Shown here: positions 1-64,000 of the stretch, piece after piece
Position numbering within the stretch: position 1 is the stretch's first letter
How the letters are laid out: the number at the start of each line of letters is the position of its first letter
From: Amphiscolops sp. MND2022
Taxonomy: Eukaryota
Reading direction: 5' to 3'
Length of the DNA stretch: 64,000 nucleotides
Assembly: GCA_964187785.1 (NCBI GenBank)
Contig: OZ076409.1
Coordinates: forward strand, 26,662,001-26,726,000
Notes under the pieces: generated by a model
Told to the model about the DNA's origin: nothing
Databases searched by the model: none
The model's input: the letters and a program-made list of their open reading frames with translations, nothing else
Program-made: the position numbers and the translations under genes

Positions 1-273
1 GAATTACTTGTGCATATGCATTGCCGTAGCGTTCGTTTTCTGTGAACGTTGATTTTGTTAACGCATTTTTTTTCAATTATGGCCTCAATAAACGAAAAAA
101 TAGAAAGTTGTTTATTGTTGTTGACTGGTGTTTACTTTAAATTGTGCAACGTTCGTCCGAAAATAAGAGCCACCTGTCAATCAAAGCGAAGTGGTTAAAC
201 AACAAGACGGTAGAGTTCAAAGTCTTGTTGTCAAAAGTGTAATTAGTCTGAGACGCATTTGACTAATTAAATT

Positions 274-462
274 GTGGGGTGAAGTGAACGTGGGGTGAAA
301 TGAATGTGGGGTGAAATGAACGTGGGGTGAAATGAACGCGGGTTGAAATGAACGTGGGGTGAAATGATATGGGGTGAATTGATATGGGGTGAAATGATAT
401 GGGGTGAAATGATATGGGGTGAAATGATATGGGGTGAAATGATTTTGGGGTGAAATGAACGC
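274..462. repeat. 15-16 bp minisatellite (TGGGGTGAAATGA-TA/ACG)
   Basis: About 12 tandem units; produces the repetitive FHPIS/HIISP pseudo-ORFs. Confidence 0.95.
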
Positions 463-2112
463 AGACCGGCCGAGTCATGCAACAAATATTGTAACACAAT
501 AATAAACGAAGCACTTAGTAGTTAACTTTGCTCAATTGTCTAATTCTCTCACGAGTTTGAATTACTTTCAGGTGTCATTAAATGGGTCTGGTATTTTGTC
601 CCTGAGGTGTTTTGACTGTCTGACATTTTGACGATATGGCAACTTGTACCCTGATGTTATGTCCGCTTGTGTTTTGTCTTCTGTTATAGCATAAATAACG
701 GGATTTCACAGTACCGAAAAAAAACGAGAAGGGATTTTTTTCGAATGGAGCGCAAAATTTTGAATATCTGCCTTCTCTTTACCAAAACTAAATTCATTTT
801 GTATATAAGATTGAAGAATAATGCAACAGACCTCGGACATGACGTCACAAATCGGATATAGTGCAATATTTTGTTCATATCAGAAAAGACAATTAATACA
901 GTTCAGTTCGCTAGGCCAAATGGTACATTTCAAGATTTTCTAGAAATTTTGAAAATTATTTCGGCCAATTCGTGTGAATTGAAAAAGAAAACGTACAAAA
1001 ACCACTATAATAATAGCGTTTTTATTTCATTGAAGCATCGGATAAAAACCAAAGTGGGCCCTTTTGCCAAAACAAGGACTTTAATTAAATTATCACATGA
1101 AGTCGAAAACCTACATACAGGTTTTAATTCCGAATAATTGAGTTGGAAAATGAAAAGGAGGACTCTTGGAGTCAATGTGATTTTTTGTAGATTTCTATTG
1201 AAATTAAATGAAAAAGAAGAAAAGCCCGAAAAAAAACGACTTCTACAGCCGCGTTTCATTTCATCAAGCATCTACTAAAAGTCAAGCGTATGCTCGTTTT
1301 TTGAAGCTGTTGTGATATTCTTCCCATCTCAAAAATGAGCTACAGTTGAAACGAAAATTTTTGATGATAGTTTTTGTGTTTATAACGCTCAGCTTTCGCG
1401 AGAGACTATAGACACTCCGTATTTTGATTGATTGTTAGAATGTTCAGGGTTGTTGTTTTAAAATCTTTGTAGGTAATGGTTTAAAAAATCGAGAACTTAG
1501 AAATTTACGCATTCTGTTTTTTGGTTCACCTAGTTTTGAGAATCATTCCAATTGCGGAAATTCCGTTTTTTTTGGGACACATAGTAGAATTTTTGAAAGT
1601 TCGAAGCACGTTTAGTTACGTGATATTAGCTCCAGCAGTGGTTTGTTCAGTCATTTTTTAGTCATTCATGTAAAATAGAGCTAATTACAGACTGGGATTC
1701 GAACGGTTTTCTCTGGACTATTTGCAGACTGGTAGTAGAACTGTTTTCTTTGGTTTTCGACTGGAATTAGTGGAAACATTTGGATCTAACGTTCTTCTGT
1801 GTATTAGACCATGCCACTGTTCCGCCAAGCGGACTTATTATTTGTTTATTTAAAGTCAACCATATTAGTTTGCTGCGCAACATCCTCCGGGCCCAAGAAG
1901 ATTTTTTATATTATTATTTTTTGTTTCATCAATTTTTTTAATCGGTTCGGAACGAAAATACCTGATACATATGTTTTAAAGATACATGTCAATTAACTGG
2001 GTTAAAGTACAAGTGCACTACAACCGCTTGCGTCTGCCAGCGGATACCTTGCCGAGTAGGATAGAAGATCTAGCCGCAGCAAATATTGCAGAGCTTTCGA
2101 GTGGGAGCCGGT

Positions 2113-2591
2113 CAAGACGAGGTCTAAAGTCGGCGCTATATTTAAGGGTCAAAAAGCGCAAAACATTCTTTTTTGGAAAAAAAGCTTGAAATTTTGAAAA
2201 TTATTTTTCTTTCGAAAAATGTCGCATAGTGCCAAAAAATGTAAAAGGGGGAACCCTTCTGGATTTATTAACATACATTATGTTGCAAAATATCAAAAAA
2301 CTCGAAGGGGGGCCCTTTTGGGACATTAAAAAAATTTTCGAAAAAAAGCCGCACAGTGCCGAAAAAAATCCAAAAGGGGACCCTTTAGACACGTCCGGTT
2401 TTGTAGGTTTCCTTGAAAAAGTAAAAAATGAAAGGGGGACCCTTTGGACTAAGTTTGCCTTGGCCGGACTTGGCCTTAGGTGGTTTCAGGAATGTTTCCA
2501 AAAAGTGGACCGATCAATGTGAGGTATGTAGTCTGAAGAAAAAAAAGGTCACTGCTATAGTCAGGCATTTTTCCTTAAAATGAAAACGCCG
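2113..2591 (-). mobile_element. Helentron/DINE-1-like non-autonomous element, family A
   Basis: Subterminal inverted repeat AGTCGGCGC / CGCCG; internal sequence shared with other copies. Confidence 0.8.
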
Positions 2592-4214
2592 GAGCAAATA
2601 TTGCACAGCTTTCAAGTGGGAGCCGGTCTTTTAGCTGCGAGGGCTACCTTTCAATAACTAGTCAAATTGCGATACTTTCTAAATTGTTTCTTGTCTTCAA
2701 ACCCTCGTTAGATATCAGACGTAAGCGGGATAATTTACATCCAGGCTCAATTTTCGAAATCTTTGACATGAGATTCTATGCAACTTCGAAGTTTTTTAAC
2801 GGCTTCTGAAAAGTACATGTCAGTGATAATTTTAATTCCATTAGTTCCGAGGCGGTATAAAAAAAGTTAGTTTCAACTTTTTCAGTCTTTTTTCACATTT
2901 GCTTATTAATCCTATTTCATGAGTCCAATTTGGTGCCTCCCCTAATTTGTTTTTTTTTCGACAAATGTTTTCATTGAATGGCCGCTTTAAAACGACTAAC
3001 AATGGTGAACTCAGATTTAGAGTAGCTCGGATCCTACGAAAGCGTGAAGAATATTTTTGCTTGCATGTGAACAGAATTTTCCTAGTGAAAGTGTTGATGA
3101 GAAATTTGAAAGAACAACTAGCACTTCGAGCTCCAACAGTTTGAAATATCCACCAGTAGAAGAATGAATGTTCAATGGTCATGTTCTTCTAAGCAGATGC
3201 CATATTGCAGAGCTGTAGACATTCAAGAGCGAGTGATCAAATTTAAATTAGGTTTTGAACATTCATCGACGGTGTGCCATTTCAGTTGCATCGTAATGAA
3301 TGTGATTCAATGGTATCAGCGCGGAAATTACAACTTCTTTCATGGCGGCTTAGAAATAGGTTCAAATTACTGCACTGGACCTTGAAGTACGAGTTTTTCC
3401 TATTCTCCAAGGCAGTGACATTTTCCATCACATACTAATGCAGATCCTTCAGCTTTGTGGCTTTCTATGAATGACGTCAAATACGAATTAAAACAGCTAC
3501 TAATGTTACTGTTACCTCAAATGAAAAAGATAGAATTTAACAAAGATGTGCAGCAAAAATTGGAAAGACCCAGCAGCACATATGCAAAGACTAGAATAAC
3601 GGATTTAACATTGCCCATAACAGGGAATTGAAAATACAAATTTTGAAAGCTCACTATTTCTTGACGTTCAATGACTGTGGGATAATTCAAACATTACGAT
3701 TACGAAAATTGTGAAATGTTTACGCTTATTTTGCAATATTTCAAGTTTCTGACTCAAAAAGTAAATGACATCTTGAGAAGCTTCGAAAATTCATTTTGAG
3801 TTATTGGTTACGTTTTGACAGAAAAAGTTTTTTCTGGACGCTTGTTGGCAAATATTTTCTGAGACAGAATGAAATTCTAAGTTTTCCGTCTCCTGGGATA
3901 TATATACCGGGTGAACAAAAGACAAAATTTTGCGTTTTCAGCATAGTATTATTTGTAAAAATGTAATGAAAATCTTGAAATTTTTCTGTCCATCGTTTAG
4001 ATTAAAGCTATAATTGCATGTAATTACATCTACAACTAAGGGTGGCTTGAAGCTTCACAAAAGTCTAGACGCCTTTACCCGTCATTTTATTCCAAATTTT
4101 GCTGTGTGAATGTCACTAGCTTCAAAAATTTGCCAATTTGAATGATTGACAGCAGCGTTCAAAACTGTTTTGAAACATTTGTTGATAAATATTTGAAATT
4201 AACAGAGCTCTAAA

Positions 4215-4761
4215 TTTTAGTCGGCATTTTCGAAGAAAATGCACGACTCTCACAGTGGCTAGTTTTTGTTTCGTCAGTTCAACGCGATCGGTACACTTTT
4301 TTGTTCATTTGTTCAACATCATCAACTTGAACTACGGAGTTCAAAACATACTCGAAACGCCAGAACCTCGTCCAAAACAAAATTATCGACGTCCAGAACC
4401 TCGAAAACACAGGATCCCCCTTTTAGTGTTTTTCACTCGAATTTTTTTCGGCACTATGCAACTTTTTTTGAAGTTTTTTGGATTCCACCAAAGTGTCTTC
4501 CCTCCGTTTGTTTCGATATTTTGCAACACAATGGATGTCAAAAAATCCCAAAGGGTAATCCCCTTTTACATTTTTCGGCACTGTGACACTATTCAAAAAC
4601 CTCATTAATTTTTTTTCGGATTTTGTTTAAATCTCCCAAGGGTCCCCTTTAAATTTTTCATATTTTGCAACCAACTGTAGTTTCACAAAGCTCAAAGGGT
4701 CCCCCTTCTACAATTTTGAGCCTTCGATATAGCGCCGACTTTGCCCGTTCTCGGCTTGTTT
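4215..4761 (+). mobile_element. Helentron/DINE-1-like element, family A
   Basis: Starts ttttAGTCGGC, ends GCGCCGACT-ttgcccgttctcggCTTGTT. Confidence 0.85.
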
Positions 4762-5092
4762 TGAGTTACTTTTTTGTTAACCTAGTACTAGGTAACTCCC
4801 AAATAACGGTACATTTTTTGAACTCGAACTGAAGCGCCTATCCTATCTGAGTTATCAATCAAAAAAACGCGAAACGCGTTTTCAAAACGTCATCATTTAA
4901 AAAGTGTGATTTGGAAGAAGATTTCTTGATGTAGGTTCATTGTACCTACAAAATTTGTCTGATCTTGTCCTCAAAACTGATGACAAGTGACAAACCGAAA
5001 CTTAGAAGACGTGTAACATCTTGTTGGCAAATGTTTACTTTGTCAAATTAGCTATATTTTCATGTGTGCCGTTTTTTGCGGTATATAATATT

Positions 5093-5803
5093 AGGATTAC
5101 CAGAAATATCGTCGTCGGAAAATTCGTCGTCAGAAATTTTGTCGTCGGTGACTACGTTCTATAAACCGTAGCATTTTCTCTGATATATTACAAATCGTTT
5201 TATTATTGAATCTTAATAATTTTTGAATCTTGTTAAATATCTTAATACTTATTGATAATTGTGCAATTATTGCTATCATTGACTACTTTTAGTTATGGTT
5301 TTGAGAGAAGTTTCAGATCATGCTTAGAAACCCCCCTCCAGATACACCTTGTTTCTTAGCCAACCAACACGAAGTTGTTTCGACACTTCAAGCAAAAATT
5401 ACCATGATTTTTTGATACCCTTTCTGACAAGAAAGCAAAAATTTACCCCTGGAACAAGCTTAAAGGACTGAAAATATACCATTGCTCAATGAGCGTCTTG
5501 GTGAGTTGATTGAATGCAATTGACTTGTTTGTTCAATTTTGGTGTCAAGATGAAACTTGTTCTGAAGATCTCATTCTAATAATTCATTAATTGAATAATT
5601 CAAAGATATTTTTTCGTGAACGCAGTTAATTCTAATCAATACGACGAATATTCCGACGACGAACTTTCTGGATTTGCTAAAACGACGAAATTTCTGACGA
5701 CGAAAATTCTGGATTTGCGAATACGACGAATTTTCCCAGGACGAAATTTCTGACGACGAAATTTCTTGCGACGAAATTTCTTGCGACGAAATTTCCGGCT
5801 CCC
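5093..5803. mobile_element. Foldback/Mutator-like MITE with inverted 15-bp subterminal arrays
   Basis: gaaatttcgtcgtc-type units at 5101-5148 face gacgacgaaatttc-type units at 5641-5795; aatatta flanks both ends. Confidence 0.65.
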
Positions 5804-6150
5804 AATATTAGACAACCAACAAAAAACGGTACCCATAGTAATTTATCGAATTTGACACCGTAAACATTTAGTAACAAATTCTTAAAATTCTCTTCGTTTC
5901 ATTCAGTCTGAGAACAACATCAGTATCTAGGACAACATCAGACTGACTTGGCAAACACATTGAACCTACAGAAAAAAATTGTCACCCAAAATTGACTTTT
6001 TCGATCACAGTCTCTATGAGACTTGTTTTGCACTTTTTAATTGACATTTCGTTTCAGATAGACACTTCGTTTTGAGTTGCATTTTAAAATTCTGAATTTT
6101 CGATTTCAGCAAAAAATAATGCCTTGACAGGAAGATTGAATAAAAATTAC

Positions 6151-6334
6151 CAAGGGCTCCGCCGATGTTGGAAAGAATATGCTCCCAGCCGTACTGGGGA
6201 GTTTCACGGACCACCTCGTAGGACAGGTCCTCGAAATATATCTCCACCCTGAGGAAGTTCTTCTGAAGGAAGTTGCGCAATTTTTCCTCCGAGTACTCCT
6301 TGTCCAGAAACGTCATTTTCTTGTCCGCTTCTGT
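6151..6334 (-). CDS. DEG/ENaC exon (beta11-beta12 to start of TM2)
   Basis: tttgtag|ACA acceptor, G|gtaatt donor (phase 1). NFLRVEIYFEDLSYEVVRETPQYGWEHILSNIGGALG is the canonical pre-TM2 signature (cf. L-x-D-I-G-G-x-x-G). Confidence 0.95.
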
Positions 6335-6731
6335 CTACAAACAACCAAAAATGTCAACATATGATCATACGTACTAAAGTGGCCATTCGTCTGTAACTTT
6401 CAAGACAGGAATGGATTGACACGTTTGGTTCTAAAGGAAAAAGTATCTTGAAGGTTAATCTCGATTGACTAAATGAACTCCGAAGTGTGAATACAAATGA
6501 ACGAACAATCGACTCACTCTACCTGACATATTATATTTGATAGAAAATAACCACACTAAGTAGTCGATTTTTCAATTTATAGTTTTAGTTTATTTGAAAA
6601 AATCAATGTTCGTAATAAAAGTTGTTTCATGGTTAATTCATTTGAATAAATGAGTAAGATCCCTTTTAAAACTTAGAATCATTGGATGAGCTCCTAATCT
6701 TTTATGTCCGTTTACTACGTAGTAAACTTGC

Positions 6732-6910
6732 TTGTTCATAGGAGGAGTTTTTCTGCAGCTTCTCGTTGAGGTAGCGGGCGTCAATCTTCCTCTGCACGAA
6801 TGGCACCAGCACCTTTTTCACACTCTCCTTCACCAGGAAACTCTCGTCTCCTAGCAATCGACGCAGCAGATGGTACATGTACTTCTCCCCCGGCCACGTA
6901 GACTCCGAAA
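6732..6910 (-). CDS. DEG/ENaC exon (S-x-S-x-W-P motif and knuckle)
   Basis: ttgttcag|TT acceptor (phase 1) gives VSESTWPGEKY; 3' end is either a GC donor CAA|gcaagt (6731) or A|gtttac 4 nt further. Confidence 0.85.
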
Positions 6911-7047
6911 CTGAACAACACAAAACAACTCACATCAAATCTTTTGCGTCTCATTCGTTTAATATCCATGAGTGCATGCATTTTGACGTCACAGTGGTTT
7001 GTCTACCTTAGTCTTGTAGTGAACTACCAGAAGTACCTATATTCACT

Positions 7048-7337
7048 CCCTGATAAAGGCTACAATCGTTACAAGGATCTTGCAAGATCCTTACATTTAT
7101 TACATTCCTTCGAAGATCTCGCAGATCTTGCCAGTAAATGTAATCTTTGCAAGAATATTACAAGGAAATGCAATCCCTGTAAGATCTTCCAAGGAAACAC
7201 CTTCCTTGCAAGATCATGTAAGGAAATCAGTTACTTGCAAGGATCTTGCAAGATGCTTTAAACGAAGCCAAGGAAAATGCATTATCTTGTAAGAACTTGC
7301 AAGATCCTTGCAAGGAAAGCATTGTTCCCAGCTAGGG
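7048..7337. mobile_element. Short, diverged copy of the CTTGCAAG TIR family
   Basis: CCCTG...CTAGGG ends; interior made of gatcttgcaag repeats as at 56729-57540. Confidence 0.75.
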
Positions 7338-7494
7338 ATGTTATGTGCACGGAAACAAACAGACCAGCCCTTAGATCATTCGGCATATGCTGGGAACGTT
7401 TACTGAAAGTTTCCACAGCTTCAACTACTGGCGGGGACCAAGGTTCAATTGATGCATTGGTTCATGGGTCATCTTGGCTTTTCGATTGACTAAC

Positions 7495-7818
7495 CAATTT
7501 TTGAGAAGAGTGTTTCTGTGCAAGCTTGTTGGCATCCGCAGCCGAATCGACTCAGAGTGTAGTCCTGGTACACTTTGTCTCTGCAGGCAGTGACGTCTTT
7601 GTCAACCACGTTGCACAGACTGCGGTTCACGATCATGAGTGACTCGACACAGTTGCACTCGAGCCAGAGACGCTCCTGGATGCAGAGTTTGTTGCAGGCG
7701 AGATATGAGTAGTCGTAGTTGCCGTCCGTCGTCACATTCATCGGCAGCTCGGGGGGCCAGTCGTCTCTACATTGCCCGTAGCGCCCTTTCATACGCGACA
7801 GTTCCTGTTGTCTCACAC
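7495..7818 (-). CDS. DEG/ENaC exon (Cys-rich thumb domain)
   Basis: ctacag|GT acceptor, G|gttagt donor (phase 1/1). RYGQC...YSYLACNKLCIQE...ECNCV...C...C...CGCQQAC thumb cysteine ladder. Confidence 0.93.
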
Positions 7819-8496
7819 CTGTAGGGTGAAAAAAAGAGAAAATTTTCATTCACTGAAAACTTCGAATGTGAAATACAATTTCTACCGTGAAAGTTCGTTA
7901 GGATTTCGGAGGTAGAGTATCCACCTTAGGAGGTAGGATTTTGTTTTGGATAAGTGAAAGTTTTCTGCTCATTAAATTTGAATATCTCAACATTTTTTTT
8001 TCGTGAAATTACAAAGCAAAAGCCCAATTTGTGAAAGCAATTCAAGAAAATTTTAGAAAACCGATAGAACCAAATTTTCAAAAACCATGCTCGAATATTA
8101 GAGTTACTGTTTTATGCTTAATTTCATTCTCGGTGCTTTTAATTAAAAAATGGCAAGGTATGGTTATATCGAAATAAAGATTACACGTTGTTTTGTCATG
8201 AACCATTTGAAAGAATGTTATTCTGTTGTATGCTATTTCAACTGTTGGGACTTCAAGTTCTTCAATTTCAAGGGTCTTCAACTTCAACATGACAAATATG
8301 GAATTCCGAATACACTTATCAATGGCATTGCCCCGTTCCATGATTCACAGACTGCAGCAGTTTGGTACAATATGACTGAAAACTGAATTTGAAGGAAATG
8401 GTGACAGTTTGAAATTAATAACGAAAGGAAATGATTACTTTCACATTGTTTTAGGAATAAAGAGAAGTTATAGGGATTCGAGTCCAGTAGCCCTAC

Positions 8497-8661
8497 CTAT
8501 GCTCGTGTGTATGCCGGGAGTGAGAGTGATACCCAGTTCATCTGGCATAGGGAGCTGTTTCGGGCTCTGGATTGACAACCTGGCACCGACCCGATGAGAG
8601 AGCAGCCCCAGGTAGTTACCAGTATCCAGAAACAGAGTCAATTGCAGTGCGTGTTGAACAC
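8497..8661 (-). CDS. DEG/ENaC exon (palm / beta-ball strands)
   Basis: cccag|GT acceptor, G|gtaggg donor (phase 1/1). GVQHALQLTLFLD...VGARLSIQSPKQLPMPDELGITLTPGIHTSI matches G-x-x-x-G/A-L-x-L-x-L and G-A-R-x-x-I-H...P...G-I-x-L-x-P-G. Confidence 0.93.
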
Positions 8662-9229
8662 CTGGGTAACAGAAGAAATCAAATTCCATCAGTTAGCCAG
8701 GAAAATTGCAAAAATATCATTTAAATCAGCTTTGTTGAATGCTGGCAAAATTATCACTCCCAACTTACTGCAATGACAATGTAACGCATTTGACCAAATA
8801 CTAGTATAACAAGACAAGACGACAAAAGTCGACGCCTTCTCAAGTCTAAAAAAAGCTTGGATATAATATAGGACCCTTTAGTAGAAAAACTTTTGAAAAA
8901 AAAGAAGGTCACCGACTTCGCCGTTTTTCTGCTTAATCTCCCATAACAAGCTATTGTTTTACAATTGCAGCCAAGCGATCAAGCAATGGTCGTCTTGAAG
9001 CGGTGCGTACAAAAAGACTTTCTCAACAGATAAAGATCTGACTGCTCACTTTTGCTTTTGTAAATTAATTTCTGACCGTATTCCATACGGTAAAAAAGAA
9101 TATTTAAATCAAGCAGTTTTTTTTACAAAATTTGCCATGCACCAAATATATATTCAAATTGAAGGATGTCACCCACAGATATCAACTCGCATAAATTTAG
9201 CTTCGTGCGAGATGTATTTGTAGAGATTT

Positions 9230-10400
9230 TTGGACTTTTTGGGAATGAAAAAATTGACCCCATAATGACCCAAAATGACCCCGAATAGACTAAAAATTGT
9301 GAAATTTCCCTATTCTTAACATTTTTGCGCAATTTTTGTCAAAGTTTCAATAGACATCGTGGATTAGAATGTTTGAAACGTCCAACAAGGCCAGATTGCG
9401 TTATTCAGTAGTCTTTTAAAAAGAGATGCATACGGTTTTGTTAAAATGACGAAAAAGACACCATAATGACCCAAAATGACACCAAAAAAGACAAAACGAT
9501 TTTTATCGAAAAAAGGATTTTTTGTCAAATTTTCGATAGACATCGAGGACTAAAATGCTAAAAACGTTCAACAAGGCCAGAAATCGTTAACCAGTAGTCT
9601 TTTACGAAGTGACAAGAGTCGTTTTCTGAATGGAAAGTTCTCAAATTGACACCGAAAATGACACAAAATCCAAAATATTACAAGTTTCAAATGCAATTTT
9701 TTTGTCATTGTTTCAACAGATTTCGTGGATTGGAACTGTTGAAAAGGGTTAACAAGGAGAGTGTTTGTTGTCCAGTGGGATTAGTGGAGAGATAAAAGCT
9801 GTTTTTTCAAATGAATAACCTCACGGATTGACATCGAAAACGGACAACTTCCGAAATTTTTCGAAAATCACCATTTTTATTCATTTTTGTCGAACTTGCG
9901 ATAGACTTCGTGCATTAGATTGTAAAAAGTTTCAAACAATGGAACATTTCGTTGCTTCAGAAGACTTTTGTCACAAGATAAAAAATAATTTGTAACAAAA
10001 AATGCATCAAAATAACTCACAAAATTTCGAAAAGACAAAAAATTTTCAATATTTTGTCAGTGCAATTTCTGAAACATTTCATGAGCTAGAAGTTCTGAAA
10101 CGTTAAAAATTGAACAAAAATCCACGCATTCCTCTTTTTGACAAGAACGTTGCAGCGTTTTTGCTTCAAGAAGACTTCAGATTGACTCCAAATCTCTCGG
10201 AAACTTTCAGCATGTTCACGTTTTTATGCCGCTCGTGTGTACTTTCTGAATTGCTTTGGACTGAGAAGGTTAGGAAACTTTCAACTACGACTGAAATCAA
10301 AAGTCAGTTAGCGTTTTAGAACATATTTGCAGACTTTGGTTGAAAAATGACTCAAATTGACCGCAAAAAGTTGAAGTTTTTGCTGATTATTGACATTTTT
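9230..10400. repeat. Degenerate ~183-bp tandem satellite
   Basis: atagacatcgtggattagaatg-like core recurs at ~9350, 9536, 9716, 9901, 10071, 10248. Confidence 0.75.
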
Positions 10401-10959
10401 AGTAATTTTTCATTTGAGATAAGCAAATTTTGGTGAGATAAAAGCCTCAAAAAACTCCGCAGCTCGCTTTTTAAAGAGGAATTGGAACTTTTCATGGTAG
10501 ATATTCTTCAGAATGTCGCTAAGGTTGTAAAAAACTCAGATCGATACTCAGGTAAATTTTTGACATTTCATGGAGTTTTTTGCAAAATTTTTGAGCGACA
10601 TCCCTTCTTAAAAGGGTGTAAAAAACTCAGCAATTACTGAATCTCGTATTCAGTAGGCGTGTTTGAAAATATAAAAACCTTTTTTATGGAATTGGCGCGT
10701 TTTTGGACACATTAATCCAAGTTTTTGTTCAAACCACAAAAAGGTTTGTAGAAGAAAACATCCATTGACCTGAATGTTGTGACTCGGATACCACTTTTCC
10801 CTAACAACGAAAACAAAAATGCCAGAGTTTTGATTTTTTGGAAGACCTTGAGAAGACCATTTGGCTGCATTGGAAGCTTTTTAGACCTTAGCTAAACTAT
10901 AGAAAAATGTTAACGCTTTTTGGCCCAACCGAGCTGCTCGGAATTAAAAGATATGAAAG

Positions 10960-11423
10960 AACAAGCCAGGAACGGCATAAGTCGACGCCCAGCTCAAGAC
11001 TCGGAAAAAGCAAAGGTACTTTAACTTGTCCAGCAGTTTTTGAAAACATTCCCAGTCCGTCAATGCCAAAAAAACCAAGGCCGGATCCTTTGTGCTTAGA
11101 ATTTTTTTAAAAAAATTCAATTGAAACATCAGAAAACCAAAGAGTGAAACCTGTTGAGGAAGAAAATTCCTCTCAAAAAGCCACAAGAGGACCCTTTGGA
11201 TTTGAAAAACGTTTTTCCACATTCAAAAAATCAGAAAATTAAAGGGGATCCTTGGGACCAATAGGACCACAGATGCGAAAAGAAACACCCAAATTCGTTT
11301 GCAATCCAAAAAAGTAAAACATCCGGCCAGTTTTTTACGGCCACTTCGACCGGATTGAAAAAAATAACACCACAAAAAGCCACTATAGTCGTAGCGTTTG
11401 ATTTCAAAAAGCGCCGACTAAAA
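10960..11423 (-). mobile_element. Helentron/DINE-1-like element, family A
   Basis: aacaagccaggaacggcataagtcgacgcc ... gcgccgactaaaa. Confidence 0.8.
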
Positions 11424-13302
11424 TTAACGAAAAGTTATTATTATGATATATGAAGTATGGATATTATTAAAATCAACATAGCACCCGCAAAGTTAGAATA
11501 AACAAATCTTATTGGCTATTTAAGGCTCAAGGGTTCATTTCGTCGGTCGAGAGCTATTTCTAAAATTTCATTTTTCAAGTTATTTGATTTATTGACTCAT
11601 TTACACTTTTTTTATTTCAAAATAATTTTCACAGAAAAATTTTCTCGAACATTTCTGACTATAACTTTTTTGGAAAATATTTTAAATTGTATTCGTATCA
11701 GCTTGTTTTAAAATGTTAAATTTCATCTTGTTAATGTATTTTCGAAAAAGGCTAAATTCACAGCTCATTCCTTCAAAGATTTAAAAATGACTTTTAACTT
11801 GAAACATATCAGAGGGTTGAGTAAAATCAGGGGAGTTGGTTGAACAAAAAATTTCGCAAAACTCATGAGCAAAAAGAGATCAAAAGTGGAAACACTTGTT
11901 TTGACCCAAATGTGGTTGAAAATAGCCTACTATTTTCATCGCATAATTTTCAAAGAAACATATTTGTAAAAAAGTCGAAATCCAAGAAACTTTTACTTTT
12001 ACCGTTTTTCAAAAATAACCACTTTTTCTGAGAAATTCGATTTTGAGATCTGCCGTAGGTTGCTTTTAATATTGAATATTTCTGAAATGCTAGACTGTCC
12101 GATTTTCATTAATGAAATTGCATGAAAAACCCAATGATTATGGATCAAAGAGATCGGAAATACATCAGATGTAACACTAAAAATTTTTGAGCATTTAGTT
12201 ATAAGTGTGAAATTGAAGCCTAGTTCAGTATTTGAACAAGTGTCTTTTTTGAGGAAAGCATTCGTAATTTTTGATAATGAAAAACGAACAAGAAAAAATT
12301 TTTTCAGGAAAAATTAAAGTACAAAATGGCTGTATTTTGAATGCTACTATTCTGATAACAAAGAGTTCTTTTGAAAGCATGAAGAATAAAAACTGGAAAT
12401 CAAATTGGAGCAATTTTAAACCAATTTACTTTTTGCATAGCCTGCGAGTTCGAGGCGGATTTGAAAAAAAATCACTGAATTCAACTTCAATCTCTTGGCA
12501 GCATATGACAACCATATGGAAGCATACTTTCTTTGGACTGAAGAATTTGAACTGAACTGTGAATCGAACGAGAACGTTGATCGAAACTTGTTGAGAAAGT
12601 TCAACTGACAAGACAAGTTGTCACTTCCTTTTCTGCATGTTAATAAAGTGATTAAAAGTAGTGGTGGTGAATCAATGCCGGGACCTGCCAAAAGACCTAC
12701 CATTGACAGGTACACAAGGGAGGAAGTGTGGAAAAAGTGGAAAAGACAGGGGATCTGTTTGTCCCCTTTTGTGAATGTTTCTTGGGAATGCGAGTTGGCT
12801 ATTTGCGCTATTGAATGTCTTCTGATTACACTTTTGTAACGTCAACTTTTCTTCTTTGTTTTTCAAGTCTTGTCACAAAATGACAAATCGGAAAATAATG
12901 AATTTCAGCTATGAGACATTCATGCGCCTTTCATGATGATGGTACTGCATTCATGAACTCTCTCAGTTGTCATTCAAGATACTTGATTAAGCAGGCAAAA
13001 ATGACTGGACAGTCTTTTACAGATGATTGCAGAGTATTTTACAAAAAAATTAAATATTTCATTCATTCTCAAAATCAAGCTGTTCCCGGAAAAACCATTC
13101 GAAAACGTTCTTAAAAATACAATAACAACTAGGTTTACACTTCCAATATTTTTATCTTTAAAGTGAAAGCTAGTTCATTATATTTGCCTGGTTAACTTCA
13201 ATAAGAACTAACGATTGTTTTCTAAATTACAATTTTGAGACCTCCCTCTGACTCGGGGTCACCTTTTAGGTCATCTGAAAGTATGAGTGTTTGTTCACGC
13301 AC

Positions 13303-13549
13303 CTGCCTGGGAGATGTTCCTGGGGAATGCGAGTAGAGATGTGGCATCGTTGAAGGTCCAGCAGTTGCCGTAGATGTCGTTCTGGAACTCCTTGAACCAG
13401 TCTTTGGAGCAGGCCTGGCCGTCGAACGCGCACTGAATGATGAAGTCGTTCTGCTGGTGGCCCAGCTGCCTCAGTTCTTCTGCGTTGATCATTCCCCCCA
13501 GACCGACCACGTCAGAATAGTCCTCGCGGATGGACGAGTGATAGTACAC
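13303..13549 (-). CDS. DEG/ENaC exon (finger end / beta-ball region)
   Basis: atacag|GTG acceptor (phase 0), G|gtgcgt donor (phase 1). LGHQQNDFIIQCAFDGQAC and YGNCWTFN are conserved DEG/ENaC motifs. Confidence 0.93.
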
Positions 13550-14375
13550 CTGTATACAGATAATAATGCTCATGCACTTTTCATGATAAAAACCCACTAA
13601 GGCTTGTTGATGGTTACGGGAAAGAAGCTAGGATCTCATGAACGGCAGGCCGACTTCAAGTTATTTCAAAGCCCACCTGAGACTATGTAGTAATTAACTC
13701 AAAAATTGAGCACAACTTATCCAGGATGAGAATGAGATGGAACTAAAAACACCTGAAAATATTTAATTCACGTCTATTTTTGGACTAAAATGCCGTTATG
13801 TGTTTAGTTGGTATGACCGAAAAATTGCCAGCAGCGTCTGGGACAATTAAGCAATTCTCCTGTTAATCGTCTAGGGGGCGTGTTCTTCAAATGATTTAAC
13901 TTGGGGGGCTGTGTTTCTTAAGCTACTCTGTTGTTAATAAGGTCCTAGAAGCCATTCAAGTAAGTCATAAAGTTGGCTGTGTTCGATAGCAATCAGTTGT
14001 ATAATTTAAGAACGTTCGCTGCTTCTTTCAAGTTCAGGGGTTTTCTCAAAATGAAATCCTGAGGTAGCCAATGGGCACCCTTTTAGTCCAGGAAAAGAGC
14101 CTCCAATTTTCTCGTGGAGTATATCAGGTAAAATGAACTGAAAAAAATGCTTAGAAAGCCCAAAGAAACCCGAACAACAAAAAAAATTGTGCTATTATCA
14201 GCTTAACAGATAGCCCAACAATTTCGCTAAAACTGTTAAAACAAAAGACTCAAGTTTTCTTCGAAAAACATCCATCTTGCTCAGGATTCTTCTACCTTAT
14301 AAAACGATAACAACAATGAAAACGGAAGCAGGGAAAAATGCGGAAATTTGAAATGATATCACAAATTGTTTTAAC

Positions 14376-14559
14376 CTTCCATTCTTTGTTAGAGACGGCG
14401 GCATCTTTGGATTCGCCCAAGAACGAGTGGATGGAGTCTTCTTGTTCGTGGCAGAAGTGGCAAGTGTGACGACAGTTGTGCTTCATAAACGAGTAATGGG
14501 GGTCACTAATCGAACAAAAACCCTGCTTTGCCCACTGCTTGCACGACTCGTACATGTCT
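14376..14559 (-). CDS. Exon encoding ShK (ShKT) toxin-like domain
   Basis: tttgcag|A acceptor (phase 2), AAG|gttaaa donor (phase 0). DMYESCKQWAKQGFCSISDPHYSFMKHNCRHTCHFC matches the ShKT pattern D-x4-C-xx-W-A-xx-G-x-C...M-xxx-C-xx-T-C-xx-C. Confidence 0.85.
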
Positions 14560-17500
14560 CTGCAAACCACATCAAACAAAATTACACAAAACCAAAACAA
14601 TTTTATCGATGTCCACCGGTGACTACAGGGTCAACTGTAGGTGAACCACCAGTTGTTATGCAAAAGGTGCGACTGCCACCTCAGTGCTGCACCAACGGTC
14701 TGTGATTGGCGGGCCATCATTATAGTTTAATTCATGAAAAAAATACAATCAATTGAATCCCTAGCGTTTTTTTCAGTCTATTCTTGGGTTAAGTTGAACG
14801 CAGTTTCAGAAACATGTTAAACTTCATTCAACTTACAAACCTCAAATAAACAGGTTTGTTTAAAATGAGGATTATGACCTGTAATTTGCCTGATTTGTTA
14901 TTTTTAAAAACAATTAGCTTGAATTGAACGGAAACCAATTTTAAGGAAAACACTTTCAGACATACACGACAGATTTACTCCGCTTCGACGCATGAAACAT
15001 AACAATCCCTTACGGATACTTTTGTAGTAAATGAAACCTCAAGCTGGGAATGAAACCAACTAGCGATAGAATTCAAAAGCGTAGTATAAAATTAATGGAA
15101 TCGGTTATTTTGCGCCGCCCAGAAGCACCATTTGGTTTCCAATATTAAAGGCTAATTTCCGTTTTAACGCTTGAGCTGCAGTCAAGTGGGTTGTTCAATT
15201 GATCCGACTAAAAATGATCGGTAACAAGTGATTTTAATTGCAAAACTGAATTTCCCGAAAATCAGCGATTTCTTCATCAGTTTGTGGGCTCGCTTGATGA
15301 CGTGGCCGTAGGACTGAACTTCGATAAACTGTTGAGTAAAATTTTTTCAAATAAAGAATATTGTTTTTCAAATATAAAGATAAAATAAGTTCGTAGTTTT
15401 TCACTCAACAATTGTTTAATGAAATGCATAATCGAAAAACAATTCATATATGCCTTCTGTTTTGTATATACATATGGAGAGATATGAGCTTCTCAAGAAA
15501 CAGTGACTGAAATTGAAAATTTGGCAAAATTTTCTGATATTTTTGAATGCATGTAGTAAATAGGTTTAGAGCGAAAACTATACTTAGCGAGCGTCATAAA
15601 GACAGAACGGAGACGGAAAAACTTCTTGTTTGCACTTAGACCCTCTACATCAATTGCAATTCACCGCAAATTAATATAATTGGATAGTTTAGGGACATGC
15701 TCAAGGGAATGATACTTCCAATTTTCATCGAATTTGTTGCTTAAAGTTGGCTTTGTGATGAAAATTGAAATCATTTTCCCCGCGTAATCTTCCATGATAC
15801 AACAGTCAGCGGCAAACTTGAAATGCTTCCTAGGTTATTCTTAAATTCCGTGGTCTTTATCAGTCTGAAAAATTCGATTTTCAGTTTTAAGAATACTAAC
15901 TAGAAAACATGCCTCTGGCAATCTTGTCTTGTTCTGAACTTGCATAACTGTTTCGACCTCAAATTTAACTGGATTGCGAAGAAACTTTCAAATTTGATTT
16001 CACATTTGAGCAATGTTGAAGTCGCCAAATCATGTTCTAAGTCTTCAGCCGTAAAATTGCATCTAATTATATTTACGGGCCATTCGGCCATTCCAGCTAG
16101 CTCCATCAGTTATGTCTAAGTCGAACAAAGATGAAAAACTCGAGCCATTGGTAATTAACTTGGTAAGAGAATCAATTGGCCAGGGGTAGAATAGTCTACT
16201 GAAGCCCCTCCCCTAGAGCTGAAATAGCAGAAGCGCGTCTCCGCAAAAAGGCTGAGCACTTCAAAAACACTCTTTTCCAACGATTTTGCGAAATCACATT
16301 AATCATTCTGATATTTACTCTTTTGCTCAATCACAATCACCGGCGGAATTTTTTGTTGTCAAAAATAACCAGATTTTCGGGCAAATTCAATTGAGGAATG
16401 ATTAGCAAACGCTTTAAAGGTCAATACGATCACCATTTGTTTGACGAAGATCAATTTTGAAGCAGTATTAAAAATTTTGACCATTTTTTTCATAATAAAA
16501 CCATGGATTTTTAAGATTGTCCAAGGCATAAGAATAGAATATTAGCAAATATATATTTGCTGACTAAAACAGATCATGAATTTTTATATTCTCCTCCCCA
16601 ATTTAATTCAACTGTATCGGCTCTTTTTGTCAATAATGCCCCCCTCACATTACAGGGGTTTAAAAACTCAGTTTTTACCGAACTTATTGAACTAAAAGAA
16701 CTTTTAAAGATTTTCTAAAACACTCTAATTATCATTATTTTGTTGGAGTCACGTAATTTCTAACAGTCAGCTAGTATTTTATGACAATTTTTCAATATTT
16801 TGGCTTGATTTACCTATGTGGGCGGGGGGCTTTTGGTTGGGTGTTGTCAGGGGGAGAAAATTTTCCACTGCATCATAGTGAAGAAACAGATTCAATCTCA
16901 AAATTGATATTCAGACACATCGGAACGGGGGATTTCAGAGATATTGTTCATTATCAGCGTCGTTTTCATTCTGATTAAGTGAATGATGCTCAAATAAATT
17001 CATCCATTCAAACCATCTTTCAAATCTTTCAACAGAATTTCCTGTCTCTGGATACTTGAACACACAATTTTCATCTATCCATTGAAATTATAATTTGAAT
17101 GACGCAAGCAAAATGGTTGATAAAACCAGTTCAGAAAACATTGATAGCCTCTTTTGTCTTTTGAGCTGGGAGGTTCATCAAAATTGGCATTCTGGACAAC
17201 TTTGAATGACAGATGAAAAATCTCACAATGAAAAAGTTTTTTAAAAAATTATTAGGTGTTAGTGTGAAGGTGACGTTTTTGACGTAACCTCGGCAGAACA
17301 GGCTCTGGAAACTCCATTTTGACACTTTAAGCATGACCAAATATGGAATAAACGAAACAATACAAACAAAATCACAAATCACGGCAGTTCTGAAGCAGCT
17401 AGCATGAAGATGAGAAAGCCTTCTAATCAGCCAAACTAACAAATTACTAGAGAAGAAGAAAGTTATTTCCCCATTACAGCGGGGTGGACGCCAAATAAGC

Positions 17501-18026
17501 AGATCTGCTTTTCTAAGTCGAGGCCTTTTCGGATGCTATTTCCTCATAGCAGGCTATGGTACCATTTTTGCAGCCGAGTGGTTAATGTGAGTTGCTTATC
17601 GTGAGTTTGCCCGAACGAATTGGCAATGAAAAGTTCTTAACATTTGTCGAACGGGGTCCAGCGTGTAATTCCTTGGAGGAAATGCGTCCGAAAAAGTACG
17701 TTCAGTTTGTTGAATTACTTCGGGGATAGTCCACAAAATGGGTTTTGTTGATTAAATTTGAATTTTTAGCCTGAAATGCGGTATCAATTTTTCATGGAAG
17801 GGTTTTCAAATTCATGGGAAATTAATTTAGTTGCTTTGATCCGTTTCAGTTTTGCGTGTTCCTGAAACGGGGGGTCCGATTTTTTTTCAAAACCTGTTTG
17901 GTAGCAGTTCTCAAAAAATACCGCTTTTGCACTCCGCTTCTTGTTCATATCAACACTCAAGTTTATAGAAAATGGTACCCTTTTTGTGTTTCATCTTCCA
18001 GTCTGGATTGTTTACTCGTGATGTTG

Positions 18027-18297
18027 TGTACTGACCTACATTAATAACCAATAGTATTTAGATGTTTATAGAATGTTCTAGAATGTACATTTATTTATTA
18101 TTGAATGATTGTAAATCTCTACTCCCTCAGAGAGAGAAAGCTAATAATCAGTATTCGGTTGACTTCCTTTTTGTTCTACTACTACCACCTCGAACTAGTT
18201 GTAATAAAGTTAGCTAGCTAGCCTGTCTCTTAGCCGCTTTTAGTAGTTGTGAATAGTACCACCAATAAAGCAATAACAACACTTTGAAAGCAGCACA
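18027..18297 (+). repeat. 5' LTR of element 1
   Basis: tgtactgacc...gcagcaca, direct repeat of 36131-36401; contains AATAAA. Confidence 0.97.
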
Positions 18298-18300
18298 ATT

Positions 18301-18312
18301 TGGTGCGACTCG
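18301..18312 (+). promoter_or_regulatory. Primer-binding site of element 1
   Basis: TGGTGCGACTCG 3 nt after the 5' LTR; resembles a tRNA-His PBS (TGGTGCCGTGACTCG) lacking CGT (inference). Confidence 0.65.
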
Positions 18313-20167
18313 TAAAATGTCTTGCCTTTTTTCCTGGATGATTTCTCTTCTCTCAACAATAATACAAATACCACGCTCCATCTTTGAAATTCTCTGGAAT
18401 TGCAGTGAAATCTTTCTAGAATTTCTTGAAAATTTAGTCTGTGACTTTCTGAATTTCATCAATAAATACATCATCGTTCGAAATACAATTTCTCCACTAA
18501 AACAATTAACTCAAATATAACAAATTTTCTTCACTACCGGTTTATCACGTTTTCTAACACGTCGAAACGGTTTCATTTCAGACTGATTTATCCATTGTGA
18601 CACAGTTCTGTTTCTCTTCTCTTTCCAGACTGATTTATCCGTAAGTGACACAGTTCTGTTCTCTATACTGATTTATCACAGCTAATCCGGAAGCTTGTTG
18701 AAACAGTTCTTTGATGTTTGTCTGGTTTATCAAGGTTTTCTAACACCTTTGAAACAGCAACATTTGTCTGGTTTATCAAGGTTTTCTAACACCTTTGACA
18801 CAGCAACTTTCTTCAATCCTGCTATCTTGAACGTCAGGTGGACTCCTGGTGTAATAGTTGACTGAGTGCATGTACAGCTCCACTCACCTATAAGCACATA
18901 CGCCTCAAGATCAACTTCGTGTTGGCAGAAAACCTGGATTTTCTACTTTTACGTTTCGGATCCATTTTATACAAAAAATTCTTACAAAATAGTTTTCAGA
19001 AATAGTCTCTGAATACAAAAAAAGGCAACCAAGACTATCTACAAAAAGCAACCAAGCACTATTCCATTTCTTTTCTTATTGTCGACAAACAATACAAATA
19101 ATTTCACAAAACTTAATTAATAAAAGTAACTTCAAAACTTGAACAACACAAGAAAAATAACAACACAATTCACCCTCAATATTATATCGAATACTTTCAA
19201 CAGTAATAATTTTAACATAACCTACAAAACAATTATTTTAACAAAATACCACATACAATTCTCACAATTCTTTTGCCCTAACATCAAAAGTAAGGCATGT
19301 AAAAAAACAGACACTGTAAAGTTAGTTTTCTACTTTCAGGCACCCACAATTCCAATCCCCTCCTGTAAGACTTAGACAATCAGACAGCGTTACCAGCTCA
19401 CTCTGATTCTAAGACTGACTAAAATCGTTAGTTAAGTGTAAACGTCTTTAAAGAGAATCGAGAGGACATCGAACTACGTTCGAATCTTCAAAATTCTCAG
19501 GAAGCAAAAGTAAAAGTAAAAGAAACAAAGATCAAACTTTGATCTTGATCAGTATTGATCAGACTTTGGATAGTGGACGTTGATTGTTCAGAGTTCCACT
19601 CCCTTAGTCTTAAAACACACAACCCACTTAAAATTAAAACAACCTTAGTTTTTCTGGAAGTGTCAGTAACCTTATGTTAGACACTTTAAAGTGATCCAGA
19701 CTTAAAATTACATTTAGTTTCTGTTAGCAATCCTTGAGGTTGAATACAGATCCTACTGCATCCGCTTCTTTCTTCTCTATCCAAAACTATTAACATCCCA
19801 AATAACTTCAAATTAAAATACAAATTATATGAACCCTAATATATACAATCAAATAATTTATCCTTTCAACTTTTACATTCCACCAATTAGCTCCCTTCAG
19901 AACCCTACATCAAACGACTTTGAAAGATTAATTGAACGATATCAACAATATTTTTTCTTTATCATAAATCAACAAAGACATTATCCAAGAGCTCCAACTT
20001 AGAAAATTTCTATAAAAATTAGTTTCAACGTTTTAATCTTCACATTATAACATGTGGGAAAAAGTTACCACAGTAGTACTTATTACAACATACACGTTTT
20101 GTTTCTTATTTATAGTTTTTGTTCTCCTTGAAAAAATACTTACAGTGATAAGAGATAAACGTTAAAA

Positions 20168-23100
20168 ATGTCCTCAATAACAACCCCTCTACCCTTCCAA
20201 ACTCCCGTCATTAAAAATGCAAAAGTTGTAAAATTAGAACTAAATCCATTCCTACAAAACATTATTTCACATTATACACAACCACTCCCTTTTGAAATGA
20301 ACCTCACACAATCGAAACAATCCCTCTTATTAGAGAACATTTGGACACATATCTCTTCTATATTAGATATAAAGTTTTAACTATCACCGCAGAATACCCA
20401 GCTTTTCAAATCTCCTTTCCTCAACAAAGACCTAATTCATCTCATATACAGAAGAACAATAAACCCAATTAACCTCCAAGTTCCTATTAAACAAGTTTTT
20501 CACGCTTTTCTAAACAATGTGAAAGACCACAACCTAGCACATGAAATTCCAAAATTTAGTCCAAATGCACTTGACGACCTTCAACGATATATAAACAATT
20601 TCGATGTAGAAATTATTGAAAGATTAGTTGATCCTGAAGGCAATCCTCATCATTGGTTACAAACTGATATACTACGAATTCAAAATTTCCTCTACCATTA
20701 TTTCAAAGACTTAACATTAAATGACCAAATAATTCCTCAGATCAAAGTAATATCTCTATTCCTCAGAAAATACTTCAGATTTAATTATCAACTATTATGG
20801 TCACAACAAGATCAATCTGCTTTTACAGCATTCCCAGATCATCTTACAGTTGACGAATGTTTACCATTCATCATCAGTGAACAAAATGAACATCCTTATT
20901 TTCATAAACCACAATCGATTACAAAACAAACTTTAGATTACATACGTTTTGATCCTTTATTAATTACAGAAAATGATCTATTTGCAGACAATAGACCTTA
21001 TCACTATGAACAAAATTCTCAAGTTCAGCAAAATTTACATTTTAACACTAACAATTCTACCGAAGATGATAATACCGATCAGGAAAATACACTCCAACAA
21101 CAACATCAAAATGAAATAAATAACGATAATGAGTTTACAACCCAAGAATCTACAATTTCAACACATAATCCATCACAAGCAGGAACATCAACATCAACAC
21201 ACACTCAATCCTTTAGAGTTCCCACTAGAGTTGTAAATCAAAGACAAAAAACACATAGTCCTCAATCTCACTTAGATACATCTCCAAACCGTAATATAAC
21301 TTTCAACCTTCCATACACGGATGAAACACACGACGAAACCCATTACACAATACATGATGAGATTCTGACTGCAACTAGTGCTCAGAATACTTCTGTTAAC
21401 GTTGCATCTCCAACAAGAACTCTTTCTGATTCCACAAGATACATTACTCGACCTAGATACGATCCTCCATCAATCCCTTTGCTTTCCGATCAAATAGATC
21501 GATTTCTTCAAACAACAATTTTAATGATAATCCCCAAACTTCCAATCAAAATTACGATCCATTTAATTATAACTTTTATCCTCCATCAACCACAACTACC
21601 AATACAAATATTAACCAAAATTACTCTCAAAGTAATACAACTTCAATAACACAAAATCCCTTCATACAATTATCACATACCACTGCTTCACAATATACAT
21701 ATTCTCAAAATCAAGCAACTTCGTATCCTTCCACTTCTTATTCTAACAACGTACAAGCTTCTCAAAGGAAACTTCAAAACCCTCCACTTACACATATACC
21801 AACTGATCCTTTGTATCAAATGCATCCAAATCCTAATCCTAATCCAAATCCATTACCACAAAATACAATTCGAAATATACCTCCTCAACTTACACAACAA
21901 TTAGCTCCTACACTCCAATAATTACCAATGCCACAAGATACCTTTATGAACATGTCCGCTTCAATACCAGAACCTATGGAACCTTTTGATGGTTTAGACC
22001 ATTCTTATACCCCTGAAGAATATCTACAACAAGTCGAAGCTAGATTAACCTTCGCTATAAGTGAAGAACCTCAGAATAATCCTATAAAATACAAATCATG
22101 GCATAACAGACGCATGGCTTATATACAATGTTCATTAACAGGAACAGCTCTCGATTGGTACACTAACCTTCATATATCATATAAACAACAATGGAATTCC
22201 TTTGTACATTTATTCAAAAAACAATTTTCATCTCAAAAAACAGCTTACTACGCCCAAGTAGAAGCTATGTCACTCATGAAAAAAGATAATGAAACACTAC
22301 GCCACTTCGCCCTTAGAGTACAACAATTAGTTAAAAAGGGATGGTGTCATGAAAATGCAGCTACCATAAACCTCAAAAATAATGAAATCTTTACTAAAGG
22401 AGTACCCAAGAAGTTAAAAGATTTTGCCCATAAACGACAAGTTAAACATGTATCAACATTACTTGAACCTTCAATACTATTTCACACACTTGTTAGACAT
22501 GTCGATTCTGAAGATATTGCTAATGAAAAAATTAGAACTAATGACTTAGCTCTAGAAATAAACAAAGTATCACTTGAAGATGATACAAGCAAAAAGGAAT
22601 TTGAACATGAAGATCATATATTGGTTACTCAATCTGGAGACCCAAATAACAAAAGCAAACCAGCTTATAGAAAATATTGTTCCTATTGTCACAAAAATAA
22701 TCATAGTATCTCAAATTGCTATCAAAAACAACGCGATGATGAATACCAAAAATATAAGAACCAAAGATCACGAACTCCTCAACAATCCTTTGTACAATAT
22801 TTTCGCAGTAAACCTAACAGTTCACAAGAAAATCGAAATGACAATACAAATCCTTACTCCTCCGATAATGATCGTAACAAACATAATCAAAACAACTATA
22901 ATGAGAGATACCGAAATAATGATAGATATCGTAGCAATAGTAGAGAATATTCGCAAAACAACTACCGATCTAATTCTCGACAAAGATATTATAATCGATC
23001 TCGAAGCCCATATAGATCTCGATTTGATAATTATTAACAAAGAAGAACTCCATCTAGATCTCCATATAGATCTCCATATAGAAACAATTCCAATTACAGT

Positions 23101-23400
23101 TATAACTCTCGCTCAAGATACAGATCTCGTTCTCAATCACAAGGAAGTTCCTTAAAAAGATATAATTATCCATATAGATCTCCATCAAGACCTAGAGATT
23201 TTAGATCACGATCTAGAACACCCTCACGAAATAGACCACAAAACAGAATAAATCAAGTAGACGTTAAATCCACAAAAGACAATGATAGTACAAAGTTTGA
23301 AATCCATACATGTCAAACAACTGAAATAGCTAATACAATCACTCCTTACAGTTGGTTTTATCCATTATATATTCACGCTTCTGAAGCCAAGGATAATATA
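20168..23400 (+). pseudogene. gag: Extended gag (N-terminal domain, N/Q/T/S-rich linker, capsid, CCHC knuckle, RS-rich tail), disrupted
   Basis: ORFs 20168 and 20519 share a frame (one stop); frameshift near 21480; capsid-like PFDG...LTGTALDWY...W..FV.LFKKQF; zinc knuckle CSYCHKNNHSISNC; stops at 21919 and 23035; in frame with protease. Confidence 0.85.
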
Positions 23401-26400
23401 TTACCCTCACAATTAGAAATCTTATTCCTCTTAGATACAGGAGCATCCATATCTGTCTTGAACTTACCAACATTTCATGTGATTTCCAAACAATTAAACA
23501 TCAATGTTCCAACCAATTTTCAAAACAAAAGAGCCAAAACTCTTACAGTTGCAAACCAAACTGAAGTACCAATAAGACACTATATTTCGATAACCTGTTT
23601 CACTGAGGTAAATCATCAAACGCGATCCTTCAATATAGATTTTGCCGTAGCCAATATCAAATACAACATTCTTGGAACACCCTTTTTCAAAAAACACATC
23701 CAAAATATCGATTTTCAACAAAATATTATGACTTACACAGAACAACATCCAAAGCTCTCAACAAAAACAACATTTTCCACATTTACAGAAAAAGATTATC
23801 CATATATTTCTTACATCTATACTATTAAATGTAAAGAACCAATCCACTTTAAACCAAGGTCAGGAAAAACCATACATTTCCCAATTAAAAACTATTCAAA
23901 TCTACATTTTGAACTTGAAGATAATACAAAATTCTATCCAACAAACCCATATACATATTTCTTACAAAAATTTAAAAATATTTTTCATTTCTCAGATATG
24001 ATAGTCAATGAAAAAAGCAAAGACTCTTGTGCAACTATAATTCAAAACTTTACATCTTATCCAGCAACAATACCACGAGGAATCATTGGATACATAGAAA
24101 TACCTATTACTCAAACAACTCCTCCTCACTACAGAGTTAATGATGTAAATTCACTTATTCACTCTGTAATACACGCGTATCACCCTGATACCACAACTCC
24201 GATTAAACCAACTCCATATGCAGATATGAACTTATGTACTAGGGTAACACCACAATCCCTATTAGAAATAAACAAGATAGAAGTCAACGACAAAACACTT
24301 CAACTCCCTATACCTTCTATTACAGGAAACCTTCGACCCTCAGATAAAATTCGAAAAGATTTTCCTCCATTACCCTATTCTACAGAAAACCAACAATTCA
24401 TAAAGAAATTTAACTTTGAATACTCGGATTTATCCGATACAGAATATGTAAACCTCTGCAATATTTTGATTAATATTCAACATTGTTACGCCCAACATAA
24501 GAACGACGTAGGAAAAATTTCTACTCCATTCCGAATTAGAATAAAAGATAATTGTAAACTTCAAACACAAAGACCTTCAAAAGTACCAATTCACTATAGA
24601 GATAGACTAAATAAACTTTTACAAGAACTCGAAAAATACAACATTATAAAGCAAATTGGTTCCACTTCAGATGAAAAACACACCATTGGAACAACATTTT
24701 TAAACCCTTTAATTATTATCCCCAAAGGTGACTCAATAAAAGTTGTTTTAGACGCAAGACGTCTAAACTCAAATACCAACCAAGAACTTGAATCTTGGCC
24801 TATTGAACCTTTAGCTCCTCAATTAGCTAGAGCCAATAAAAATATAAATCAACTATTGATCTAATGTATGCCTATGCTCATACACCATTAGATGAAGAAA
24901 CAATTAAACTTACAGGATTTTCATCCGGTGACAAATTATACGCCTTTATCCGTGGATTTTACGGATTAAAAGGACTTCCAAACTTTTTCACAAAACAAAT
25001 GTCAACTTTCTTCAGATCACTTTTAGACAAACGTTCTGCGTTAGTTTATATAGATGATATTTTATTACTCGCCAATGAAAAACAAGAAATGTTTGAACTT
25101 ATAAAAGAATTACACACAATAGCTTCTCGAGAAAATCTCAAACTTGCACCCGAAAAATCCTTCTACATGTTACTCAAAGTAAAATTCCTTGGACACGAAA
25201 TTAGTAACAACACAATCAAACCAATTCCATCTAAAATTGAAGCCATTAAAATAATCCCATCACCAAAAGAAAAGAAAGATATTATGCAATTTCTTGGCAG
25301 TGTTAACTTTTACTCAAAATTCATTGAAAAACTTCATATAAACCTTAAACCATTGTATACACTACTACATGATGATGTTAAATTTCAATGCACACCTGAA
25401 CTAGAAAAAATATTTCAAAATGTTAAAAATGCAATGACAGCAGACACTGAATTAACAATACCCAATACAACACATCCATTTTTTATAACAGTAGATGCTT
25501 CATTAGTAGGTTTAGGCGCAGTCTTATTCCAAATGAACGAAGAAAATAAAATGAGAGTAATCTCTTACAACTCCAGAATTCTTAATACACAAGAACAAAA
25601 ACTTTCAACTTTAGATAGAGAACTTCTCGCAATAGTTTACGCACTACAAATATATGAATTTTTGATCATTGGATCTCCTCATCCCATATACCTCTTCACA
25701 GATCACAAGCCTTTACTCCATTGTTTCGCAAAGAAAGGAAATCTTAGTCCTAGGTTCTATAGAGCACAAATGCAATTAACCAAATTCTCCAAATTAAAAA
25801 TCTTTCATACCCCTGGAAAAAACTTAACTGTCGCAGATATGCTTTCACGAACGTTTACAAAAGAACAGTTACAAGTACACCAATTACGACACAAACAATT
25901 ACCACCTCAAATAGATTTTTCTATCATGAAAGATAATCAACTCAAACCAGTACATTATTTAGTAAAACATGAAGAAATCAAATATAATCAAAAGAATGAC
26001 TGTCATCCTATTCTTGCTGACTATGGAGACGACCAATTCTCTATCCGAATAAATAACAAAGGAGAAGATATACACATAAAACCTTTAGATTCCTTCTCTT
26101 TTCATTCTATTGTCCCATTTGAATTCAAATATAAAAAGCCTAAAAAAACCAAGCAAAGTCTCTCTTACAACAATCGACAATTCTTAATGATACTGATAGT
26201 CTCAGTGACGAAGACGAACTAACTCAATCAAATAACATCCAACATCAAAACTCAGACATATTAAAGGAACACACACTTGCTATACAATATCCTACCAAAT
26301 CTGATTATTGTAAACAACAAGTTCCATTTTTTGATCCATCTTTTTTTAAATACAAAAAATATTTTACTTATTTCTTCCTACCAGAAGATACACAAATAAC

Positions 26401-28169
26401 CATTGAAACAATAAAAACTCAACAAAAACAAGACACTGTTTTACAAAAGGTTTACCAATGGATACTTAATAATGAAAGACCCTTACAAATAGACCCAACA
26501 ATTGCAGCTAATTCTTTCTTATTAGTATACTACAAAATTTTCAACCAATTATATATTAACCATGACACAAACATTATCCATATAGATTATCCTAATCTTC
26601 ACGATTCCAATCCGAATCAAAGAGACAAAATATGCTTACCATTTAAACTCTTCCATGCAGCTTTTAACAAACTTCATGCTCATGGACATTCAGGTATAAA
26701 AATCTCCATCAAAGCTTTTACCCAATTTTATTTCATACCATATTTGAATAAACGGATGTCAATATTCATCCATGATTGTATTGAATGTCAACAAAATAAA
26801 CATAAACCAAAAAATACAAACTGCATCCATGCAAACATTCTCAGAAAATGCTTCATATTTCAATTATCGAATATCAATGGACACAAAAGGACCTATAAAC
26901 CCGCCATCAAATCAAAACTCATACATTCATGTTATAGTAGACGCTTTCAGCCACTTTGTAGTAACAGTACCTATAAAACAAAATAATGCTCAAAACGCTG
27001 TTAACTCAATACTACATCATTGGATAACAAAATTTGGACCCCCTGTATATCTAGTTACCGACAGTGGAACAGAATACATTAATTCAGAATTTGCAAATCT
27101 TTGTACAACAATGGGAATTAGACATTCACCAAGAACTCCTTATGCACCATGAACAAATGGTCTAGTTGAAAATCAAAACAGAAATCTTGGAACTCATCTC
27201 AGACTTTTCTTACATAACACCCCAGAAAACTGGTCTACACAAGTTCATATGTATGCTTATGCACATAATTCACAACCACTTTCTGAAATTAACTTATCTC
27301 CTTATGAAATAGTATTTCATACTGTACCCAGAATTCCAAATAATTTTGAACTCAATCTCCAAAAAGATACATATAGAAAATGTACTTCCCAATATTGTCA
27401 AGAATTACCACTTCATACACACTATGACAAATCAAATTTAAACCCCTTTTTCCATAAAATTTTATCTAAACCGATCCCACAATGGATCTTAGCCACTGAA
27501 ACTGCTATGATACAAATATACCACACAGTATATGAAAACACAAAACGAAAAATTAATTCTTACGCGTATTTTAATAAAACATACCACAATCCAAGACCCT
27601 TGGATATCGGTACATTTGTACTGAAAACAAATTTTCTCCATGTTCATTTTTCTGACAAATTAAAACCTCTCAGAATTGGACCATTCAAAATTTTTAACAA
27701 AATTTCTGATATAACATATGAAATTGTTAATCAAGATGGTTACACATCTCACATACACAGAAACCATTTAATTCCTTATTATCCAAAAGAACCAGTTATT
27801 TTTCCTTTCCTACAACAGTATAATCCTCATTTATTCAATGATAATTATTCAAATATAAACGACCAAATAATTAACTCCGATGGAAACCCACTTAATGACG
27901 AAGATCAATTTTCTTCCACAACATCTAATAAAGAAACGGATATACCATCCACAATCGACTTCCAACCAGAGCATTTTAGCCAATATTCTTCATTTCCGTA
28001 CCAACAAAAAGAACAAATTACTCAAAATACCAACATAGATAACCAATCAGATATTCATGACTATGATATCTTTATTAACCCCCGAAGACACTCCTATAAT
28101 AAATACAATTTCCGCCCACAACCAAGAAAAGACTATCAACTTTTCCTTGGAGAAAACGATATAATTTGA
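23401..28169 (+). pseudogene. pol: pol: aspartic protease, RT, RNase H, integrase (disrupted)
   Basis: LDTGAS (23431-23448), RT YIDD, RNase H ITVDASLVGLG / ELLAIV / TDHKPL, integrase HHCC, SMDTKG / VTDSGTEY core and GPF motif; frameshifts near 24841, 26150 and 26810, TGA at 27150. Confidence 0.96.
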
Positions 28170-28359
28170 CTTTCTCAAAAATCCTGCTGAGATACGGAAT
28201 ACAGAAAAGAATACACAAAGAAAATTTGAAAGGAAAAGAGAAAGTTTGAAGCTTAATGTGGAATTGAATGAAAAATACTTCACAAGAGATAATAAAAGAG
28301 AAAAGTCCTAATTGATATAAAATTATAAACTAATATACAAATTGAACAAACTACCATAA

Positions 28360-29759
28360 CACAAAGATTCCAAAATTGATAGACATATTCACTCACCATC
28401 ATCAACCACAAATAACTCATCTTCTAGTTCAACACATTCACTCCAAAGACTACCTGAATATACAGCATATTTAAACTCAGATACAGACATACTGGATTCC
28501 TCATCCTCAAATCTTAGCCCATCCGCTCCTTATTCTCCTGATAGAGTACCAACAACACCCACAATTACACCTATACCCCAAACTCAAACACTAGTAATAA
28601 CAACTCAATCACAACCTACTTCACGAAATCTAACATTTGCCGAAACAAAGTCACCAATTTCTGTCAATTTTAAATAGACCTCCTCTTCCACCAATTACTA
28701 CCACTCGTTCCGTTCATATCCCTGATCCCAGCTCAGTTCTACAATACATAAATTCTTGTCCACATAAAGTACCAACTGCAACGAAAACAAAAAGAAAAAC
28801 TCCTTTACCTACATTACCACAAAACCTTAATTTATCATCATCAAGTAATACTCCAATAACATTCTTACCAGAACCTTCATTGAAATCACCAGCAAAGAAA
28901 TCACAACAACACCCAACTCCTTCACCATCTGAACTAAGTTCATTCACATTTTCTCAAATATATCCCAAGCTTGAATTAGAACGTGTACATTCCACCACCA
29001 CCTCTTCTTTAACAGATTTATATCTTAAAGACAAAGATTCTGACTCAACTGCTAGTCCTAGAATACCAAGACATAATTATAACCTTCGATCTCAGCAACA
29101 AAGAAATTTTTAAGAATTAACATCTTTAACTAGTTCAAGTCTAACTCAAGACTACTTAGACAGCACGCCCAACCCAGATTGGACACTCCTTCTCTTTCCT
29201 CATCTCAACCCACTATTCAATCTTCTTTTTCACTACCATTCCAAATCACATCAGGATTTGAAACAGCTTCTCTTCTCTCTGAAGACCCAGCAACTAAATC
29301 AGATAGCGCAGCTAATTTTTCACGAGTTTACTCGCCTAGTTCAATAGCATCGAACTCTTCTACACAATTACTTGAATATTTTTTAGAAGATTTCTCAAGA
29401 CCTCCAACACGAAAGTTAACTCAAAAATTGTTCGTACACTTAACGAAGATCCTCGATACACGGTCTTACCTGTACGATTTATAAACAACAGGTCACTCTC
29501 AACTCAAATGAAACAAAGAGAATTACGAAGATTACAAGAACAACAACTCACATTAAAATTTGAAGTAGAAGTCACATTCAATTCGTTAGGACCTCACCCA
29601 TTCTCGCTTTCAACAAGAGTAGCACACAAAACAACCCCATCACCATTCATAGTCACATCCATTTCTTACCTTTGTGACGCAGAAGTACCTGAGATTAGAA
29701 CAGGACATATAAACTTTTTTAATCCTTGTTCCGGACTTACTTATAGAACAAAATTTTAA
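28360..29759 (+). pseudogene. Accessory Ser/Thr/Pro-rich ORF between pol and env (fragmented), function unknown
   Basis: Consecutive reading frames 28360-28679, 28637-29113, 29179-29484 and 29508-29759 with continuous S/T/P-rich composition; contains PSAP and PPLPP. Confidence 0.6.
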
Positions 29760-29761
29760 CT

Positions 29762-32340
29762 GATATTTTAACCAAGAACCAAATTACCCTTACCCTATAC
29801 TTAATACAAGTTGTTAAATACACATATATAATACATATAGTTCACTCCTTCGTTCAACCTTCAACTGTTCCTAAAGTTGACACAACCAATTCCGAAAATC
29901 ATATTTCAGACAAAGACCCTAACATTTTAAACTTGATGGTATCCCATTATGATTGTGCAAAACAAAACAACCTAAGACAATTCAGTTTATTAAATGTTGA
30001 ACCATGTAAACAAGCACCCTCAGATATACAACACACAAAAACCCAAGCAACAGTTTATGTTAGAGCAAAAGCCAAACGAACAAAAGCCTTTAAATGCGAA
30101 GCATATATAAAGATTGAAAAAGTCTGGTGTTCACAAACATTCACATCTAGTAGACGATATGATCGTTTACAATGGGGACAAAACACATTAGAACTTCCAA
30201 AAATAATGGACCCTTTTGAATGCAAGAATATGGTAAGATATTTAAACGCAACTGATAGCGAAGAACTAAACAATTACTATATACAAACTCTTTCTCATTG
30301 TTTGACGGTAGTAACTATCAAAACACAATTGAACGAATTCAAACACAATTCAGGGTAAAAAATTAAATACATGGAATATTGGAACCTTCGTATTCGATGA
30401 AAATTATCCCGACTGGATAGGTAATGTTACACAAAATACATACTCCAGATGTCGATCAGACCGAGAACATTTGATTACCCGACAAAGTTGGAAACTTAGA
30501 ATTGTTAACACCGCAATAGAATATGACAATAAAAACAATCAATTAATACACGACGGACACATATTACCATGTTATCATTCAGATGGATTTTGTAAACCAA
30601 CGACCAAAACTCCATACACATTAACATGGTTTGATGCAAAATTTTGCCTCATATTTCAACTTCAAGAATTCATTGGTAGAATGACACGAATCAAAGATAG
30701 ATATTGGATTGAAACCGATACCTTCATTGAAACTTCAAATATCAAAAAAGAACTTCAAACTGAAGGAATACAAGGAACAAGATATCCAAATGTGAAAACA
30801 CCACAATCAAAAATAAGCAATCCAAGCCTTTCTCGATTTGAAATATACCCAATTGCACAAACCTTCTGTGGAAAACCTGAACCATTATTCTCAACACAAT
30901 ATGATGACATCTTTGTTACATACTTAGATGGTTTCAATATGAACACAGGACTACCAAAACCACACTCAATAATTGATCAAACAATTAGTGGAAACATAAA
31001 ATATGATGACTCAAATAAAAGGTATATATTCCCTGCATTGAATATATCAAATAATTTCGCCACTTTAGATTACGATGCCCATATTAATACAAAAATTGAT
31101 TTCACAATAAATCATGTATTTAAATCCATGACAGTACAAGAACTAAACACCCTTCATGCAATATGTGAACTGGAAAGAACTCAATTGTTAACAATCTTAG
31201 CTATGTCAGTAAAAAATCCTCAATTAGCCGGTTTTCTTTTAACTGGAAATCGTAGTAACTTTCTCTACGTTGAAGGATCTACAGCATGGCTGTATGATTG
31301 CCCTCATTTTATATCACCACTATACAAAGCAGATAAATGCTTTGATAGAATTCCCATACATTACAGAGAAACGACAATGTATGTTGATCCTATAACAAGA
31401 CAAACTTTTAACTACGCAACACCAATTGAATGTGGAAATAACCCACAAAATATAATTGAATTAGACCCAGACTCTCTTAACACCAGAACCACTCAAACGA
31501 GAAGCACCACAAATGTTTAAACCTACCCAAATTAAAACAACAATCACTCCTAATACAATTACCGCCCAAGATGCCGGTATATACTCAAATGCAGAATTAG
31601 ATCAATTCTGGAATAGAGTTTTATTTGCTAAACATTCAGACACAACCCTTCAATTACTTGGAAAATCATTAAGCTATGATTTTATTACAGTGCACAATGA
31701 TAAACATTCATACTCAGGACATAATCCTTATAATCATTTAAGGATTGGAGTACATGACCACTTGTTAAACCTTTTACCACTTTTTAATCCTGACTGGTTC
31801 AGTCAAGCATTCATTAATTTCTTTGGATACCCATGTTATGTTTTAACACAATGTGGAATTTAGTTTTCAACATTTCTTTTCATTAGAGAAGTTTTAACAT
31901 TTTTACTCAAATTCTACAGAACAATTAGCATAAAATACAATCTCCAAAGTAACATTTCCATTTTGAGTTCAATAGCCCATGGATTTTTTAATATAGTTAC
32001 ATCGGAAATGGTAACCGATTTAAACAATACAGGAAAAAGAAAACGGATATATACTAAACACAAAATTACAACAAGTGAAAATGACAATATACTATTGCCG
32101 GAAAAAGAAATAAAAAACAAACTAAAATACTCCGATAATGACTCCCCTTATTTACCTCCGAAATATTCCAGTAAGAATTCAATATTTCAATCACCGCAAA
32201 AGACACACCCAACTACTGTCAAGACACACCCAACTACTGTCAACGATATTAATTCTCAGGACTATGACCAAGTAGTATCAAATGTAATAGCTATACCGGA
32301 AAGTCCTGCTAAAGTCTTTATTAAATTTAATCCCTCCTAG
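29762..32340 (+). pseudogene. env: Envelope glycoprotein, class III fusogen (chuvirus G / herpesvirus gB-like), disrupted
   Basis: Hydrophobic signal-like stretch ITLTLYLIQVVKYTYIIHIVHS, then HYDCAKQNNLRQFSLLNVEPC; INTKID...ICELER...NPQLAG...WLYDC...CFDRIPI...YVDPITRQ...TPIEC; C-terminal TM around 31805-31915; frameshifts near 30290 and 31475, TAG at 31861. Confidence 0.85.
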
Positions 32341-32795
32341 CTAAACCAAAATAAACAAATTAACCTCAAAAAAAAGTTCAAAAATAGATCAATAAAATTC
32401 TTCTCAGTTTAACGTTCATTCAAACCCAAATTCTCACTCGGACCAGTCTCCCCTTTTCAACTCAACAAAAATTCACTTACCTATCAAAACTCAGCTCTCA
32501 ACCAGAAGACTTCAACTGGATTTTCAGTCCTCCTAAAAAAGACCGAAATTACAGAAGTTTCTATTCCTGGAATAGATGCCACTGTGATTGTTGATGTTTT
32601 CAACCAACTGTTGATGTTTTCAACCCACCATTGACTCAGTTATTCCCATATTGTAAGTACAATTTAAACTTCATTTTTAACAAACAATTTAATGAATAGA
32701 AAAGACATAACGAAATTTTTTCTCATTATTAAAAATAGTATAATCAAACGTTGTAATAATTATTTTAGCTCTACAAAAACACACAAGTTTAAATA

Positions 32796-34088
32796 ATGGA
32801 ATCCTTGCCCGAAATTGATGTAGTTAATTCTAACCCCTCTGAATTGCTTGCACCCCCCTTGAATATAACCATTCAACAAAATGTTAACGAAGATAATAAC
32901 TCTTCTTCAAACTCTCAAGATCTCTTAGAAACTATTCCTATTGAACAAATAGATCAAGTTAACGCAAGATCTCAAAAAAGAAAGTACCCAGACATAACTG
33001 CAGACAAACCATTTATGGAATCTGGCGCTTGCCCTCCTTTCATAAAGCCAATTAAACAAGATGAAGATAGAGATTGTGAATTAGTTTCTATTCTCTCATC
33101 AAAACAGTTTACCTTTCAATCTCAGTTAACCTCGTTATACATGATTCCAACAAAATACAAATTTATCATCAGAGAATTTAAAAATGATTATCATACTTCA
33201 ATTGCTTCAAAATTGATCACCCCATATGATTGGTGGTTGAACAATAAAGTGAAAATTTTTTCACTCCAATATAATTTCCTCAGACCATCTCCATATGATC
33301 TTCGAACCGAAGAAAATGACGCAAATTTTCTACCATACTAAATCAAAAAAGCTCATCACATAACTTATCAAAAGTTTCTTCAATATAAAGAACCCAAAAA
33401 TTATATATTCTTCAACTCCAAATACACCTCGCCATTTACTTTCAACTCAGAATACTTAATAGATCATACCAAAACAAAAGGAAAACTTAGAAATTATGAC
33501 CCGCTGAAACAAAGTTTTCTTTTCCTTCCGAACGATAACCCAAAAAGACCAATCATTGTACCACAAGAATACCTCATCTTGAACGACGATTCGTTATTAC
33601 AAGAAGATATACCTCAAAATATATCTGATCCTCTTCCTCCACTTCAACATATAGCCTCTCAACCTTTAGGAGACTGTGAAAAATCTTATTTCTACGCAAT
33701 GACCAAAAAAGGATATTCAAATAACGAATTAATTTTCATTATTTCTCACCTGCTTTCACTTCTTACAAATGGAAATCATAAAGAACACAAAAAGACAAAA
33801 CCAGAATTGCCAAAGAAAACTAAAAATGACATTCCTCAACCACAAAGTTTTCGCCCAACTGACGAATTACAGAAATATACCGAAATTCTGAACATCATAA
33901 AACCTTATCATCGTCCGAACCGAGATATTCTTATAACAATCGCCGAAATCGTAAATACCCTTGAACAAGCTCGAAGCATTATACAAAATATCGTATTTGA
34001 TACGACAAGAATTAGCCAATCAGCTTTGTGTATTCGCATATCTTTAGACGAATTCAACTACACAATTGAAAAAATGCACCGATCTTAA
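32796..34088 (+). pseudogene. Accessory ORF downstream of env (~430 codons, single internal stop at 33339), function unknown
   Basis: ORFs 32796-33341 and 33579-34088 share a frame and the intervening codons are open; preceded by tattttag acceptor-like site at 32761-32768. Confidence 0.7.
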
Positions 34089-34494
34089 CTGGTAATTATG
34101 GGATAATCACTTTAAATTGTTAACACTTATCACTTAATCTCTTAACAACCTGTCAAAATTAATTGAGTCTACACGCATATACCTGCTACGCAGGATTATA
34201 GTACATATTTGATATTAAAACATTTCTTTAAAATAAAATATTATAAAAAATTTCAATCATGACATAAAAATTTTTAAAAAAATTTCCCAATTGCTCCTCC
34301 TTTTAATTGACCGATTTCAACAAATAAGTACTTATATGAAAGATATTTAAAAATCCTTCAAAAAGCTTCCAAAATACAGCAACTTAATTCTTAAAATTAA
34401 AAAGTTATAACATCACAAATTACATCAAAAAACTGTCAACTACGAAATTCTATTTTCAAAGAAACTTTATTGTAAACAAACTAATCTATTTTAG

Positions 34495-35087
34495 GTGAAT
34501 ATCGTCACAACTGCTTCTTCATCATTCCTTCCTCCTCTCAAGCCCTCCATCCAAAAAGAATTCCAACGTATCTTCCACAAAATTCAACGAAATTCTTCAT
34601 ATTCTTCAACATGACAACTCTTCATTCTGGTGACATAGATTGCCCGATAGCTCCTTTTCTTTCAATTTGTTCAGCTCGATTGCGATCCTTGATTCTGAAA
34701 AAGCATTTAACAACATTAAATGCGCAACTCAAAGCAGATAAAAAGGCTGACCCTCATCTTACAAGGATGATATTGCTCAATATGTTACAAATATTCCAAA
34801 TTACACAAATAAATTTTGACCAATATCTTCAAATTCATAAACATCCTGATACATATTCAACCCAACGAGACACCGCTACCCAAACAGAGCATACGACCAT
34901 CAAACCCAAACGTTTAATGCGAAGTCTATCTAACAGAATGCGTTCTGAAATGGAAAAACAAACTCTAAATTCCTATTGGCCTTCAAATGATAACGACGAT
35001 ACTGATGAAGAACTTCAAAAAGACCCTCCAGAAGGACGTCTAGATGATAATTATCCATACAAAACGTATACTTACGTCTCTTTCTAA
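34495..35087 (+). CDS. Second accessory ORF downstream of env, probably a spliced exon, function unknown
   Basis: Branch point CTAAT (34481-34485) + tattttag|GT acceptor; frame open from 34497 through ATG 34611 to TAA 35087. Confidence 0.55.
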
Positions 35088-36130
35088 TATCAACAGATGA
35101 CATCAACAGCACTCGTCCACTCCCATATTCAAATCCAACAATTGATCGTCAAAACTCAGCACCCATCTACAACTTCATCGCCGCCCAACAGATGAACCAT
35201 CTTCATCCATCTGCTGACCCATCTTCATCCATCTGCTGACCCATCTTCATCCATCTTCTAATCTTCAATCTTCAGCCATCCAGTCCCAGCCGAAGAAGAT
35301 GATTAATAATCAATAATAAAGGAAACTCAAAAAACATTGTGCATGATAATATGTCAAAAACTTTCAAACTTATATCGAAAAATTAACAATGTATTTATTA
35401 TTTCAAATTTCATCCCACCCATATTTATTTGCCCTTAAAATCCTTAAATTCACACCCATACCGATATTTAATTGCTTATTTTTAAAAAATAATTAATAGT
35501 TATTATTTTTCGGTGCTATCCTATCCAAAAAATTCACATATGTTAACAATTAATCTTTTCAAATTTCAACAAAACAAGTTCAAAAATAGATCAAGCACAT
35601 TGTTCAAATCAGATTCGAATAATGACAGACCCAAATTCTCAAAGTTTTCAACGTTTGTTACATAACAAACCCGCCAAAGTTGATCACAACCTGATATCTT
35701 TTCAGATAGTTTTCACACTTGATGAAAAAATTTTAACAACAATAATTTTTCAATGACTCTTTAACCTTTAACTCGTATGATGTTTGCTCACGTTTGTTCA
35801 ATGCGAAGTTCATTCAAAGACTTCGACAGAGGCATAAAATTGAGCAACTACTAGTTCAAAAAACAAGCCGACGAAAGCATAGTGAAAAAGAACACTTTGA
35901 CGCTTTTTGAACTGTAGTCGCACCTACGAGGTGTCACTCAAAAATTTTGACAAGTCGAGGTACACCAATGAGTCGAACTTACACCACTCTTAAAGAGACT
36001 TATGCCAATAATCCATCAAATGAAAAATGTCAACTAGCTGAAACGCTAAAAATATTTAAACAACCTTTTTACTCGACTTTAATTCATGATGCTACCTTGA
36101 AATTTTATTTTCTTTAAAAACCGGGATGGA

Positions 36131-36401
36131 TGTACTGACCTACATTAATAACCAATAGTATTTAGATGTTTATAGAATGTTCTAGAATGTACATTTATTT
36201 GTTATTGAATGATTGTAAATCTCTACTCCCTCAGAGAGAGAAAGCTAATAATCTGTATTCGGTTGACTTCCTTTTTGTTCTACTTCTACCACCTCGAACT
36301 AGTTGTAATAAAGTTAACTAGCTAGCCTGTCTCTTAGCCGCTTTTAGTAGTTGTGAATAGTACCACCAATAACGCAATAACAACACTTTAAAAGCAGCAC
36401 A
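36131..36401 (+). repeat. 3' LTR of element 1
   Basis: Direct repeat of 18027-18297; preceded by purine-rich aaaaaccgggatgga (PPT-like). Confidence 0.97.
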
Positions 36402-37588
36402 GTTGTCGAGCTCTTCAATTGAAATACGCCTTCGGAAATGCGCCATAATCAAATACTGAAGTATTTCTAGGATAAGCTCGAGAAAAGAGATAAGAATCAA
36501 TGTTTACTCTCAACGTAAGGTTACTGTTATGATGCAAGCATTTAGAGTATAGGCTAAGTAGTTGTTAGTAAACAAACTAAAAATAGCAACGGAGATATAA
36601 TGTTGTTTATCAACAGTGTCTTCTACATTCCCCCTTCTGTGATTGGAGGAGAATCATCCAATGGATATCCATTGCGGTCCTTTTTGTCGTTATGTTCGGT
36701 CGTCCGTCCCTGGTCTGGTGATGTTTTCTCCGGTGTTCGTGAGAAGCGTGTTGTATTTCCGGTTGTGGGTAAGTTGTACGTCTTGGGCGATTCACTGGTC
36801 GTCCTCTTTGTCCTGTTCCGGCATTTCTTTCGTGCACTCCGGAAGTGGTGACAGGGTGATTCGTTTTGTTGTGTTTCCTGTAATCAGATTGGTTAACTGA
36901 GTCAATTAATATAACGATTGGGTTTGTTTTCGTTAACCTCTTTGACCGGCGTAGGTTAGCATTTTTTAGTTTTTCTATGTCTTTTTCTTTTTCAGTGCTA
37001 GAACTTAGATTACTTGCTAATTCTAGTTCTGAGAACTTGCTAATTCTGTTTTGTTATTATAAACTGTTACCTTACCGGAATTGTCTCTGATTTGGATCTC
37101 TTGCCCCGACTGTAGGGAGTCTCTTATTGTTTGGTCTATGTCGGAATCCGACATTTGGTCCGTATTTATGGTTAATGGTCCCATCTCTGAGCTTTTTGTT
37201 TGCCTGGTGTTTTGCCTGAGGATGCTGAGGCTGTGCGGTCTCTTATCAGCCGTGGCTTGCCTCTGCCATTTGTTCCTGGCCGTTTAGTGGTGGGCGGTTC
37301 TGGGCTGGTATCCAGATCTTCTTTCGATTAGGATTTTTCGGGAGTAGTGGTGGCTTTGTTTGGTTTCCTTGCAAATCTCCCGTCTGGTCCTCTTAGTCCG
37401 GTCCCTCTGTTTGTTGGTTCCTGTTCAAATGTATCAATATGTTTGCTAATAAGTTTACGGTGAATAATTTTATTATCTGAAGTTGTCACTCTATGTTTTG
37501 TTCCATTGACTGCTGTTTTTAAGTGTTCCGAGCGTGGGCTTTCAAATTTTCCCTTCTCTTTTTTTGTTCGATGAATTGAAACGGATAT

Positions 37589-40500
37589 TTACTTACCGTT
37601 TTTGCACCTTTTTTGTTTCATTGGTAGATGGTCGGAGCTACCGCCTTCTCCACTGAATGTGTATACCTGAAAGGTATCTGGTCTCGCTGAAATGAAATCA
37701 TTGGTTATTGTTTTGGTTTTGTCTAATTTTAGCATGTTACTCCATTCCGTGTTCGGTTCTCTGCCGAAGTGTAATTCAAATACGGATTTTCTTAACCTAG
37801 TCTGCGGTTTTGTCAGCATTACGTTTAGAGCTAAGTCCAATGCTTCTCCGAATGGTTCTCCGGCTTTTATATTAGTTAACAGATTTTCTTTTAGAGTTCG
37901 TACTCCTGGTTCCACTAAGCCGGTTGTGTTGTGAATATACGGTGTTCCGTATATTATTTTGAAATATTTGATTTTGCAAAAATTTCTAAACTGACGTCCG
38001 GTAAAAACTGTTGCCTTATCCGTTCTTATGGTTTTCGGTATACTGTTTAAGTTGCAGTAATGTTCTAGAAACTTTATTGCCGTTTCTCCGTCTTTAGTTT
38101 TGCACAGACTGGTGACTGGCCATTTGCTGTACCTGTCCAATGAGAGCAAGATGTAAAATCTACGGTTCTGATCCGTGATTGGTCCAATGAAGTCCAATTG
38201 GATTTCTTCGTTCGGTGCTCTTAATGGGGGTAAGCTATTTTGTTCCGATTTAGGTATATTAGGTTTAATATTCTTACTGGAAAGGTTGCACGGTATGCAG
38301 TTGTCGGATTTTCGTTGTATCGCCACCTGAAGTGTTTTGCTGATAAAATCATCTTGTTTCTGAAGGGTGTCCTTTCTGAAGTATGCTTATGACGGTTGTT
38401 TGCAGGTTGATTGGCACATTGATTTTTTCTTCAAAGAATACCAGTCCGTATCGTGTTGATAATTTTTCTTTTTGTATAGGCGGTACTCGTGCGGGATGTT
38501 GTCGTATTGTTGGCGCTCCAAACAAACGAGTGTCTTCAATAGTTTGGGGTCAATAGTTGTTTCAGTCATAAGCAGTTGTAAGTCTGTGGCGAATTCTGTT
38601 TCCATTTCTCGGACGGTATTTTCCAGTTGTTTTGTTCAAGGGCTTGAACTCTCGCAGCGTGTCCCATCTTTATATACTGTACGCTCTTTACCCCAACATA
38701 ATTTGCCCAGTTGATGGTGGGTACCTCCAGTACTGACGGTGCCAGTTCGGAGTCGCTGGAAATTTCTCTTTCCTCCATTGGGGTAATTTCTGTTCGGTTG
38801 TATTGTTTAACCGGTTGACATCTTGATGTGCCCGGTAGGTCGTCTGGTGTTCGTTGCGGAAGTTTTGGAAGTTTTGTGGTGAGGGCGCGGTAAAATGCCA
38901 ATCCGCGGTGTACTCGTCCGATTGCTGTTGTCGATGTGGCCGGTTTCGAATTTCCCTGGCCGGGCTTTCTATTCTCCGGATTGTTTCGGAAAGTCTTTCT
39001 TCTATTTCTCTTCTTTCTCCACGGAGATATTTTGGTTCGTGGTATTTTTTCCATTTGCCGCTTGAGAGTCGGTATCTTCCTGGCTTCACGATGTTTCGCC
39101 ACCGCTCTATCAAACCGATTGTCTCCTGGGAGCGATGTATTTTCTCCAGATAGTCTGGCGTCCATTGTTTAAAATTTAACTTGATTTTGAGAATCAATGC
39201 TGCTTGTTGCGATACGATCAAGGCTATTAATGGCGCTCTGTTCACGCGTGTGTTCCGTTGACGGTTGCCTTTTCACTTTTGTCCCATTTGGGGTTCCGTT
39301 GCTCGAATATGATTGGTTGAAATGGTTGCTAAGGCAACCAACTTTTGAAACAAAATCGTAATGCGGTACCATGCTGTTGATTACGTTTTCTTCTTCGTAC
39401 GTTTCATCTTGTTGTGGCGGCGCGTTTGGAATTCTACTCAAGTAATCCGTCAATGCTAGGTGCTTTCCCGTATTGTGGTTTACGATAATTTTGAAATGCG
39501 CTAATCGGTCTAATCACCGAATTAAGCGGGAGCTGTACGTTTTATTTTAGCCGTTGCGTTTTATTAATGGCTCTAAAGCTTGGTGGTCGGTCAGCAATTT
39601 TATGGGTTTACCGTATATACTACGGAAATGTTCTAAGCCCCATACTACTGCCAGTAACTCTAATTCATTGATGGCGTATTGTTTTTCGGTACCCGATAGA
39701 AATCTGCTTGCGAATGCTACGGCTTTTTTTCGCCGTTGTGTTGTTCTTGCCAGAGTGTTGCGCTTAAACCTTTTGTACCTGCGTCTGTAGTTATTGTATT
39801 CGGTAAACTGAAGCTGTAATGTGCCAAACACGGTATCTCCCTGATTTTGTTTTTTAATTGCGTAAATGCTTCGGAGTTTTCTGGTGTCCTGTTCCATTTG
39901 CTGTTCTTTTTCAATAATTGTCATAGTTAATCTGTTTGGGCTGACAAGTTTTCGACGTACTTTGACAAATTTTGAATTGCTCCTAAAAAGGATTTTGGTT
40001 CTTTTTCGTCCTTTGGTATTTTTAGTCGGCGCATTTTAGAAGAAAATGAGCCCGACTATTACAGTGGCAAGTTTTTTTTCTTTTTTTTTTCGTCAGACCA
40101 CAGAATGTATGCGTAGTGGACACTTTTTACAGAACTACTAAAAGTACTGAACCGGCAAGCGGAATGACATCTGAGTTACTGCAAAGGGTCCCCCCTTTCG
40201 TGTACTCAATTTTTAACGTAAGATACAAAACCGGACGGGACTACAGGGTCCCCCCTTTGAATTTTTTTCGGCACTGTGCGACTTTTTTTTCGAATTTTCT
40301 TTTGTGGCCAAACGGTCCCCCCTTCAAGTTTTTTTGATATTTGGCAGCAAACCGAAGTTTCAAAAAGCCCAAAGGGTCCCCCCTCTCTAGTTTTCGGCAC
40401 TGTGAGACTGTTTCGAAATTCTCATTTTTCATTTTTTCAAAGTTTTTTCAAAAAAAAATTCCGGATTTTTTTATTGTCCAATTTTTTTGATATTTTGCAA

Positions 40501-42753
40501 CAGACTGGATTTTCAAAAAGCTGAAAGGGTCCCCCCCTTTTACAAGTTTAAAAACTTAGCGCTTTTTTGAGCCTTAGATATAGCGCCGACTTTAGACGTT
40601 GCCGTCTTGTTAGTTCTTGTATGTATTTGAGTTTGTCTCGTAACGGTCTAATACCGTTTTGGTCAATTTTGTGCCCACCCATTCTTTCGGTTTTGTTCTC
40701 GGTCAGTCTATATCCTGCGTTTTCTAATTTGGTTGATACGTCTATTAACTCGTTTGTGTTGTTCTTTTGGTCCTTTTGTGACCACTAGTATGTCATCTAA
40801 CCATGCCGGATGTTTGTTTTCCAGTGTTTTGTCGATTTTTTTTGGAATACGGTCGGTATGTCTGCAAAACCGTAGAAACTTTTTGAGAACCTGTAGTAGC
40901 CGGTAAAGTTTCCTCCGGTTACAGCAAATATGCACAATTCCATTGCTTTCTTCGATAACGGTAGTTGATCGTACGCGTAGTCCAGATCAAACTTGGATAT
41001 CCATATCTCGTCTGCTTCTCCGTTAGCAATTGTTTTTGATTTTCTGGATAATAACTCCTCCGTATTTGGTATTTGTGCTTTCCTTTCACTGTGATTCCAT
41101 TGAGTTTCCGTGAATCAAGAGCTATTTTTACAGCTTTGTCTTTTTTGACTGTGATAACGGCTGTGCTGACAAAACAATTTTCGTCGATATCTGTTGCTTT
41201 TTCGATACGGCCGTTTTTCATTAGTTTTCACTTTCTTTCCCGACTGCCAGTTGTAAATGAATTGGCATTGGTCGGCCTTTGTGTTGTATCAGCTTTGCGT
41301 CTGGTTTTAATTGGATGTCTACTTCTATTCTTTTTATTGTTTTGTTTTCCTTGACTTGTTTACCGAATTTTTTCTTTAGGTGAGCGATATCTGGGTCTTT
41401 TTGGATGTTTTGAATTTGTAGGTGATTTTTTTCGATGTTTAGTTTCATTCCCATATGTTTCATCCAATCTAGTCAGAGTAGTGGGTCCGTTCCTTTTTTA
41501 AGTAATCAAAAGCTCTAGTTTCTTCTTTTCTCTGTCCATTTGAATGTTTGCTATTGTTTTATTTTCAAATTTGATTTTGTTGTTGTTTGCGTCTTTGTAA
41601 TCCTGTTGGAGTGGGCATATTGTTGTAGTTCAATTGAATTTTTGTTTTGCTATGAAGTGTGACCGGTGATCCGCTGTCTATTATGAGTTTGATTGGACGG
41701 TTGTTCACCAATTCCGTCACGGTAAAGAATGGCTGTCTGTCTTTGGATATTTGTCTCGTTGAATGGACCGTGTTGTTTATTGAATGTATTTTGTTAGGTG
41801 TCCAGTTATCTTCTTCTGCACTTGTTGCTTTGGAGTCTTGTTGAATATGTTTTACTCTTCGGTCCGAATTTTGTTTTGATCGGCATAATTTTGCGTGATG
41901 ACCTATTTTTCCGCAGTTTGGACACTTTTTGTCATTGCTGGGTAATCGTGTGATTTATTCCAATTTGGTGCCCCGCATCTAATACAGTCCACGTTTCTGA
42001 ATTTGTTGTTTTTTTCTTTCGGGTTTTTGAAAGGTTCATTTTCTATCCACATGTTTGATTTTTGTTTCTTCTTCAGAATCTCTTGATGCGCTCATTTTTC
42101 GTACATGTATTTGTGGATGGTATCGGTGATTGTTTCCACCGACATGTCTCCTTTCTTTCTTTTTTTTTCTTTAGGTCATTGTCACCCGTCGTTTTTCCAG
42201 TATCGGATAGGAACTTTGATGCGAGCAGTTCGGCTGTCGTTATTTCTTCGAATTCGCAATTCTTTTCGATTTCTAGAATGCGTTTCCAGGTTTCTGCAGC
42301 TGAATCTCCCGGTTCTCGTTTTAAATTGAAGAAATCTGCTCTGCTATGGTGTTTGTTCTACTCGGGAATGAAGTGTAGTCGGAAAAGAGTGTAAAGTCGG
42401 TATAAGGGTAGAGAACTCGGTTCTCTTTCTTTTACCCTCTTTGTCATTTCCGTGATCGCTGATTGTCAAATCGCCCATATGAATACATCTTTGATTTCCT
42501 CTTCCAACTGGTCTCTGAATTGTGGTAGTATTTCTTTGGAGTTGGTCATTTTCGATAAATCGATATCACGTGTCATCTTGATTAATTGGACGAATTTTCT
42601 CCACCATAGTTTTGCACTGGTGTGGTCATTCTTCTCAAGGATCGGAATGGGTAACTTCTGTGTAGATGTCCGTTCTACCGATCTCGTCGTTGTATTGTTT
42701 GGGATTGACTGGCTACTGTTCGGTCCATTTATGTCGCCGTCTTCGTCCTCCAT
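37589..42753 (-). pseudogene. gag-pol of element 2 (many frameshifts; split by a Helentron-like insertion)
   Basis: Start MEDEDGD (42753); knuckles CIRCG...H and CPNCGKIGHHAKLC (~41880-41990); protease IDSGSP (~41665-41682); RT WLDD (~40795); RNase H TTDAG, ELELLAVVWGLEHF, TDHQAL; integrase LDFIGP / IRTD / GLVE. Confidence 0.93.
40021..40611 (+). mobile_element. Helentron/DINE-1-like element, family A, nested in the RT of element 2
   Basis: tttAGTCGGCGC ... GCGCCGACT-ttagacgttgccgtCTTGTT, inserted in a T-run; removal restores the RT frame. Confidence 0.92.
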
Positions 42754-43356
42754 TGTTTTGTTTATATTGCTCACTGCGCCATGAAGTATTTCTAGGATAA
42801 ACTCGAGAAAAGAGATGAGAATCAATGTTTACTCTAAACGTAAGGTTATTGTTATGATGTAAGCTTTTAGAGTATAGGCTAAGTAGTTGTTAGTAAACAA
42901 ACTAAAAACAGCAACGGAGATATAATGTTGTTTATCAACAGTTTTTTCTACAAATACAGAGTAATAACTTTCGTCAGTGCTGTACGCAACTATTACAGTG
43001 ATGAATGTTTTCCTCCAGATTAAAACACCACAGATTAAATAGACCTTTCCAACACAAACTTGAATTATCTCAACTGTTACTTCATTTCTGTGCAACATTG
43101 AGCTGACCGCACAACGCATTTTAATCTTTTTACCAAATATTTGTTTCTCTAGAGGATCGAAAAAGTCGCCGACTGACTTCTTTGGCGTTGAAAGATTTCT
43201 TTCCTTGACTTTGTTTTCTCCGAAAGGGTCGTTGTTCATAATATTTGGATATTTTACAACCATCTTGAAGTAATAAGAGCTGAGATGACATTTTTCTCAA
43301 AAACAGATCCTACGGAAACTTTGAAAAACTATGAATGGGGTGTCGATTAGAGGCGT

Positions 43357-43740
43357 TTTTAGTCGGCGCGTTTTCCTTTTAAGAAAAAAAAAGCGCTCGA
43401 CTATAACAGTGACCTTTTTTTCTTCAGACCACAGACCTCACCGTGATGCGTCCACTTGTTAGGGAAACTCCTGAAACTCCCTATGGACAAATCCGGCCAG
43501 TGCAAACTTAGTGCAAAGGGTCCCCATTTTCATTTTTTTAAACTTTTTTAACGTTACCTACAAAACCAGACGAGACTAAAGAGTCGCCCCTTTCAATTTA
43601 TTTTCGTCACTGTGCGAATTTTTTCCGGAATTTTTTTAATGTCTCAAATGTCCCCTTTTCAAGTTTTCTGATATTTTGCAACTGAATGTATTTCAATAAA
43701 TCCCAGAGGTATGTGAAAAAAGGTTTCTGAAAGGTATGCG
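43357..43740 (+). mobile_element. Truncated family A element
   Basis: ttttAGTCGGCGC start and family-typical interior; 3' end replaced by a 14-bp tandem array. Confidence 0.75.
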
Positions 43741-43760
43741 AAAAACTTGTCGAGGGCAAA

Positions 43761-43908
43761 TCGTCGAATGCAACTCGCCGACTGCAACTCGCCGAATGCA
43801 TCTCGCCGAATGCAACTCGCCGAATGCAACTCGCCGAATGCAACTCGCCGACTGCAACTCGCCGAATGTATCTCGCCGAATGCAACTCGCCGAATGCAAC
43901 TCGCCGAA
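43761..43908. repeat. 14-bp minisatellite (TCGCCGAATGCAAC)n
   Basis: About 10 tandem units. Confidence 0.95.
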
Positions 43909-44140
43909 ATTAAATGGTAGAAAACGAGTCCAAGACTATTTCGTCGAATATTAATTGGGTGCAAACTTGTCGAGTAATTACAGAATACTAATCCGCTGTT
44001 GATACCCCACCAGAAGTTTTTTTTATAAATTTTATTGCCAAGTGCTAATTATGGATATATTTTATTTAATAGATGCGTGACAATTTTCAGCTTTACACAT
44101 AAAGTAGCTTTAATGGTTGAATAATTGCTTGAAATGTAAG

Positions 44141-44722
44141 TTTTAGTCGGCGCTTGTCTTTAGAAAAAAGCGATAATAGTCATTGCTTTCGTAAGTTTTT
44201 TTCGATACACCTGAACTAGTCAAATTAGTTCTACCAAACTTTCTCCAATTTTGGCAAAGTCCGTCACTGTCACTTAGTCTAAGGGTCCGTGTCCGTTCGA
44301 GTCTCGCACGAAACCAAATTTATTAAGTTTTTCAAATCTAATCTCTTTCCTTCTTCGATTTTCAGCAGATTTTCTGCTTCGTTTTGCGATCTTAAATGCA
44401 CATATTTTTTCCGTCTCTGTGCGTCTTTGTTTCCGGTACTTTTATTTGGTCAAAGGATACCCCCTCGTTTTTATAGCTGATTTCGGCTTGGGAAAAAGTA
44501 GTTTTGCAAGCTAAAAACTCCTTTTCGGCACTATGAGACCTTCCCAGTTTCGTGTTTCCAGTTGGGGAAAAAGTGGTTTCCGAGTCCTATGAATATCCCT
44601 TGGGTTATTTTTCGGCACTAGAAAATTAATTGAATTAAAACAATAGTGTCCTTTTCATATTTAAGAGACTTCGGTTTTTTAAAAGTTGAGCGGTCGCCGA
44701 CTTCGGCCAGTCGCGGCTTGTT
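44141..44722 (+). mobile_element. Helentron/DINE-1-like element, family A
   Basis: ttttAGTCGGCGC ... CGCCGACTtcggccagtcgcggCTTGTT. Confidence 0.8.
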
Positions 44723-44782
44723 TATAGTTTACAGTGTAAGACTTTTGCTCGTATTCACAGTACGATCACAAAACCAGCAGTA

Positions 44783-45458
44783 CAGTGGTGTGAAGAAAGA
44801 ATGCGACTTAGCTGCTCAAAAAGGCTAATTTTGCAGTCTCATATCTCCAAAACTATTCGAAATGGTTCAATTTTGCAAAAACAGAAGTTTCTTGAATTTT
44901 TGCTATAAATACAATGGTTTTTGTTTGAAATTTCAACCATCATTGGTTCCGAAGTTAGAAACATGTGATTTTGGGAGGAAAATAATTAAAATTGCTAATT
45001 TTTGAGAAAATATCAGTGATCCAATGAATCTTTTTTGATCAATTTTGCCTTGCAGATACACTCAAATCTCTCGAAAACGAAGATGAAATTTGATTTTGGA
45101 TATATTTGAAAAATGTATATTGGTGGGAGTTTTACCAAGTGTAAGTCTAAAATTCCTATCTTAATACATGTATTTCCAATTTTACTGAACGAAAAAGTGC
45201 TCCCATTTTCGTTTTCTTGGTGATTTCCACAAACAAAAACTATCATGGGATTGAGAAAAATCAGAGAAATTTTCTGGTATAATTTTCATGTAAAAATTAT
45301 CCCCGAAAAACGGTGAAATAATAAAAATACTGATTTTTGCGAGCGATTGAGGCTCATTAAACCAATGATATTTGAGCAGCGAGGCGTAGTGAACCAATCA
45401 GATTAGAGAATTCTTTGCATTCTGAGCAACTAAGTCGCATTCTTTCTTCACACCACTC
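44783..45458. mobile_element. Tc1/mariner-type MITE
   Basis: ~37-bp TIRs CAGTGGTGTGAAGAAAGAATGCGACTTAGCTGCTCA / TGAGCAACTAAGTCGCATTCTTTCTTCACACCACTC, flanked by TA on both sides; no ORF. Confidence 0.88.
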
Positions 45459-45909
45459 TATATTTATATATGATGAGTTTCTGTATTTGCGACGAGAATT
45501 TTCAGCGAGTCTTGCTTTCCGACGAGTTTTCCATCTTGTATTTTCCAGTTGTTTTTGACAAGTTTTCCTCTTTTTAAACAAGTACCTTGAAAACAAAAGA
45601 GTGCCCAACGTTTGAATTTTTTCAAATTATGATGCAAAGTCCGTTATTTATTGGCCGCGCTCCAGCCCAAAGATTTTGTTCTCGCCAAAATAGGTCAGCG
45701 TGAAGAATATACTCGAGATCAACGGGCGTCTTATTTAAGCATTGCTCAAATCACGTGACGAAGATATTGAATCTATCATCAAGTGAACTTCAATTTCAGT
45801 CATTGAAAACCCTAGAATTTGGATTTCTGAATAGGAGAGGCAATAAAATACGAGGAATAACTTCTAGAGGTGTTTTGGCAATATAGCCTAAAGGAGTAAC
45901 ATCTCAGAA

Positions 45910-45981
45910 AGAAATTTTAATATATGGAAAGAGTAAGAATGGCTTAGAAATTTTAATATATGGAAAGAGTAAGAATGGCTT
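45910..45981. repeat. 36-bp perfect tandem duplication
   Basis: agaaattttaatatatggaaagagtaagaatggctt x2. Confidence 0.9.
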
Positions 45982-47532
45982 CAAACGTCAGACGGTTTTA
46001 AAATTTTGACGTTCATTCTGATCGCGCTTTCCAAAGTCAATTTCCCTGAAGTTTGCGAAATGTATCATCATTTAGTCGAAATTCAACACGTTTTCAGGTT
46101 TGGTAAGCGCGCACTAAGACTGCTTGTGTTTCACAGAAAAGTGTTACTTTTTCGTCTTCCCCAACTATCCAACTGATTCTCACGTATTTAGAGTCATCGA
46201 CAATGTTGATCAAAAAATGCAATACACGTCAAACTTGTGTTCACTTCTATTACTTCAATTTTGACGTCATAAAAGTCTCAAAGGGACGTCTCATTTATTT
46301 CGACATGAATTTATTACTCTTGGACCAGAGCAGCTCAAGTGAATGGTGCCCATAAATGCAAACATTACCTGTGCAGTTATCGATTGACTTTGGGTCAGTC
46401 TAAATCTTCGCTATCAGGTTCTTGAGGGGCACAAAAGTGACAAAGCAAGGTGGTGAATAAAAATGCATTTGGGAAAAAGTTATAATCTCGACTCGTTATC
46501 AGCGCAGAGAAAACAATGATTAAAGAGCTCGGGTATCCAAGATAGCCATTGAGGATTTTTGGGTGTTATTGATTCTTTTGCTTACCGACTTGAGACAAGC
46601 GATTAACCGAAAGAAAAAAAGCATGGACAACGCTCGCGTTTACACAGAAATGAAGATTATAAGGAATCAATTGGTATAAAAGGGGAGTGGACAAACCTTT
46701 CCACCTTTCAAACAATAGGGAACCATGTGAAATACGGGCATACCGAAGAAAGTGAATATCCGTTTTTCGATGTTTGTAACCTCGTGCGATTCTACAATAG
46801 TTGGCCGATCCGAATGACCTTTTTTGACCAAACAATGTTCAAATCAGCACTTTAAATTGATTTGGTCTAAGGTTTATATATTGCTGTCTAAAAATGTCAA
46901 GATTCACAATCTACTGCTATATGCTGGTAAGTTTTTCTTGGAATGATTCGGAAACTTTTGTACTTTTTATGTCAACTTAATATTGAGTCCAGTATTATAT
47001 GATCTCGATACTCCGTATTGTATTGTTCCTAAGGAAACGTGAGAATCCGCGGAAGCCCGTGACCCCGGCTGGTTTTACGAATAGAACTACTTTGTAAAAT
47101 GCAATTCCTTGCCTAATGATTAGCCCGAAACTAGTATTTTTGCGTGAGACTGCATTTTTAATACCCTAGTGAACAGTTGAGACACGTTATGGAAGAAACT
47201 GGCAGATTTTTTTGCCCAAAATTTTGAATGTTAAAGCCTTATTTTGTTAAGTGAGCTGCAAGATCTTTTATACTATATGGTCTCATATTTGAAATTTTTA
47301 CCAGGAGAAAACTAAAACTTAGAAGTCAGTAGAAAATACTATCAGTTTGTGGAGAGCAGAGTCGAACCTTAGGCCCAAAATGCCACAAAAGTTCCTCTAA
47401 AGTTCCGGTAATTCAAACTCCCCAATGAAACCCAATTCGACACCGAGTACGGGTGATTAACAAATACTAAAAAAGATGATCCGAAAATCCCACAATTGTT
47501 TAGAATGATTAAAATACTAAAAAGTGACTAAC

Positions 47533-47780
47533 TTGACTTCGCTTGAGTCGCACTTGAGTTCTTTGTTGCCGCAGTTCCTCTCGTCTACGGGGGTCTTGCA
47601 GTCGGGCACCCCGTCACAGAGCCACGACTGGTGTATACACCTGCTGCCGTCCTCGCACATGGTGCGTCCATCCTCTACTCCGTTGACGTCACTCTCGTTG
47701 AGCCCGTGACACCCTATGAACCAAGATATGCAGTGCTTCTCATCCAGCCCGTTGGGACAGTCGGGGGAGCCATCACAGAG
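47533..47780 (-). CDS. Exon: LDLa repeats 6-7 and a final Cys (not in the ORF track)
   Basis: Translated by hand: ttttag|LCDGSPDCPNGLDEKHC...MCEDGSRCIHQSWLCDGVPDCKTPVDERNCGNKELKCDSSEVK; donor AA|gttagt (phase 2), 248 nt. Confidence 0.9.
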
Positions 47781-48237
47781 CTAAAAGTTAAAGATGAACA
47801 AGAAAATTGCCCACCCAAGTCAAAAATGAGAAAAAAATGGACACATTTCGATTTTTTTTTGCACTTTCCTGAAGAATTTTTTTTGTATTTTTCTAAAGCG
47901 CTTTTCTACTTAAAACTTGAAACATCATAACATTATCTAAAAAGAAAACAATCAAGACCTAAGTTTTCAAGCACTAACCGTTTGACTGCGTTTTTCAATG
48001 TTTGACAAATTTGTCTACTCATATGCAATTTAGTTTATTTTAATCAGAGGAATGTTAGAAAAAATTCAACAAAGTTTGACATCTAAGATTGATTCAACTA
48101 CGCCGAAAAAATAGAAAACCTAACATTGCATGTTTTTTATGATCACCAGGTAAACAGGCATTTACCCAATGCGTATCACGAGGCAACATTTTGAACTTCA
48201 ACTACAAAATTAGGTTCATGTGGAAGAGGTTATTTAC

Positions 48238-48498
48238 CTGATGTTGATCGATGCAGGCGTAGTTGTGACCGGGGCACTTGACCTGGTGAGGGGCACACTC
48301 GTGTTTGGCACAGAGCTGTTTGTCCTCATCCTCGTCGTACATGCACTCCCCGAACCCATTGCACACCCACGAGGCGTCAATGCACCAGGTGCTCATACCA
48401 CATTGTACCAGACCCTCCTTCTCGCAATTGACCCTCCCCGCACACTGAGCCTCGTCACTCCCCTTGGGACAATCTATGTACCCGTCACACTGCCAACT
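48238..48498 (-). CDS. Exon: LDLa repeats 4-6
   Basis: ttgcag|AGT acceptor, CAG|gtaaat donor, 261 nt phase 0/0. SWQCDGYIDCPKGSDEAQC, WVCNGFGECMYDEDE, CAPHQVKCPGHNYACIDQHQ; completes CIDE|SWQCDG across the intron. Confidence 0.92.
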
Positions 48499-49394
48499 CT
48501 GCAACAAAAGATTATGATTGGTTATGATCGGTTATGATTGTTGAAATTTTTGAAAGTTATGAGTTTTGGAGTATAACGTTTTGCTTGAGGTTTCAGATAG
48601 TTTCAAAATTAGGACACAGTCTTTCTCTGTAGATTTACCTGTATACTATCATCATGTAAAAATGTCATATGATCAAAGCACGAATGCATCAAAAAGCTCA
48701 GCTCCAATGTTTTCAACGGGGCGCTTTTTGGGAAAAAAGAGCGAAGTATTTCAATGAATACTTTTTATCTTCAGCCTCATATCGGAAAGTCCAAACTTTT
48801 CATTCAGTTTGTCTAGGTTCACAACACTCTCTAAACCCACAAGGCATTCAAAGGGTCCTTCTTTAGATACCTCAGTATTTTTGCCGTTTTTGAAAAGAAA
48901 AGAAATTAAAGAATCCCCTTTTGATTTTTCTTTTTCTAAAAGAGCCCTCTTTAATTTTTTTATTTTGTATTTTCGCAACAACGTGAAAGTGATGAGAGCT
49001 TAAAGGGTCCCGACAATTGAGTTCTTTGGCCCTATGCGACTGTTTTCAAATTTCCCAAAAACGTGTCCCAGATCAATTGACTTGGGCCGTTGACGGCTCT
49101 TTAAGAATATCACATCAATATTTTCATATTTTCAAGTTCAATGTCAAATTTTAGTCGGCGCTGTGTAAAATATACAGATCATTCATTTTTTTTCATAACG
49201 ATACGTATCAACATTCGGTTACATCATAATGAACTTGTTTTCTTGGTAACAGATGTAGCAAATTGAGATTTTTGGTTGTCTTTTGTCCAAACTCAAAAAT
49301 CTGACAAAACAAAACGATACAAAAAAACGAGAACCATCAAAGCAGTATTATCACCTTTGAATCTGTAAAACTAGAATGTATGATACTATCATAC

Positions 49395-49687
49395 CTCATC
49401 GATGCAATTGAAACTCTCTTTGCATTGAACCCTGCTAATAGCAGAGCAGTTCTGCTTCGGGCAGTTGGCTTCATCGTAACCATTGCGCTTGCAATGCACT
49501 CTCCCGTCACAGTACCAGAACTCAGGGATCCAGCTGAGAGAGTCCCCACATCGCATGTTCACCTCCCCGAACTTCTTGGGCATGGGGGTCGGTCTCTCGG
49601 TCTCTAGTCTCTTGCTGTAGTTGCGGAACTGTTCATCCCAAATCTCCGCGAACTGGGCAAGTTGCACAGGGTCTTCATCTTCACCGG
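49395..49687 (-). CDS. Exon: end of LDLa repeat 2, linker, LDLa repeat 3, start of repeat 4
   Basis: ttgttccag|CC acceptor (phase 1) joins previous exon to give DCP-A-GEDED; GAG|gtatga donor (phase 0). Encodes WYCDGRVHCKRNGYDEANC and CSAISRVQCKESFNCIDE. Confidence 0.9.
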
Positions 49688-49697
49688 CTGGAACAAA

Positions 49698-50241
49698 AAC
49701 AAGACGGGATCGTCTCAAGTCGGCGCCATATCTAAGGCTCAAAAATATTCAAAGAACAACTATTGGAAACATTTGGAAAAATTATTTTTTTCAAAAAAAA
49801 ATTTTTGAAAATTTTTTTTTGTCGAAAAAAAGTATTTTTTGAGAAAGTCGCACAATGCCGAAAAACTCAAAAAGAGGCCATTCAGGCTCATTAAACGTTT
49901 TTACAAACCGAAAACTTCAAAAAAATGCAAGGGGTTACCCTTTGATAGAATCCGAAAATTTTCGAAAAAAAGTTGCATAGTGCCGAAAAAAACCCAAAGG
50001 GGGGACCCTTTGGTCTCACCTGCTGTACTTTTGGAAGCATAAAAATATTATCGTTTAGTGCGAGAATCGAACCCCCGCTCTTCGGCTTCAGAAATTTAGT
50101 CGAAGAAGATGAACAACAGAACAGATGAACAAATTGTAAAAAGTGGACCATTCAGAGTGAGATTGTAGGCTGAAAAAGAAAAAAAACTACCCACTGTAAT
50201 AGTCGGGCTTTTTTCCTTAAGGGAAAAGGCGCCGACTAAAA
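49698..50241 (-). mobile_element. Helentron/DINE-1-like element, family A, next to a splice acceptor
   Basis: aacaagacgggatcgtctcaAGTCGGCGCC ... GGCGCCGACTaaaa. Confidence 0.88.
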
Positions 50242-51074
50242 ACAATATAAAAACACAAACTGAAAGTTTTTGTCATCAAAAGCGTTGGCTTGCCCGTCTG
50301 GCACTTCACAGCATACTACTGTTGTGACTACACCTGTGACTTGGAAAATAAAAGTCATCGACTCAATTTCGGATGATCGCCATCACCGATGGAATTTCCA
50401 CCCAAAACACAACCAACAAAGTGTTCAGTAAAAAAGCTCTTGATGCGAGCGGAAGACGTTCGCCAAGAGAGTTACATGAACAAACAAAACATCGTTAAAA
50501 AGTTTTTCAGAAAATCTTCGCAAGAAAAAACAGGAACCTACAAATTTTCTCATTTTCCGCCCATATTTCTACATGGGATAAGTAAATCATTCACCCAGTC
50601 ACGGTTTTAGGGTAAAATTAGGTTCGTAATATAAATATAGGTCTGGATTTTTGAACTTTTTTTGGAAAATGCCCTGAAAATGTCACTTTTTGACCTTTCA
50701 AGTAATTTTTGTAGTTCTCGAATTTCGAATGAGTTCAATGACAGAACAATTAGCTGACAGAACAATCCTCCTTTTTAGAAGATTCCCGAAATACCTAAAA
50801 ATTCTAAAGAATCCCACTTTTTGACATATTTAGGCAGTCCTTGTACAGTTTTTGTGTTTTAAGATTCAAAATATCCACTGTGTTTTTAGACAAAACAACT
50901 AGCTATTCCGTGTTTTTTTACGGTCTTACTGGAAGCAATCAGATGTTGTTTGTTAAAAAGTGATTTAAAAAACCAACATAAAAAACAAAAAAGAGGTCTA
51001 ATTTTTGACCAATTACTTGCTTTTGAGTTTCCAAATGCTTTCTCAGTGAATAATTTCCTCAAACGATAAGAAAG

Positions 51075-51172
51075 TTTCACTTGAATTTGTTTCACTTGAA
51101 TTTCCGTTACGTGCATATTTTCACTTGAATTTCCATGTGTTTCACCTGAACTTCTCGAGTGTTTCACTTGAA
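51075..51172. repeat. Short tandem cluster of TTTCACTTGAA
   Basis: About five copies with variable spacers. Confidence 0.75.
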
Positions 51173-52150
51173 TTACAAAAGGTATAATTCCAACGCATCT
51201 ATACTATCTTTACTGAGTTTTGAGATATGAAGCATGAAATTAAGAAAACAAATTTTCGTTGAATATTTTAAAACTTTAAATTAAACTGAGTGACTTGTCA
51301 ATCGCTGTGAAAGAACCAAACGCATCTTTATCACCAGTTAGAAAAAGGCAATCTTAATAACTACCACAAATGTCAGTCACGGTAACTTAATACATGAAAA
51401 AACTGGGCATCAATTTACATGAATTCCTGATGACAGTAGGTTTCGGTCAATGCGCTTCGCTTGATGCTTTTCGCTTGCGTGATGTTGGAACGTCAGACAT
51501 GCGAGCAAACCTAAATTTTGAGTGACATACGTCAATCTATTGACTGATTAGTTTCATTTGTGAGAATCGCTTTTCGATTGTTGCCATTGAAAGTCAATGT
51601 TTTTACAGACTATTGCTTAGTATTTAAGAGTCATTGGTTTTTGAACTGAAGTTGAACTCAGAATTCCTAGAGCAGAAAATATTGAAACATTTTCCAAAAT
51701 CAAACCTTCTCTCAAATCATCCTGATCACTCTTGTGGAAACCTTGATAGAACATTCTTCGATTTTGGCTCAAGCAAATCTCTTGCGACTACCCCTGAAAT
51801 CTAGAGACGTAGACTCAAAAAAACTAACTTGCAGTACAAAACCCTGTTATTTTCGAGCACTTCTGAAAACCACCAAGGATTACAGTTCCGTGATTCATGG
51901 GTTCGTTATGCCGAGAATCATTCCATAATCATGGAAACGTATCTATGACTCACGGATTTCATGGATGAAAAGCTATAGCGCCATGGATAATCATGGATGA
52001 AAAAGTCATGATCATGGATGAAAACCTGAGAATGAGCCATGATGGTCAACATTGGCACCTATATCATTTTGCGCAGTAATTGTATTAGGACATTATGAAA
52101 CACGACAACATCCCTGGTAGGTACGCTGATCAGGTCACACTTAGTGACAG

Positions 52151-52435
52151 TTTTTGTTATGTTCCGCCCACATAAATGGGGAAGGAAAATCATGATCTGC
52201 GATGCGTTTTTTTACTAACTCTGCCAAAACTCTACTTTATCTCCACTCCATCTATGCACTTAGTTACTTCAATTATGGTGGCTCAGTCAGGTTGTAGGTC
52301 TTGGGTTTGAACCCGGGCTGGTGTTTGAGTTTTTTTGTTTCCCAGCCAGTAGGGTTCGAACCTCTCCTTCGCCATACTTTTGTTTGCAATAAGCGTGTCG
52401 CGGAAAATATCCCGGTGCTTAGCGGGCGTCTTGTT
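52151..52435 (+). mobile_element. Helentron/DINE-1-like element, family B
   Basis: Ends CGGAAAATat-CCCGgtgcttagCGGGcgtCTTGTT; termini shared with 52864, 59771 and 62339 copies; contains GGTTCGAACC B-box. Confidence 0.7.
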
Positions 52436-52863
52436 AATTTTCTTTCACTTTCGTTTAGTTTTCTTTTGAAGCTAGTCTTACAGGCTGATCGTGCAACCAA
52501 GAAAGTCACAAGTTTTCACACTAGGTTGGTTCTCAATTTAGGATGCATCTTTTAGGCAGCTTGATAGAATTCAATTTTATCATCATCAATGAATTTTTGA
52601 TAAATGGAAAATTCTTTGAGAGCTCTACAAACTCAGATATACTAGCTTGGCATCCTATAAAAATTTAATTTGGAAGAAATTTAAACGGTTTCAACCGGGA
52701 AAATCATAGGTAGGAATTGAAATAAGTTATTGGAGACTTTTTACATACCTTTTGTCCCTATCAACCTAAAACATTACATTTTGGAGTAACCTATTCTCCC
52801 TCACTAAATCCTTTTATCTTACTGAATCTTGTAAAATGAAAGAAATGAGAACAAGGAATTCCA

Positions 52864-53250
52864 AACAAGACGCCCGCTAAGCACCGGGATATTTTCCTCC
52901 CTTTTGACCTTCACCAACTGAGCCATAGCTATTTTTGGAGGGGGAATAGGACTTGAAGAAAAAAATCTAAAATTAAGTGATTTTTGATCTTATTCCTCTT
53001 AGATCTTATTCCCGTCCTGAAAGTTTAGATCTTATTCCCTTTAGATCTTATTCTCATTTTTACTTTAGATATTATTCCCTCCTCTCAGTAAGGCTGAGTA
53101 GGGAGGCTGAGTATGGAGGCTGAGTAGGGAGGCTGAGTAAGTGGAGTTAGTATAAGGTGGAGTTTTGGCAAAATTTGGAAGAAAAAAAAACGCAACACAG
53201 ATCATGATTTTCCTCCCCCATTTAAAATATGGGTCGGAAAATAATAACAA
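52864..53250 (-). mobile_element. Helentron/DINE-1-like element, family B
   Basis: aacaagacgcccgctaagcaccgggatattttcc, closely similar to 59771-60200; internal gatcttattcc and ggctgagta micro-repeats. Confidence 0.75.
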
Positions 53251-54305
53251 AGATTTGAAAAAAATTGGGTCGGTACACAAGGCTTCGGATGAACCGATCG
53301 ATCGTAAACAAATGTTATGTTAATGTTTTTCATCGTCATCAAATGTCTTCAAACATTTTTCTAAAACTATGAATGGGACTGTTTTTGACTGTTAACGACT
53401 AGACGCGTAAACCATCTGCAGATATTTCTGGGTTTTACAAAGATGTGTTGGTCCGTCCTACATTATCGCGGGAAAACATACAACGTAGGCAATTATTGAG
53501 TAACCTTGACTATCAGAAGTTCAATCAAAGTTATAGGGAAACACTGGAAGTAGTGTGTTTCTTGGTAATATCCTAGCGCTACTTTTAATCAATTTCAGCT
53601 TAACAACAATATATCTTCATTGCTCTGGAATTAGGTATTTACTGGCTAATCTTTCGCGAAATATGTTTTTGTGAACTTTTACCAGATCATGTCTTCTTCC
53701 TTTTCTGTTCATTGCTATTGATTTCCATTTTGTAAGAATGAACATTACTAATGCATTTTTCTGCTAGACTAACAAGCAATAGCTAATGTTGAAAAAGTTC
53801 CTAAACATTTATTTGATGATCAATGCATAATAAATCACTGCCAAGGCTCCTTTGTGACTTTGAAGTGTTTCGTGTTCCAAGTACTCTTCTTGAATGATTC
53901 ATTGAAGAGGGCTACCGCAAACATAAAATTAAAGGGAATGCAAATTATATGGAATATCAAATAAAAATTGCTTCCCTCAGTTTTCAATGGAGAGAAATTG
54001 TTGAAACAAAGACTGCATCATTTTTAAAATGCTTGAAAAAACTAACAAATGACATTTTACAAAACTTCGGACAATAATTGATTGTTTTTCATAAAAATGA
54101 AAACCTGGGTTCATTACAAAGTTCCTACAAAGTTCGAAGCACAATAGTGAAAAAAGCAAAGTCTATCTCCTTGACATCAACCTACTTGGTATATAACGGT
54201 GACAGCTGTGCCTTGAACTGGTGCTTTGATGCTTTCAGCATTAATAAATTCAGAGGAACTGACCATGTAAATCTACGGTTATTTTCAGAGCATTTTATTT
54301 TTCAA

Positions 54306-55129
54306 TTTAGTCGGTGCTTTTCGTTTTTCGTGAGAAAAGAACCAACTATAGCTCTGGTTTTTCTAAAGACCAGCTAACTGACAGATTTCTACCAGCATTT
54401 CTATAAGTTGTAACTTCCAACTGCAACTTGGCCTAGAGGTTAAAGCGGATTTTCTGAGGTCCCCCAGAACTATTGGTTGTCACCCCTTTTGCGTTTTTAA
54501 TGGCACTATGCCACTTTTTTGTGAAGTTTTATAAACCGAAGTGTCCCTTTTAATTTTTTCAGCAGAAAGAAAGCGTTTTGCAAGCACGTTAGGTTTTTTC
54601 GGCGTAATGCGACACAAATTTTTGAATTTTTCCTAATATTTGGTTTCTTGAGGTTTTCTGTAAGGAAAACCCTTTTCCGAGTTCTAAGGGTGACCTTATT
54701 GAATATTTTGTGGTCCTGCCGAACTGATGAGAGTTTTCTCAATAAGTGTGGAAAAGACTTACGGTTTTTTTCGGCACTGTGCGACTTTTCTCCGAAAATA
54801 TTTTATTGGTCAAAGTACCCTTACCTTCCATAAAAGTTTTTGGCTTGAAAAAAGCGTTTTGCGAGCTTGGAGTTTTTTTCCGAACAAAAAACTTCGAAAA
54901 AATGTTCAAAAAATATTTTATGATATTTCCAGTTGGGAAAAATACGGTTTTCGAATCTCATGGGTATTTTTCGGCACTGTAAATATCATACATTTTCTGA
55001 AAAACATTTTCTCGAAGTTTTTTCTTTGGAAAAAAGACTTCAAGGTAAAAATATCCCTTCGCATATTTTTTTAAACTTGCGTTTTTTAACATTGAGCGAG
55101 GCGCCGAGTTGGGCCGTTCCCGGCTTGTT
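54306..55129 (+). mobile_element. Helentron/DINE-1-like element, family A (diverged)
   Basis: tttAGTCGGTGC ... GCGCCGAGTtgggccgttcccggCTTGTT. Confidence 0.78.
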
Positions 55130-56728
55130 TGAGTAGGAGCTTCTTACAACAAAAAGTCTTCGACTCTTACAGAGGGAAGCTTTTGTCAGTGATTTCGGAT
55201 TGTTCAACTTCGTCAGTGATTTCATATCGTCGTGAAGAATGCCTAGAATCTATCTAGGGCCATATTAGAAACAACACAGTAGCAAAAGGCTTCGTTTGAG
55301 GTTTTTTGACACTGTGTGACTCTTTTGCGAAGTTTTTTCTTTTTTTTTTATTTTTTGTTGTTTTCAGTTGAAGAAAAACCTTTAGTAGCACGAAAGCTTT
55401 GTAAATGAGTGATTCTTTGCACTGTTTGAGCATCAAGCGGAGACGTCGTCTTGAGACGTTCTAGGTTTGTTTTTCGATTTCGTTTCTGTTTATGTATTTT
55501 AGGTATGATACGAAGGCGCTTGATGATAGTCGTGATTTATGATAACAAAATAAGAAAGAAATTATTTTATATTTATGCCTGCCATGATTCTTCTTATAGG
55601 CCATAGATACTTTTTGTCGTGAAAAAAAAGCTTTTTCTTGCAATAACATTCAGCTATTTTTGTAACCTAACACATTTGACTCAAATATTTTATTCTGAAC
55701 TTCCTGAATGATCATAATTATGGTTGCATCTTTTAACATTTTCATTCTAATTCTAGGAGCATCAGTGTCCATCTAAGTTCAACCTTTTCGAATCTTTTTT
55801 GTGTGTTTTTTCCAGTGGCCATGAACTGCTTCTCTTTTTAACAAAGAGAAATTGATTTTTCTCCCAAGTACTTTTTGTCACAGTAAGCGGCTTTGAAAGT
55901 GCTATCGAACAGGAACCTTCATTTTCAGACTAGCTTCGAACTGATGTTTTAGACACGCCGTCACTTTAACGATTACTACCTCTGTGGAACTCTGTCAAGG
56001 AATGGCAATTGAGACCGTCAATCAACCTTATACTTTTAAATTTATCCTTGTATTCATTATATGAGAATTTTGTGTACTATATCAACAGGAAATGGTAGGA
56101 AACATTCGAAATTAGTTGAAAATGCATTGAAATTTGAGAAATTATTGCCTCTGCTAATCACAACAAACTGCTGTCGAGTACAAAGAGAAGCAAGATTTCA
56201 AGTCTGATCCTTTCTGGGTTGCTGTGTTTTCTTAAGTTTTCTGCTCGCTGTTTATTTCTGTGTCTGCTTTATAATTGGGAATGTTTGCGAGGGAAAACAT
56301 TTCAAGAGTTGGGTATACTGAAAAGAAACAAATGTGTTTTTAATTTTACTCTGTATGTGACTATACTGACAGACAACTTATGCGATAGTATCAATTTTGA
56401 GCCGCTTGTCGTCAAACAAATCACTTCCGTGGCCTGCTTCACATTTTCAGAAGCTATCTGATTTTTGAGGTGTTGTAATGTGTATCCATCTAAGGTGAAC
56501 CATATCCAAGGTCAAAATAATTGTTTTAATCATGCAATGGAAATATGCGAAGTATAATTGTAACAAAATGGTCCAAAAATGAAACACGCTCAGTGGCTAT
56601 CATATCCAATGTTTTCCGTACCGCGAGAATGAAGCAAAATAATTGAAATGTTGGCCCAAATTAAATATTTCATTTTATTGAATTATATAACCTAAGTTAA
56701 CTCAGAACTTGAACAGCAATTGACAGTC

Positions 56729-57540
56729 CCCTGGTCGAGAAAAAATGCGTTCCTTGCAAGGATCTTGCAAGATCCTTGTAAAAATGCAATTACTTGTAAG
56801 ATCTTGCAAGGAAATTTGTTCCTTGCAAGATCTTGCAAGGAAATGTTTTCCTTGAAAGATCTTGCAAGGAAATGTTTTCCTTGAACGATCTTGCAAGGAA
56901 ATTTTTTCCTTGAAAGATCTTGCAAGGAAATGCTTTCATTGCAAGATTCTTGAGTTCAATGTACTTCATACTGAGAAATAATGTTAACGTAGTCGTGATT
57001 TGAGAATATTGTCAAAAACGTTAATAACTATTATTTCAGAAGGGTAATTTAACAAATTGAAAAATAATTTCATTCGAAATATTATGCACAGTCTTATTTC
57101 AAATCAATAACTGGTACATAACACAATTGGTTGGAAAAAATTTTCAGAATACTCTGAAACTGTTTTTTAAATGTTGCGTCACTGAAATGTACTACTACTT
57201 TTCAAATAACTTCACTAAGATCACACGTTTAGAGATATTTTCTAGAGTTTGCATCTTTTTGGTGGTTGAATCCTCTAGTAAGTAAACCCCGTTCTGTGAC
57301 AGAATCTAATAGTCACGATCCAGTAGTCAACTTGAAGTCAAAAACAATGAATATAAAAAGTAAAAAAAAATTGTCGAGAACCTTCCACGAAATTTTTCTC
57401 TTTGGAAGAATCTTGCAAGGAAATGTTTTTTCTTGCGAGATTCTTGCAAGATGTCTTGCAGAAAAATGCATTATCTTGCAAGACCTTGAAAGAAAATCTT
57501 GCAAGATCCTTGCAAGGAACGCATTTTTTTTCAACCAGGG
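56729..57540. mobile_element. Non-autonomous TIR element with CCC...GGG ends and CTTGCAAG subterminal repeats (CMC/EnSpm-like)
   Basis: CCCTGGTCGAGAAAAAATGCGTTCCTTGCAAGGATCTTGCAAGA / TCTTGCAAGATCCTTGCAAGGAACGCATTTTTTTTCAACCAGGG; 2-bp TSD TC. Confidence 0.85.
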
Positions 57541-58181
57541 TCCCTACAGAAAAAATGTCGAATGAAAGTTTCTCCCAAAAAATATTAAGTGGTTCGGAAT
57601 GATCAAATGAAAATGAATCTAGTCGACGTGTATTGCAGATTTAGAGCATGGTTCCCAAAGTATATTATTGTTATGGTAGTTAAGTTAACTGATCAAGCAT
57701 AAAATTTTTGTTTCTTAGAAGGTTTTTGTCTGACAACAATGTCTGCCAGGTGCTACTGGAAATAGCTGGCACTCTGCGTTCAAAAGTCCTTAGATGGCAA
57801 CGCTACGATGGTAAGCGTGCGCAGTGGGGAAGCAAGAGCCGAACCGCGCAATGGCCCGATGGACTAAATTGTTTATGTTTACAGGAGTACAAAAAACCAA
57901 AATGTTTATTTTTGCATTGCCTGACTTTTTGAATTTGCTTCAGATTATTTTCCTTTGGTTTTTTAAATGTTTTCAGTTTCAAAAACTCTTTTGTTAGTCT
58001 GAAAAGTTCCTCCTACTCCGCATCTGGCGAGTGTTAAACTTTCAGATCGTTTCATTTTGAGCTATAATGAAACTGTTTACTGACTCAGGTGCTGTTTACT
58101 GACTGTTTACTGGCAAATCGGATATGGCTATAAAACGATGAAAAGCAGTGTATCCGAATTGTTGACATTTTAGGCTGGCTG

Positions 58182-59165
58182 CCCGGGTTGACCCTCCATG
58201 GATATCTTAGTAAGATCTTGAGATCTTGGCAAGATCTTGGAACAATCTTGGCTAAGATCTTTTCAAGATCTTACCATGGTATTCATTTTGCCATGGTAAG
58301 ATCTTATCAAGAGAGCCATGTTCCCAAAAAAATTATTGTAAAATCCTAATTCGGCAAAAAAATCTGGAAGGAAGTAAAAAAAAATCAACATCTATGCAGA
58401 TTTATTTACATAGTTAGACAATTTTTTTCTAGCAATGTATAAAATTTGATAGAAGAGATAATGTTTATTTAGAAAGGCACTGGTTAAATTGTTCTTTCAA
58501 TTGCAACACTGTCGCCAACAAAGGCGTCAGAAAATCCTCGAGCAGAATCATTGCCCAAACTGGAGCAATGACCGCCGTTTCTACCAGTAATAAGGCTGCT
58601 GAAACAGCCTCAAAGAAAGCTGGCGATATGATTTTACAAATTTTCCGGATTTTTAGGTGTTTCCTGTGTAGCTTTCCGATAGTGGCTCTGGACATGTGAG
58701 AGCATTTTTTCTCAGTCTCTGGAATCGACAGGAGCGATAAATTACAAGTTTTGAACCTTTCAATTGGTGCATTTGCATTTTCAGTATTAAACAGGAGAGG
58801 AGTTTTAGGATTCTCACCATAATTTCGGAAGCCAGAATACGTTATCGTAGTTTTTCGCACAATTTTGCATGGAAAATTTTTTCAGCAGGTTGAAGCATTT
58901 TGATTATGAAAACGAGTAGAAATAGTCACTGTTGGGTGAATTCAGCTTTCAGATTGAGCCTCGGCTGCTTGTACCGAAGATATAGTGTTTTTGTTGAGTG
59001 TATAATCTTAGAATTTTGTCCATCGTGATAAGATACGATCTTGGAATAATGTATCATGTTAGTAAGATCTTAATAAGAATCTTGTCATGGAATCCATGGT
59101 TGCGAAGTTGTAGTAAGAATTTGGAAAGGTCTTGCCAAGACAGCCAAGATGCTGGTAAGATGCTA
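58182..59165. mobile_element. Probable related TIR element with AAGATCTT subterminal repeats
   Basis: CCCGGGTTG start then aagatctt repeats (58200-58310), mirrored by similar repeats at ~59030-59165; right end not sharp. Confidence 0.5.
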
Positions 59166-59770
59166 GTTTATGAAACAAAAAACGATTGTTTTACTGTTTT
59201 TTGTAGGGTTTTCCAAATCGGTCGAAGTGACAAGTTAGGATAATTACGAACTCGGAACATCTACAACACGCCCAAGATAAGAGACCCAGAAAATTTCAAA
59301 AGGTGTTCTTCTTTTCGTTTTTGTCATTTTCATTCGATAAAACAAAACACCTTTTTTGGCCACTATGCTACTTATTGCTACCTTAATACACGGTATTTTT
59401 GGGCACTATGCTTTTTTTCGCATAATCTTTTTTCCAAAGGAACCCCGTTGTTTCAATAAAATAATTTTGCCATGAACGTTTTGGATACTTGTACAAATTT
59501 GTTAGATACATGTGTACGGATATGAGTAAAGGGGATTATCGACATCATCCAGTTTTCAATTGGTACCTATATTATATATGTTCCATCTACAGTATATTTC
59601 AACAAACGAACTGATCAACGAGGGGCGTCATACATTCATGTATTTAACTGCTGCTGAATTCAATACAATGAAGATTTCTGTAATGGATCTTCATGGATGA
59701 GTCATAAGTGATCAATTGATAATTTTTAATAGCTCAGATATCGCCAAACTTTACTAATGATTTGTAAATA

Positions 59771-60200
59771 AACAAGACGCCCGCTAAGCACCGGGATATT
59801 TTCCTCCCTTTTGGCCTTCACCAACTGAGCCATTGCTATTTTGGGAGGGGGAATAGAATCTAAGAAAAAGATCTAAAATATAGTGATTTTAGGTCTTATT
59901 CCCTTTAGATCTTATTCCCGTCCTGAAATTTTAGGTCTTATTCCCCTGAGATCTTATTCCCATTTTTACTTTAGATATTATTCCCTCCTCTCAGTAGACA
60001 CAGATGATGATTTTCCTCCCCCATTGAAAATGTGGGTCGGAAAATAATAACTTACTCAGCCTCCCTACTCAGCCTTGAAGGAACTGAGTAAGTGGAGTAT
60101 GTAGTACAAAGTGGAGTTTTGGCAGAATTTGGGAAAAAAACGCAACACAGATGATGATTTTCCTCCCCCATTGAAAATGTGGGTCGGAAAATAAAAATAA
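59771..60200 (-). mobile_element. Helentron/DINE-1-like element, family B, with duplicated terminus
   Basis: Matches 52864-53250; acacagatgatgattttcctcccccattgaaaatgtgggtcggaaaataa occurs twice (~59999 and ~60145). Confidence 0.75.
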
Positions 60201-60832
60201 AACCAACATCCATAAAAAAGTGGAGTAATAGATGAAAACAAACATGATGTTCCAAACAAAATGGCCCGAGGTAATTTTTCAAAAGCGCCATTTTCTCTTG
60301 AAACTTCAATAGTAAAAAGTCAACTTCTTGTGAGAAGACATTTTTCAATGACAATTTCAGTTTTGAAAAAACACACCTGATAACTTTATCATGCTTTTCT
60401 TCTTTGTTGAATAATGCAAAATGATAACTAATTACCAATATCAAGACTTATTGGATATAAATAACGGGCACCACAGTCTATGAATGTTTAATCGGAAACG
60501 TATCCAGCATAATTTTTTCGAAGGCGGACAAAACGGAAGAAGCAAGAAAACACCCAAAGTAATCTAGGAAAAATCACAAGGTACATAACTACTTAAAACT
60601 GCTACTATGCTTCTTGCGAGCAAAAACGTTCGGTTTGATCGAACACCTTCTGAGGATGTAATTCCTTCGTTCCACTTTTCAAGAAGTAAGAATTTTAAGG
60701 ATTAAAGTATTAGCAGCCCATCAAAAATGTTCCCATTGTGATTTGAACAAAGCAACTTGATAATTGTTTACCGAAGACTGAATGTAATCTTCAGTGAGAC
60801 ATTTATTTCATGTTAGAAGTAGATGTTCATAC

Positions 60833-61078
60833 CTGGACAATCAGCGATCTGGTCTCCCACGTGATAACTCCATATGCACCTGCTGCTGCTGTTGCACTGG
60901 AAGGAGTAGAGGTCAAAAACTGGGAAGTTTAGGCAGGAGTTCTGGGAGCAAACATCTGGATTCTCGTCGCTCCCATCCGGACAATGCTGGATACCATCAC
61001 ACATGTCCCAGAAGCGGATACACCCTTGACTCCACCCCCCACCAGGACACTTGATCTCCCAGTGTTCCACCCTGCAGT
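60833..61078 (-). CDS. Exon of LDLa-ShK-DEG/ENaC gene: LDLa repeat 1 and most of repeat 2
   Basis: tttttag|AC acceptor, G|gtatga donor (phase 1 to phase 1, 246 nt). Encodes CRVEHWEIKC...CIRFWDMCDGIQHCPDGSDENPDVC and CLNF...QCNSSSRC...ADCP, typical LDLa C-D-G-x-x-x-C-x-D-G-S-D-E pattern. Confidence 0.9.
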
Positions 61079-62338
61079 CTAAAAACAAACATTACTGTGT
61101 ACAGTTGTGTCCTTCTACAAATGTATTTGACTATTGAATGATAACTCAACATGATATCTTTCAAATCAGATTCTTCCATGTCCGGTTACCTTCCAGCCAA
61201 AACTGGCTTTTTAAATTTTACCTATATCGCTGAGATTTATTTGCCCCTTGCACGCGTCTTCGCTGTATCAATGAGCGAATTTAAATGGAGTGTCGCCACG
61301 CTACTTGTCTTTAACTATGTTCAGGAGATGTAATCAGTTTAGAAACAGTATTTTAGATCAATCTAATTCCTCGACACTAAACCGGAACAGTGCATTTTTG
61401 TAACCAGTAATTACAATGGAGGTAGCGGGTTACTATAGTGAAATGGTTGCTGTCTTCGACACAGCAAAATGTTGCCATATGAGGTATAAAGTTCTCTTGC
61501 GAAAAACTCAACTTAGAAGATAATACCATTAGATTTTTCCCCAAAAGTCATAGTTTATTACAATATCGTATGATTTACTTCATTCAAATTATGATCATAT
61601 ATCTAATAATCTGTTCTATAAATCCCAAATTCAATGATCCGACAATTTCTTTAAATCACAGGGTTCAATTTACTTATGCTTAACCAGTAGTTTTAAATGC
61701 ATTTGATATGCAGACTGAAGCGAAAAGCACACGACACATGTTACTCTCCAGAGCGTTCACGTTGTGATTTTCGGTTCAGCTGTGATTTGCAGGTTTTTTT
61801 TGCATGTACACTTCAACACAGTGTTCCAGACAGTCCAGGCCCAAAGTTGACGACAAACATAAATGGGTTGGTACCACGGATAGTCCGGCACAAGCAGAAC
61901 AAAGAAGGGACCCATTGCATCGTAAAGCAACTGGATAGATAATCGGGTGTATAGGTTTAGATTAAGTCCAAAGATCAATTCCAAAAAGACCAATATTGGA
62001 CCATTAACTTCGTATGATCAATTTTACACGAAGAAATTGTGTATTCAGGAGGTGATCTGAAAAAAAGTTCTGATTCTTGTCAAGATAAATGAACACTTTT
62101 TTGCTATCTCGGAAACCAAAGAGAGTATGAATAGTGTATTTTATACAATTTTATAACGTAGATACAATTTTATAGCATGCGTGTACTGTTGAGAAAAACA
62201 ATGAATCAACTAATAGGAACGAACTCCATTTTCTTTCGAACATCCACTTTCGTATGTCGAGTATCGCATCTAGTTTTTTCCGGTAACATCATCAGGCAAT
62301 TTATTTGCCTCAATAGGTCCATGGCACGCATAATGAAA

Positions 62339-62570
62339 AACAAGAGGGCCGCTAAACACCGGGATAATTTCCGCTAAAAATGTAACGACCAGCACGGGTT
62401 CGAACCCACGACCTTGTGTCTGCCAGGCAGACGCACTACCAACTGCGCCATGGTGACTAGAATTTACTAAATGGAGTAAAAAAAAGTGGAGATTTGGTAG
62501 AATTTGTAAACAAACGCAACACAGATTATGATTTTCCTTCGCCATTATATGTGGGCGGAAAGTAATCAAT
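62339..62570 (-). mobile_element. Family B element carrying a tRNA-derived segment (62387-62458)
   Basis: Minus strand TGGCGCAGTTGG (A box) ... GGTTCGAACCC (B box) between family B termini. Confidence 0.72.
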
Positions 62571-63166
62571 AGAATCTTATAAACCATATACAGCCCTGAA
62601 ATCTACACTATACAGCGCATTCGACTGGTGATCTTTCAGTTGGAAACTATCACAAAAGGGATTTTCACTAATTGACAGGGTCCCAAAAACAACAGAGCTT
62701 TTTATTCACACATCATAACTCTAAGTGTTCTGTCACCAAAGTAAAACACGCACATATTAATTCTCTTATCATCGCAAAAAGCTCGTCCTTCGATGATCCA
62801 ATTCAAATGCTGGAAACAATTAGTGTGCACTACAATGTATCCTCACAATTTACGTCTCAAAAAAGGTCATATCTGCAAATCCGTACTGACATTCCGGTGG
62901 ACTTGAGGACTACTGGGGCTAGCTCCAGTTATCGAACAATCTTACGGCGTCACCAGACCTGCTGTATTCTTTGGCGGAAACTGGGAAAACTGATCTATTT
63001 GGTGATTAATCAGTGGATTCTTGTAAATGTTCCTTCATATACAGTTTCAAATAGGAAACTTTCGGAGTCAGTGAATCTAGTGCATAGAATGCGTGGCTTC
63101 TAATTCCGAAATCCGGGTTCAATTCTGGTTATTGTGAAAGTTTTGAATGTTCATTTGCTAGCCTTT

Positions 63167-63640
63167 TTTTAGTCGGCGCTTTTCTTTAGAAAAGAGTCGA
63201 CTATAGTCATGGCTTTTCGTCAGTGTTTTTTTAAGACCACCTGAATTGACCAAAATAGTTCTACCAAAAGTTCTACAAAATTTTCAGAAGATGCCAAAAT
63301 GTACCTGTTGGCCCAAGGAACTGAACCAAAAAAGTTTCCCGCGTAACATACAATACCGGACGAGACCAAAGGGTCCATTGTTTCGGCACTGTGCGACTTT
63401 TTTCAAAAAAACTTTTTCCCACGAAAGGCCCACCTTCAATTTTTTTGGAGTTTTGCAACAGAATGGATGTTAAAAAATCCCAAAGGGTCCTCCCTTTCAG
63501 TTTTTTTCGGCATTGTGAGACTTTTCTTCAATTTTTTTCATAAAAGTAGTCCCAATTCACCAATACTTGGAAATTTTGAAGTCCTTTTGCTATTTTTGAG
63601 CCTTGGATATGGCGCCGACTTGGGCCGTTCCCGGCTTGTT
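63167..63640 (+). mobile_element. Helentron/DINE-1-like element, family A
   Basis: ttttAGTCGGCGC...GTCGACTAT start; GCGCCGACTtggGCCGttccCGGCTTGTT end with hairpin. Confidence 0.88.
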
Positions 63641-64000
63641 GAAAAGTACTGAGAGTATATTTCTCCCGATCAAAATAAGACATACAGCAGTGATTATAAG
63701 GTCAAGACAATGAGAGAGTTGGACAAGGACATATGGACCCGAGATAACGTATAGTTGTCGAGACCTTGTATAATGCCGTGCAAGGTGTTTAGAAGGCGTA
63801 TAAGTACATTGGAACCTTGCAAACTATGTTTAATTTTATACACGTAGGTTCCTAATGCGATTGAATTTATAGTCTTAATTAAACAGACTTTTAGTGAGTG
63901 TTTTATCAAGTTTCTGGAAATTAAGGAACTTTGTAGCGGAATTTGAACTTCGTTTTAACATTGGTCGAATAATTGGTATCGTTCTTATTGTTTCCAAATG

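Follow-up and report, generated by a model that had tools for sequence, protein, structure and literature searches.

A channel gene larger than the window

The window, that is, the whole stretch of 64,000 nucleotides analysed here, is filled from 1 to 64000 by a minus-strand gene of at least 158 kb that extends past both ends. In its protein, an HG motif, TM1, strands beta1-beta2 and finger helix alpha1 precede eight LDLa repeats and a ShK-like domain, after which the finger resumes and gives way to palm, thumb, knuckle and TM2. Almost certainly, all ten exons in the window belong to this one gene, and its anatomy, from HG motif to TM2 in a single subunit, is predicted from genome sequence and homology with a confidence that leaves little room for doubt. 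The features are given below, in C1 coordinates outside the window and in window positions within it.

26816874-26816698 (C1), minus strand: N-terminal exon with a GC donor, right of the window
26815699-26815478 (C1), minus strand: HG/TM1/beta1-beta2 exon, about 92 kb beyond the first window exon
26775002-26774741 (C1), minus strand: exon with alpha1 and LDLa 1, about 52 kb beyond the first window exon
60833..61078, minus strand: exon A, LDLa 2 followed by the greater part of LDLa 3 (Pfam)
49395..49687, minus strand: exon B, completes LDLa 3, then a linker, LDLa 4 and the N-terminal half of LDLa 5 (Pfam)
48238..48498, minus strand: exon C, completes LDLa 5, then LDLa 6 and the N-terminal half of LDLa 7 (Pfam)
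47533..47780, minus strand: exon D, completes LDLa 7, then LDLa 8 and ShK Cys1, ending in phase 2 (Pfam, model)
14560..47532, minus strand: 33 kb intron in which two LTR retrotransposons but no channel or LDLa exon were found
14376..14559, minus strand: exon E, Cys2-6 of the ShK-like domain, then a linker towards the finger helix (Pfam)
13303..13549, minus strand: exon F, finger helices, LGHQ, C-x-F-x-G, YGNCWTFN (Pfam)
8497..8661, minus strand: exon G, palm and beta-ball strands (Pfam)
7495..7818, minus strand: exon H, cysteine-rich thumb (Pfam)
6732..6910, minus strand: exon I, knuckle region, no Pfam match of its own, 64% identity with the paralog across 39 aa
6151..6334, minus strand: exon J, final palm strand and N-terminal half of TM2 with LSNIGG (Pfam, model)
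starts 26658290 (C1), minus strand: second half of TM2, tail and stop, 3.7 kb left of the window

An earlier note on this DNA had drawn ten minus-strand exons chained by intron phases 1,0,0,2,0,1,1,1,0; each was recovered in place, the phases were reproduced, and the 776 codons run without a stop, with AG acceptors throughout and a GC3 of 0.69 against a window GC of 0.36. Pfam recognises LDLa repeats in all four upstream window exons and the ASC domain in four of the five downstream ones, one match of each kind lying under the gathering score. Exon I most likely uses a GC donor at 6732; on visual inspection, the frame would likewise be preserved with a GT donor a few bases further along and a later acceptor. 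The HG and TM1 exon, which the note had proposed to seek to the right of the window, lies there indeed, and the full model comprises 14 exons and 1058 aa in a single open frame. The start codon is still absent from this model and probably resides in a further exon near 26817.3-26817.5 kb (C1). Exons A-D are present twice nearby.

That the LDLa and channel exons form one gene was borne out by a TM1 upstream of the LDLa exons, by collinearity with a RefSeq protein and by paralogous exons that span both critical joins. The RefSeq protein, XP_063725435.1 of Symsagittifera roscoffensis (LOC134853378, P0002; 'uncharacterized protein'), is itself a gene model in which HG motif, TM1, alpha1, eight LDLa repeats, ShK, core and TM2 follow one another as here; it is identical in 543 of 1007 aligned columns (54%) and collinear at every junction. 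The paralog, at 41.82-42.03 Mb of C1, has the same exon order, with beta2 and alpha1 within one exon and the end of LDLa 8, the complete ShK domain and the finger helix within another, whose continuity across the D-E join rules out a missing exon between D and E. XP_063725435.1 is the ortholog of this paralog (90% over 107 aa), not of the gene described here. The claim that the 33 kb intron harbours no TM1 exon also held: tblastn with 152 relatives over four introns gave no TM1, ENaC or LDLa match at E<0.01 in any of them, 14560-47532 included, whereas a control region with the TM1 exon was matched by 83 of the 152, and a concealed TM1 exon is thereby ruled out. Word-index protein searches, which are insensitive (3 proteins returned versus 1283 by HMMER at E<0.001), found no full-length database model of exactly this gene and returned only fragments, namely P0075 (identical over exon G), P0127 and P0178.

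Channel core and inserted modules

The predicted protein has the features by which DEG/ENaC channels are recognised: two TM helices around a large ectodomain, an HG motif ahead of TM1, a Pfam ASC domain, a cysteine-rich thumb and a palm and beta-ball fold. All ten thumb cysteines are common to XP_063725435.1, as are 59 of 70 TM2 residues, and the G-x-S filter of TM2 reads G-L-S, aligned to G-A-S and G-I-S; the HG motif and the TM2 identity together suggest an intact pore. The finger motif in exon F is spelled YGNCWTFN. For a 974-aa stretch of XP_063725435.1, AlphaFold2 gave a mean pLDDT of 79, with most core blocks at 88-98 and a pTM of 0.61, and the top fold matches of this model were FaNaC and ASIC (E 7e-25); the protein atlas returned ASC clusters only, at scores below 0.8.

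FaNaC (7yvb, 8on7), ENaC alpha/beta/gamma (6wth), BASIC/ASIC5 (9mky) and ASIC1 agree with the predicted protein in fold, thumb cysteines, HG motif and the G-x-S filter of TM2; none of them is known to have folded modules in its finger. TM2 carries S-N-I-G-G here, compared with G-D-I-G-G in ASIC1 and A/S-D-I-G-G in FaNaC. Membership of the proton-gated ASICs was rejected on the grounds that TM2 has Asn instead of Asp and that the wrist, F-K-W-P-V-T, lacks a His where we take ASIC1 His73 to fall (ASIC1 was not among the aligned matches). The residues of ASIC proton gating, wrist His73 and Asp78 included, are listed in PMC9949801. The protein also differs from the protease-activated alpha and gamma subunits of vertebrate ENaC, in which polybasic furin-type sites flank an inhibitory tract of the finger, in that its 1058 aa contain no R-x-x-R. 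XP_063725435.1 does contain an RTKR site, within a thumb-loop insert of 25 residues that this gene lacks.

Between alpha1 and the remainder of the finger lies the LDLa array (PF00057). The earlier note had recognised the array and counted at least seven repeats; the array stands, and the count rises to eight with the repeat that shares an exon with alpha1. Its placement of the modules inside the finger agrees with the position of TM1 and the FPSISVCN strand, both upstream of the LDLa exons. Six repeats have six cysteines, and repeats 3 and 4 have four each, the former without Cys4 and Cys6 and the latter without Cys1 and Cys3, so that one whole disulfide pair is absent from each, here as in XP_063725435.1. 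With 43 of 44 LDLa-region cysteines common to both proteins, the same pairs missing, a terminal Asp-Glu in all eight repeats and a net charge of -34, the array points to selection on the modules. As judged by eye, only four repeats (3, 5, 7 and 8) retain a Ca2+ site with its full set of four acidic positions.

The ShK-like domain is assembled across the 33 kb intron. Exon E alone matches positions 4-37 of the 37 in PF01549 (E 2.8e-8) and the missing cysteine is supplied by the join, as had been claimed, with Cys1 in exon D and Cys2-6 in exon E; in the paralog exon and in XP_063725435.1 the match covers positions 1-37. Owing to the join, the first loop is unusually long (C-x11-C, against x9 in the paralog). 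Models of this part are poor: ShK and linker fall below pLDDT 50 in the long XP_063725435.1 model, and the paralog exon with the LDLa end, ShK and finger helix reached 37.8 with an alignment of six rows only.

Module-bearing relatives

Of the 150 nearest representatives, 46 have LDLa repeats; the ones identified are hemichordates, echinoderms and an acoel. A lobster DEG/ENaC protein has them too, and wherever their position could be assessed (28 of 28), the repeats lie inside the finger. Their number ranges from 1 to 15, and other modules found among relatives are CUB, kringle, PAN, F5/8C, TSP1, SRCR, HYR and fn3; amphioxus has the module-bearing design with other modules. Hemichordate, echinoderm and lobster models such as XP_077866593.1, XP_033126039.1, XP_022096860.1 and XP_071517138.1 place their LDLa arrays between beta2 and beta6, as here, but lack ShK, are about 30% identical and often contain CUB, kringle, PAN, SRCR, TSP1 or F5/8C too; the names looked up for them are generic ('uncharacterized', 'degenerin mec-10-like', 'ENaC alpha-like').

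LDLa, ShK and ASC come together in models from two other species. Besides the Symsagittifera protein, XP_070564510.1 (P0041) of Ptychodera flava combines them in one model, which is without TM1 and has its ShK within the array, four repeats before it and one after. A single clade of this protein and the acoel pair was rejected (p-AU 0.002), and with it the idea that the ShK inserts in the acoels and the hemichordate share an origin; ShK was thus probably gained twice in the channel family. The surmise of the earlier note that LDLa-plus-channel models may exist in other invertebrates was therefore well founded, since they are common in databases, and the novelty of this single gene is lower than had been implied. 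A literature search found no published description of this architecture, and the wider class of module-bearing DEG/ENaCs seems undescribed in the literature searched.

How old is the design? Phylogenies were computed from 96 rows (leaving out those without the G-x-C-x-x-F motif or with less than 290 aa of core) and from 40 of these picked by hand; both comprise uncharacterised proteins, with no characterised FaNaC, and are rooted by midpoint or on eight unidentified rows. Module-bearing channels group at an SH-aLRT of 90 only, too little to establish monophyly, and module-free members fall in the same part of the tree. The design may be old in bilaterians or may have been invented repeatedly, and either would alter our understanding of the DEG/ENaC finger domain.

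How might the finger modules act?

LDL-receptor repeats bind Ca2+ and then basic patches of their ligands. We tentatively favour, at somewhat less than even confidence, a scenario by analogy whereby the protein forms a trimeric Na+ channel, alone or with its paralog as family knowledge would predict, and its acidic LDLa array, suspended between alpha1 and the next finger helix, would bind Ca2+ and, once loaded, attach to basic patches of proteins or peptides outside the cell. Ligand binding would shift the finger against thumb and knuckle and alter open probability, much as peptide binding does in FaNaC, whose pocket is placed in finger alpha1-alpha3 by the part of PMC11026163 consulted, which describes this corner as important for gating across the superfamily. 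That relatives place LDLa arrays in the same slot and bear other binding modules is consistent with such a mechanism. Conversely, a long flexible array may fail to transmit force to the finger, a doubt deepened by the pTM and by the low pLDDT of ShK and linker, and an anchoring or trafficking role of the modules would be just as possible.

Among the alternatives, a built-in tether appears rather unlikely: the array would fix the channel to glycocalyx or extracellular matrix, with force (touch, flow or ciliary bending) as the gating stimulus. Several modules of the relatives (TSP1, CUB, F5/8C, HYR, fn3) frequently bind matrix or sugars, although LDLa arrays are better known for binding soluble ligands, and the idea overlaps with ligand gating in that both require a binding partner. 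A matrix-tether model for MEC-4 and ENaC is described in a section of PMC10148893. We also consider it rather unlikely that the modules merely localise, cluster or traffic a channel whose gating is constitutive or set by pH, Ca2+ or Na+. The free variation of module type and number and the module-free members within the same part of the tree would suit this idea; the invariable insertion into the finger, which the consulted part of PMC11026163 links to gating, speaks against it, unless the finger simply offers an insert-tolerant loop.

An improbable alternative assigns the leading role to ShK, as a tethered modulator that inhibits the channel through its own finger or thumb or acts on a neighbouring K+ channel. 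The MMP23 ShK domain acts on a K+ channel, and it is the nearest solved relative of exon E (2k72, E 0.004), likewise a six-cysteine ShK pattern within a larger host protein; here the host is an ion channel, the first loop is longer and three extra residues separate Cys3 and Cys4. The probable double gain and the conservation of the region (20 of 43 residues identical to XP_063725435.1, His-Tyr-x-Phe-Met-Lys invariant in all six aligned rows) would also favour modulation, but this identity does not exceed that of LDLa (0.48) or thumb (0.47). Against it, too, the Lys-Tyr dyad of ShK-type Kv blockers is replaced by a conserved His-Tyr with no Lys before that Tyr, and release by furin was rejected for this gene in view of the missing R-x-x-R. 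Passages of PMC5793123 describe the dyad, and ShK-fold peptides inactive on Kv with or without it. Rather than a pore blocker, ShK is most likely a spacer or interaction module, stabilised by disulfides, at the foot of the array. Finally, although the duplicated exons A-D and an intron end before exon E that reads in-frame Cys-Arg-Asp, and hence a conceivable alternative acceptor, might hint at two genes or a non-functional chimera, this is very improbable given the upstream TM1, the empty intron, the paralog exon that bridges the join, the frame open over 14 exons and the counterparts of exons G-H on other contigs (71% identical over exon H).

Returning to ligand gating, LDLa repeats take part in receptor activation or in the regulation of ligand-gated channels in RXFP1/GRL101-type GPCRs, Neto and LEV-10, which are GPCRs or separate auxiliary subunits, whereas here they sit in the pore-forming subunit itself. 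The parts of the DEG/ENaC literature examined name protons, small peptides, bile acids, force and proteolysis as gating stimuli. Protein or matrix ligands would join this list if a pore-forming subunit itself bore an array of protein-binding repeats at the gating corner. Since the candidate tether could be deleted, a one-gene test of the long-debated tether model would follow. It is possible, though doubtful, that these proteins represent a widespread, uncharacterised bilaterian branch of DEG/ENaCs in which the finger accommodates interchangeable receptor modules (LDLa, CUB, kringle, PAN, F5/8C, TSP1, SRCR, HYR, ShK), with channels gated directly by proteins, lipoproteins or matrix, the acoel pair adding a twice-evolved ShK that perhaps tunes its own channel. 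Elsewhere in the same genome, an intronless frame of 864 aa encodes a channel with LDLa and CUB.

One channel gene with LDLa and ShK modules in its finger

An earlier note had chained ten minus-strand exons (A to J, from 60833..61078 to 6151..6334) in phase, and this holds: they run through 776 codons with no stops, at a GC3 of 0.69 against a window GC of 0.36. Pfam assigns exons A-D to LDLa, E to ShK and F, G, H and J to ASC, with B and G scoring under the gathering threshold and exon I giving no Pfam match; exon F has at least 32 matches in the 1.07 Gb assembly, where the window occupies G000:C1:26662001-26726000. A search extended by 60 kb beyond the left end of the window and by 140 kb beyond its right end recovered the following exons (window numbering, extended past 64000):

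154874-154698, minus: N-terminal exon, upstream of exon A
153699-153478, minus: exon with HG motif, TM1 and FPSISVCN, upstream of exon A
113002-112741, minus: exon coding for finger helix alpha1 plus a further LDLa, upstream of exon A
start 3.7 kb left of the window, minus: TM2 exon

The TM1 and HG-motif exons, which the earlier note had proposed to seek to the right, coincide in one exon on the same strand. The 14-exon model, which does not include the start codon exon, is a single open frame of 1058 aa; it matches XP_063725435.1 (P0002, a Symsagittifera roscoffensis RefSeq model) in 543 of 1007 aligned columns and is collinear with it across every junction. GC donors are required in two of its 13 introns (window 6732 and G000:C1:26816698, both minus), and the exon after PYV in a paralog of the gene may have an unusual donor too.

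That paralog, at C1:41.82-42.03 Mb of the same genome, has the same exon order, and a stretch of it is 90% identical to the Symsagittifera protein, which makes the source organism a probable acoel relative of S. roscoffensis. The proposed join between 47533 and 14559 has its counterpart within a single paralog exon, which holds the end of LDLa 8, a six-cysteine ShK and the finger helix. Another paralog exon spans beta2 and alpha1, and a focal exon spans alpha1 and LDLa 1; with these and the paralog exon across the join, both ends of the insert are fixed by genomic sequence. At the acceptor of the ShK exon (14560-14575, minus), in-frame translation gives Cys-Arg-Asp, which resembles a canonical ShK start; this is probably chance, since the cysteine of the paralog comes from upstream coding sequence. 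This is one channel gene with a conserved insert of eight LDLa repeats and a ShK domain in the finger.

Pore, insert and possible mechanism

The focal protein has the HG motif, a G-L-S filter and a TM2 identical to that of P0002 at 59 of 70 positions, and its predicted pore looks able to conduct. TM2 reads S-N-I-G-G where ASIC1 has G-D-I-G-G, the wrist has no histidine, and the 1058-aa model contains no R-x-x-R site. The first two features reject an ASIC identity, and the last rejects ENaC-type furin activation.

The repeat array stands as first noticed, but its count rises from 'at least 7' to eight, in the focal protein and P0002 alike, as counted with an HMM derived from 176 repeats. Both share 43 of 44 cysteines in this region. 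In both, Cys4 and Cys6 are absent from repeat 3, and Cys1 and Cys3 from repeat 4. As each missing pair consists of disulfide partners, the repeats have apparently been conserved as folded units. The terminal Asp-Glu is present in all eight repeats and the full set of four acidic positions in four of eight; the net charge of the array is -34.

How might the insert act? DEG/ENaC channels are trimers with a Na+ pore. Finger movement is coupled to the pore in this family, according to passages of PMC11026163. We envision, tentatively and at slightly short of an even chance, that the acidic array would bind Ca2+ as well as basic protein ligands and would shift the finger. Alternatively, the LDLa array might tether the channel to matrix for force sensing, which we consider unlikely, or the modules might serve localisation only, which is marginally less likely still.

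A role of the ShK domain as a tethered modulator seems improbable. Among solved structures, the MMP23 domain 2k72 is most closely related to the ShK exon; His-Tyr is invariant and the Lys-Tyr dyad absent. ShK-fold peptides can be Kv-inactive with or without the dyad, as passages of PMC5793123 indicate, and the fold alone therefore predicts little. AlphaFold2, given P0002 from TM1 to TM2 and a 79-row alignment, returned a model (pLDDT 79, pTM 0.61) whose fold is matched best by FaNaC and ASIC; pLDDT is 88-98 in most core blocks, mostly 65-85 in LDLa and below 50 in ShK, and the ShK exon by itself gave no successful structure model.

A split into two genes, with a separate TM1 exon within 14560-47532, is highly improbable, tblastn with 152 relatives giving no matches in four introns, 14560-47532 among them, while 83 of the 152 matched a control region with the TM1 exon. 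As read from the genome, the locus is a real DEG/ENaC and almost certainly one gene.

A class of module-bearing channels

The focal architecture is already in RefSeq, unnamed, and the focal gene is one of many module-bearing channels. HMMER with query P0001 against 1.84 billion representatives gave 1283 matches at E<0.001; the analysis covers the best 150. LDLa occurs in 46 of these 150, and a lobster model has 15 LDLa, bearing out the suspicion that LDLa-plus-channel models may exist elsewhere; in all 28 of the best 150 with both anchor motifs, every LDLa lies between beta2 and beta6. Among 48 of the best 150 chosen by length or cysteine motifs for Pfam, 39 combine LDLa with ASC and one, from Ptychodera, LDLa, ShK and ASC; further domains are CUB, kringle, PAN, F5/8C, TSP1, SRCR, HYR, Xlink and fn3. 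These architectures are gene models, some of which may be mis-joined. Source taxa, looked up for 20 of the best 150, include Saccoglossus (9), Anneissia (2) and, once each, Glandiceps, Acanthaster, Ptychodera, Amphiura, Patiria, Branchiostoma and Symsagittifera; the Amphiura and Patiria relatives are without LDLa, and that of Branchiostoma has kringle and F5/8C in its place.

In a core-only tree with 40 of 96 rows, the channels that bear modules fall together (SH-aLRT 90), module-free members included; no characterised channel is among the rows of the trees. A single clade uniting the acoel pair with the protein from Ptychodera is rejected (p-AU 0.002), so that, from these sequences, ShK was probably gained twice.

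We found no description of LDLa or other modules inside DEG/ENaC in the full-text literature that could be searched, which does not prove absence from print. 'LDL' does not occur in the main texts of PMC9949801, PMC10507113, PMC8791634 and PMC10148893; supplementary alignments or trees of such papers may include module-bearing sequences. The undescribed class is a more interesting result than the single focal gene.

The same genome holds a separate intronless 864-aa frame that combines TM1 and LDLa with what looks by eye like a CUB domain and with a channel core. Among the intronless DEG/ENaC frames, L004 (G000:C1:13666381-13669572, with LDLa) and L008 have LDLa and CUB-like inserts, followed by basic, furin-like finger sites (by eye); unlike the focal gene, they could shed their modules by cleavage. 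The finger of another DEG/ENaC frame, L003 (G000:C2:28080791-28083982), carries dozens of tandem 9-residue DGSDFQYPF-type repeats.

Duplicate copy and neighbouring repeats

G000:C1:26628826-26649537: exons A-D repeated, on a contig of 44.5 kb that lies between two 200-N gaps
18027-36404, plus: LTR retrotransposon, 18.4 kb, with 274 bp LTRs (97.4% identical)
36457-42952, minus: fragmented gypsy-like element with RNase H and integrase, flanked by terminal repeats of 171 bp (94.7% identical)
G000:C1:26602001-26607362: array of a 216-bp tandem satellite, running up to an assembly gap

The stretch 45459-66232 (end in extended numbering), with exons A-D, recurs 79 kb to the left at 99.2-99.3% identity, beyond the TM2 exon and with neither TM1 nor channel exons. 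Most likely this is an unpurged haplotype, and the gene model is unchanged by it. The 18.4 kb element, which the gypsy-like element adjoins, has gag, RT/RNase H and integrase frames, its coding region split across several frames; the large frames 20381-21646 and 32793-34085 have no Pfam match. Frames at 29747-31860 match Pfam Monjiviricetes_fusion (best E 1e-13), and the element is reminiscent of mosquito elements with a captured glycoprotein of chuvirus-like type.

Follow-up and report, generated by a model that had tools for sequence, protein, structure and literature searches.

The DNA between positions 18027 and 36401 of the window (the whole stretch that was analysed, 64,000 nt in length) was described in a first-pass annotation as a Gypsy element organised like a complex retrovirus. 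It raises the question of whether the reading frames that accompany gag-pol are genes of the element and, if they are, how they might be expressed and what they might do. The reading considered probable here is that the 18.4-kb element represents a decayed member of a Ty3/Gypsy family in which five genes are under selection, one that likely spreads between cells in enveloped form, and in which a gene termed X is likely started at CUG or AUU on the env mRNA. In its make-up such an element resembles a complex virus more than an ordinary transposon. The features on which the analysis is based are as follows.

18023 to 18026, unstranded: left TSD, GTTG
18027 to 18297, plus strand: 5′ LTR, 271 bp, TG..CA
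18298 to 20167, plus strand: AUG-poor leader, 1870 nt (1.87 kb), median 2–5 ATG per kb
18301 to 18318, plus strand: PBS-like site beginning TGG
20168 to 28190, plus strand: gag-pol, 2676 codons at family level, from the ATG at 20168
28360 to 29751, plus strand: ORF X, 489 codons, no ATG, candidate AUU start at 28375
29774 to 32340, plus strand: env, 858 codons, PF24664 (Monjiviricetes fusion glycoprotein)
32796 to 34088, plus strand: ORF Y, 430 codons
34611 to 35087, plus strand: ORF Z, 158 codons from the ATG at 34611
35088 to 36130, plus strand: non-coding trailer, 1043 nt, with an atypical PPT at its end (36116 to 36130)
36131 to 36401, plus strand: 3′ LTR, 271 bp
36402 to 36405, unstranded: right TSD, GTTG

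The outer structure agrees in most respects with what had been described. The LTR pair (265 of 271 positions identical, 6 mismatches, 0 gaps, TG..CA termini) is bounded on both sides by the 4-bp TSD GTTG, and a clear 4-bp TSD was found in eight of nine other copies of the family. The leader and trailer, put at about 1.9 and 1 kb, measured 1870 and 1043 nt. The compositional bias ascribed to one strand is also apparent: GC skew is −0.15 to −0.54 over 18–36 kb and AT skew is positive from 19 to 36 kb, while the flanks differ. As for the PBS and PPT, a PBS-like TGG site is present, and its first 9 nt after the LTR recur in sister copies G465a and H551, but no matching primer tRNA was found among the pattern matches scanned (6/13); the PPT is atypical, yet a similar one occurs in the sister families.

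The element belongs to a large, abundant genomic family (family A). In the 18.4-kb copy gag-pol is split into several pieces, X is interrupted, env is interrupted and has no ATG where the family's env begins, and Y has one internal stop, so that Z is the sole unbroken frame. When 30 family copies were aligned, all five frames (gag-pol, X, env, Y and Z) were open column by column and under purifying selection, as the annotation had proposed to check. The genes first proposed, namely a gag-pol of about 8 kb, an S/T/P-rich frame of about 1.4 kb, an env of about 2.6 kb and a frame of about 430 codons, are thus borne out for the family and not for this copy, with the qualification that the second of them has no ATG at all. 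The last frame, put at about 197 codons, is open and spans 200 codons stop-to-stop; a length of 158 codons, counted from the ATG, is the preferable reading, because the 42 upstream codons have no selection signal.

Values of dN/dS for variants shared among copies were 0.07 for RT-RH, 0.06 for INT, 0.09 for the env ectodomain, 0.14 for Y, 0.25 for Z and 0.32 for X, compared with 0.8–1.3 for private variants and 1.2–5.1 for ten shifted-frame controls. The integrase tail is without constraint (1.17), and the value for the env tail (0.37) is not significant (p 0.09). Among 15 spacer controls, two had p<0.01, and Z (p 0.002) is therefore the weakest of the five genes. Shared frameshifting indels numbered one in X, four in env, none in Y or Z and eight in the 8 kb of gag-pol, against 5–36 in each spacer. 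Between two sister-family copies (dS 0.9–1.2), dN was 0.081 for gag-pol, 0.085 for X, 0.059 for env, 0.067 for Y and 0.284 for Z.

These data bear on the possibility that the block at 28–35 kb arrived as passenger DNA or by a secondary insertion, with X, Y and Z as chance frames on a biased strand. Such a strand does yield shadow frames, two of which (178 and 209 codons) overlap gag and are open in the family; their dN/dS values (1.33 and 2.01) indicate no selection, whereas X, Y and Z are selected. Moreover, the 28.3–35.1 kb block is colinear in copies chosen by their LTRs only (X, env and Z in 9/9, Y in 8/9) and has homologues in two diverged sister families. The passenger explanation is already refuted for X and Y, and as a whole it is very improbable.

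Those two sister families (B and C), whose RTs are 76 and 67 % identical, have the same gene order, the ATG-less X included. Intact relatives, which were expected to remain, occur there, two copies having all five frames open, and a family-C copy combines open frames with identical LTRs; in family A, none of 23 copies sampled among the matches listed (best 40 per search; 92–97 % identical) had an open gag-pol. The RT tree comprises only six rows, from families A–C, and the placement of a more distant clade therefore relies on pairwise identity and an 11-row env tree. That clade, in the same genome, carries a TRAF/MATH gene.

At the family level gag and pol form a single continuous frame, comprising an N-terminal extension of about 600 aa, the capsid (PF03732), a DTGA protease motif, RT (PF00078), RNase H (PF17917/PF17919) and integrase (PF17921, PF00665), in the order gag then PR-RT-RH-INT. 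With the family-B pol as query, the RT ranked closest to Ty3 (E 4.7e-44), followed by 8r0s (1e-26), foamy virus (2e-18) and HIV (~1e-4), a ranking of similarity rather than placement in a reference tree. Judged from its sequence, the element is Ty3/Gypsy, with a Metaviridae-type RT, and not a true retrovirus; neither an RT of the retroviral clade nor a retroviral-type Env was found. The earlier designation of an invertebrate endogenous retrovirus with accessory genes is accordingly retained for the accessory genes and replaced by Ty3/Gypsy for the rest.

The env product matches PF24664 (E 1e-22 and 2e-27), which we take to be a class III fusogen family. The same class is given for PF24664 in section 14 of PMC13524379. 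A signal peptide and C-terminal hydrophobic (membrane) segments are predicted by hydropathy, and the tail contains PPxY in 4/4 cases. A sequence comparison with the PDB gave no match, and all 48 homologues listed were ENA-only. It is fairly likely that env encodes a class III fusogen serving cell-to-cell entry. Env and the accessory genes might instead act inside the cell, in anti-silencing, RNA export or targeting, the element being an intracellular transposon. LTR elements often carry additional ORFs that are not env (PMC5408684, PMC6431247), and Chary and Hayashi likewise deduce function from intactness (PMC13524379). This alternative is regarded as unlikely, given that constraint on the env ectodomain is near that of RT (0.09 versus 0.07; dN 0.059) and that the signal peptide and membrane segments are retained.

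In X, no Met codon was present in any of four frames tested, and at average Met frequency its absence over 412–489 codons has a probability of 0.002–0.012 per family. ATG in any frame has a median of 0–2.7 per kb in X, compared with 14–23 per kb in the other genes; taken family by family, the out-of-frame depletion is modest (p 0.04, 0.05, <0.001 and 0.30), and X of family A contains two conserved weak-context ATGs. At the start of X, ATC CTG GAT was found in four of five sister copies, one of the two family-B copies lacking the CTG site, and two sister copies differ by 15 amino-acid changes in the 20 codons before CTG versus 4 in the 20 after. By this sequence criterion, a strong-context CUG marks the beginning of coding in the sister-family X. 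Family A has AAA ATT G at this point in 27 of 29 rows; its codons −40 to 140 hold 13 synonymous versus 19 non-synonymous shared variants, and the first 140 codons show little selection signal.

As X is almost free of AUG and sister X starts have a strong-context CUG, X and env likely share one mRNA. Under the scheme that is considered likely, full-length RNA would supply Gag-Pol and the genome, and a sub-genomic RNA would allow inefficient initiation of X at a near-cognate codon (CUG/AUU). Ribosomes that failed to start there would scan the AUG-free X and reach the env AUG (leaky scanning), yielding an Env that would act as the class III fusogen of cell-to-cell entry; Y and Z would require additional sub-genomic RNAs. 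In rice tungro bacilliform virus, an AUU start and scanning across ~895 AUG-free nt were demonstrated experimentally (PMC3542737).

The same five genes could, however, be expressed by splicing, with the AUG of X coming from an upstream exon (cis- or trans-spliced), env having its own spliced RNA, and the AUG poverty reflecting only low sequence complexity and the presence of an env leader. Gypsy elements are known to make mRNAs for env and accessory proteins by splicing, an example being that for CERV in Cer1 (PMC10309623). In the two family-C copies that were scanned, acceptor-like YAG sites precede X by no more than 320 nt, and others lie 5′ of Z in families B and C. Yet no YAG occupies an equivalent position by the start of X in three families, strong acceptor-like sites have a background density of ~1.2 per kb, above which the acceptor scan did not rise, and a donor-like GTAAG in the leader is private to one of nine rows. 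The onset of the coding signal at the conserved CTG and the improbable lack of Met also argue against splicing, which is thought improbable. Readthrough from pol into X was rejected because the relative frames differ among families, and an X-env readthrough fusion was ruled out because a 19-nt duplication places the genes in-frame only in some copies. Non-AUG initiation on the env mRNA is the preferred account of X.

The X product has an S/T/P-rich N-terminal part and, as modelled, a folded C-terminal domain of ~140 aa. YPxL and YNLR occur in 4/4 X proteins and PSAP in 2/4; neither PSAP nor YPxL was found in four Gag N-terminal regions, and four-residue motifs are expected by chance 0.04–0.22 times per protein. 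The motifs hint at roles in budding and chromatin tethering. Tentatively, X may be an assembly adaptor, with ESCRT late-domain motifs absent from Gag and a nucleosome-anchor-like motif. It matched no Pfam family; residues 345–489 had no usable match in the ESM Atlas, and the X profile none in the PDB by sequence. The C-terminal model (pLDDT 73), considered as a candidate for a mononegavirus matrix fold, gave a best VIA Z of 3.7, no Foldseek match at E≤0.001 and no match above background. The X homologues listed (best 120 of 147) were all ENA-only.

Y and Z likewise matched no Pfam family, Y having one sub-threshold match (E 0.035). Residues 70–335 of Y had no usable match in the ESM Atlas, its profile matched only designed coiled coils in the PDB by sequence (E~0.004), its single-sequence model had a pLDDT of 32, and the homologues listed (best 120 of 275) were all ENA-only. 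Z evolves fast, and its alignment across families is hardly possible (E 0.011 against family B, no match to family C). X, Y and Z thus appear to match no known family or fold. That Y and Z are soluble proteins regulating viral RNA or the defences of the host is a guess and a doubtful one. A motif common to Y and the small ORF that follows env in the distant clade was unsupported (hhalign probability 0.3 %).

Gypsy elements with gB- or chuvirus-like env, and larger ones with extra ORFs, have been described (PMC13524379, PMC6431247). Among the closest are the gB-type errantiviruses of Chary and Hayashi (eLife, PMC13524379), multi-copy elements with LTRs and a PBS in which a Gypsy pol is likewise followed by a chuvirus/gB-like glycoprotein; here, too, an env with signal peptide and membrane segments lies downstream of pol (PF24664, hydropathy). 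Those described have three ORFs, in contrast to five genes in 18.4 kb, and the prefilter given in section 14 admitted regions ≤10 kb and, outside insects, POL-ENV gaps ≤1 kb, whereas the gap here is ~1.6 kb and holds X. The main text mentions neither accessory, extra or fourth ORFs nor splicing. Burro/GYPSM1 of planarians (PMC6431247) is also a giant Gypsy element with thousands of copies, a mononegavirus-fusion-related env and accessory coding, and its MATH/TRAF domain recurs in the distant clade. It is, however, larger than 30 kb and encodes a ~4900-aa polyprotein in which env sits in frame between gag and pol; the present element has neither feature, its env forming a gene of its own downstream of pol, with X before it and Y and Z after it as independent ORFs. 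The CG..CG termini and 3-bp TSD of Troyka are also lacking.

Cer1 of Caenorhabditis elegans, a Gypsy element with the accessory protein CERV, offers a functional model for Y or Z (Rev-like RNA export), although it has one such protein, from a spliced mRNA (PMC10309623). ORFs I–III of rice tungro bacilliform virus, also reverse-transcribing, combine an AUU-started ORF with an AUG-free stretch for scanning to a downstream gene, a mechanistic analogy only, as this is a plant pararetrovirus (PMC3542737). Accessory genes around env are also found in complex retroviruses and in the foamy-like ERVs of fish, which reach 17 kb (PMC6431247); the element differs in its Ty3-like RT and non-retroviral Env. 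The chromatin-binding motif of foamy Gag (Y537/R540, PMC6042332) has the Y..R spacing of YNLR in X, a likeness of four residues.

Gypsy elements with env have been reported before, and so have additional ORFs; no published description of the fixed five-gene set was found, Repbase and most subscription papers lying outside the scope of the search. A more far-reaching view, speculative and on balance rather unlikely, is that a complex-virus architecture was reached independently of retroviruses. An X of matrix- or p12-like type, started at CUG/AUU and co-translated with a class III fusogen, would have relieved Gag of budding through ESCRT and of tethering to chromatin, with two regulator genes downstream, in one of several 17–19 kb enveloped clades (another having the TRAF/MATH gene) that would make up a large part of an animal genome.

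Taken as a whole, the results indicate that an invertebrate-type Gypsy lineage carries a fixed, selected trio of accessory genes representing new protein families. Its size falls in the range removed by the filter of the principal survey of Gypsy elements that carry env, and standard annotation would overlook a conserved non-AUG gene. As one genome holds several such families, diverged and in high copy number, the ways in which LTR elements acquire functions in budding, entry and regulation could be tested there, with implications for the evolution of retrovirus-like complexity.

The following features were located in the window.

18027-36401, + strand: the element, with an LTR pair and a TSD
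6014-14630, - strand: exons of a DEG/ENaC channel gene (PF00858) of the host, with a ShK-like domain exon
36457-42952, - strand: a second, decayed Gypsy-like element of ~6.5 kb with 171-bp repeats (95%)
273-459, 43756-43908, 56793-56952 and 7123-7227: flanking repeats, comprising minisatellites (15/16, 14 and 29 bp) as well as dispersed MITE-like ones

The element was confirmed as the 18.4-kb LTR-bounded copy of the first-pass annotation. Its 271-bp LTRs have TG..CA termini and differ at 6 sites, and it is flanked by the 4-bp TSD GTTG. Downstream of the 5′ LTR lies a PBS-like site starting with TGG, and upstream of the 3′ LTR a purine-rich site of atypical form. C and A are enriched on the sense strand along its whole length, as had been described. 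Pfam was used to scan 21 open pieces, of which 19 natural ones lie inside the element; these 19 gave capsid, RT, RNase H, and both the zinc finger and the core of integrase, while PF24664 (Monjiviricetes fusion glycoprotein) was matched by three of them. The proposed set of ORFs, gag-pol followed by X, env, Y and Z, holds for the frames of the family (family A), but not for the window copy, in which gag-pol, X, env and Y are interrupted and Z alone is open. The element lies ~3.4 kb past the last exon seen of the DEG/ENaC gene, and the second Gypsy-like element starts 55 nt past its 3′ LTR.

A first look at the same genome yielded 1582 LTR, 1529 Y and 1322 Z candidates, which are not copy numbers (40 of each were scored). 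Nine of 12 other LTR pairs were fetched, those spanning 4, 21.5 and 34 kb being left out. These copies span 16.5-21.0 kb (18.3-18.6 kb in six), 8 of 9 have clear 4-bp TSDs, and each LTR pair differs at 1-8 sites. X, env and Z were present in all nine and Y in eight, which refutes the possibility that the 28-35 kb block is a secondary insertion, for which other copies would lack 28.3-35.1 kb. Twenty further copies were picked via Y or Z matches and are therefore biased for those genes; 17 continue into gag with short gaps at most, and three are truncated or rearranged.

Frames were counted column by column in a 31-row alignment of 30 family-A loci. All five are open at the level of the family: gag-pol is a single frame of 2676 codons, X has 489 and lacks an ATG, env has 858, Y 430, and Z 158 counted from its ATG. 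Private variants are neutral (dN/dS 0.8-1.3). For shared variants, present in at least three copies and with an assumed transition bias of 3, dN/dS was 0.07 in RT-RH, 0.06 in integrase, 0.09 in the env ectodomain, 0.14 in Y, 0.25 in Z and 0.32 in X; Fisher tests against private variants, in units of sites and not independent events, gave p values of 2e-19, 2e-19, 1e-22, 1e-8, 2e-3 and 3e-6, respectively. Shifted-frame controls (n=10) gave 1.2-5.1, and 2 of 15 spacer controls reached p<0.01. Selection was not significant in the integrase tail (1.17) or the env tail (0.37, p 0.09). Shared frameshifting indels numbered 8 in gag-pol, 1 in X, 4 in env and none in Y or Z, against counts of 5, 12, 6 and 36 for the four spacers. 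Of the rows that span a given gene, the frame is open in 0/23 (gag-pol), 6/29 (X), 2/29 (env), 15/29 (Y) and 16/29 (Z); part of the breaks may be assembly errors. All five genes are very probably under selection.

Ahead of the capsid, gag carries an N-terminal extension of ~600 aa (window 20168-21900). Its first ~270 aa have no Pfam match, are ~40% identical across sister families, belong to a selected region (0.25) and are possibly a matrix-like domain. Two overlapping alternative gag frames of 178 and 209 codons (21369-21904 and 22622-23251) are open at family level without selection of their own (dN/dS 1.3 and 2.0), and are likely shadow frames.

A PF24664 search of the genome gave 5700 candidates, of which 68 were scored; eight loci were fetched, plus three through diverged Y relatives. 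Two sister families were recognized. Family B (L136-L139) is identical to family A at 76% in RT-RH, 62% in env, 43% in X and 41-42% in Y; for family C (L128-L131, L140-L141) the values are 67%, 52%, 34-37% and 39%. Copies with both LTRs captured measure 18.1-18.9 kb, and the gene order is that of family A: a single gag-pol (2634-2731 codons), X without an ATG (412-478 codons), env and Y, followed by an ORF of 150-305 codons at the position of Z. Between two family-C copies (dS 0.9-1.2), dN was 0.081 in gag-pol, 0.085 in X, 0.059 in env, 0.067 in Y and 0.284 in Z, and Z is barely alignable across families. A relative of Y from ENA (P0135) shares no more than 44-50% identity with its best matches in this genome; Y therefore likely occurs in another family or genome as well.

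In X, Met is absent in 4/4 frames tested, and the median ATG density of 0-2.7 per kb resembles that of the 5′ leader (2-5) and differs from that of the other genes (14-23). Out-of-frame ATGs in X, observed/expected, were 2/4.8, 3/6.1, 0/3.9 and 1/1.9 (p 0.04, 0.05, <0.001 and 0.30), one of the three in family B being likely the env start itself; in other ORFs they are around or over expectation. Of five sister copies, four contain a single instance of the 10-mer around ATC CTG GAT, located at the X start. Two family-C copies become alignable 17 nt upstream of this CTG, with 15 amino-acid changes in the 20 codons before it and 4 in the 20 after. At the matching place family A has AAA ATT G (27/29 rows). 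Non-AUG starts are reported to require A or G at -3 plus G at +4, and rice tungro bacilliform virus to use AUU with scanning across ~895 nt (PMC3542737). X and env would share one bicistronic RNA, on which X quite probably starts at a non-AUG codon. The main rival is splicing; a scan for splice acceptors revealed no excess over background. Trans-splicing is reported for 30% of the genes of one acoel (PMC9911081) and, if the host does so, could supply sub-genomic RNAs. The pol-X spacer (28191-28359) may serve reinitiation or shunting: it has short upstream ORFs that surround a TGAATGAA-like motif, and this motif is present in family B too.

Pol is Ty3-like, and Gypsy elements with gB-type env are described as widespread in a survey whose prefilter was set to 10 kb and to a POL-ENV gap of 1 kb; extra ORFs are not discussed in its main text (PMC13524379). 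ORFs additional to gag-pol-env, before or after env, are on record (PMC6431247, PMC5408684), as are Burro, at over 30 kb with MATH/TRAF and env in frame, and fish foamy-like elements of 17 kb (PMC6431247). The literature searched, Repbase being outside the search, yielded no description of the five-gene cassette or of a Gypsy element with a non-AUG accessory gene. The overall reading of the first-pass annotation is upheld as real and correct.

The genome also holds a distant clade of env-bearing Gypsy elements (L122-L127, L132-L135; G000 C8, C10, C11, C7) of ~17-18 kb, with RT 43-47% identical and their own extra ORFs on either side of env. These include a TRAF/MATH-domain gene (PF21355, E 8e-22, 8e-23 and 3e-6) and a conserved ORF of 150-230 aa; 0-1 ATG occurs in the 570-970 nt ahead of env (three copies checked). 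A 12.2-kb Gypsy (L120-L121, G000:C1:78591137-78603318; LTRs 99.4% identical) has env immediately 3′ of pol and then a single 519-aa coiled-coil-rich ORF.

The low-complexity part of X contains conserved islands, which include YPxL (4/4), YNLR (4/4) and PSAP (2/4). The C-terminal domain of X is modelled (pLDDT 73) as a five-stranded sheet plus two helices, and the model has no structural match. PSAP and YPxL are absent (0/4) from the N-terminal 862-1100 Gag residues, and PPxY is found in the env tail (4/4; family A 24/29 rows). ESCRT late domains are given as PTAP, YPXL and PPXY (PMC2958808, PMC2768365), and foamy Gag is reported to tether nucleosomes via conserved Y537 and R540 (PMC6042332). 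From these short motifs, X might be a budding or tethering adaptor, by analogy with a matrix protein or MLV p12. Y has no Pfam family, fold or Atlas match and Z no Pfam family; a role for them like that of CERV (PMC10309623) would be a guess by analogy. Env retains a signal peptide, along with 18-19 cysteines and hydrophobic segments at its C terminus; a furin site is absent from family-C Env. Env is putatively assigned to class III because of the Pfam match and the stated gB likeness of chuvirus-like glycoproteins beside gypsy pol (PMC13524379). Enveloped spread of the element would be somewhat probable.

Follow-up and report, generated by a model that had tools for sequence, protein, structure and literature searches.

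The window (the whole stretch of 64,000 nucleotides that was analysed) contains a broken env gene that is part of an 18.4-kb Ty3/Gypsy element and encodes a predicted class III membrane-fusion glycoprotein. In our assessment, with a probability of roughly 0.72, the Env proteins of this family would coat the particles of the element and fuse them with a neighbouring cell.

An 18.4-kb Ty3/Gypsy element carries env

The carrier of env is a Ty3/Gypsy LTR element with paired LTRs, a target-site duplication and a Gypsy-type domain order, forming a complete unit of 18,375 bp with the following features:

18023 to 18026, + strand: left target-site duplication, GTTG (LTR-boundary inspection)
18027 to 18297, + strand: 5' LTR, 271 bp, with the ends TGTA...CACA (direct-repeat match)
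18301 to 18312, + strand: primer-binding-site (PBS)-like stretch, starting with TGG, 3 nt past the 5' LTR
20381 to 23037, + strand: gag region, broken (Retrotrans_gag, PF03732, in 21922 to 23037)
23038 to 28169, + strand: pol, five overlapping or adjacent pieces, domains in Gypsy order
28360 to 29759, + strand: ORF-X, four pieces, Ser/Pro/Thr-rich, between pol and env
29774 to 32340, + strand: env, predicted class III fusogen (PF24664), three frame breaks and one stop
32796 to 34088, + strand: ORF-Y, 430 codons, one internal stop
34611 to 35087, + strand: ORF-Z, 158 amino acids, family-less
36113 to 36130, + strand: imperfect polypurine tract, just 5' of the 3' LTR
36131 to 36401, + strand: 3' LTR, 271 bp, differing from the 5' LTR at 6 of 271 bases
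36402 to 36405, + strand: right target-site duplication, GTTG

The order within pol is a protease-like DTG motif (found by eye), RT, RNase H and integrase (H2C2, rve and C-terminal SH3). Pfam matches along gag-pol were, in order, PF03732, PF00078, PF17917, PF17921, PF00665 and PF24626, and none of the 16 ORFs scanned matched a BEL/Pao family in Pfam. The first part of the gag region (20381 to 21921) probably belongs to gag as well. The PBS-like stretch matched no entry of the PBS table in the accessible material of a published survey of such elements (PMC13524379), and the 2-kb leader between the PBS and gag (18298 to 20380, + strand) contains a 46-bp tandem pair at 18717 to 18808. The GC skew is uniformly negative from 18 to 36 kb, so that the whole element shares one strand bias, and no internal LTR pair was found inside it among the repeat families shown; therefore, env is not a nested insert. 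The LTRs are 2.2% apart, which indicates a fairly young insertion. The linkage of gag-pol to env was seen in this copy alone, sibling copies being known as proteins.

Outside the element, a second, apparently env-less Gypsy-type element (36457 to 42952, − strand) starts approximately 50 bases past the 3' LTR; its repeat spans 171 bp or more (95%), and an rve match lies at 37592 to 38386. Host exons on the minus strand comprise two DEG/ENaC (PF00858) pieces with an adjoining ShK domain (7493 to 7849, 13298 to 13627 and 14295 to 14630) and an LDL-receptor class A repeat (49392 to 49748), which shows that the host is an animal with introns. If the DEG/ENaC and ShK pieces were one gene, an ENaC with a ShK domain would be odd. 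Minisatellites with units of 15 to 16, 14 and 29 bp are located at 258 to 474, 43716 to 43939, 56761 to 56976 and 7144 to 7243, the 29-bp unit being nearly palindromic and dispersed, and a MITE-like dispersed repeat family is present at 2234 to 2545, 4425 to 4760, 40184 to 40611 and 63360 to 63640.

Env belongs to a multicopy family with a Monjiviricetes fusion domain

The initial annotation had proposed a class III fusogen of the chuvirus G/herpesvirus gB type from a set of motifs, all of which are present on the plus strand where it had placed them:

29948, + strand: env motif YDC...SLL.V..C
31083, + strand: env motif INTKID
31152, + strand: env motif LHAICELER
31275, + strand: env motif G..AWLYDC...CF..IPI
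31380, + strand: env motif YVDPITR
31419, + strand: env motif TPIEC

Two spacers given there as x8 and x11 are in fact x9 and x12. Three of four consecutive env pieces matched PF24664 (Monjiviricetes_fusion) in collinear order, covering model positions 25 to 121, 302 to 428 and 444 to 509 (E values of 2.3e-5, 1e-13 and 0.0045), which argues that the motif set is not due to chance. The middle piece alone (50.6 bits) lies above the curated cut-off of 27 bits, and the fourth piece had no PF24664 match.

A protein search with the largest env piece yielded 1,730 candidates, 11 of which were long relatives. The cluster lists contained siblings with a naturally open frame, of 857 and 858 amino acids, the latter termed P0020. 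P0020 scored 89.6 bits against PF24664, and seven of the eight relatives tested exceeded the cut-off; the sole miss, P0008, is an env/ORF-Y deletion fusion. P0293 is a fusion of the same kind, and in sibling P0016 (1,323 amino acids) env is partly duplicated head-to-tail within one open frame. Fourteen ectodomain cysteines were invariant in all eight aligned proteins, down to 23% identity, and a furin-type R-x-K/R-R site was found in none of seven env proteins tested.

The predicted fold of Env is of the class III type

The open sibling P0020 was modelled as a monomer with AlphaFold from an 86-sequence alignment (mean pLDDT of 67.7, pTM of 0.45). The model has long beta-hairpins within the first 390 residues, a 45-residue central helix (437 to 481), a beta-rich block or crown (499 to 586), membrane-proximal helices (616 to 694) and a TM helix (696 to 733) followed by a disordered tail of about 100 residues. 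Two hairpins have tips near 124 to 130 and 220 to 235, adjoining the invariant C122 and C230; these candidate fusion loops are of low confidence and moderately aromatic. The annotated C-terminal TM could be retained as a moderate one (hydropathy of 1.59 at residues 704 to 722 of P0020), while the signal-like hydrophobic stretch turned out to be weak (best 19-residue hydropathy of 1.35 in the window piece, judged by hydropathy). The N termini of this env family are weakly hydrophobic, those of sister families more strongly.

Foldseek searches with the P0020 model found similarity to class III fusogens and, together with the PF24664 match, bear out the homology proposed initially. Against the PDB, 224 matches were obtained (86 with an E value of ≤0.001); the 32 best were all herpesvirus glycoproteins, 31 of them titled gB, led by HSV-1 gB (E value of 4.1e-12), and VSV G and gp64 were not among these 32. 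TM-scores were 0.15 to 0.26 by query and up to 0.36 by target, with rmsd values of 15 to 46 Å; we read these values as domain shifts in the monomer model, and they permit no claim beyond "same fold class". Searching the PDB by sequence, with one env piece and with the 86-sequence profile, gave no match. Against predicted viral structures, there were 309 matches; the best was a chu-like virus glycoprotein (E value of 3.5e-32), and next came the glycoproteins of chu-, xinmo-, qin- and rhabdo-like viruses, at 8 to 16% identity. ESM Atlas matches of P0020, at only 0.86, are a lead.

Env might mediate transfer between cells

In working family members, Env likely coats the budding particles of the element and would mediate their fusion with an adjacent cell, probably on a route from soma to germ line, as proposed by analogy with Drosophila gypsy/ZAM (also in the accessible discussion of PMC13524379). 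By analogy with gB, VSV G and gp64, Env would be secreted as a type I membrane protein and trimerize via its long central helix (model residues 437 to 481); two hairpin-tip fusion loops would insert, and refolding to a hairpin would proceed without furin cleavage. The extra ORFs might have an accessory role for the element. On the same analogies, the family may form infectious enveloped particles, as the initial annotation had suggested.

It is rather unlikely, in our view, that Env, though genuinely homologous to class III fusogens, acts as a passenger or as a cell-bound fusogen and makes no free infectious particle, the element spreading within cells of the germ line or through cells that fuse directly with one another. 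Sibling env clusters have 100 to 1,758 database members each, and clusters of hundreds to thousands of members are typical for intracellular amplifiers. Most of the members listed for the cluster of this env are fragments (11 of the 15 are shorter than 710 amino acids, and 2 of the 15 are open and full length), the signal peptide is weak by hydropathy, and the published survey calls the route unknown outside Drosophila (PMC13524379, accessible text). Against a pure passenger, however, ectodomain conservation far exceeds that of the tail across families that are 50 to 60% apart (helix/crown identity of 76 to 84% against four sibling proteins, tail identity of 17 to 25% in the three that have one), and many copies are open in cluster P0003 (9 of the 15 listed). 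Both observations are compatible with cell-bound fusion.

Origin of env

Outside the family, the nearest env relatives are unnamed database proteins at 20 to 35% identity, and the family sits on a long stem of 1.64 changes per column in a tree that held no named viral sequence. If this Gypsy lineage had recently acquired its env from a chuvirus, a scenario put forward for the mosquito element Anakin, this would agree with the chu-like glycoproteins as best viral structural matches and with the Monjiviricetes_fusion family assignment; we regard it as very unlikely, as the viral proteins are no more than 8 to 16% identical, the scores of xinmo-, qin- and rhabdo-like viruses are almost as good, the stem is long with unnamed relatives as neighbours, and none of 64 pattern matches in IMG/VR was confirmed as a contig encoding a relative. 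Of the "captured chuvirus-type env" that had been annotated, the env of a Gypsy element stands (LTRs, gag-pol and PF24664), while its capture from a chuvirus as such is conjectural, given the low viral identity, the closer unnamed relatives and the ancient association of env with pol for which published work argues.

Other class III env lineages have amplified too: a second set of multicopy env clusters (P0208 to P0211, P0214 and P0215; 35 to 290 members, on long contigs) is only 25 to 29% identical to this family. No gag or pol match was found at the three distant env loci examined. At one of them (L002, 361 to 5741), a distant env relative of 746 amino acids lies between orphan ORFs of 168, 316 and 497 amino acids, with a hydrophobic segment in the 316-amino-acid ORF and no gag or pol within 6 kb; this locus is either another multi-ORF element or a virus.

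The env copy in the window is defective

Alignment with P0020 in four segments (89 to 96% identity) revealed frame breaks in env near 30.29, 30.36 and 31.47 kb, three instead of the two frameshifts annotated, and confirmed the annotated in-frame stop, which lies at 31861 to 31863, where the TM region starts. The start Met is absent at the position where siblings start, and 10 of the 858 P0020 residues have no counterpart, while all 16 cysteines of P0020 are kept. With three frame breaks, one stop and no start Met, this copy can no longer make Env. Although frame breaks are frequent in long-read contigs, it is highly improbable that they are assembly errors in an intact copy, considering the in-frame stops in both env and ORF-Y, the missing start and residues in env, the 4 to 11% amino acid divergence from the open sibling, and a gag and pol that are broken as well. 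Both recent capture and assembly error would be compatible with a particle-coating, fusogenic Env in working family members.

Additional ORFs flank env

The gap between pol and env is 1.6 kb and is occupied by ORF-X. Its last two pieces resemble, at 44 to 45%, the sibling proteins P0063 and P0031, both assigned to env clusters of sister families; ORF-X may be a separate ORF or the tail of pol. ORF-Y has no known family and no TM, and its model shows helices at the C-terminal end only. It matched 307 database proteins (E value of ≤0.001), its main cluster has 705 members (12 of the 15 listed with 425 amino acids or more), and it is 44% identical to the C-terminal half of the sister-family protein P0008. 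ORF-Z has no family match, is a singleton at 90% identity and may not be a gene. The extra ORFs are plausibly accessory genes of the element. More tentatively, and with somewhat less than even confidence, the family might represent a "complex" invertebrate endogenous retrovirus lineage: giant Gypsy elements that have, besides a class III env, two or three accessory genes that are conserved and of unknown fold, and that have reached many hundreds of copies, in several families, in a single animal genome, possibly in a phylum outside the published survey.

Comparison with known elements

Plant Gypsy elements are known to have aORFs, additional ORFs in sense orientation that lie downstream of pol and before the 3' LTR, where they apparently replace env. 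The pairing of Gypsy with a gB-type env is already in print as widespread and ancient. In the accessible parts of their survey, Chary and Hayashi (PMC13524379) describe 1,512 env-carrying Gypsy elements, with the gB type across many phyla, argue for an ancient association of env with pol, and point out that mosquito BEL/Pao elements have a chuvirus-like glycoprotein that is also found adjoining Gypsy pol. The element described here is a gB-type errantivirus in their sense, with gag, pol and a gB-type env in one LTR unit; against the stricter description of a multicopy element with all three ORFs intact, this copy is broken, and open siblings were seen for env only. Like their gB-type errantiviruses, it has the order LTR-gag-pol-env with a Gypsy pol, a class III env in which a central helix is present, cysteines are conserved and a furin site is not obligatory, and many copies. 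In contrast to them, it measures 18.4 kb compared with approximately 7 to 13 kb in the rows with LTR coordinates among 70 of the 1,512 (the search windows of the survey were limited), and it has the 1.6-kb pol-env gap and extra ORFs flanking env, as compared by description, not by sequence. The accessible text of the survey uses "additional ORF" twice and "accessory" never, and describes no ORFs flanking env; Xenacoelomorpha are absent from its taxon list, and six such names are absent from seven supplements, a gap that would be relevant only if the host were a member of that group.

Chuvirus-derived glycoproteins are carried by Anakin BEL/Pao elements (Dezordi et al. 2020, PMC7642597), and arthropod Jingchuvirales glycoprotein EVEs adjoin Gypsy fragments (Dezordi et al. 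2023, PMC10084718), according to the accessible parts of both reports. As in these cases, an LTR element has a glycoprotein of the chuvirus type where env would be, and retrotransposition has multiplied it; the carrier here is Gypsy and not Pao as in Anakin, and the glycoprotein is far from named chuviruses (≤16% identity in structural alignments). Env resembles Jingchuvirales/Monjiviricetes glycoproteins (PF24664) and herpesvirus gB in its predicted fold and C-terminal ectodomain motif block, whereas it is longer than viral Monjiviricetes glycoproteins (858 amino acids) and has a 100-residue disordered tail; no nucleoprotein or RdRp was found among the ORFs scanned. Bdelloid rotifer Gypsy elements with ORF3 (PMC5408684, accessible text) likewise have additional sense-strand ORFs in the interval from pol to the 3' LTR, which there apparently replace env and here are additional to it. 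Literature searches returned no report on acoel LTR retrotransposons with an env glycoprotein, and the arrangement of a giant Gypsy element with an additional ORF and an env-like gene was not found by title and abstract. Less usual here are the length of 18.4 kb, the high copy number and the presence of conserved extra ORFs next to env.

Significance

The env-Gypsy pairing by itself is not new. The question of how gB-type envelopes carry Gypsy elements from one cell to another is still open outside Drosophila (PMC13524379, accessible text). Where several families are abundant in one host and many env genes are naturally open, native tissue would be well suited to a search for expression and particles. 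If ORF-X and ORF-Y are true accessory genes, the complexity of this invertebrate retroelement would match that usually credited to vertebrate complex retroviruses.

Follow-up and report, generated by a model that had tools for sequence, protein, structure and literature searches.

What are the two open reading frames that follow env at this locus, and from which RNAs could they be expressed? Complex regulation through spliced 3′ accessory genes is characteristic of the foamy viruses and lentiviruses of vertebrates; the usual depiction of env-bearing Ty3/gypsy elements shows just gag-pol-env. The window analyzed here, a stretch of 64,000 nucleotides from Amphiscolops sp. MND2022, carries such an element with two additional frames, A and B, behind its env gene. 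From the sequence of the window, the first-pass annotation had proposed that they encode accessory proteins made from spliced RNAs. Both ORFs were located where they had been placed, all coordinates being verified: ORF A spans 32796..34088 (430 codons) and ORF B 34611..35087 (158 codons, no interruption). All genes, LTRs, exons and introns of the element described below are on the forward strand.

The env-bearing element and its copies

The host element is an 18.4-kb env-bearing Ty3/gypsy element, present in hundreds of copies in a genome of 1.07 Gb that has spliceosomal introns. Its 5′ LTR (18027..18297, 271 nt, TG...CA) directly follows the 4-nt target-site duplication GTTG, while the 3′ LTR (36131..36401) has a purine-rich tract before it and GTTG after it. 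The two LTRs of the window copy differ by 7 mismatches over the 274 nt compared. With a PBS starting TGG, the purine tract, the LTRs and the target-site duplication, the element has the ends of Ty3/gypsy (Metaviridae).

Between the LTRs, gag (20168..23037; Retrotrans_gag, PF03732) is followed by pol (23038..28169) with the Ty3/gypsy order PR-RT-RNaseH-INT as assigned by Pfam. ORF X (28360..29759), a third accessory frame that is in pieces in the window, lies between pol and env. The env gene (29747..32340, stop codon 32338-32340) encodes a chuvirus-like fusion glycoprotein matching PF24664 (Monjiviricetes_fusion). The match, a Pfam result from sequence only, has E = 1e-13 in the window and E = 5.3e-27 in a sister family of the same genome. 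In the window copy, gag, pol and env have all decayed through stops and frameshifts.

The sister family was reached via its homolog of A. Its RT is 66-68% and its A protein (A′) about 32% identical, and A′ likewise lies behind env. In PDB, the sister-family pol matches Ty3-G best (E = 9.5e-50), with foamy pol ranking behind it (E = 4.5e-20), and both this result and the Pfam order indicate a Ty3-like pol. With env after pol and a chuvirus/gB-like fusogen by Pfam, the element belongs with the gB-type env-carrying Ty3/gypsy elements.

When the second half of ORF A served as query, 6,391 candidates were obtained, and the 150 that were scored were all at least 94% identical. For the alignment, 80 loci were considered; one duplicate and four loci without an adjacent A-B pair were left out, and L001 was replaced by the window. 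The resulting 75 sequences (the window and 74 loci) comprise subfamilies G1 (46, window included), G2 (12) and G3 (15) and two mosaics. Over the three subfamilies, DNA identity to the window ranges from 71 to 96%.

ORF A and ORF B are selected genes

The frame of A had been described as broken by only one stop. This stop, at 33339-33341, occurs in 1/75 copies and is private to the window. The ATG of A is kept in 64/74 aligned copies and its stop codon in 70/75; for B the figures are 68/75 and 72/74. Fully open frames were found for A in 33 and for B in 42 of the 75 copies.

The dN/dS ratio, named beforehand as a check, was far below 1 between subfamilies (~0.1-0.15). For A, the 528 pairs from 33 open copies gave 0.09-0.14 at dS > 0.05; for B, with 42 copies and 800/861 pairs in bins, the ratio was 0.08-0.15 at dS > 0.2. 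The choice of copies with similar proteins and an uninterrupted natural frame lowers these values. The youngest pairs gave 0.28 (A) and 0.78 (B), the higher values being expected from decay after insertion. Because the dN/dS set was chosen by similarity, mismatches were also counted by codon position over all mapped G2 and G3 copies. A third-position excess was present in all of them, broken copies included; in G2 the first, second and third positions gave 0.14/0.08/0.36 for A and 0.27/0.16/0.47 for B. Start and stop codons are conserved, and ORFs A and B are protein-coding genes under purifying selection. The element thus has accessory ORFs after env and before its 3′ LTR, as a complex retrovirus does.

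Profile searches detected homologs of A down to ~30% identity in the same gene position; those with a listed source were all from ENA, and none carried a name. Alternatively, the ORFs would be decaying captured sequence and the splice motifs chance occurrences in AT-rich DNA. The 16 TTTYAG sites within the element and the many broken copies would fit this reading, but it does not account for a dN/dS of ~0.1, conserved start and stop codons, distant homologs in the same position or the exact intron losses described below. Its probability is negligible.

Intron 1 is precisely absent from two genomic copies

The acceptor-like motif TATTTTAG at 32761-32768, 27 nt upstream of the ATG at 32796, was present as annotated, and its AG is kept in 69/74 covered copies. 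Overlooked at first was a donor, GTAAGT at 32653, whose GT is found in 68/70 covered copies. The element has five strong donor-like sites, of which only 32653 and 34092 are conserved. Together, donor and acceptor bound intron 1 (32653..32768, 116 nt, GTAAGT...TTTTAG).

Splicing was assessed at the DNA level by searching the genome for copies with exon starts not preceded by the acceptor. For the start of the A exon seven matches were obtained, of which five were mutated acceptors and two were exact junctions. In L251 (G1), position 32652 is joined to 32769 and the 116-nt intron is exactly gone, so that the donor 116 nt upstream is seen as the partner of acceptor 1. In L255 (G2), the homologous intron is gone at the same bases. 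Both are LTR-to-LTR insertions that retain intron 2, and their closest relatives are copies of the same subfamily with intron 1 in place (identities of 96-97% for L251 and 88-89% for L255). As a control, the 30 internal deletions listed for copies of the window's family were inspected, and among these GT...AG ends at the reported boundaries were seen in L251 only. BLAST gives such boundaries as estimates, and L255 exceeded the gap range of the scan. In the searches for intron-less copies, two candidates were discarded because their resemblance, of L243 to the junction pattern and of L257 to the acceptor pattern, was due to chance.

We are almost certain that intron 1 is spliced. Rare intron-less proviruses of this kind amount to a fossil RT-PCR, by which splice sites of high-copy elements can be mapped without RNA data.

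Intron 2, the B exon and the sister family

The exon carrying ORF A (32769..34091) runs from acceptor 1 to donor 2 and is a putative cassette exon. The G|GTAATT donor-like site that had been noted behind A starts intron 2 at 34092, 3 nt past the A stop, with GT in 71/75 copies. The proposed CTAAT...TTTTAG acceptor, ending at 34494, is likewise present, and its AG is kept in 72/75. Intron 2 (34092..34494, 403 nt, GTAATT...TTTTAG) is non-coding. Every subfamily keeps the donor and acceptor of this intron, and both match host introns, as judged from 26 predicted junctions in myosin genes, mostly ending TTCAG/TTTAG. Conservation of the splice sites among copies, as had been predicted, therefore extends to acceptor 1, donor 2 and acceptor 2.

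Two details of the annotation did not hold. CTAAT as a branch site is bound to subfamily, occurring in 43/46 G1 and 6/12 G2 copies, with CCAAT in 15/15 G3 copies. Nor does acceptor 2 open in frame with B: the length between them, modulo 3, is 2, 1 or 0 in 37, 26 and 12 of the 75 copies. An N-terminal extension of B via acceptor 2 was rejected because the phase varies in all three frames, and B is concluded to start at its own ATG. The segment 34495..34610 is the 5′ untranslated stretch of the B exon, its frame not being conserved.

With the junction patterns searched, no junction into acceptor 2 was found in the window's family from either donor 2 or donor 1, compared with 512 exact matches to the acceptor motif of G1. 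Since the intron-less rate is a few per thousand, this absence is weak evidence. One of the junction patterns used fits the exon starts of G2 and G3 but not G1; two cover G1, and one of these does not cover G2.

The sister family provides the corresponding junction. A donor lies 3 nt past the A′ stop in 21/30 loci (many of them near-identical), as in the window's family; one sister subgroup has a donor-like site ~60 nt past the stop. A T-rich, host-type acceptor lies 2 nt before the ATG of the next ORF, B′, in 28/30 loci. In L242 and L244 the intron of ~650 nt between A′ and this ORF is exactly gone. The two loci, both of which reach a 5′ LTR, are 98.0% identical to each other, and each has a separate intron-bearing copy that is more similar to it (98.6% and 99.3%). 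With a single base of microhomology at the junction, slippage is an unlikely cause. The only intron-less form found in the sister family is A-to-B and not A-skipped, and no clear equivalent of intron 1 was seen there. Intron 2 of the window's family, which matches the intron removed from these two copies, is very probably spliced. As judged at the DNA level from intron 1 and the sister-family A-B intron, the accessory region appears to be spliced like that of a complex retrovirus. Loci L206-L221 of the sister family include many near-identical copies of equal search score, indicating a very recent expansion.

B′ (~300 codons) is also selected, with dN/dS of 0.13-0.29 (three pairs), compared with 0.05-0.06 for A′ (three pairs). 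No similarity between B and B′ was detectable; the B slot has accordingly been replaced or has diverged past recognition. A and B represent two new selected protein families.

In the spliced form of the sister family the B′ ATG is 5 nt past the A′ stop. Such proximity would allow B to be translated from the mRNA of A, intron-2 removal placing its start near the A stop so that ribosomes reinitiate. The donor 3 nt past the stop in both families would suit a stop-restart arrangement, as would the exclusively A-to-B form of the sister family. However, the spliced gap in the window's family is ~118-119 nt and variable in length, one sister subgroup has its donor-like site much farther from the stop, and no dedicated signal was identified, although reinitiation past a 430-codon ORF normally requires one. 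We consider reinitiation unlikely. Scanning ribosomes could not arrive at B across A either, given the 15 ATG triplets within A.

Identity within intron 2 is 0.75-0.81, above that of synonymous sites, a value that ignores gaps and may be inflated by AT-rich alignment. A hidden ORF was rejected, as all frames contain stops and frameshifts and there is no codon periodicity. RNA structure was also rejected (3 pairs, no covariation, 12 sequences). Conservation of this type, with neither coding signal nor structure, is what a protein-bound cis element might show. GCATG, presumably the motif of the Rbfox splicing factor, occurs in intron 2 near 34187-34194 in 58/75 copies (altered in the window) and after B near 35340 in 50/75. 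These motifs could control inclusion of the A exon.

A candidate internal promoter and proposed expression

The first-pass annotation had named the leader, besides 34092, as a donor source for the spliced RNAs. Its idea of accessory proteins on spliced RNAs agrees with the purifying selection, the conserved splice sites and the exact intron-less copies; the leader as donor source was not supported. The sole GTAAGT of the leader, at 18641, is kept in 0/18 covered copies. The leader (18298-20167, 1.9 kb) has an identity of 0.82-0.85 to G2/G3 and is poor in ATG (8 versus 19 expected). It contains a conserved acceptor-like site at 19339 and weaker GT sites, of which 40/101 are conserved and are possible donors.

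The best-conserved stretch of the spacer between env and A is a block ~80 nt upstream of donor 32653, with an identity of 0.87-0.92 as against 0.59-0.69 at the four-fold sites of A. It contains a 17-bp palindrome (32560..32576, assigned to neither strand) with 8-bp arms and a variable centre, which holds TTCCnGGAA. This core, the only such site in the element, is present in 65/74 copies, the centre being G in 34, T in 32, A in 3 and C in 1. The palindrome was absent from the sister-family loci scanned. We take TTCCnGGAA to be the STAT-binding consensus. It suggests an internal promoter, but may instead be an enhancer or an RNA element. The block has a slight third-position bias, with 5 synonymous versus 7 non-synonymous variant pairs, which leaves a small probability for a tiny coding exon there. 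Coding from exon 1 into A was rejected as a conserved feature because the block-to-donor distance, the only length on which the phase test rests, takes all three phases.

In the reading that we favor, at somewhat better than even confidence, A and B are selected genes likely expressed from alternatively spliced subgenomic RNA whose start is probably an internal promoter downstream of env. With the same modest preference, a short non-coding exon that ends with 32652 would join either acceptor 1, giving the mRNA of A, or acceptor 2, in which case A is skipped and B comes first. The exon of A would thus behave as a cassette: inclusion would yield A and skipping (32652 to 34495) would yield B. Donor 2, three bases past the A stop, would close the A exon; with the junction so near its stop codon, the A mRNA would escape nonsense-mediated decay. 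We again slightly favor a start of the short exon at an internal promoter, of which the TTCCnGGAA palindrome would be the mark. Nearly all integrated copies keep both introns, from which it follows that genomic RNA is mostly exported unspliced. Overall, the genes and intron 1 are well supported, and the isoform logic and the promoter are moderately supported.

The stretch ending at 32652 may alternatively be an internal exon fed by a leader donor, within LTR-started, multiply spliced RNAs as in lentiviruses. The conserved leader GT sites and the acceptor-like site at 19339 would be available for this, a conserved AG pair (32553-32557) lies directly ahead of the palindrome block, and the intron-less copies come from genome-length RNA. 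Nevertheless, no strong leader donor is conserved, and G2 has lost the acceptor-like site of position 32527, where AG survives in 1/10 copies. Moreover, a perfect palindrome with a 1-nt variable centre gives no RNA hairpin and fits a dimeric DNA-binding site. A leader-fed exon is a real but clearly less probable arrangement than the internal start.

Spliced-leader (SL) trans-splicing is common in some invertebrates and was reported for 30.2% of genes in one acoel (10.1101/2022.08.27.505549). The acceptor-like sites might serve this process or sit in gene-by-gene promoters, cis-splicing being a rare side event, as the rarity of intron-less copies would allow. Against this, a conserved cis donor lies upstream of each acceptor and four proviruses carry fixed, exact joins of donor to acceptor, and we regard it as improbable.

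Features and possible functions of proteins A and B

The first-pass annotation recognized neither protein and predicted helical segments in both. Low-confidence AlphaFold models agree with the latter, placing helices at residues 300-324 and 356-429 of A (pLDDT 32.9) and 19-42 and 48-75 of B (pLDDT 55.2). For the transactivator or silencing-suppressor roles that the annotation had offered as examples, no homolog of known function emerged for either protein. None of A, B, A′, B′ and X had a Pfam match at cut-off, the best PDB profile matches had E = 0.98 (A) and 0.24 (B), and the ESM Atlas yielded no usable match. Metagenome and viral contigs contained no relative of A, and Foldseek with the B model returned no match under E 0.001.

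Protein A is soluble, with no hydrophobic segment (maximum KD19 1.14), a disordered N-terminus and C-terminal helices. A basic K-K/R-K motif stands at the start of its conserved core, which spans about residues 60-330, in 6/6 homologs checked. On account of these features A is tentatively viewed, at somewhat under even confidence, as a putative nuclear regulator of element expression, either a transactivator or an export factor for intron-retaining RNA like CERV of Cer1. Protein B is small and partly helical with an acidic tail. It may be a faster-changing, replaceable, host-facing modulator, but this is a guess and a rather doubtful one.

ORF X

ORF X is open over 450-495 codons without a Met in both families (e.g. 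L128:4896-6362 and L228:5415-6773). It is selected, with dN/dS of 0.10-0.28 between subfamilies. Its DNA has 0-3 ATG triplets in any frame versus 7-9.5 expected, which suggests a non-AUG start or spliced entry, with ribosomes scanning across X to env.

Comparison with known elements

In foamy viruses, Tas and Bet arise by alternative splicing, with expression driven by an internal promoter located at the end of env (PMC13220597), and these viruses produce almost full-length DNA copies without the bet intron (PMC3814592). The element resembles the foamy viruses of these accounts in its two accessory frames from env to the 3′ LTR, its intron-less genome-length DNA copies and its presumed alternative splicing (PMC13220597, PMC3814592). 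Unlike a foamy virus, it is a Ty3/gypsy element with a chuvirus-like fusogen; a spumaretrovirus identity was rejected, as its RT and Env were not of the retroviral, foamy type in Pfam and PDB searches. In addition, its introns flank ORF A instead of cutting into it, so A and B are unfused. Compared with foamy viruses, its internal promoter is a candidate and transactivation is a conjecture. No homology of A or B to Tas or Bet was found in Pfam or PDB.

According to a survey from 2026 that covers Ty3/gypsy elements with env, the gB type of env is widespread, in 'ancient errantiviruses' (PMC13524379). The element shares with these the gag-pol-env order, LTRs, many similar copies and the chuvirus/gB-like env class; it differs from the elements of that account by adding three selected frames (X, A and B) and spliced 3′ genes (PMC13524379). 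No mention of splicing, accessory genes, an internal promoter or ORFs downstream of env was found in the main text of the survey, and its supplements may list relatives (PMC13524379).

CERV, an accessory protein of the C. elegans Ty3/gypsy element Cer1, is made from a spliced mRNA and is needed for genomic RNA export (PMC10309623). Like CERV, A is without outside homologs of known function and would have a spliced mRNA; CERV has a KRKK-type nuclear signal (PMC10309623). Set apart by description, CERV replaces env and shares gag exons, whereas the element has env and A has its own ATG (PMC10309623). Membership of the CERV family was rejected: env is present, the A ATG is kept in most copies, and an in-frame stop just precedes it in G1 and G3.

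In the env-bearing, Ty3/gypsy-like Tor3b and Tor4b of Oikopleura, an internal promoter in an intergenic stretch drives an unspliced env (PMC4402516). The candidate promoter of the element differs in lying behind env, where it would drive spliced accessory genes. LTR retrotransposons of plants and bdelloid rotifers carry a third ORF that is env-like, enzymatic or antisense in the accounts consulted (PMC7264820, PMC5408684); the element instead has two sense ORFs after a true fusogen. In the literature searched, which consisted of main texts mostly outside subscription journals, no paper was found on a Ty3/gypsy element in which two spliced sense ORFs follow env.

The complex layout of this invertebrate element, whose fusogen is unrelated, points to convergence. 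In its fullest and most speculative form, which we think unlikely to hold in every part, an invertebrate Ty3/gypsy lineage would have become complex-retrovirus-like independently. It would combine an internal promoter behind env that responds to host STAT, a splice switch between A as nuclear regulator and B as swappable counter-defence, and an AUG-free X ahead of env. If this were true, host immune signalling would switch the element on.

Minor features of the element and its surroundings

Two copies, L092 and L094, are the mosaics of the alignment, in which ORF A is G1-like but ORF B is G3-like, indicating recombination of subfamilies at the A-B boundary. The A-B region is tandemly duplicated in L017 (and in L013/L028). 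At the L017 duplication junction 35930 is joined to 32788 at G|GT and AG|, compatible with back-splicing or with a template switch on 2-nt microhomology.

Each LTR contains a perfect GAAnnTTCnnGAA (18071-18083 and 36175-36187), which was not seen in the sister-family LTR and which we assume to be a heat-shock element. A second LTR element lies on the minus strand at 36457-42952, starting ~55 nt past the 3′ LTR of the env-bearing element. It has 171-nt repeats that are 95% identical and pol-like frames.
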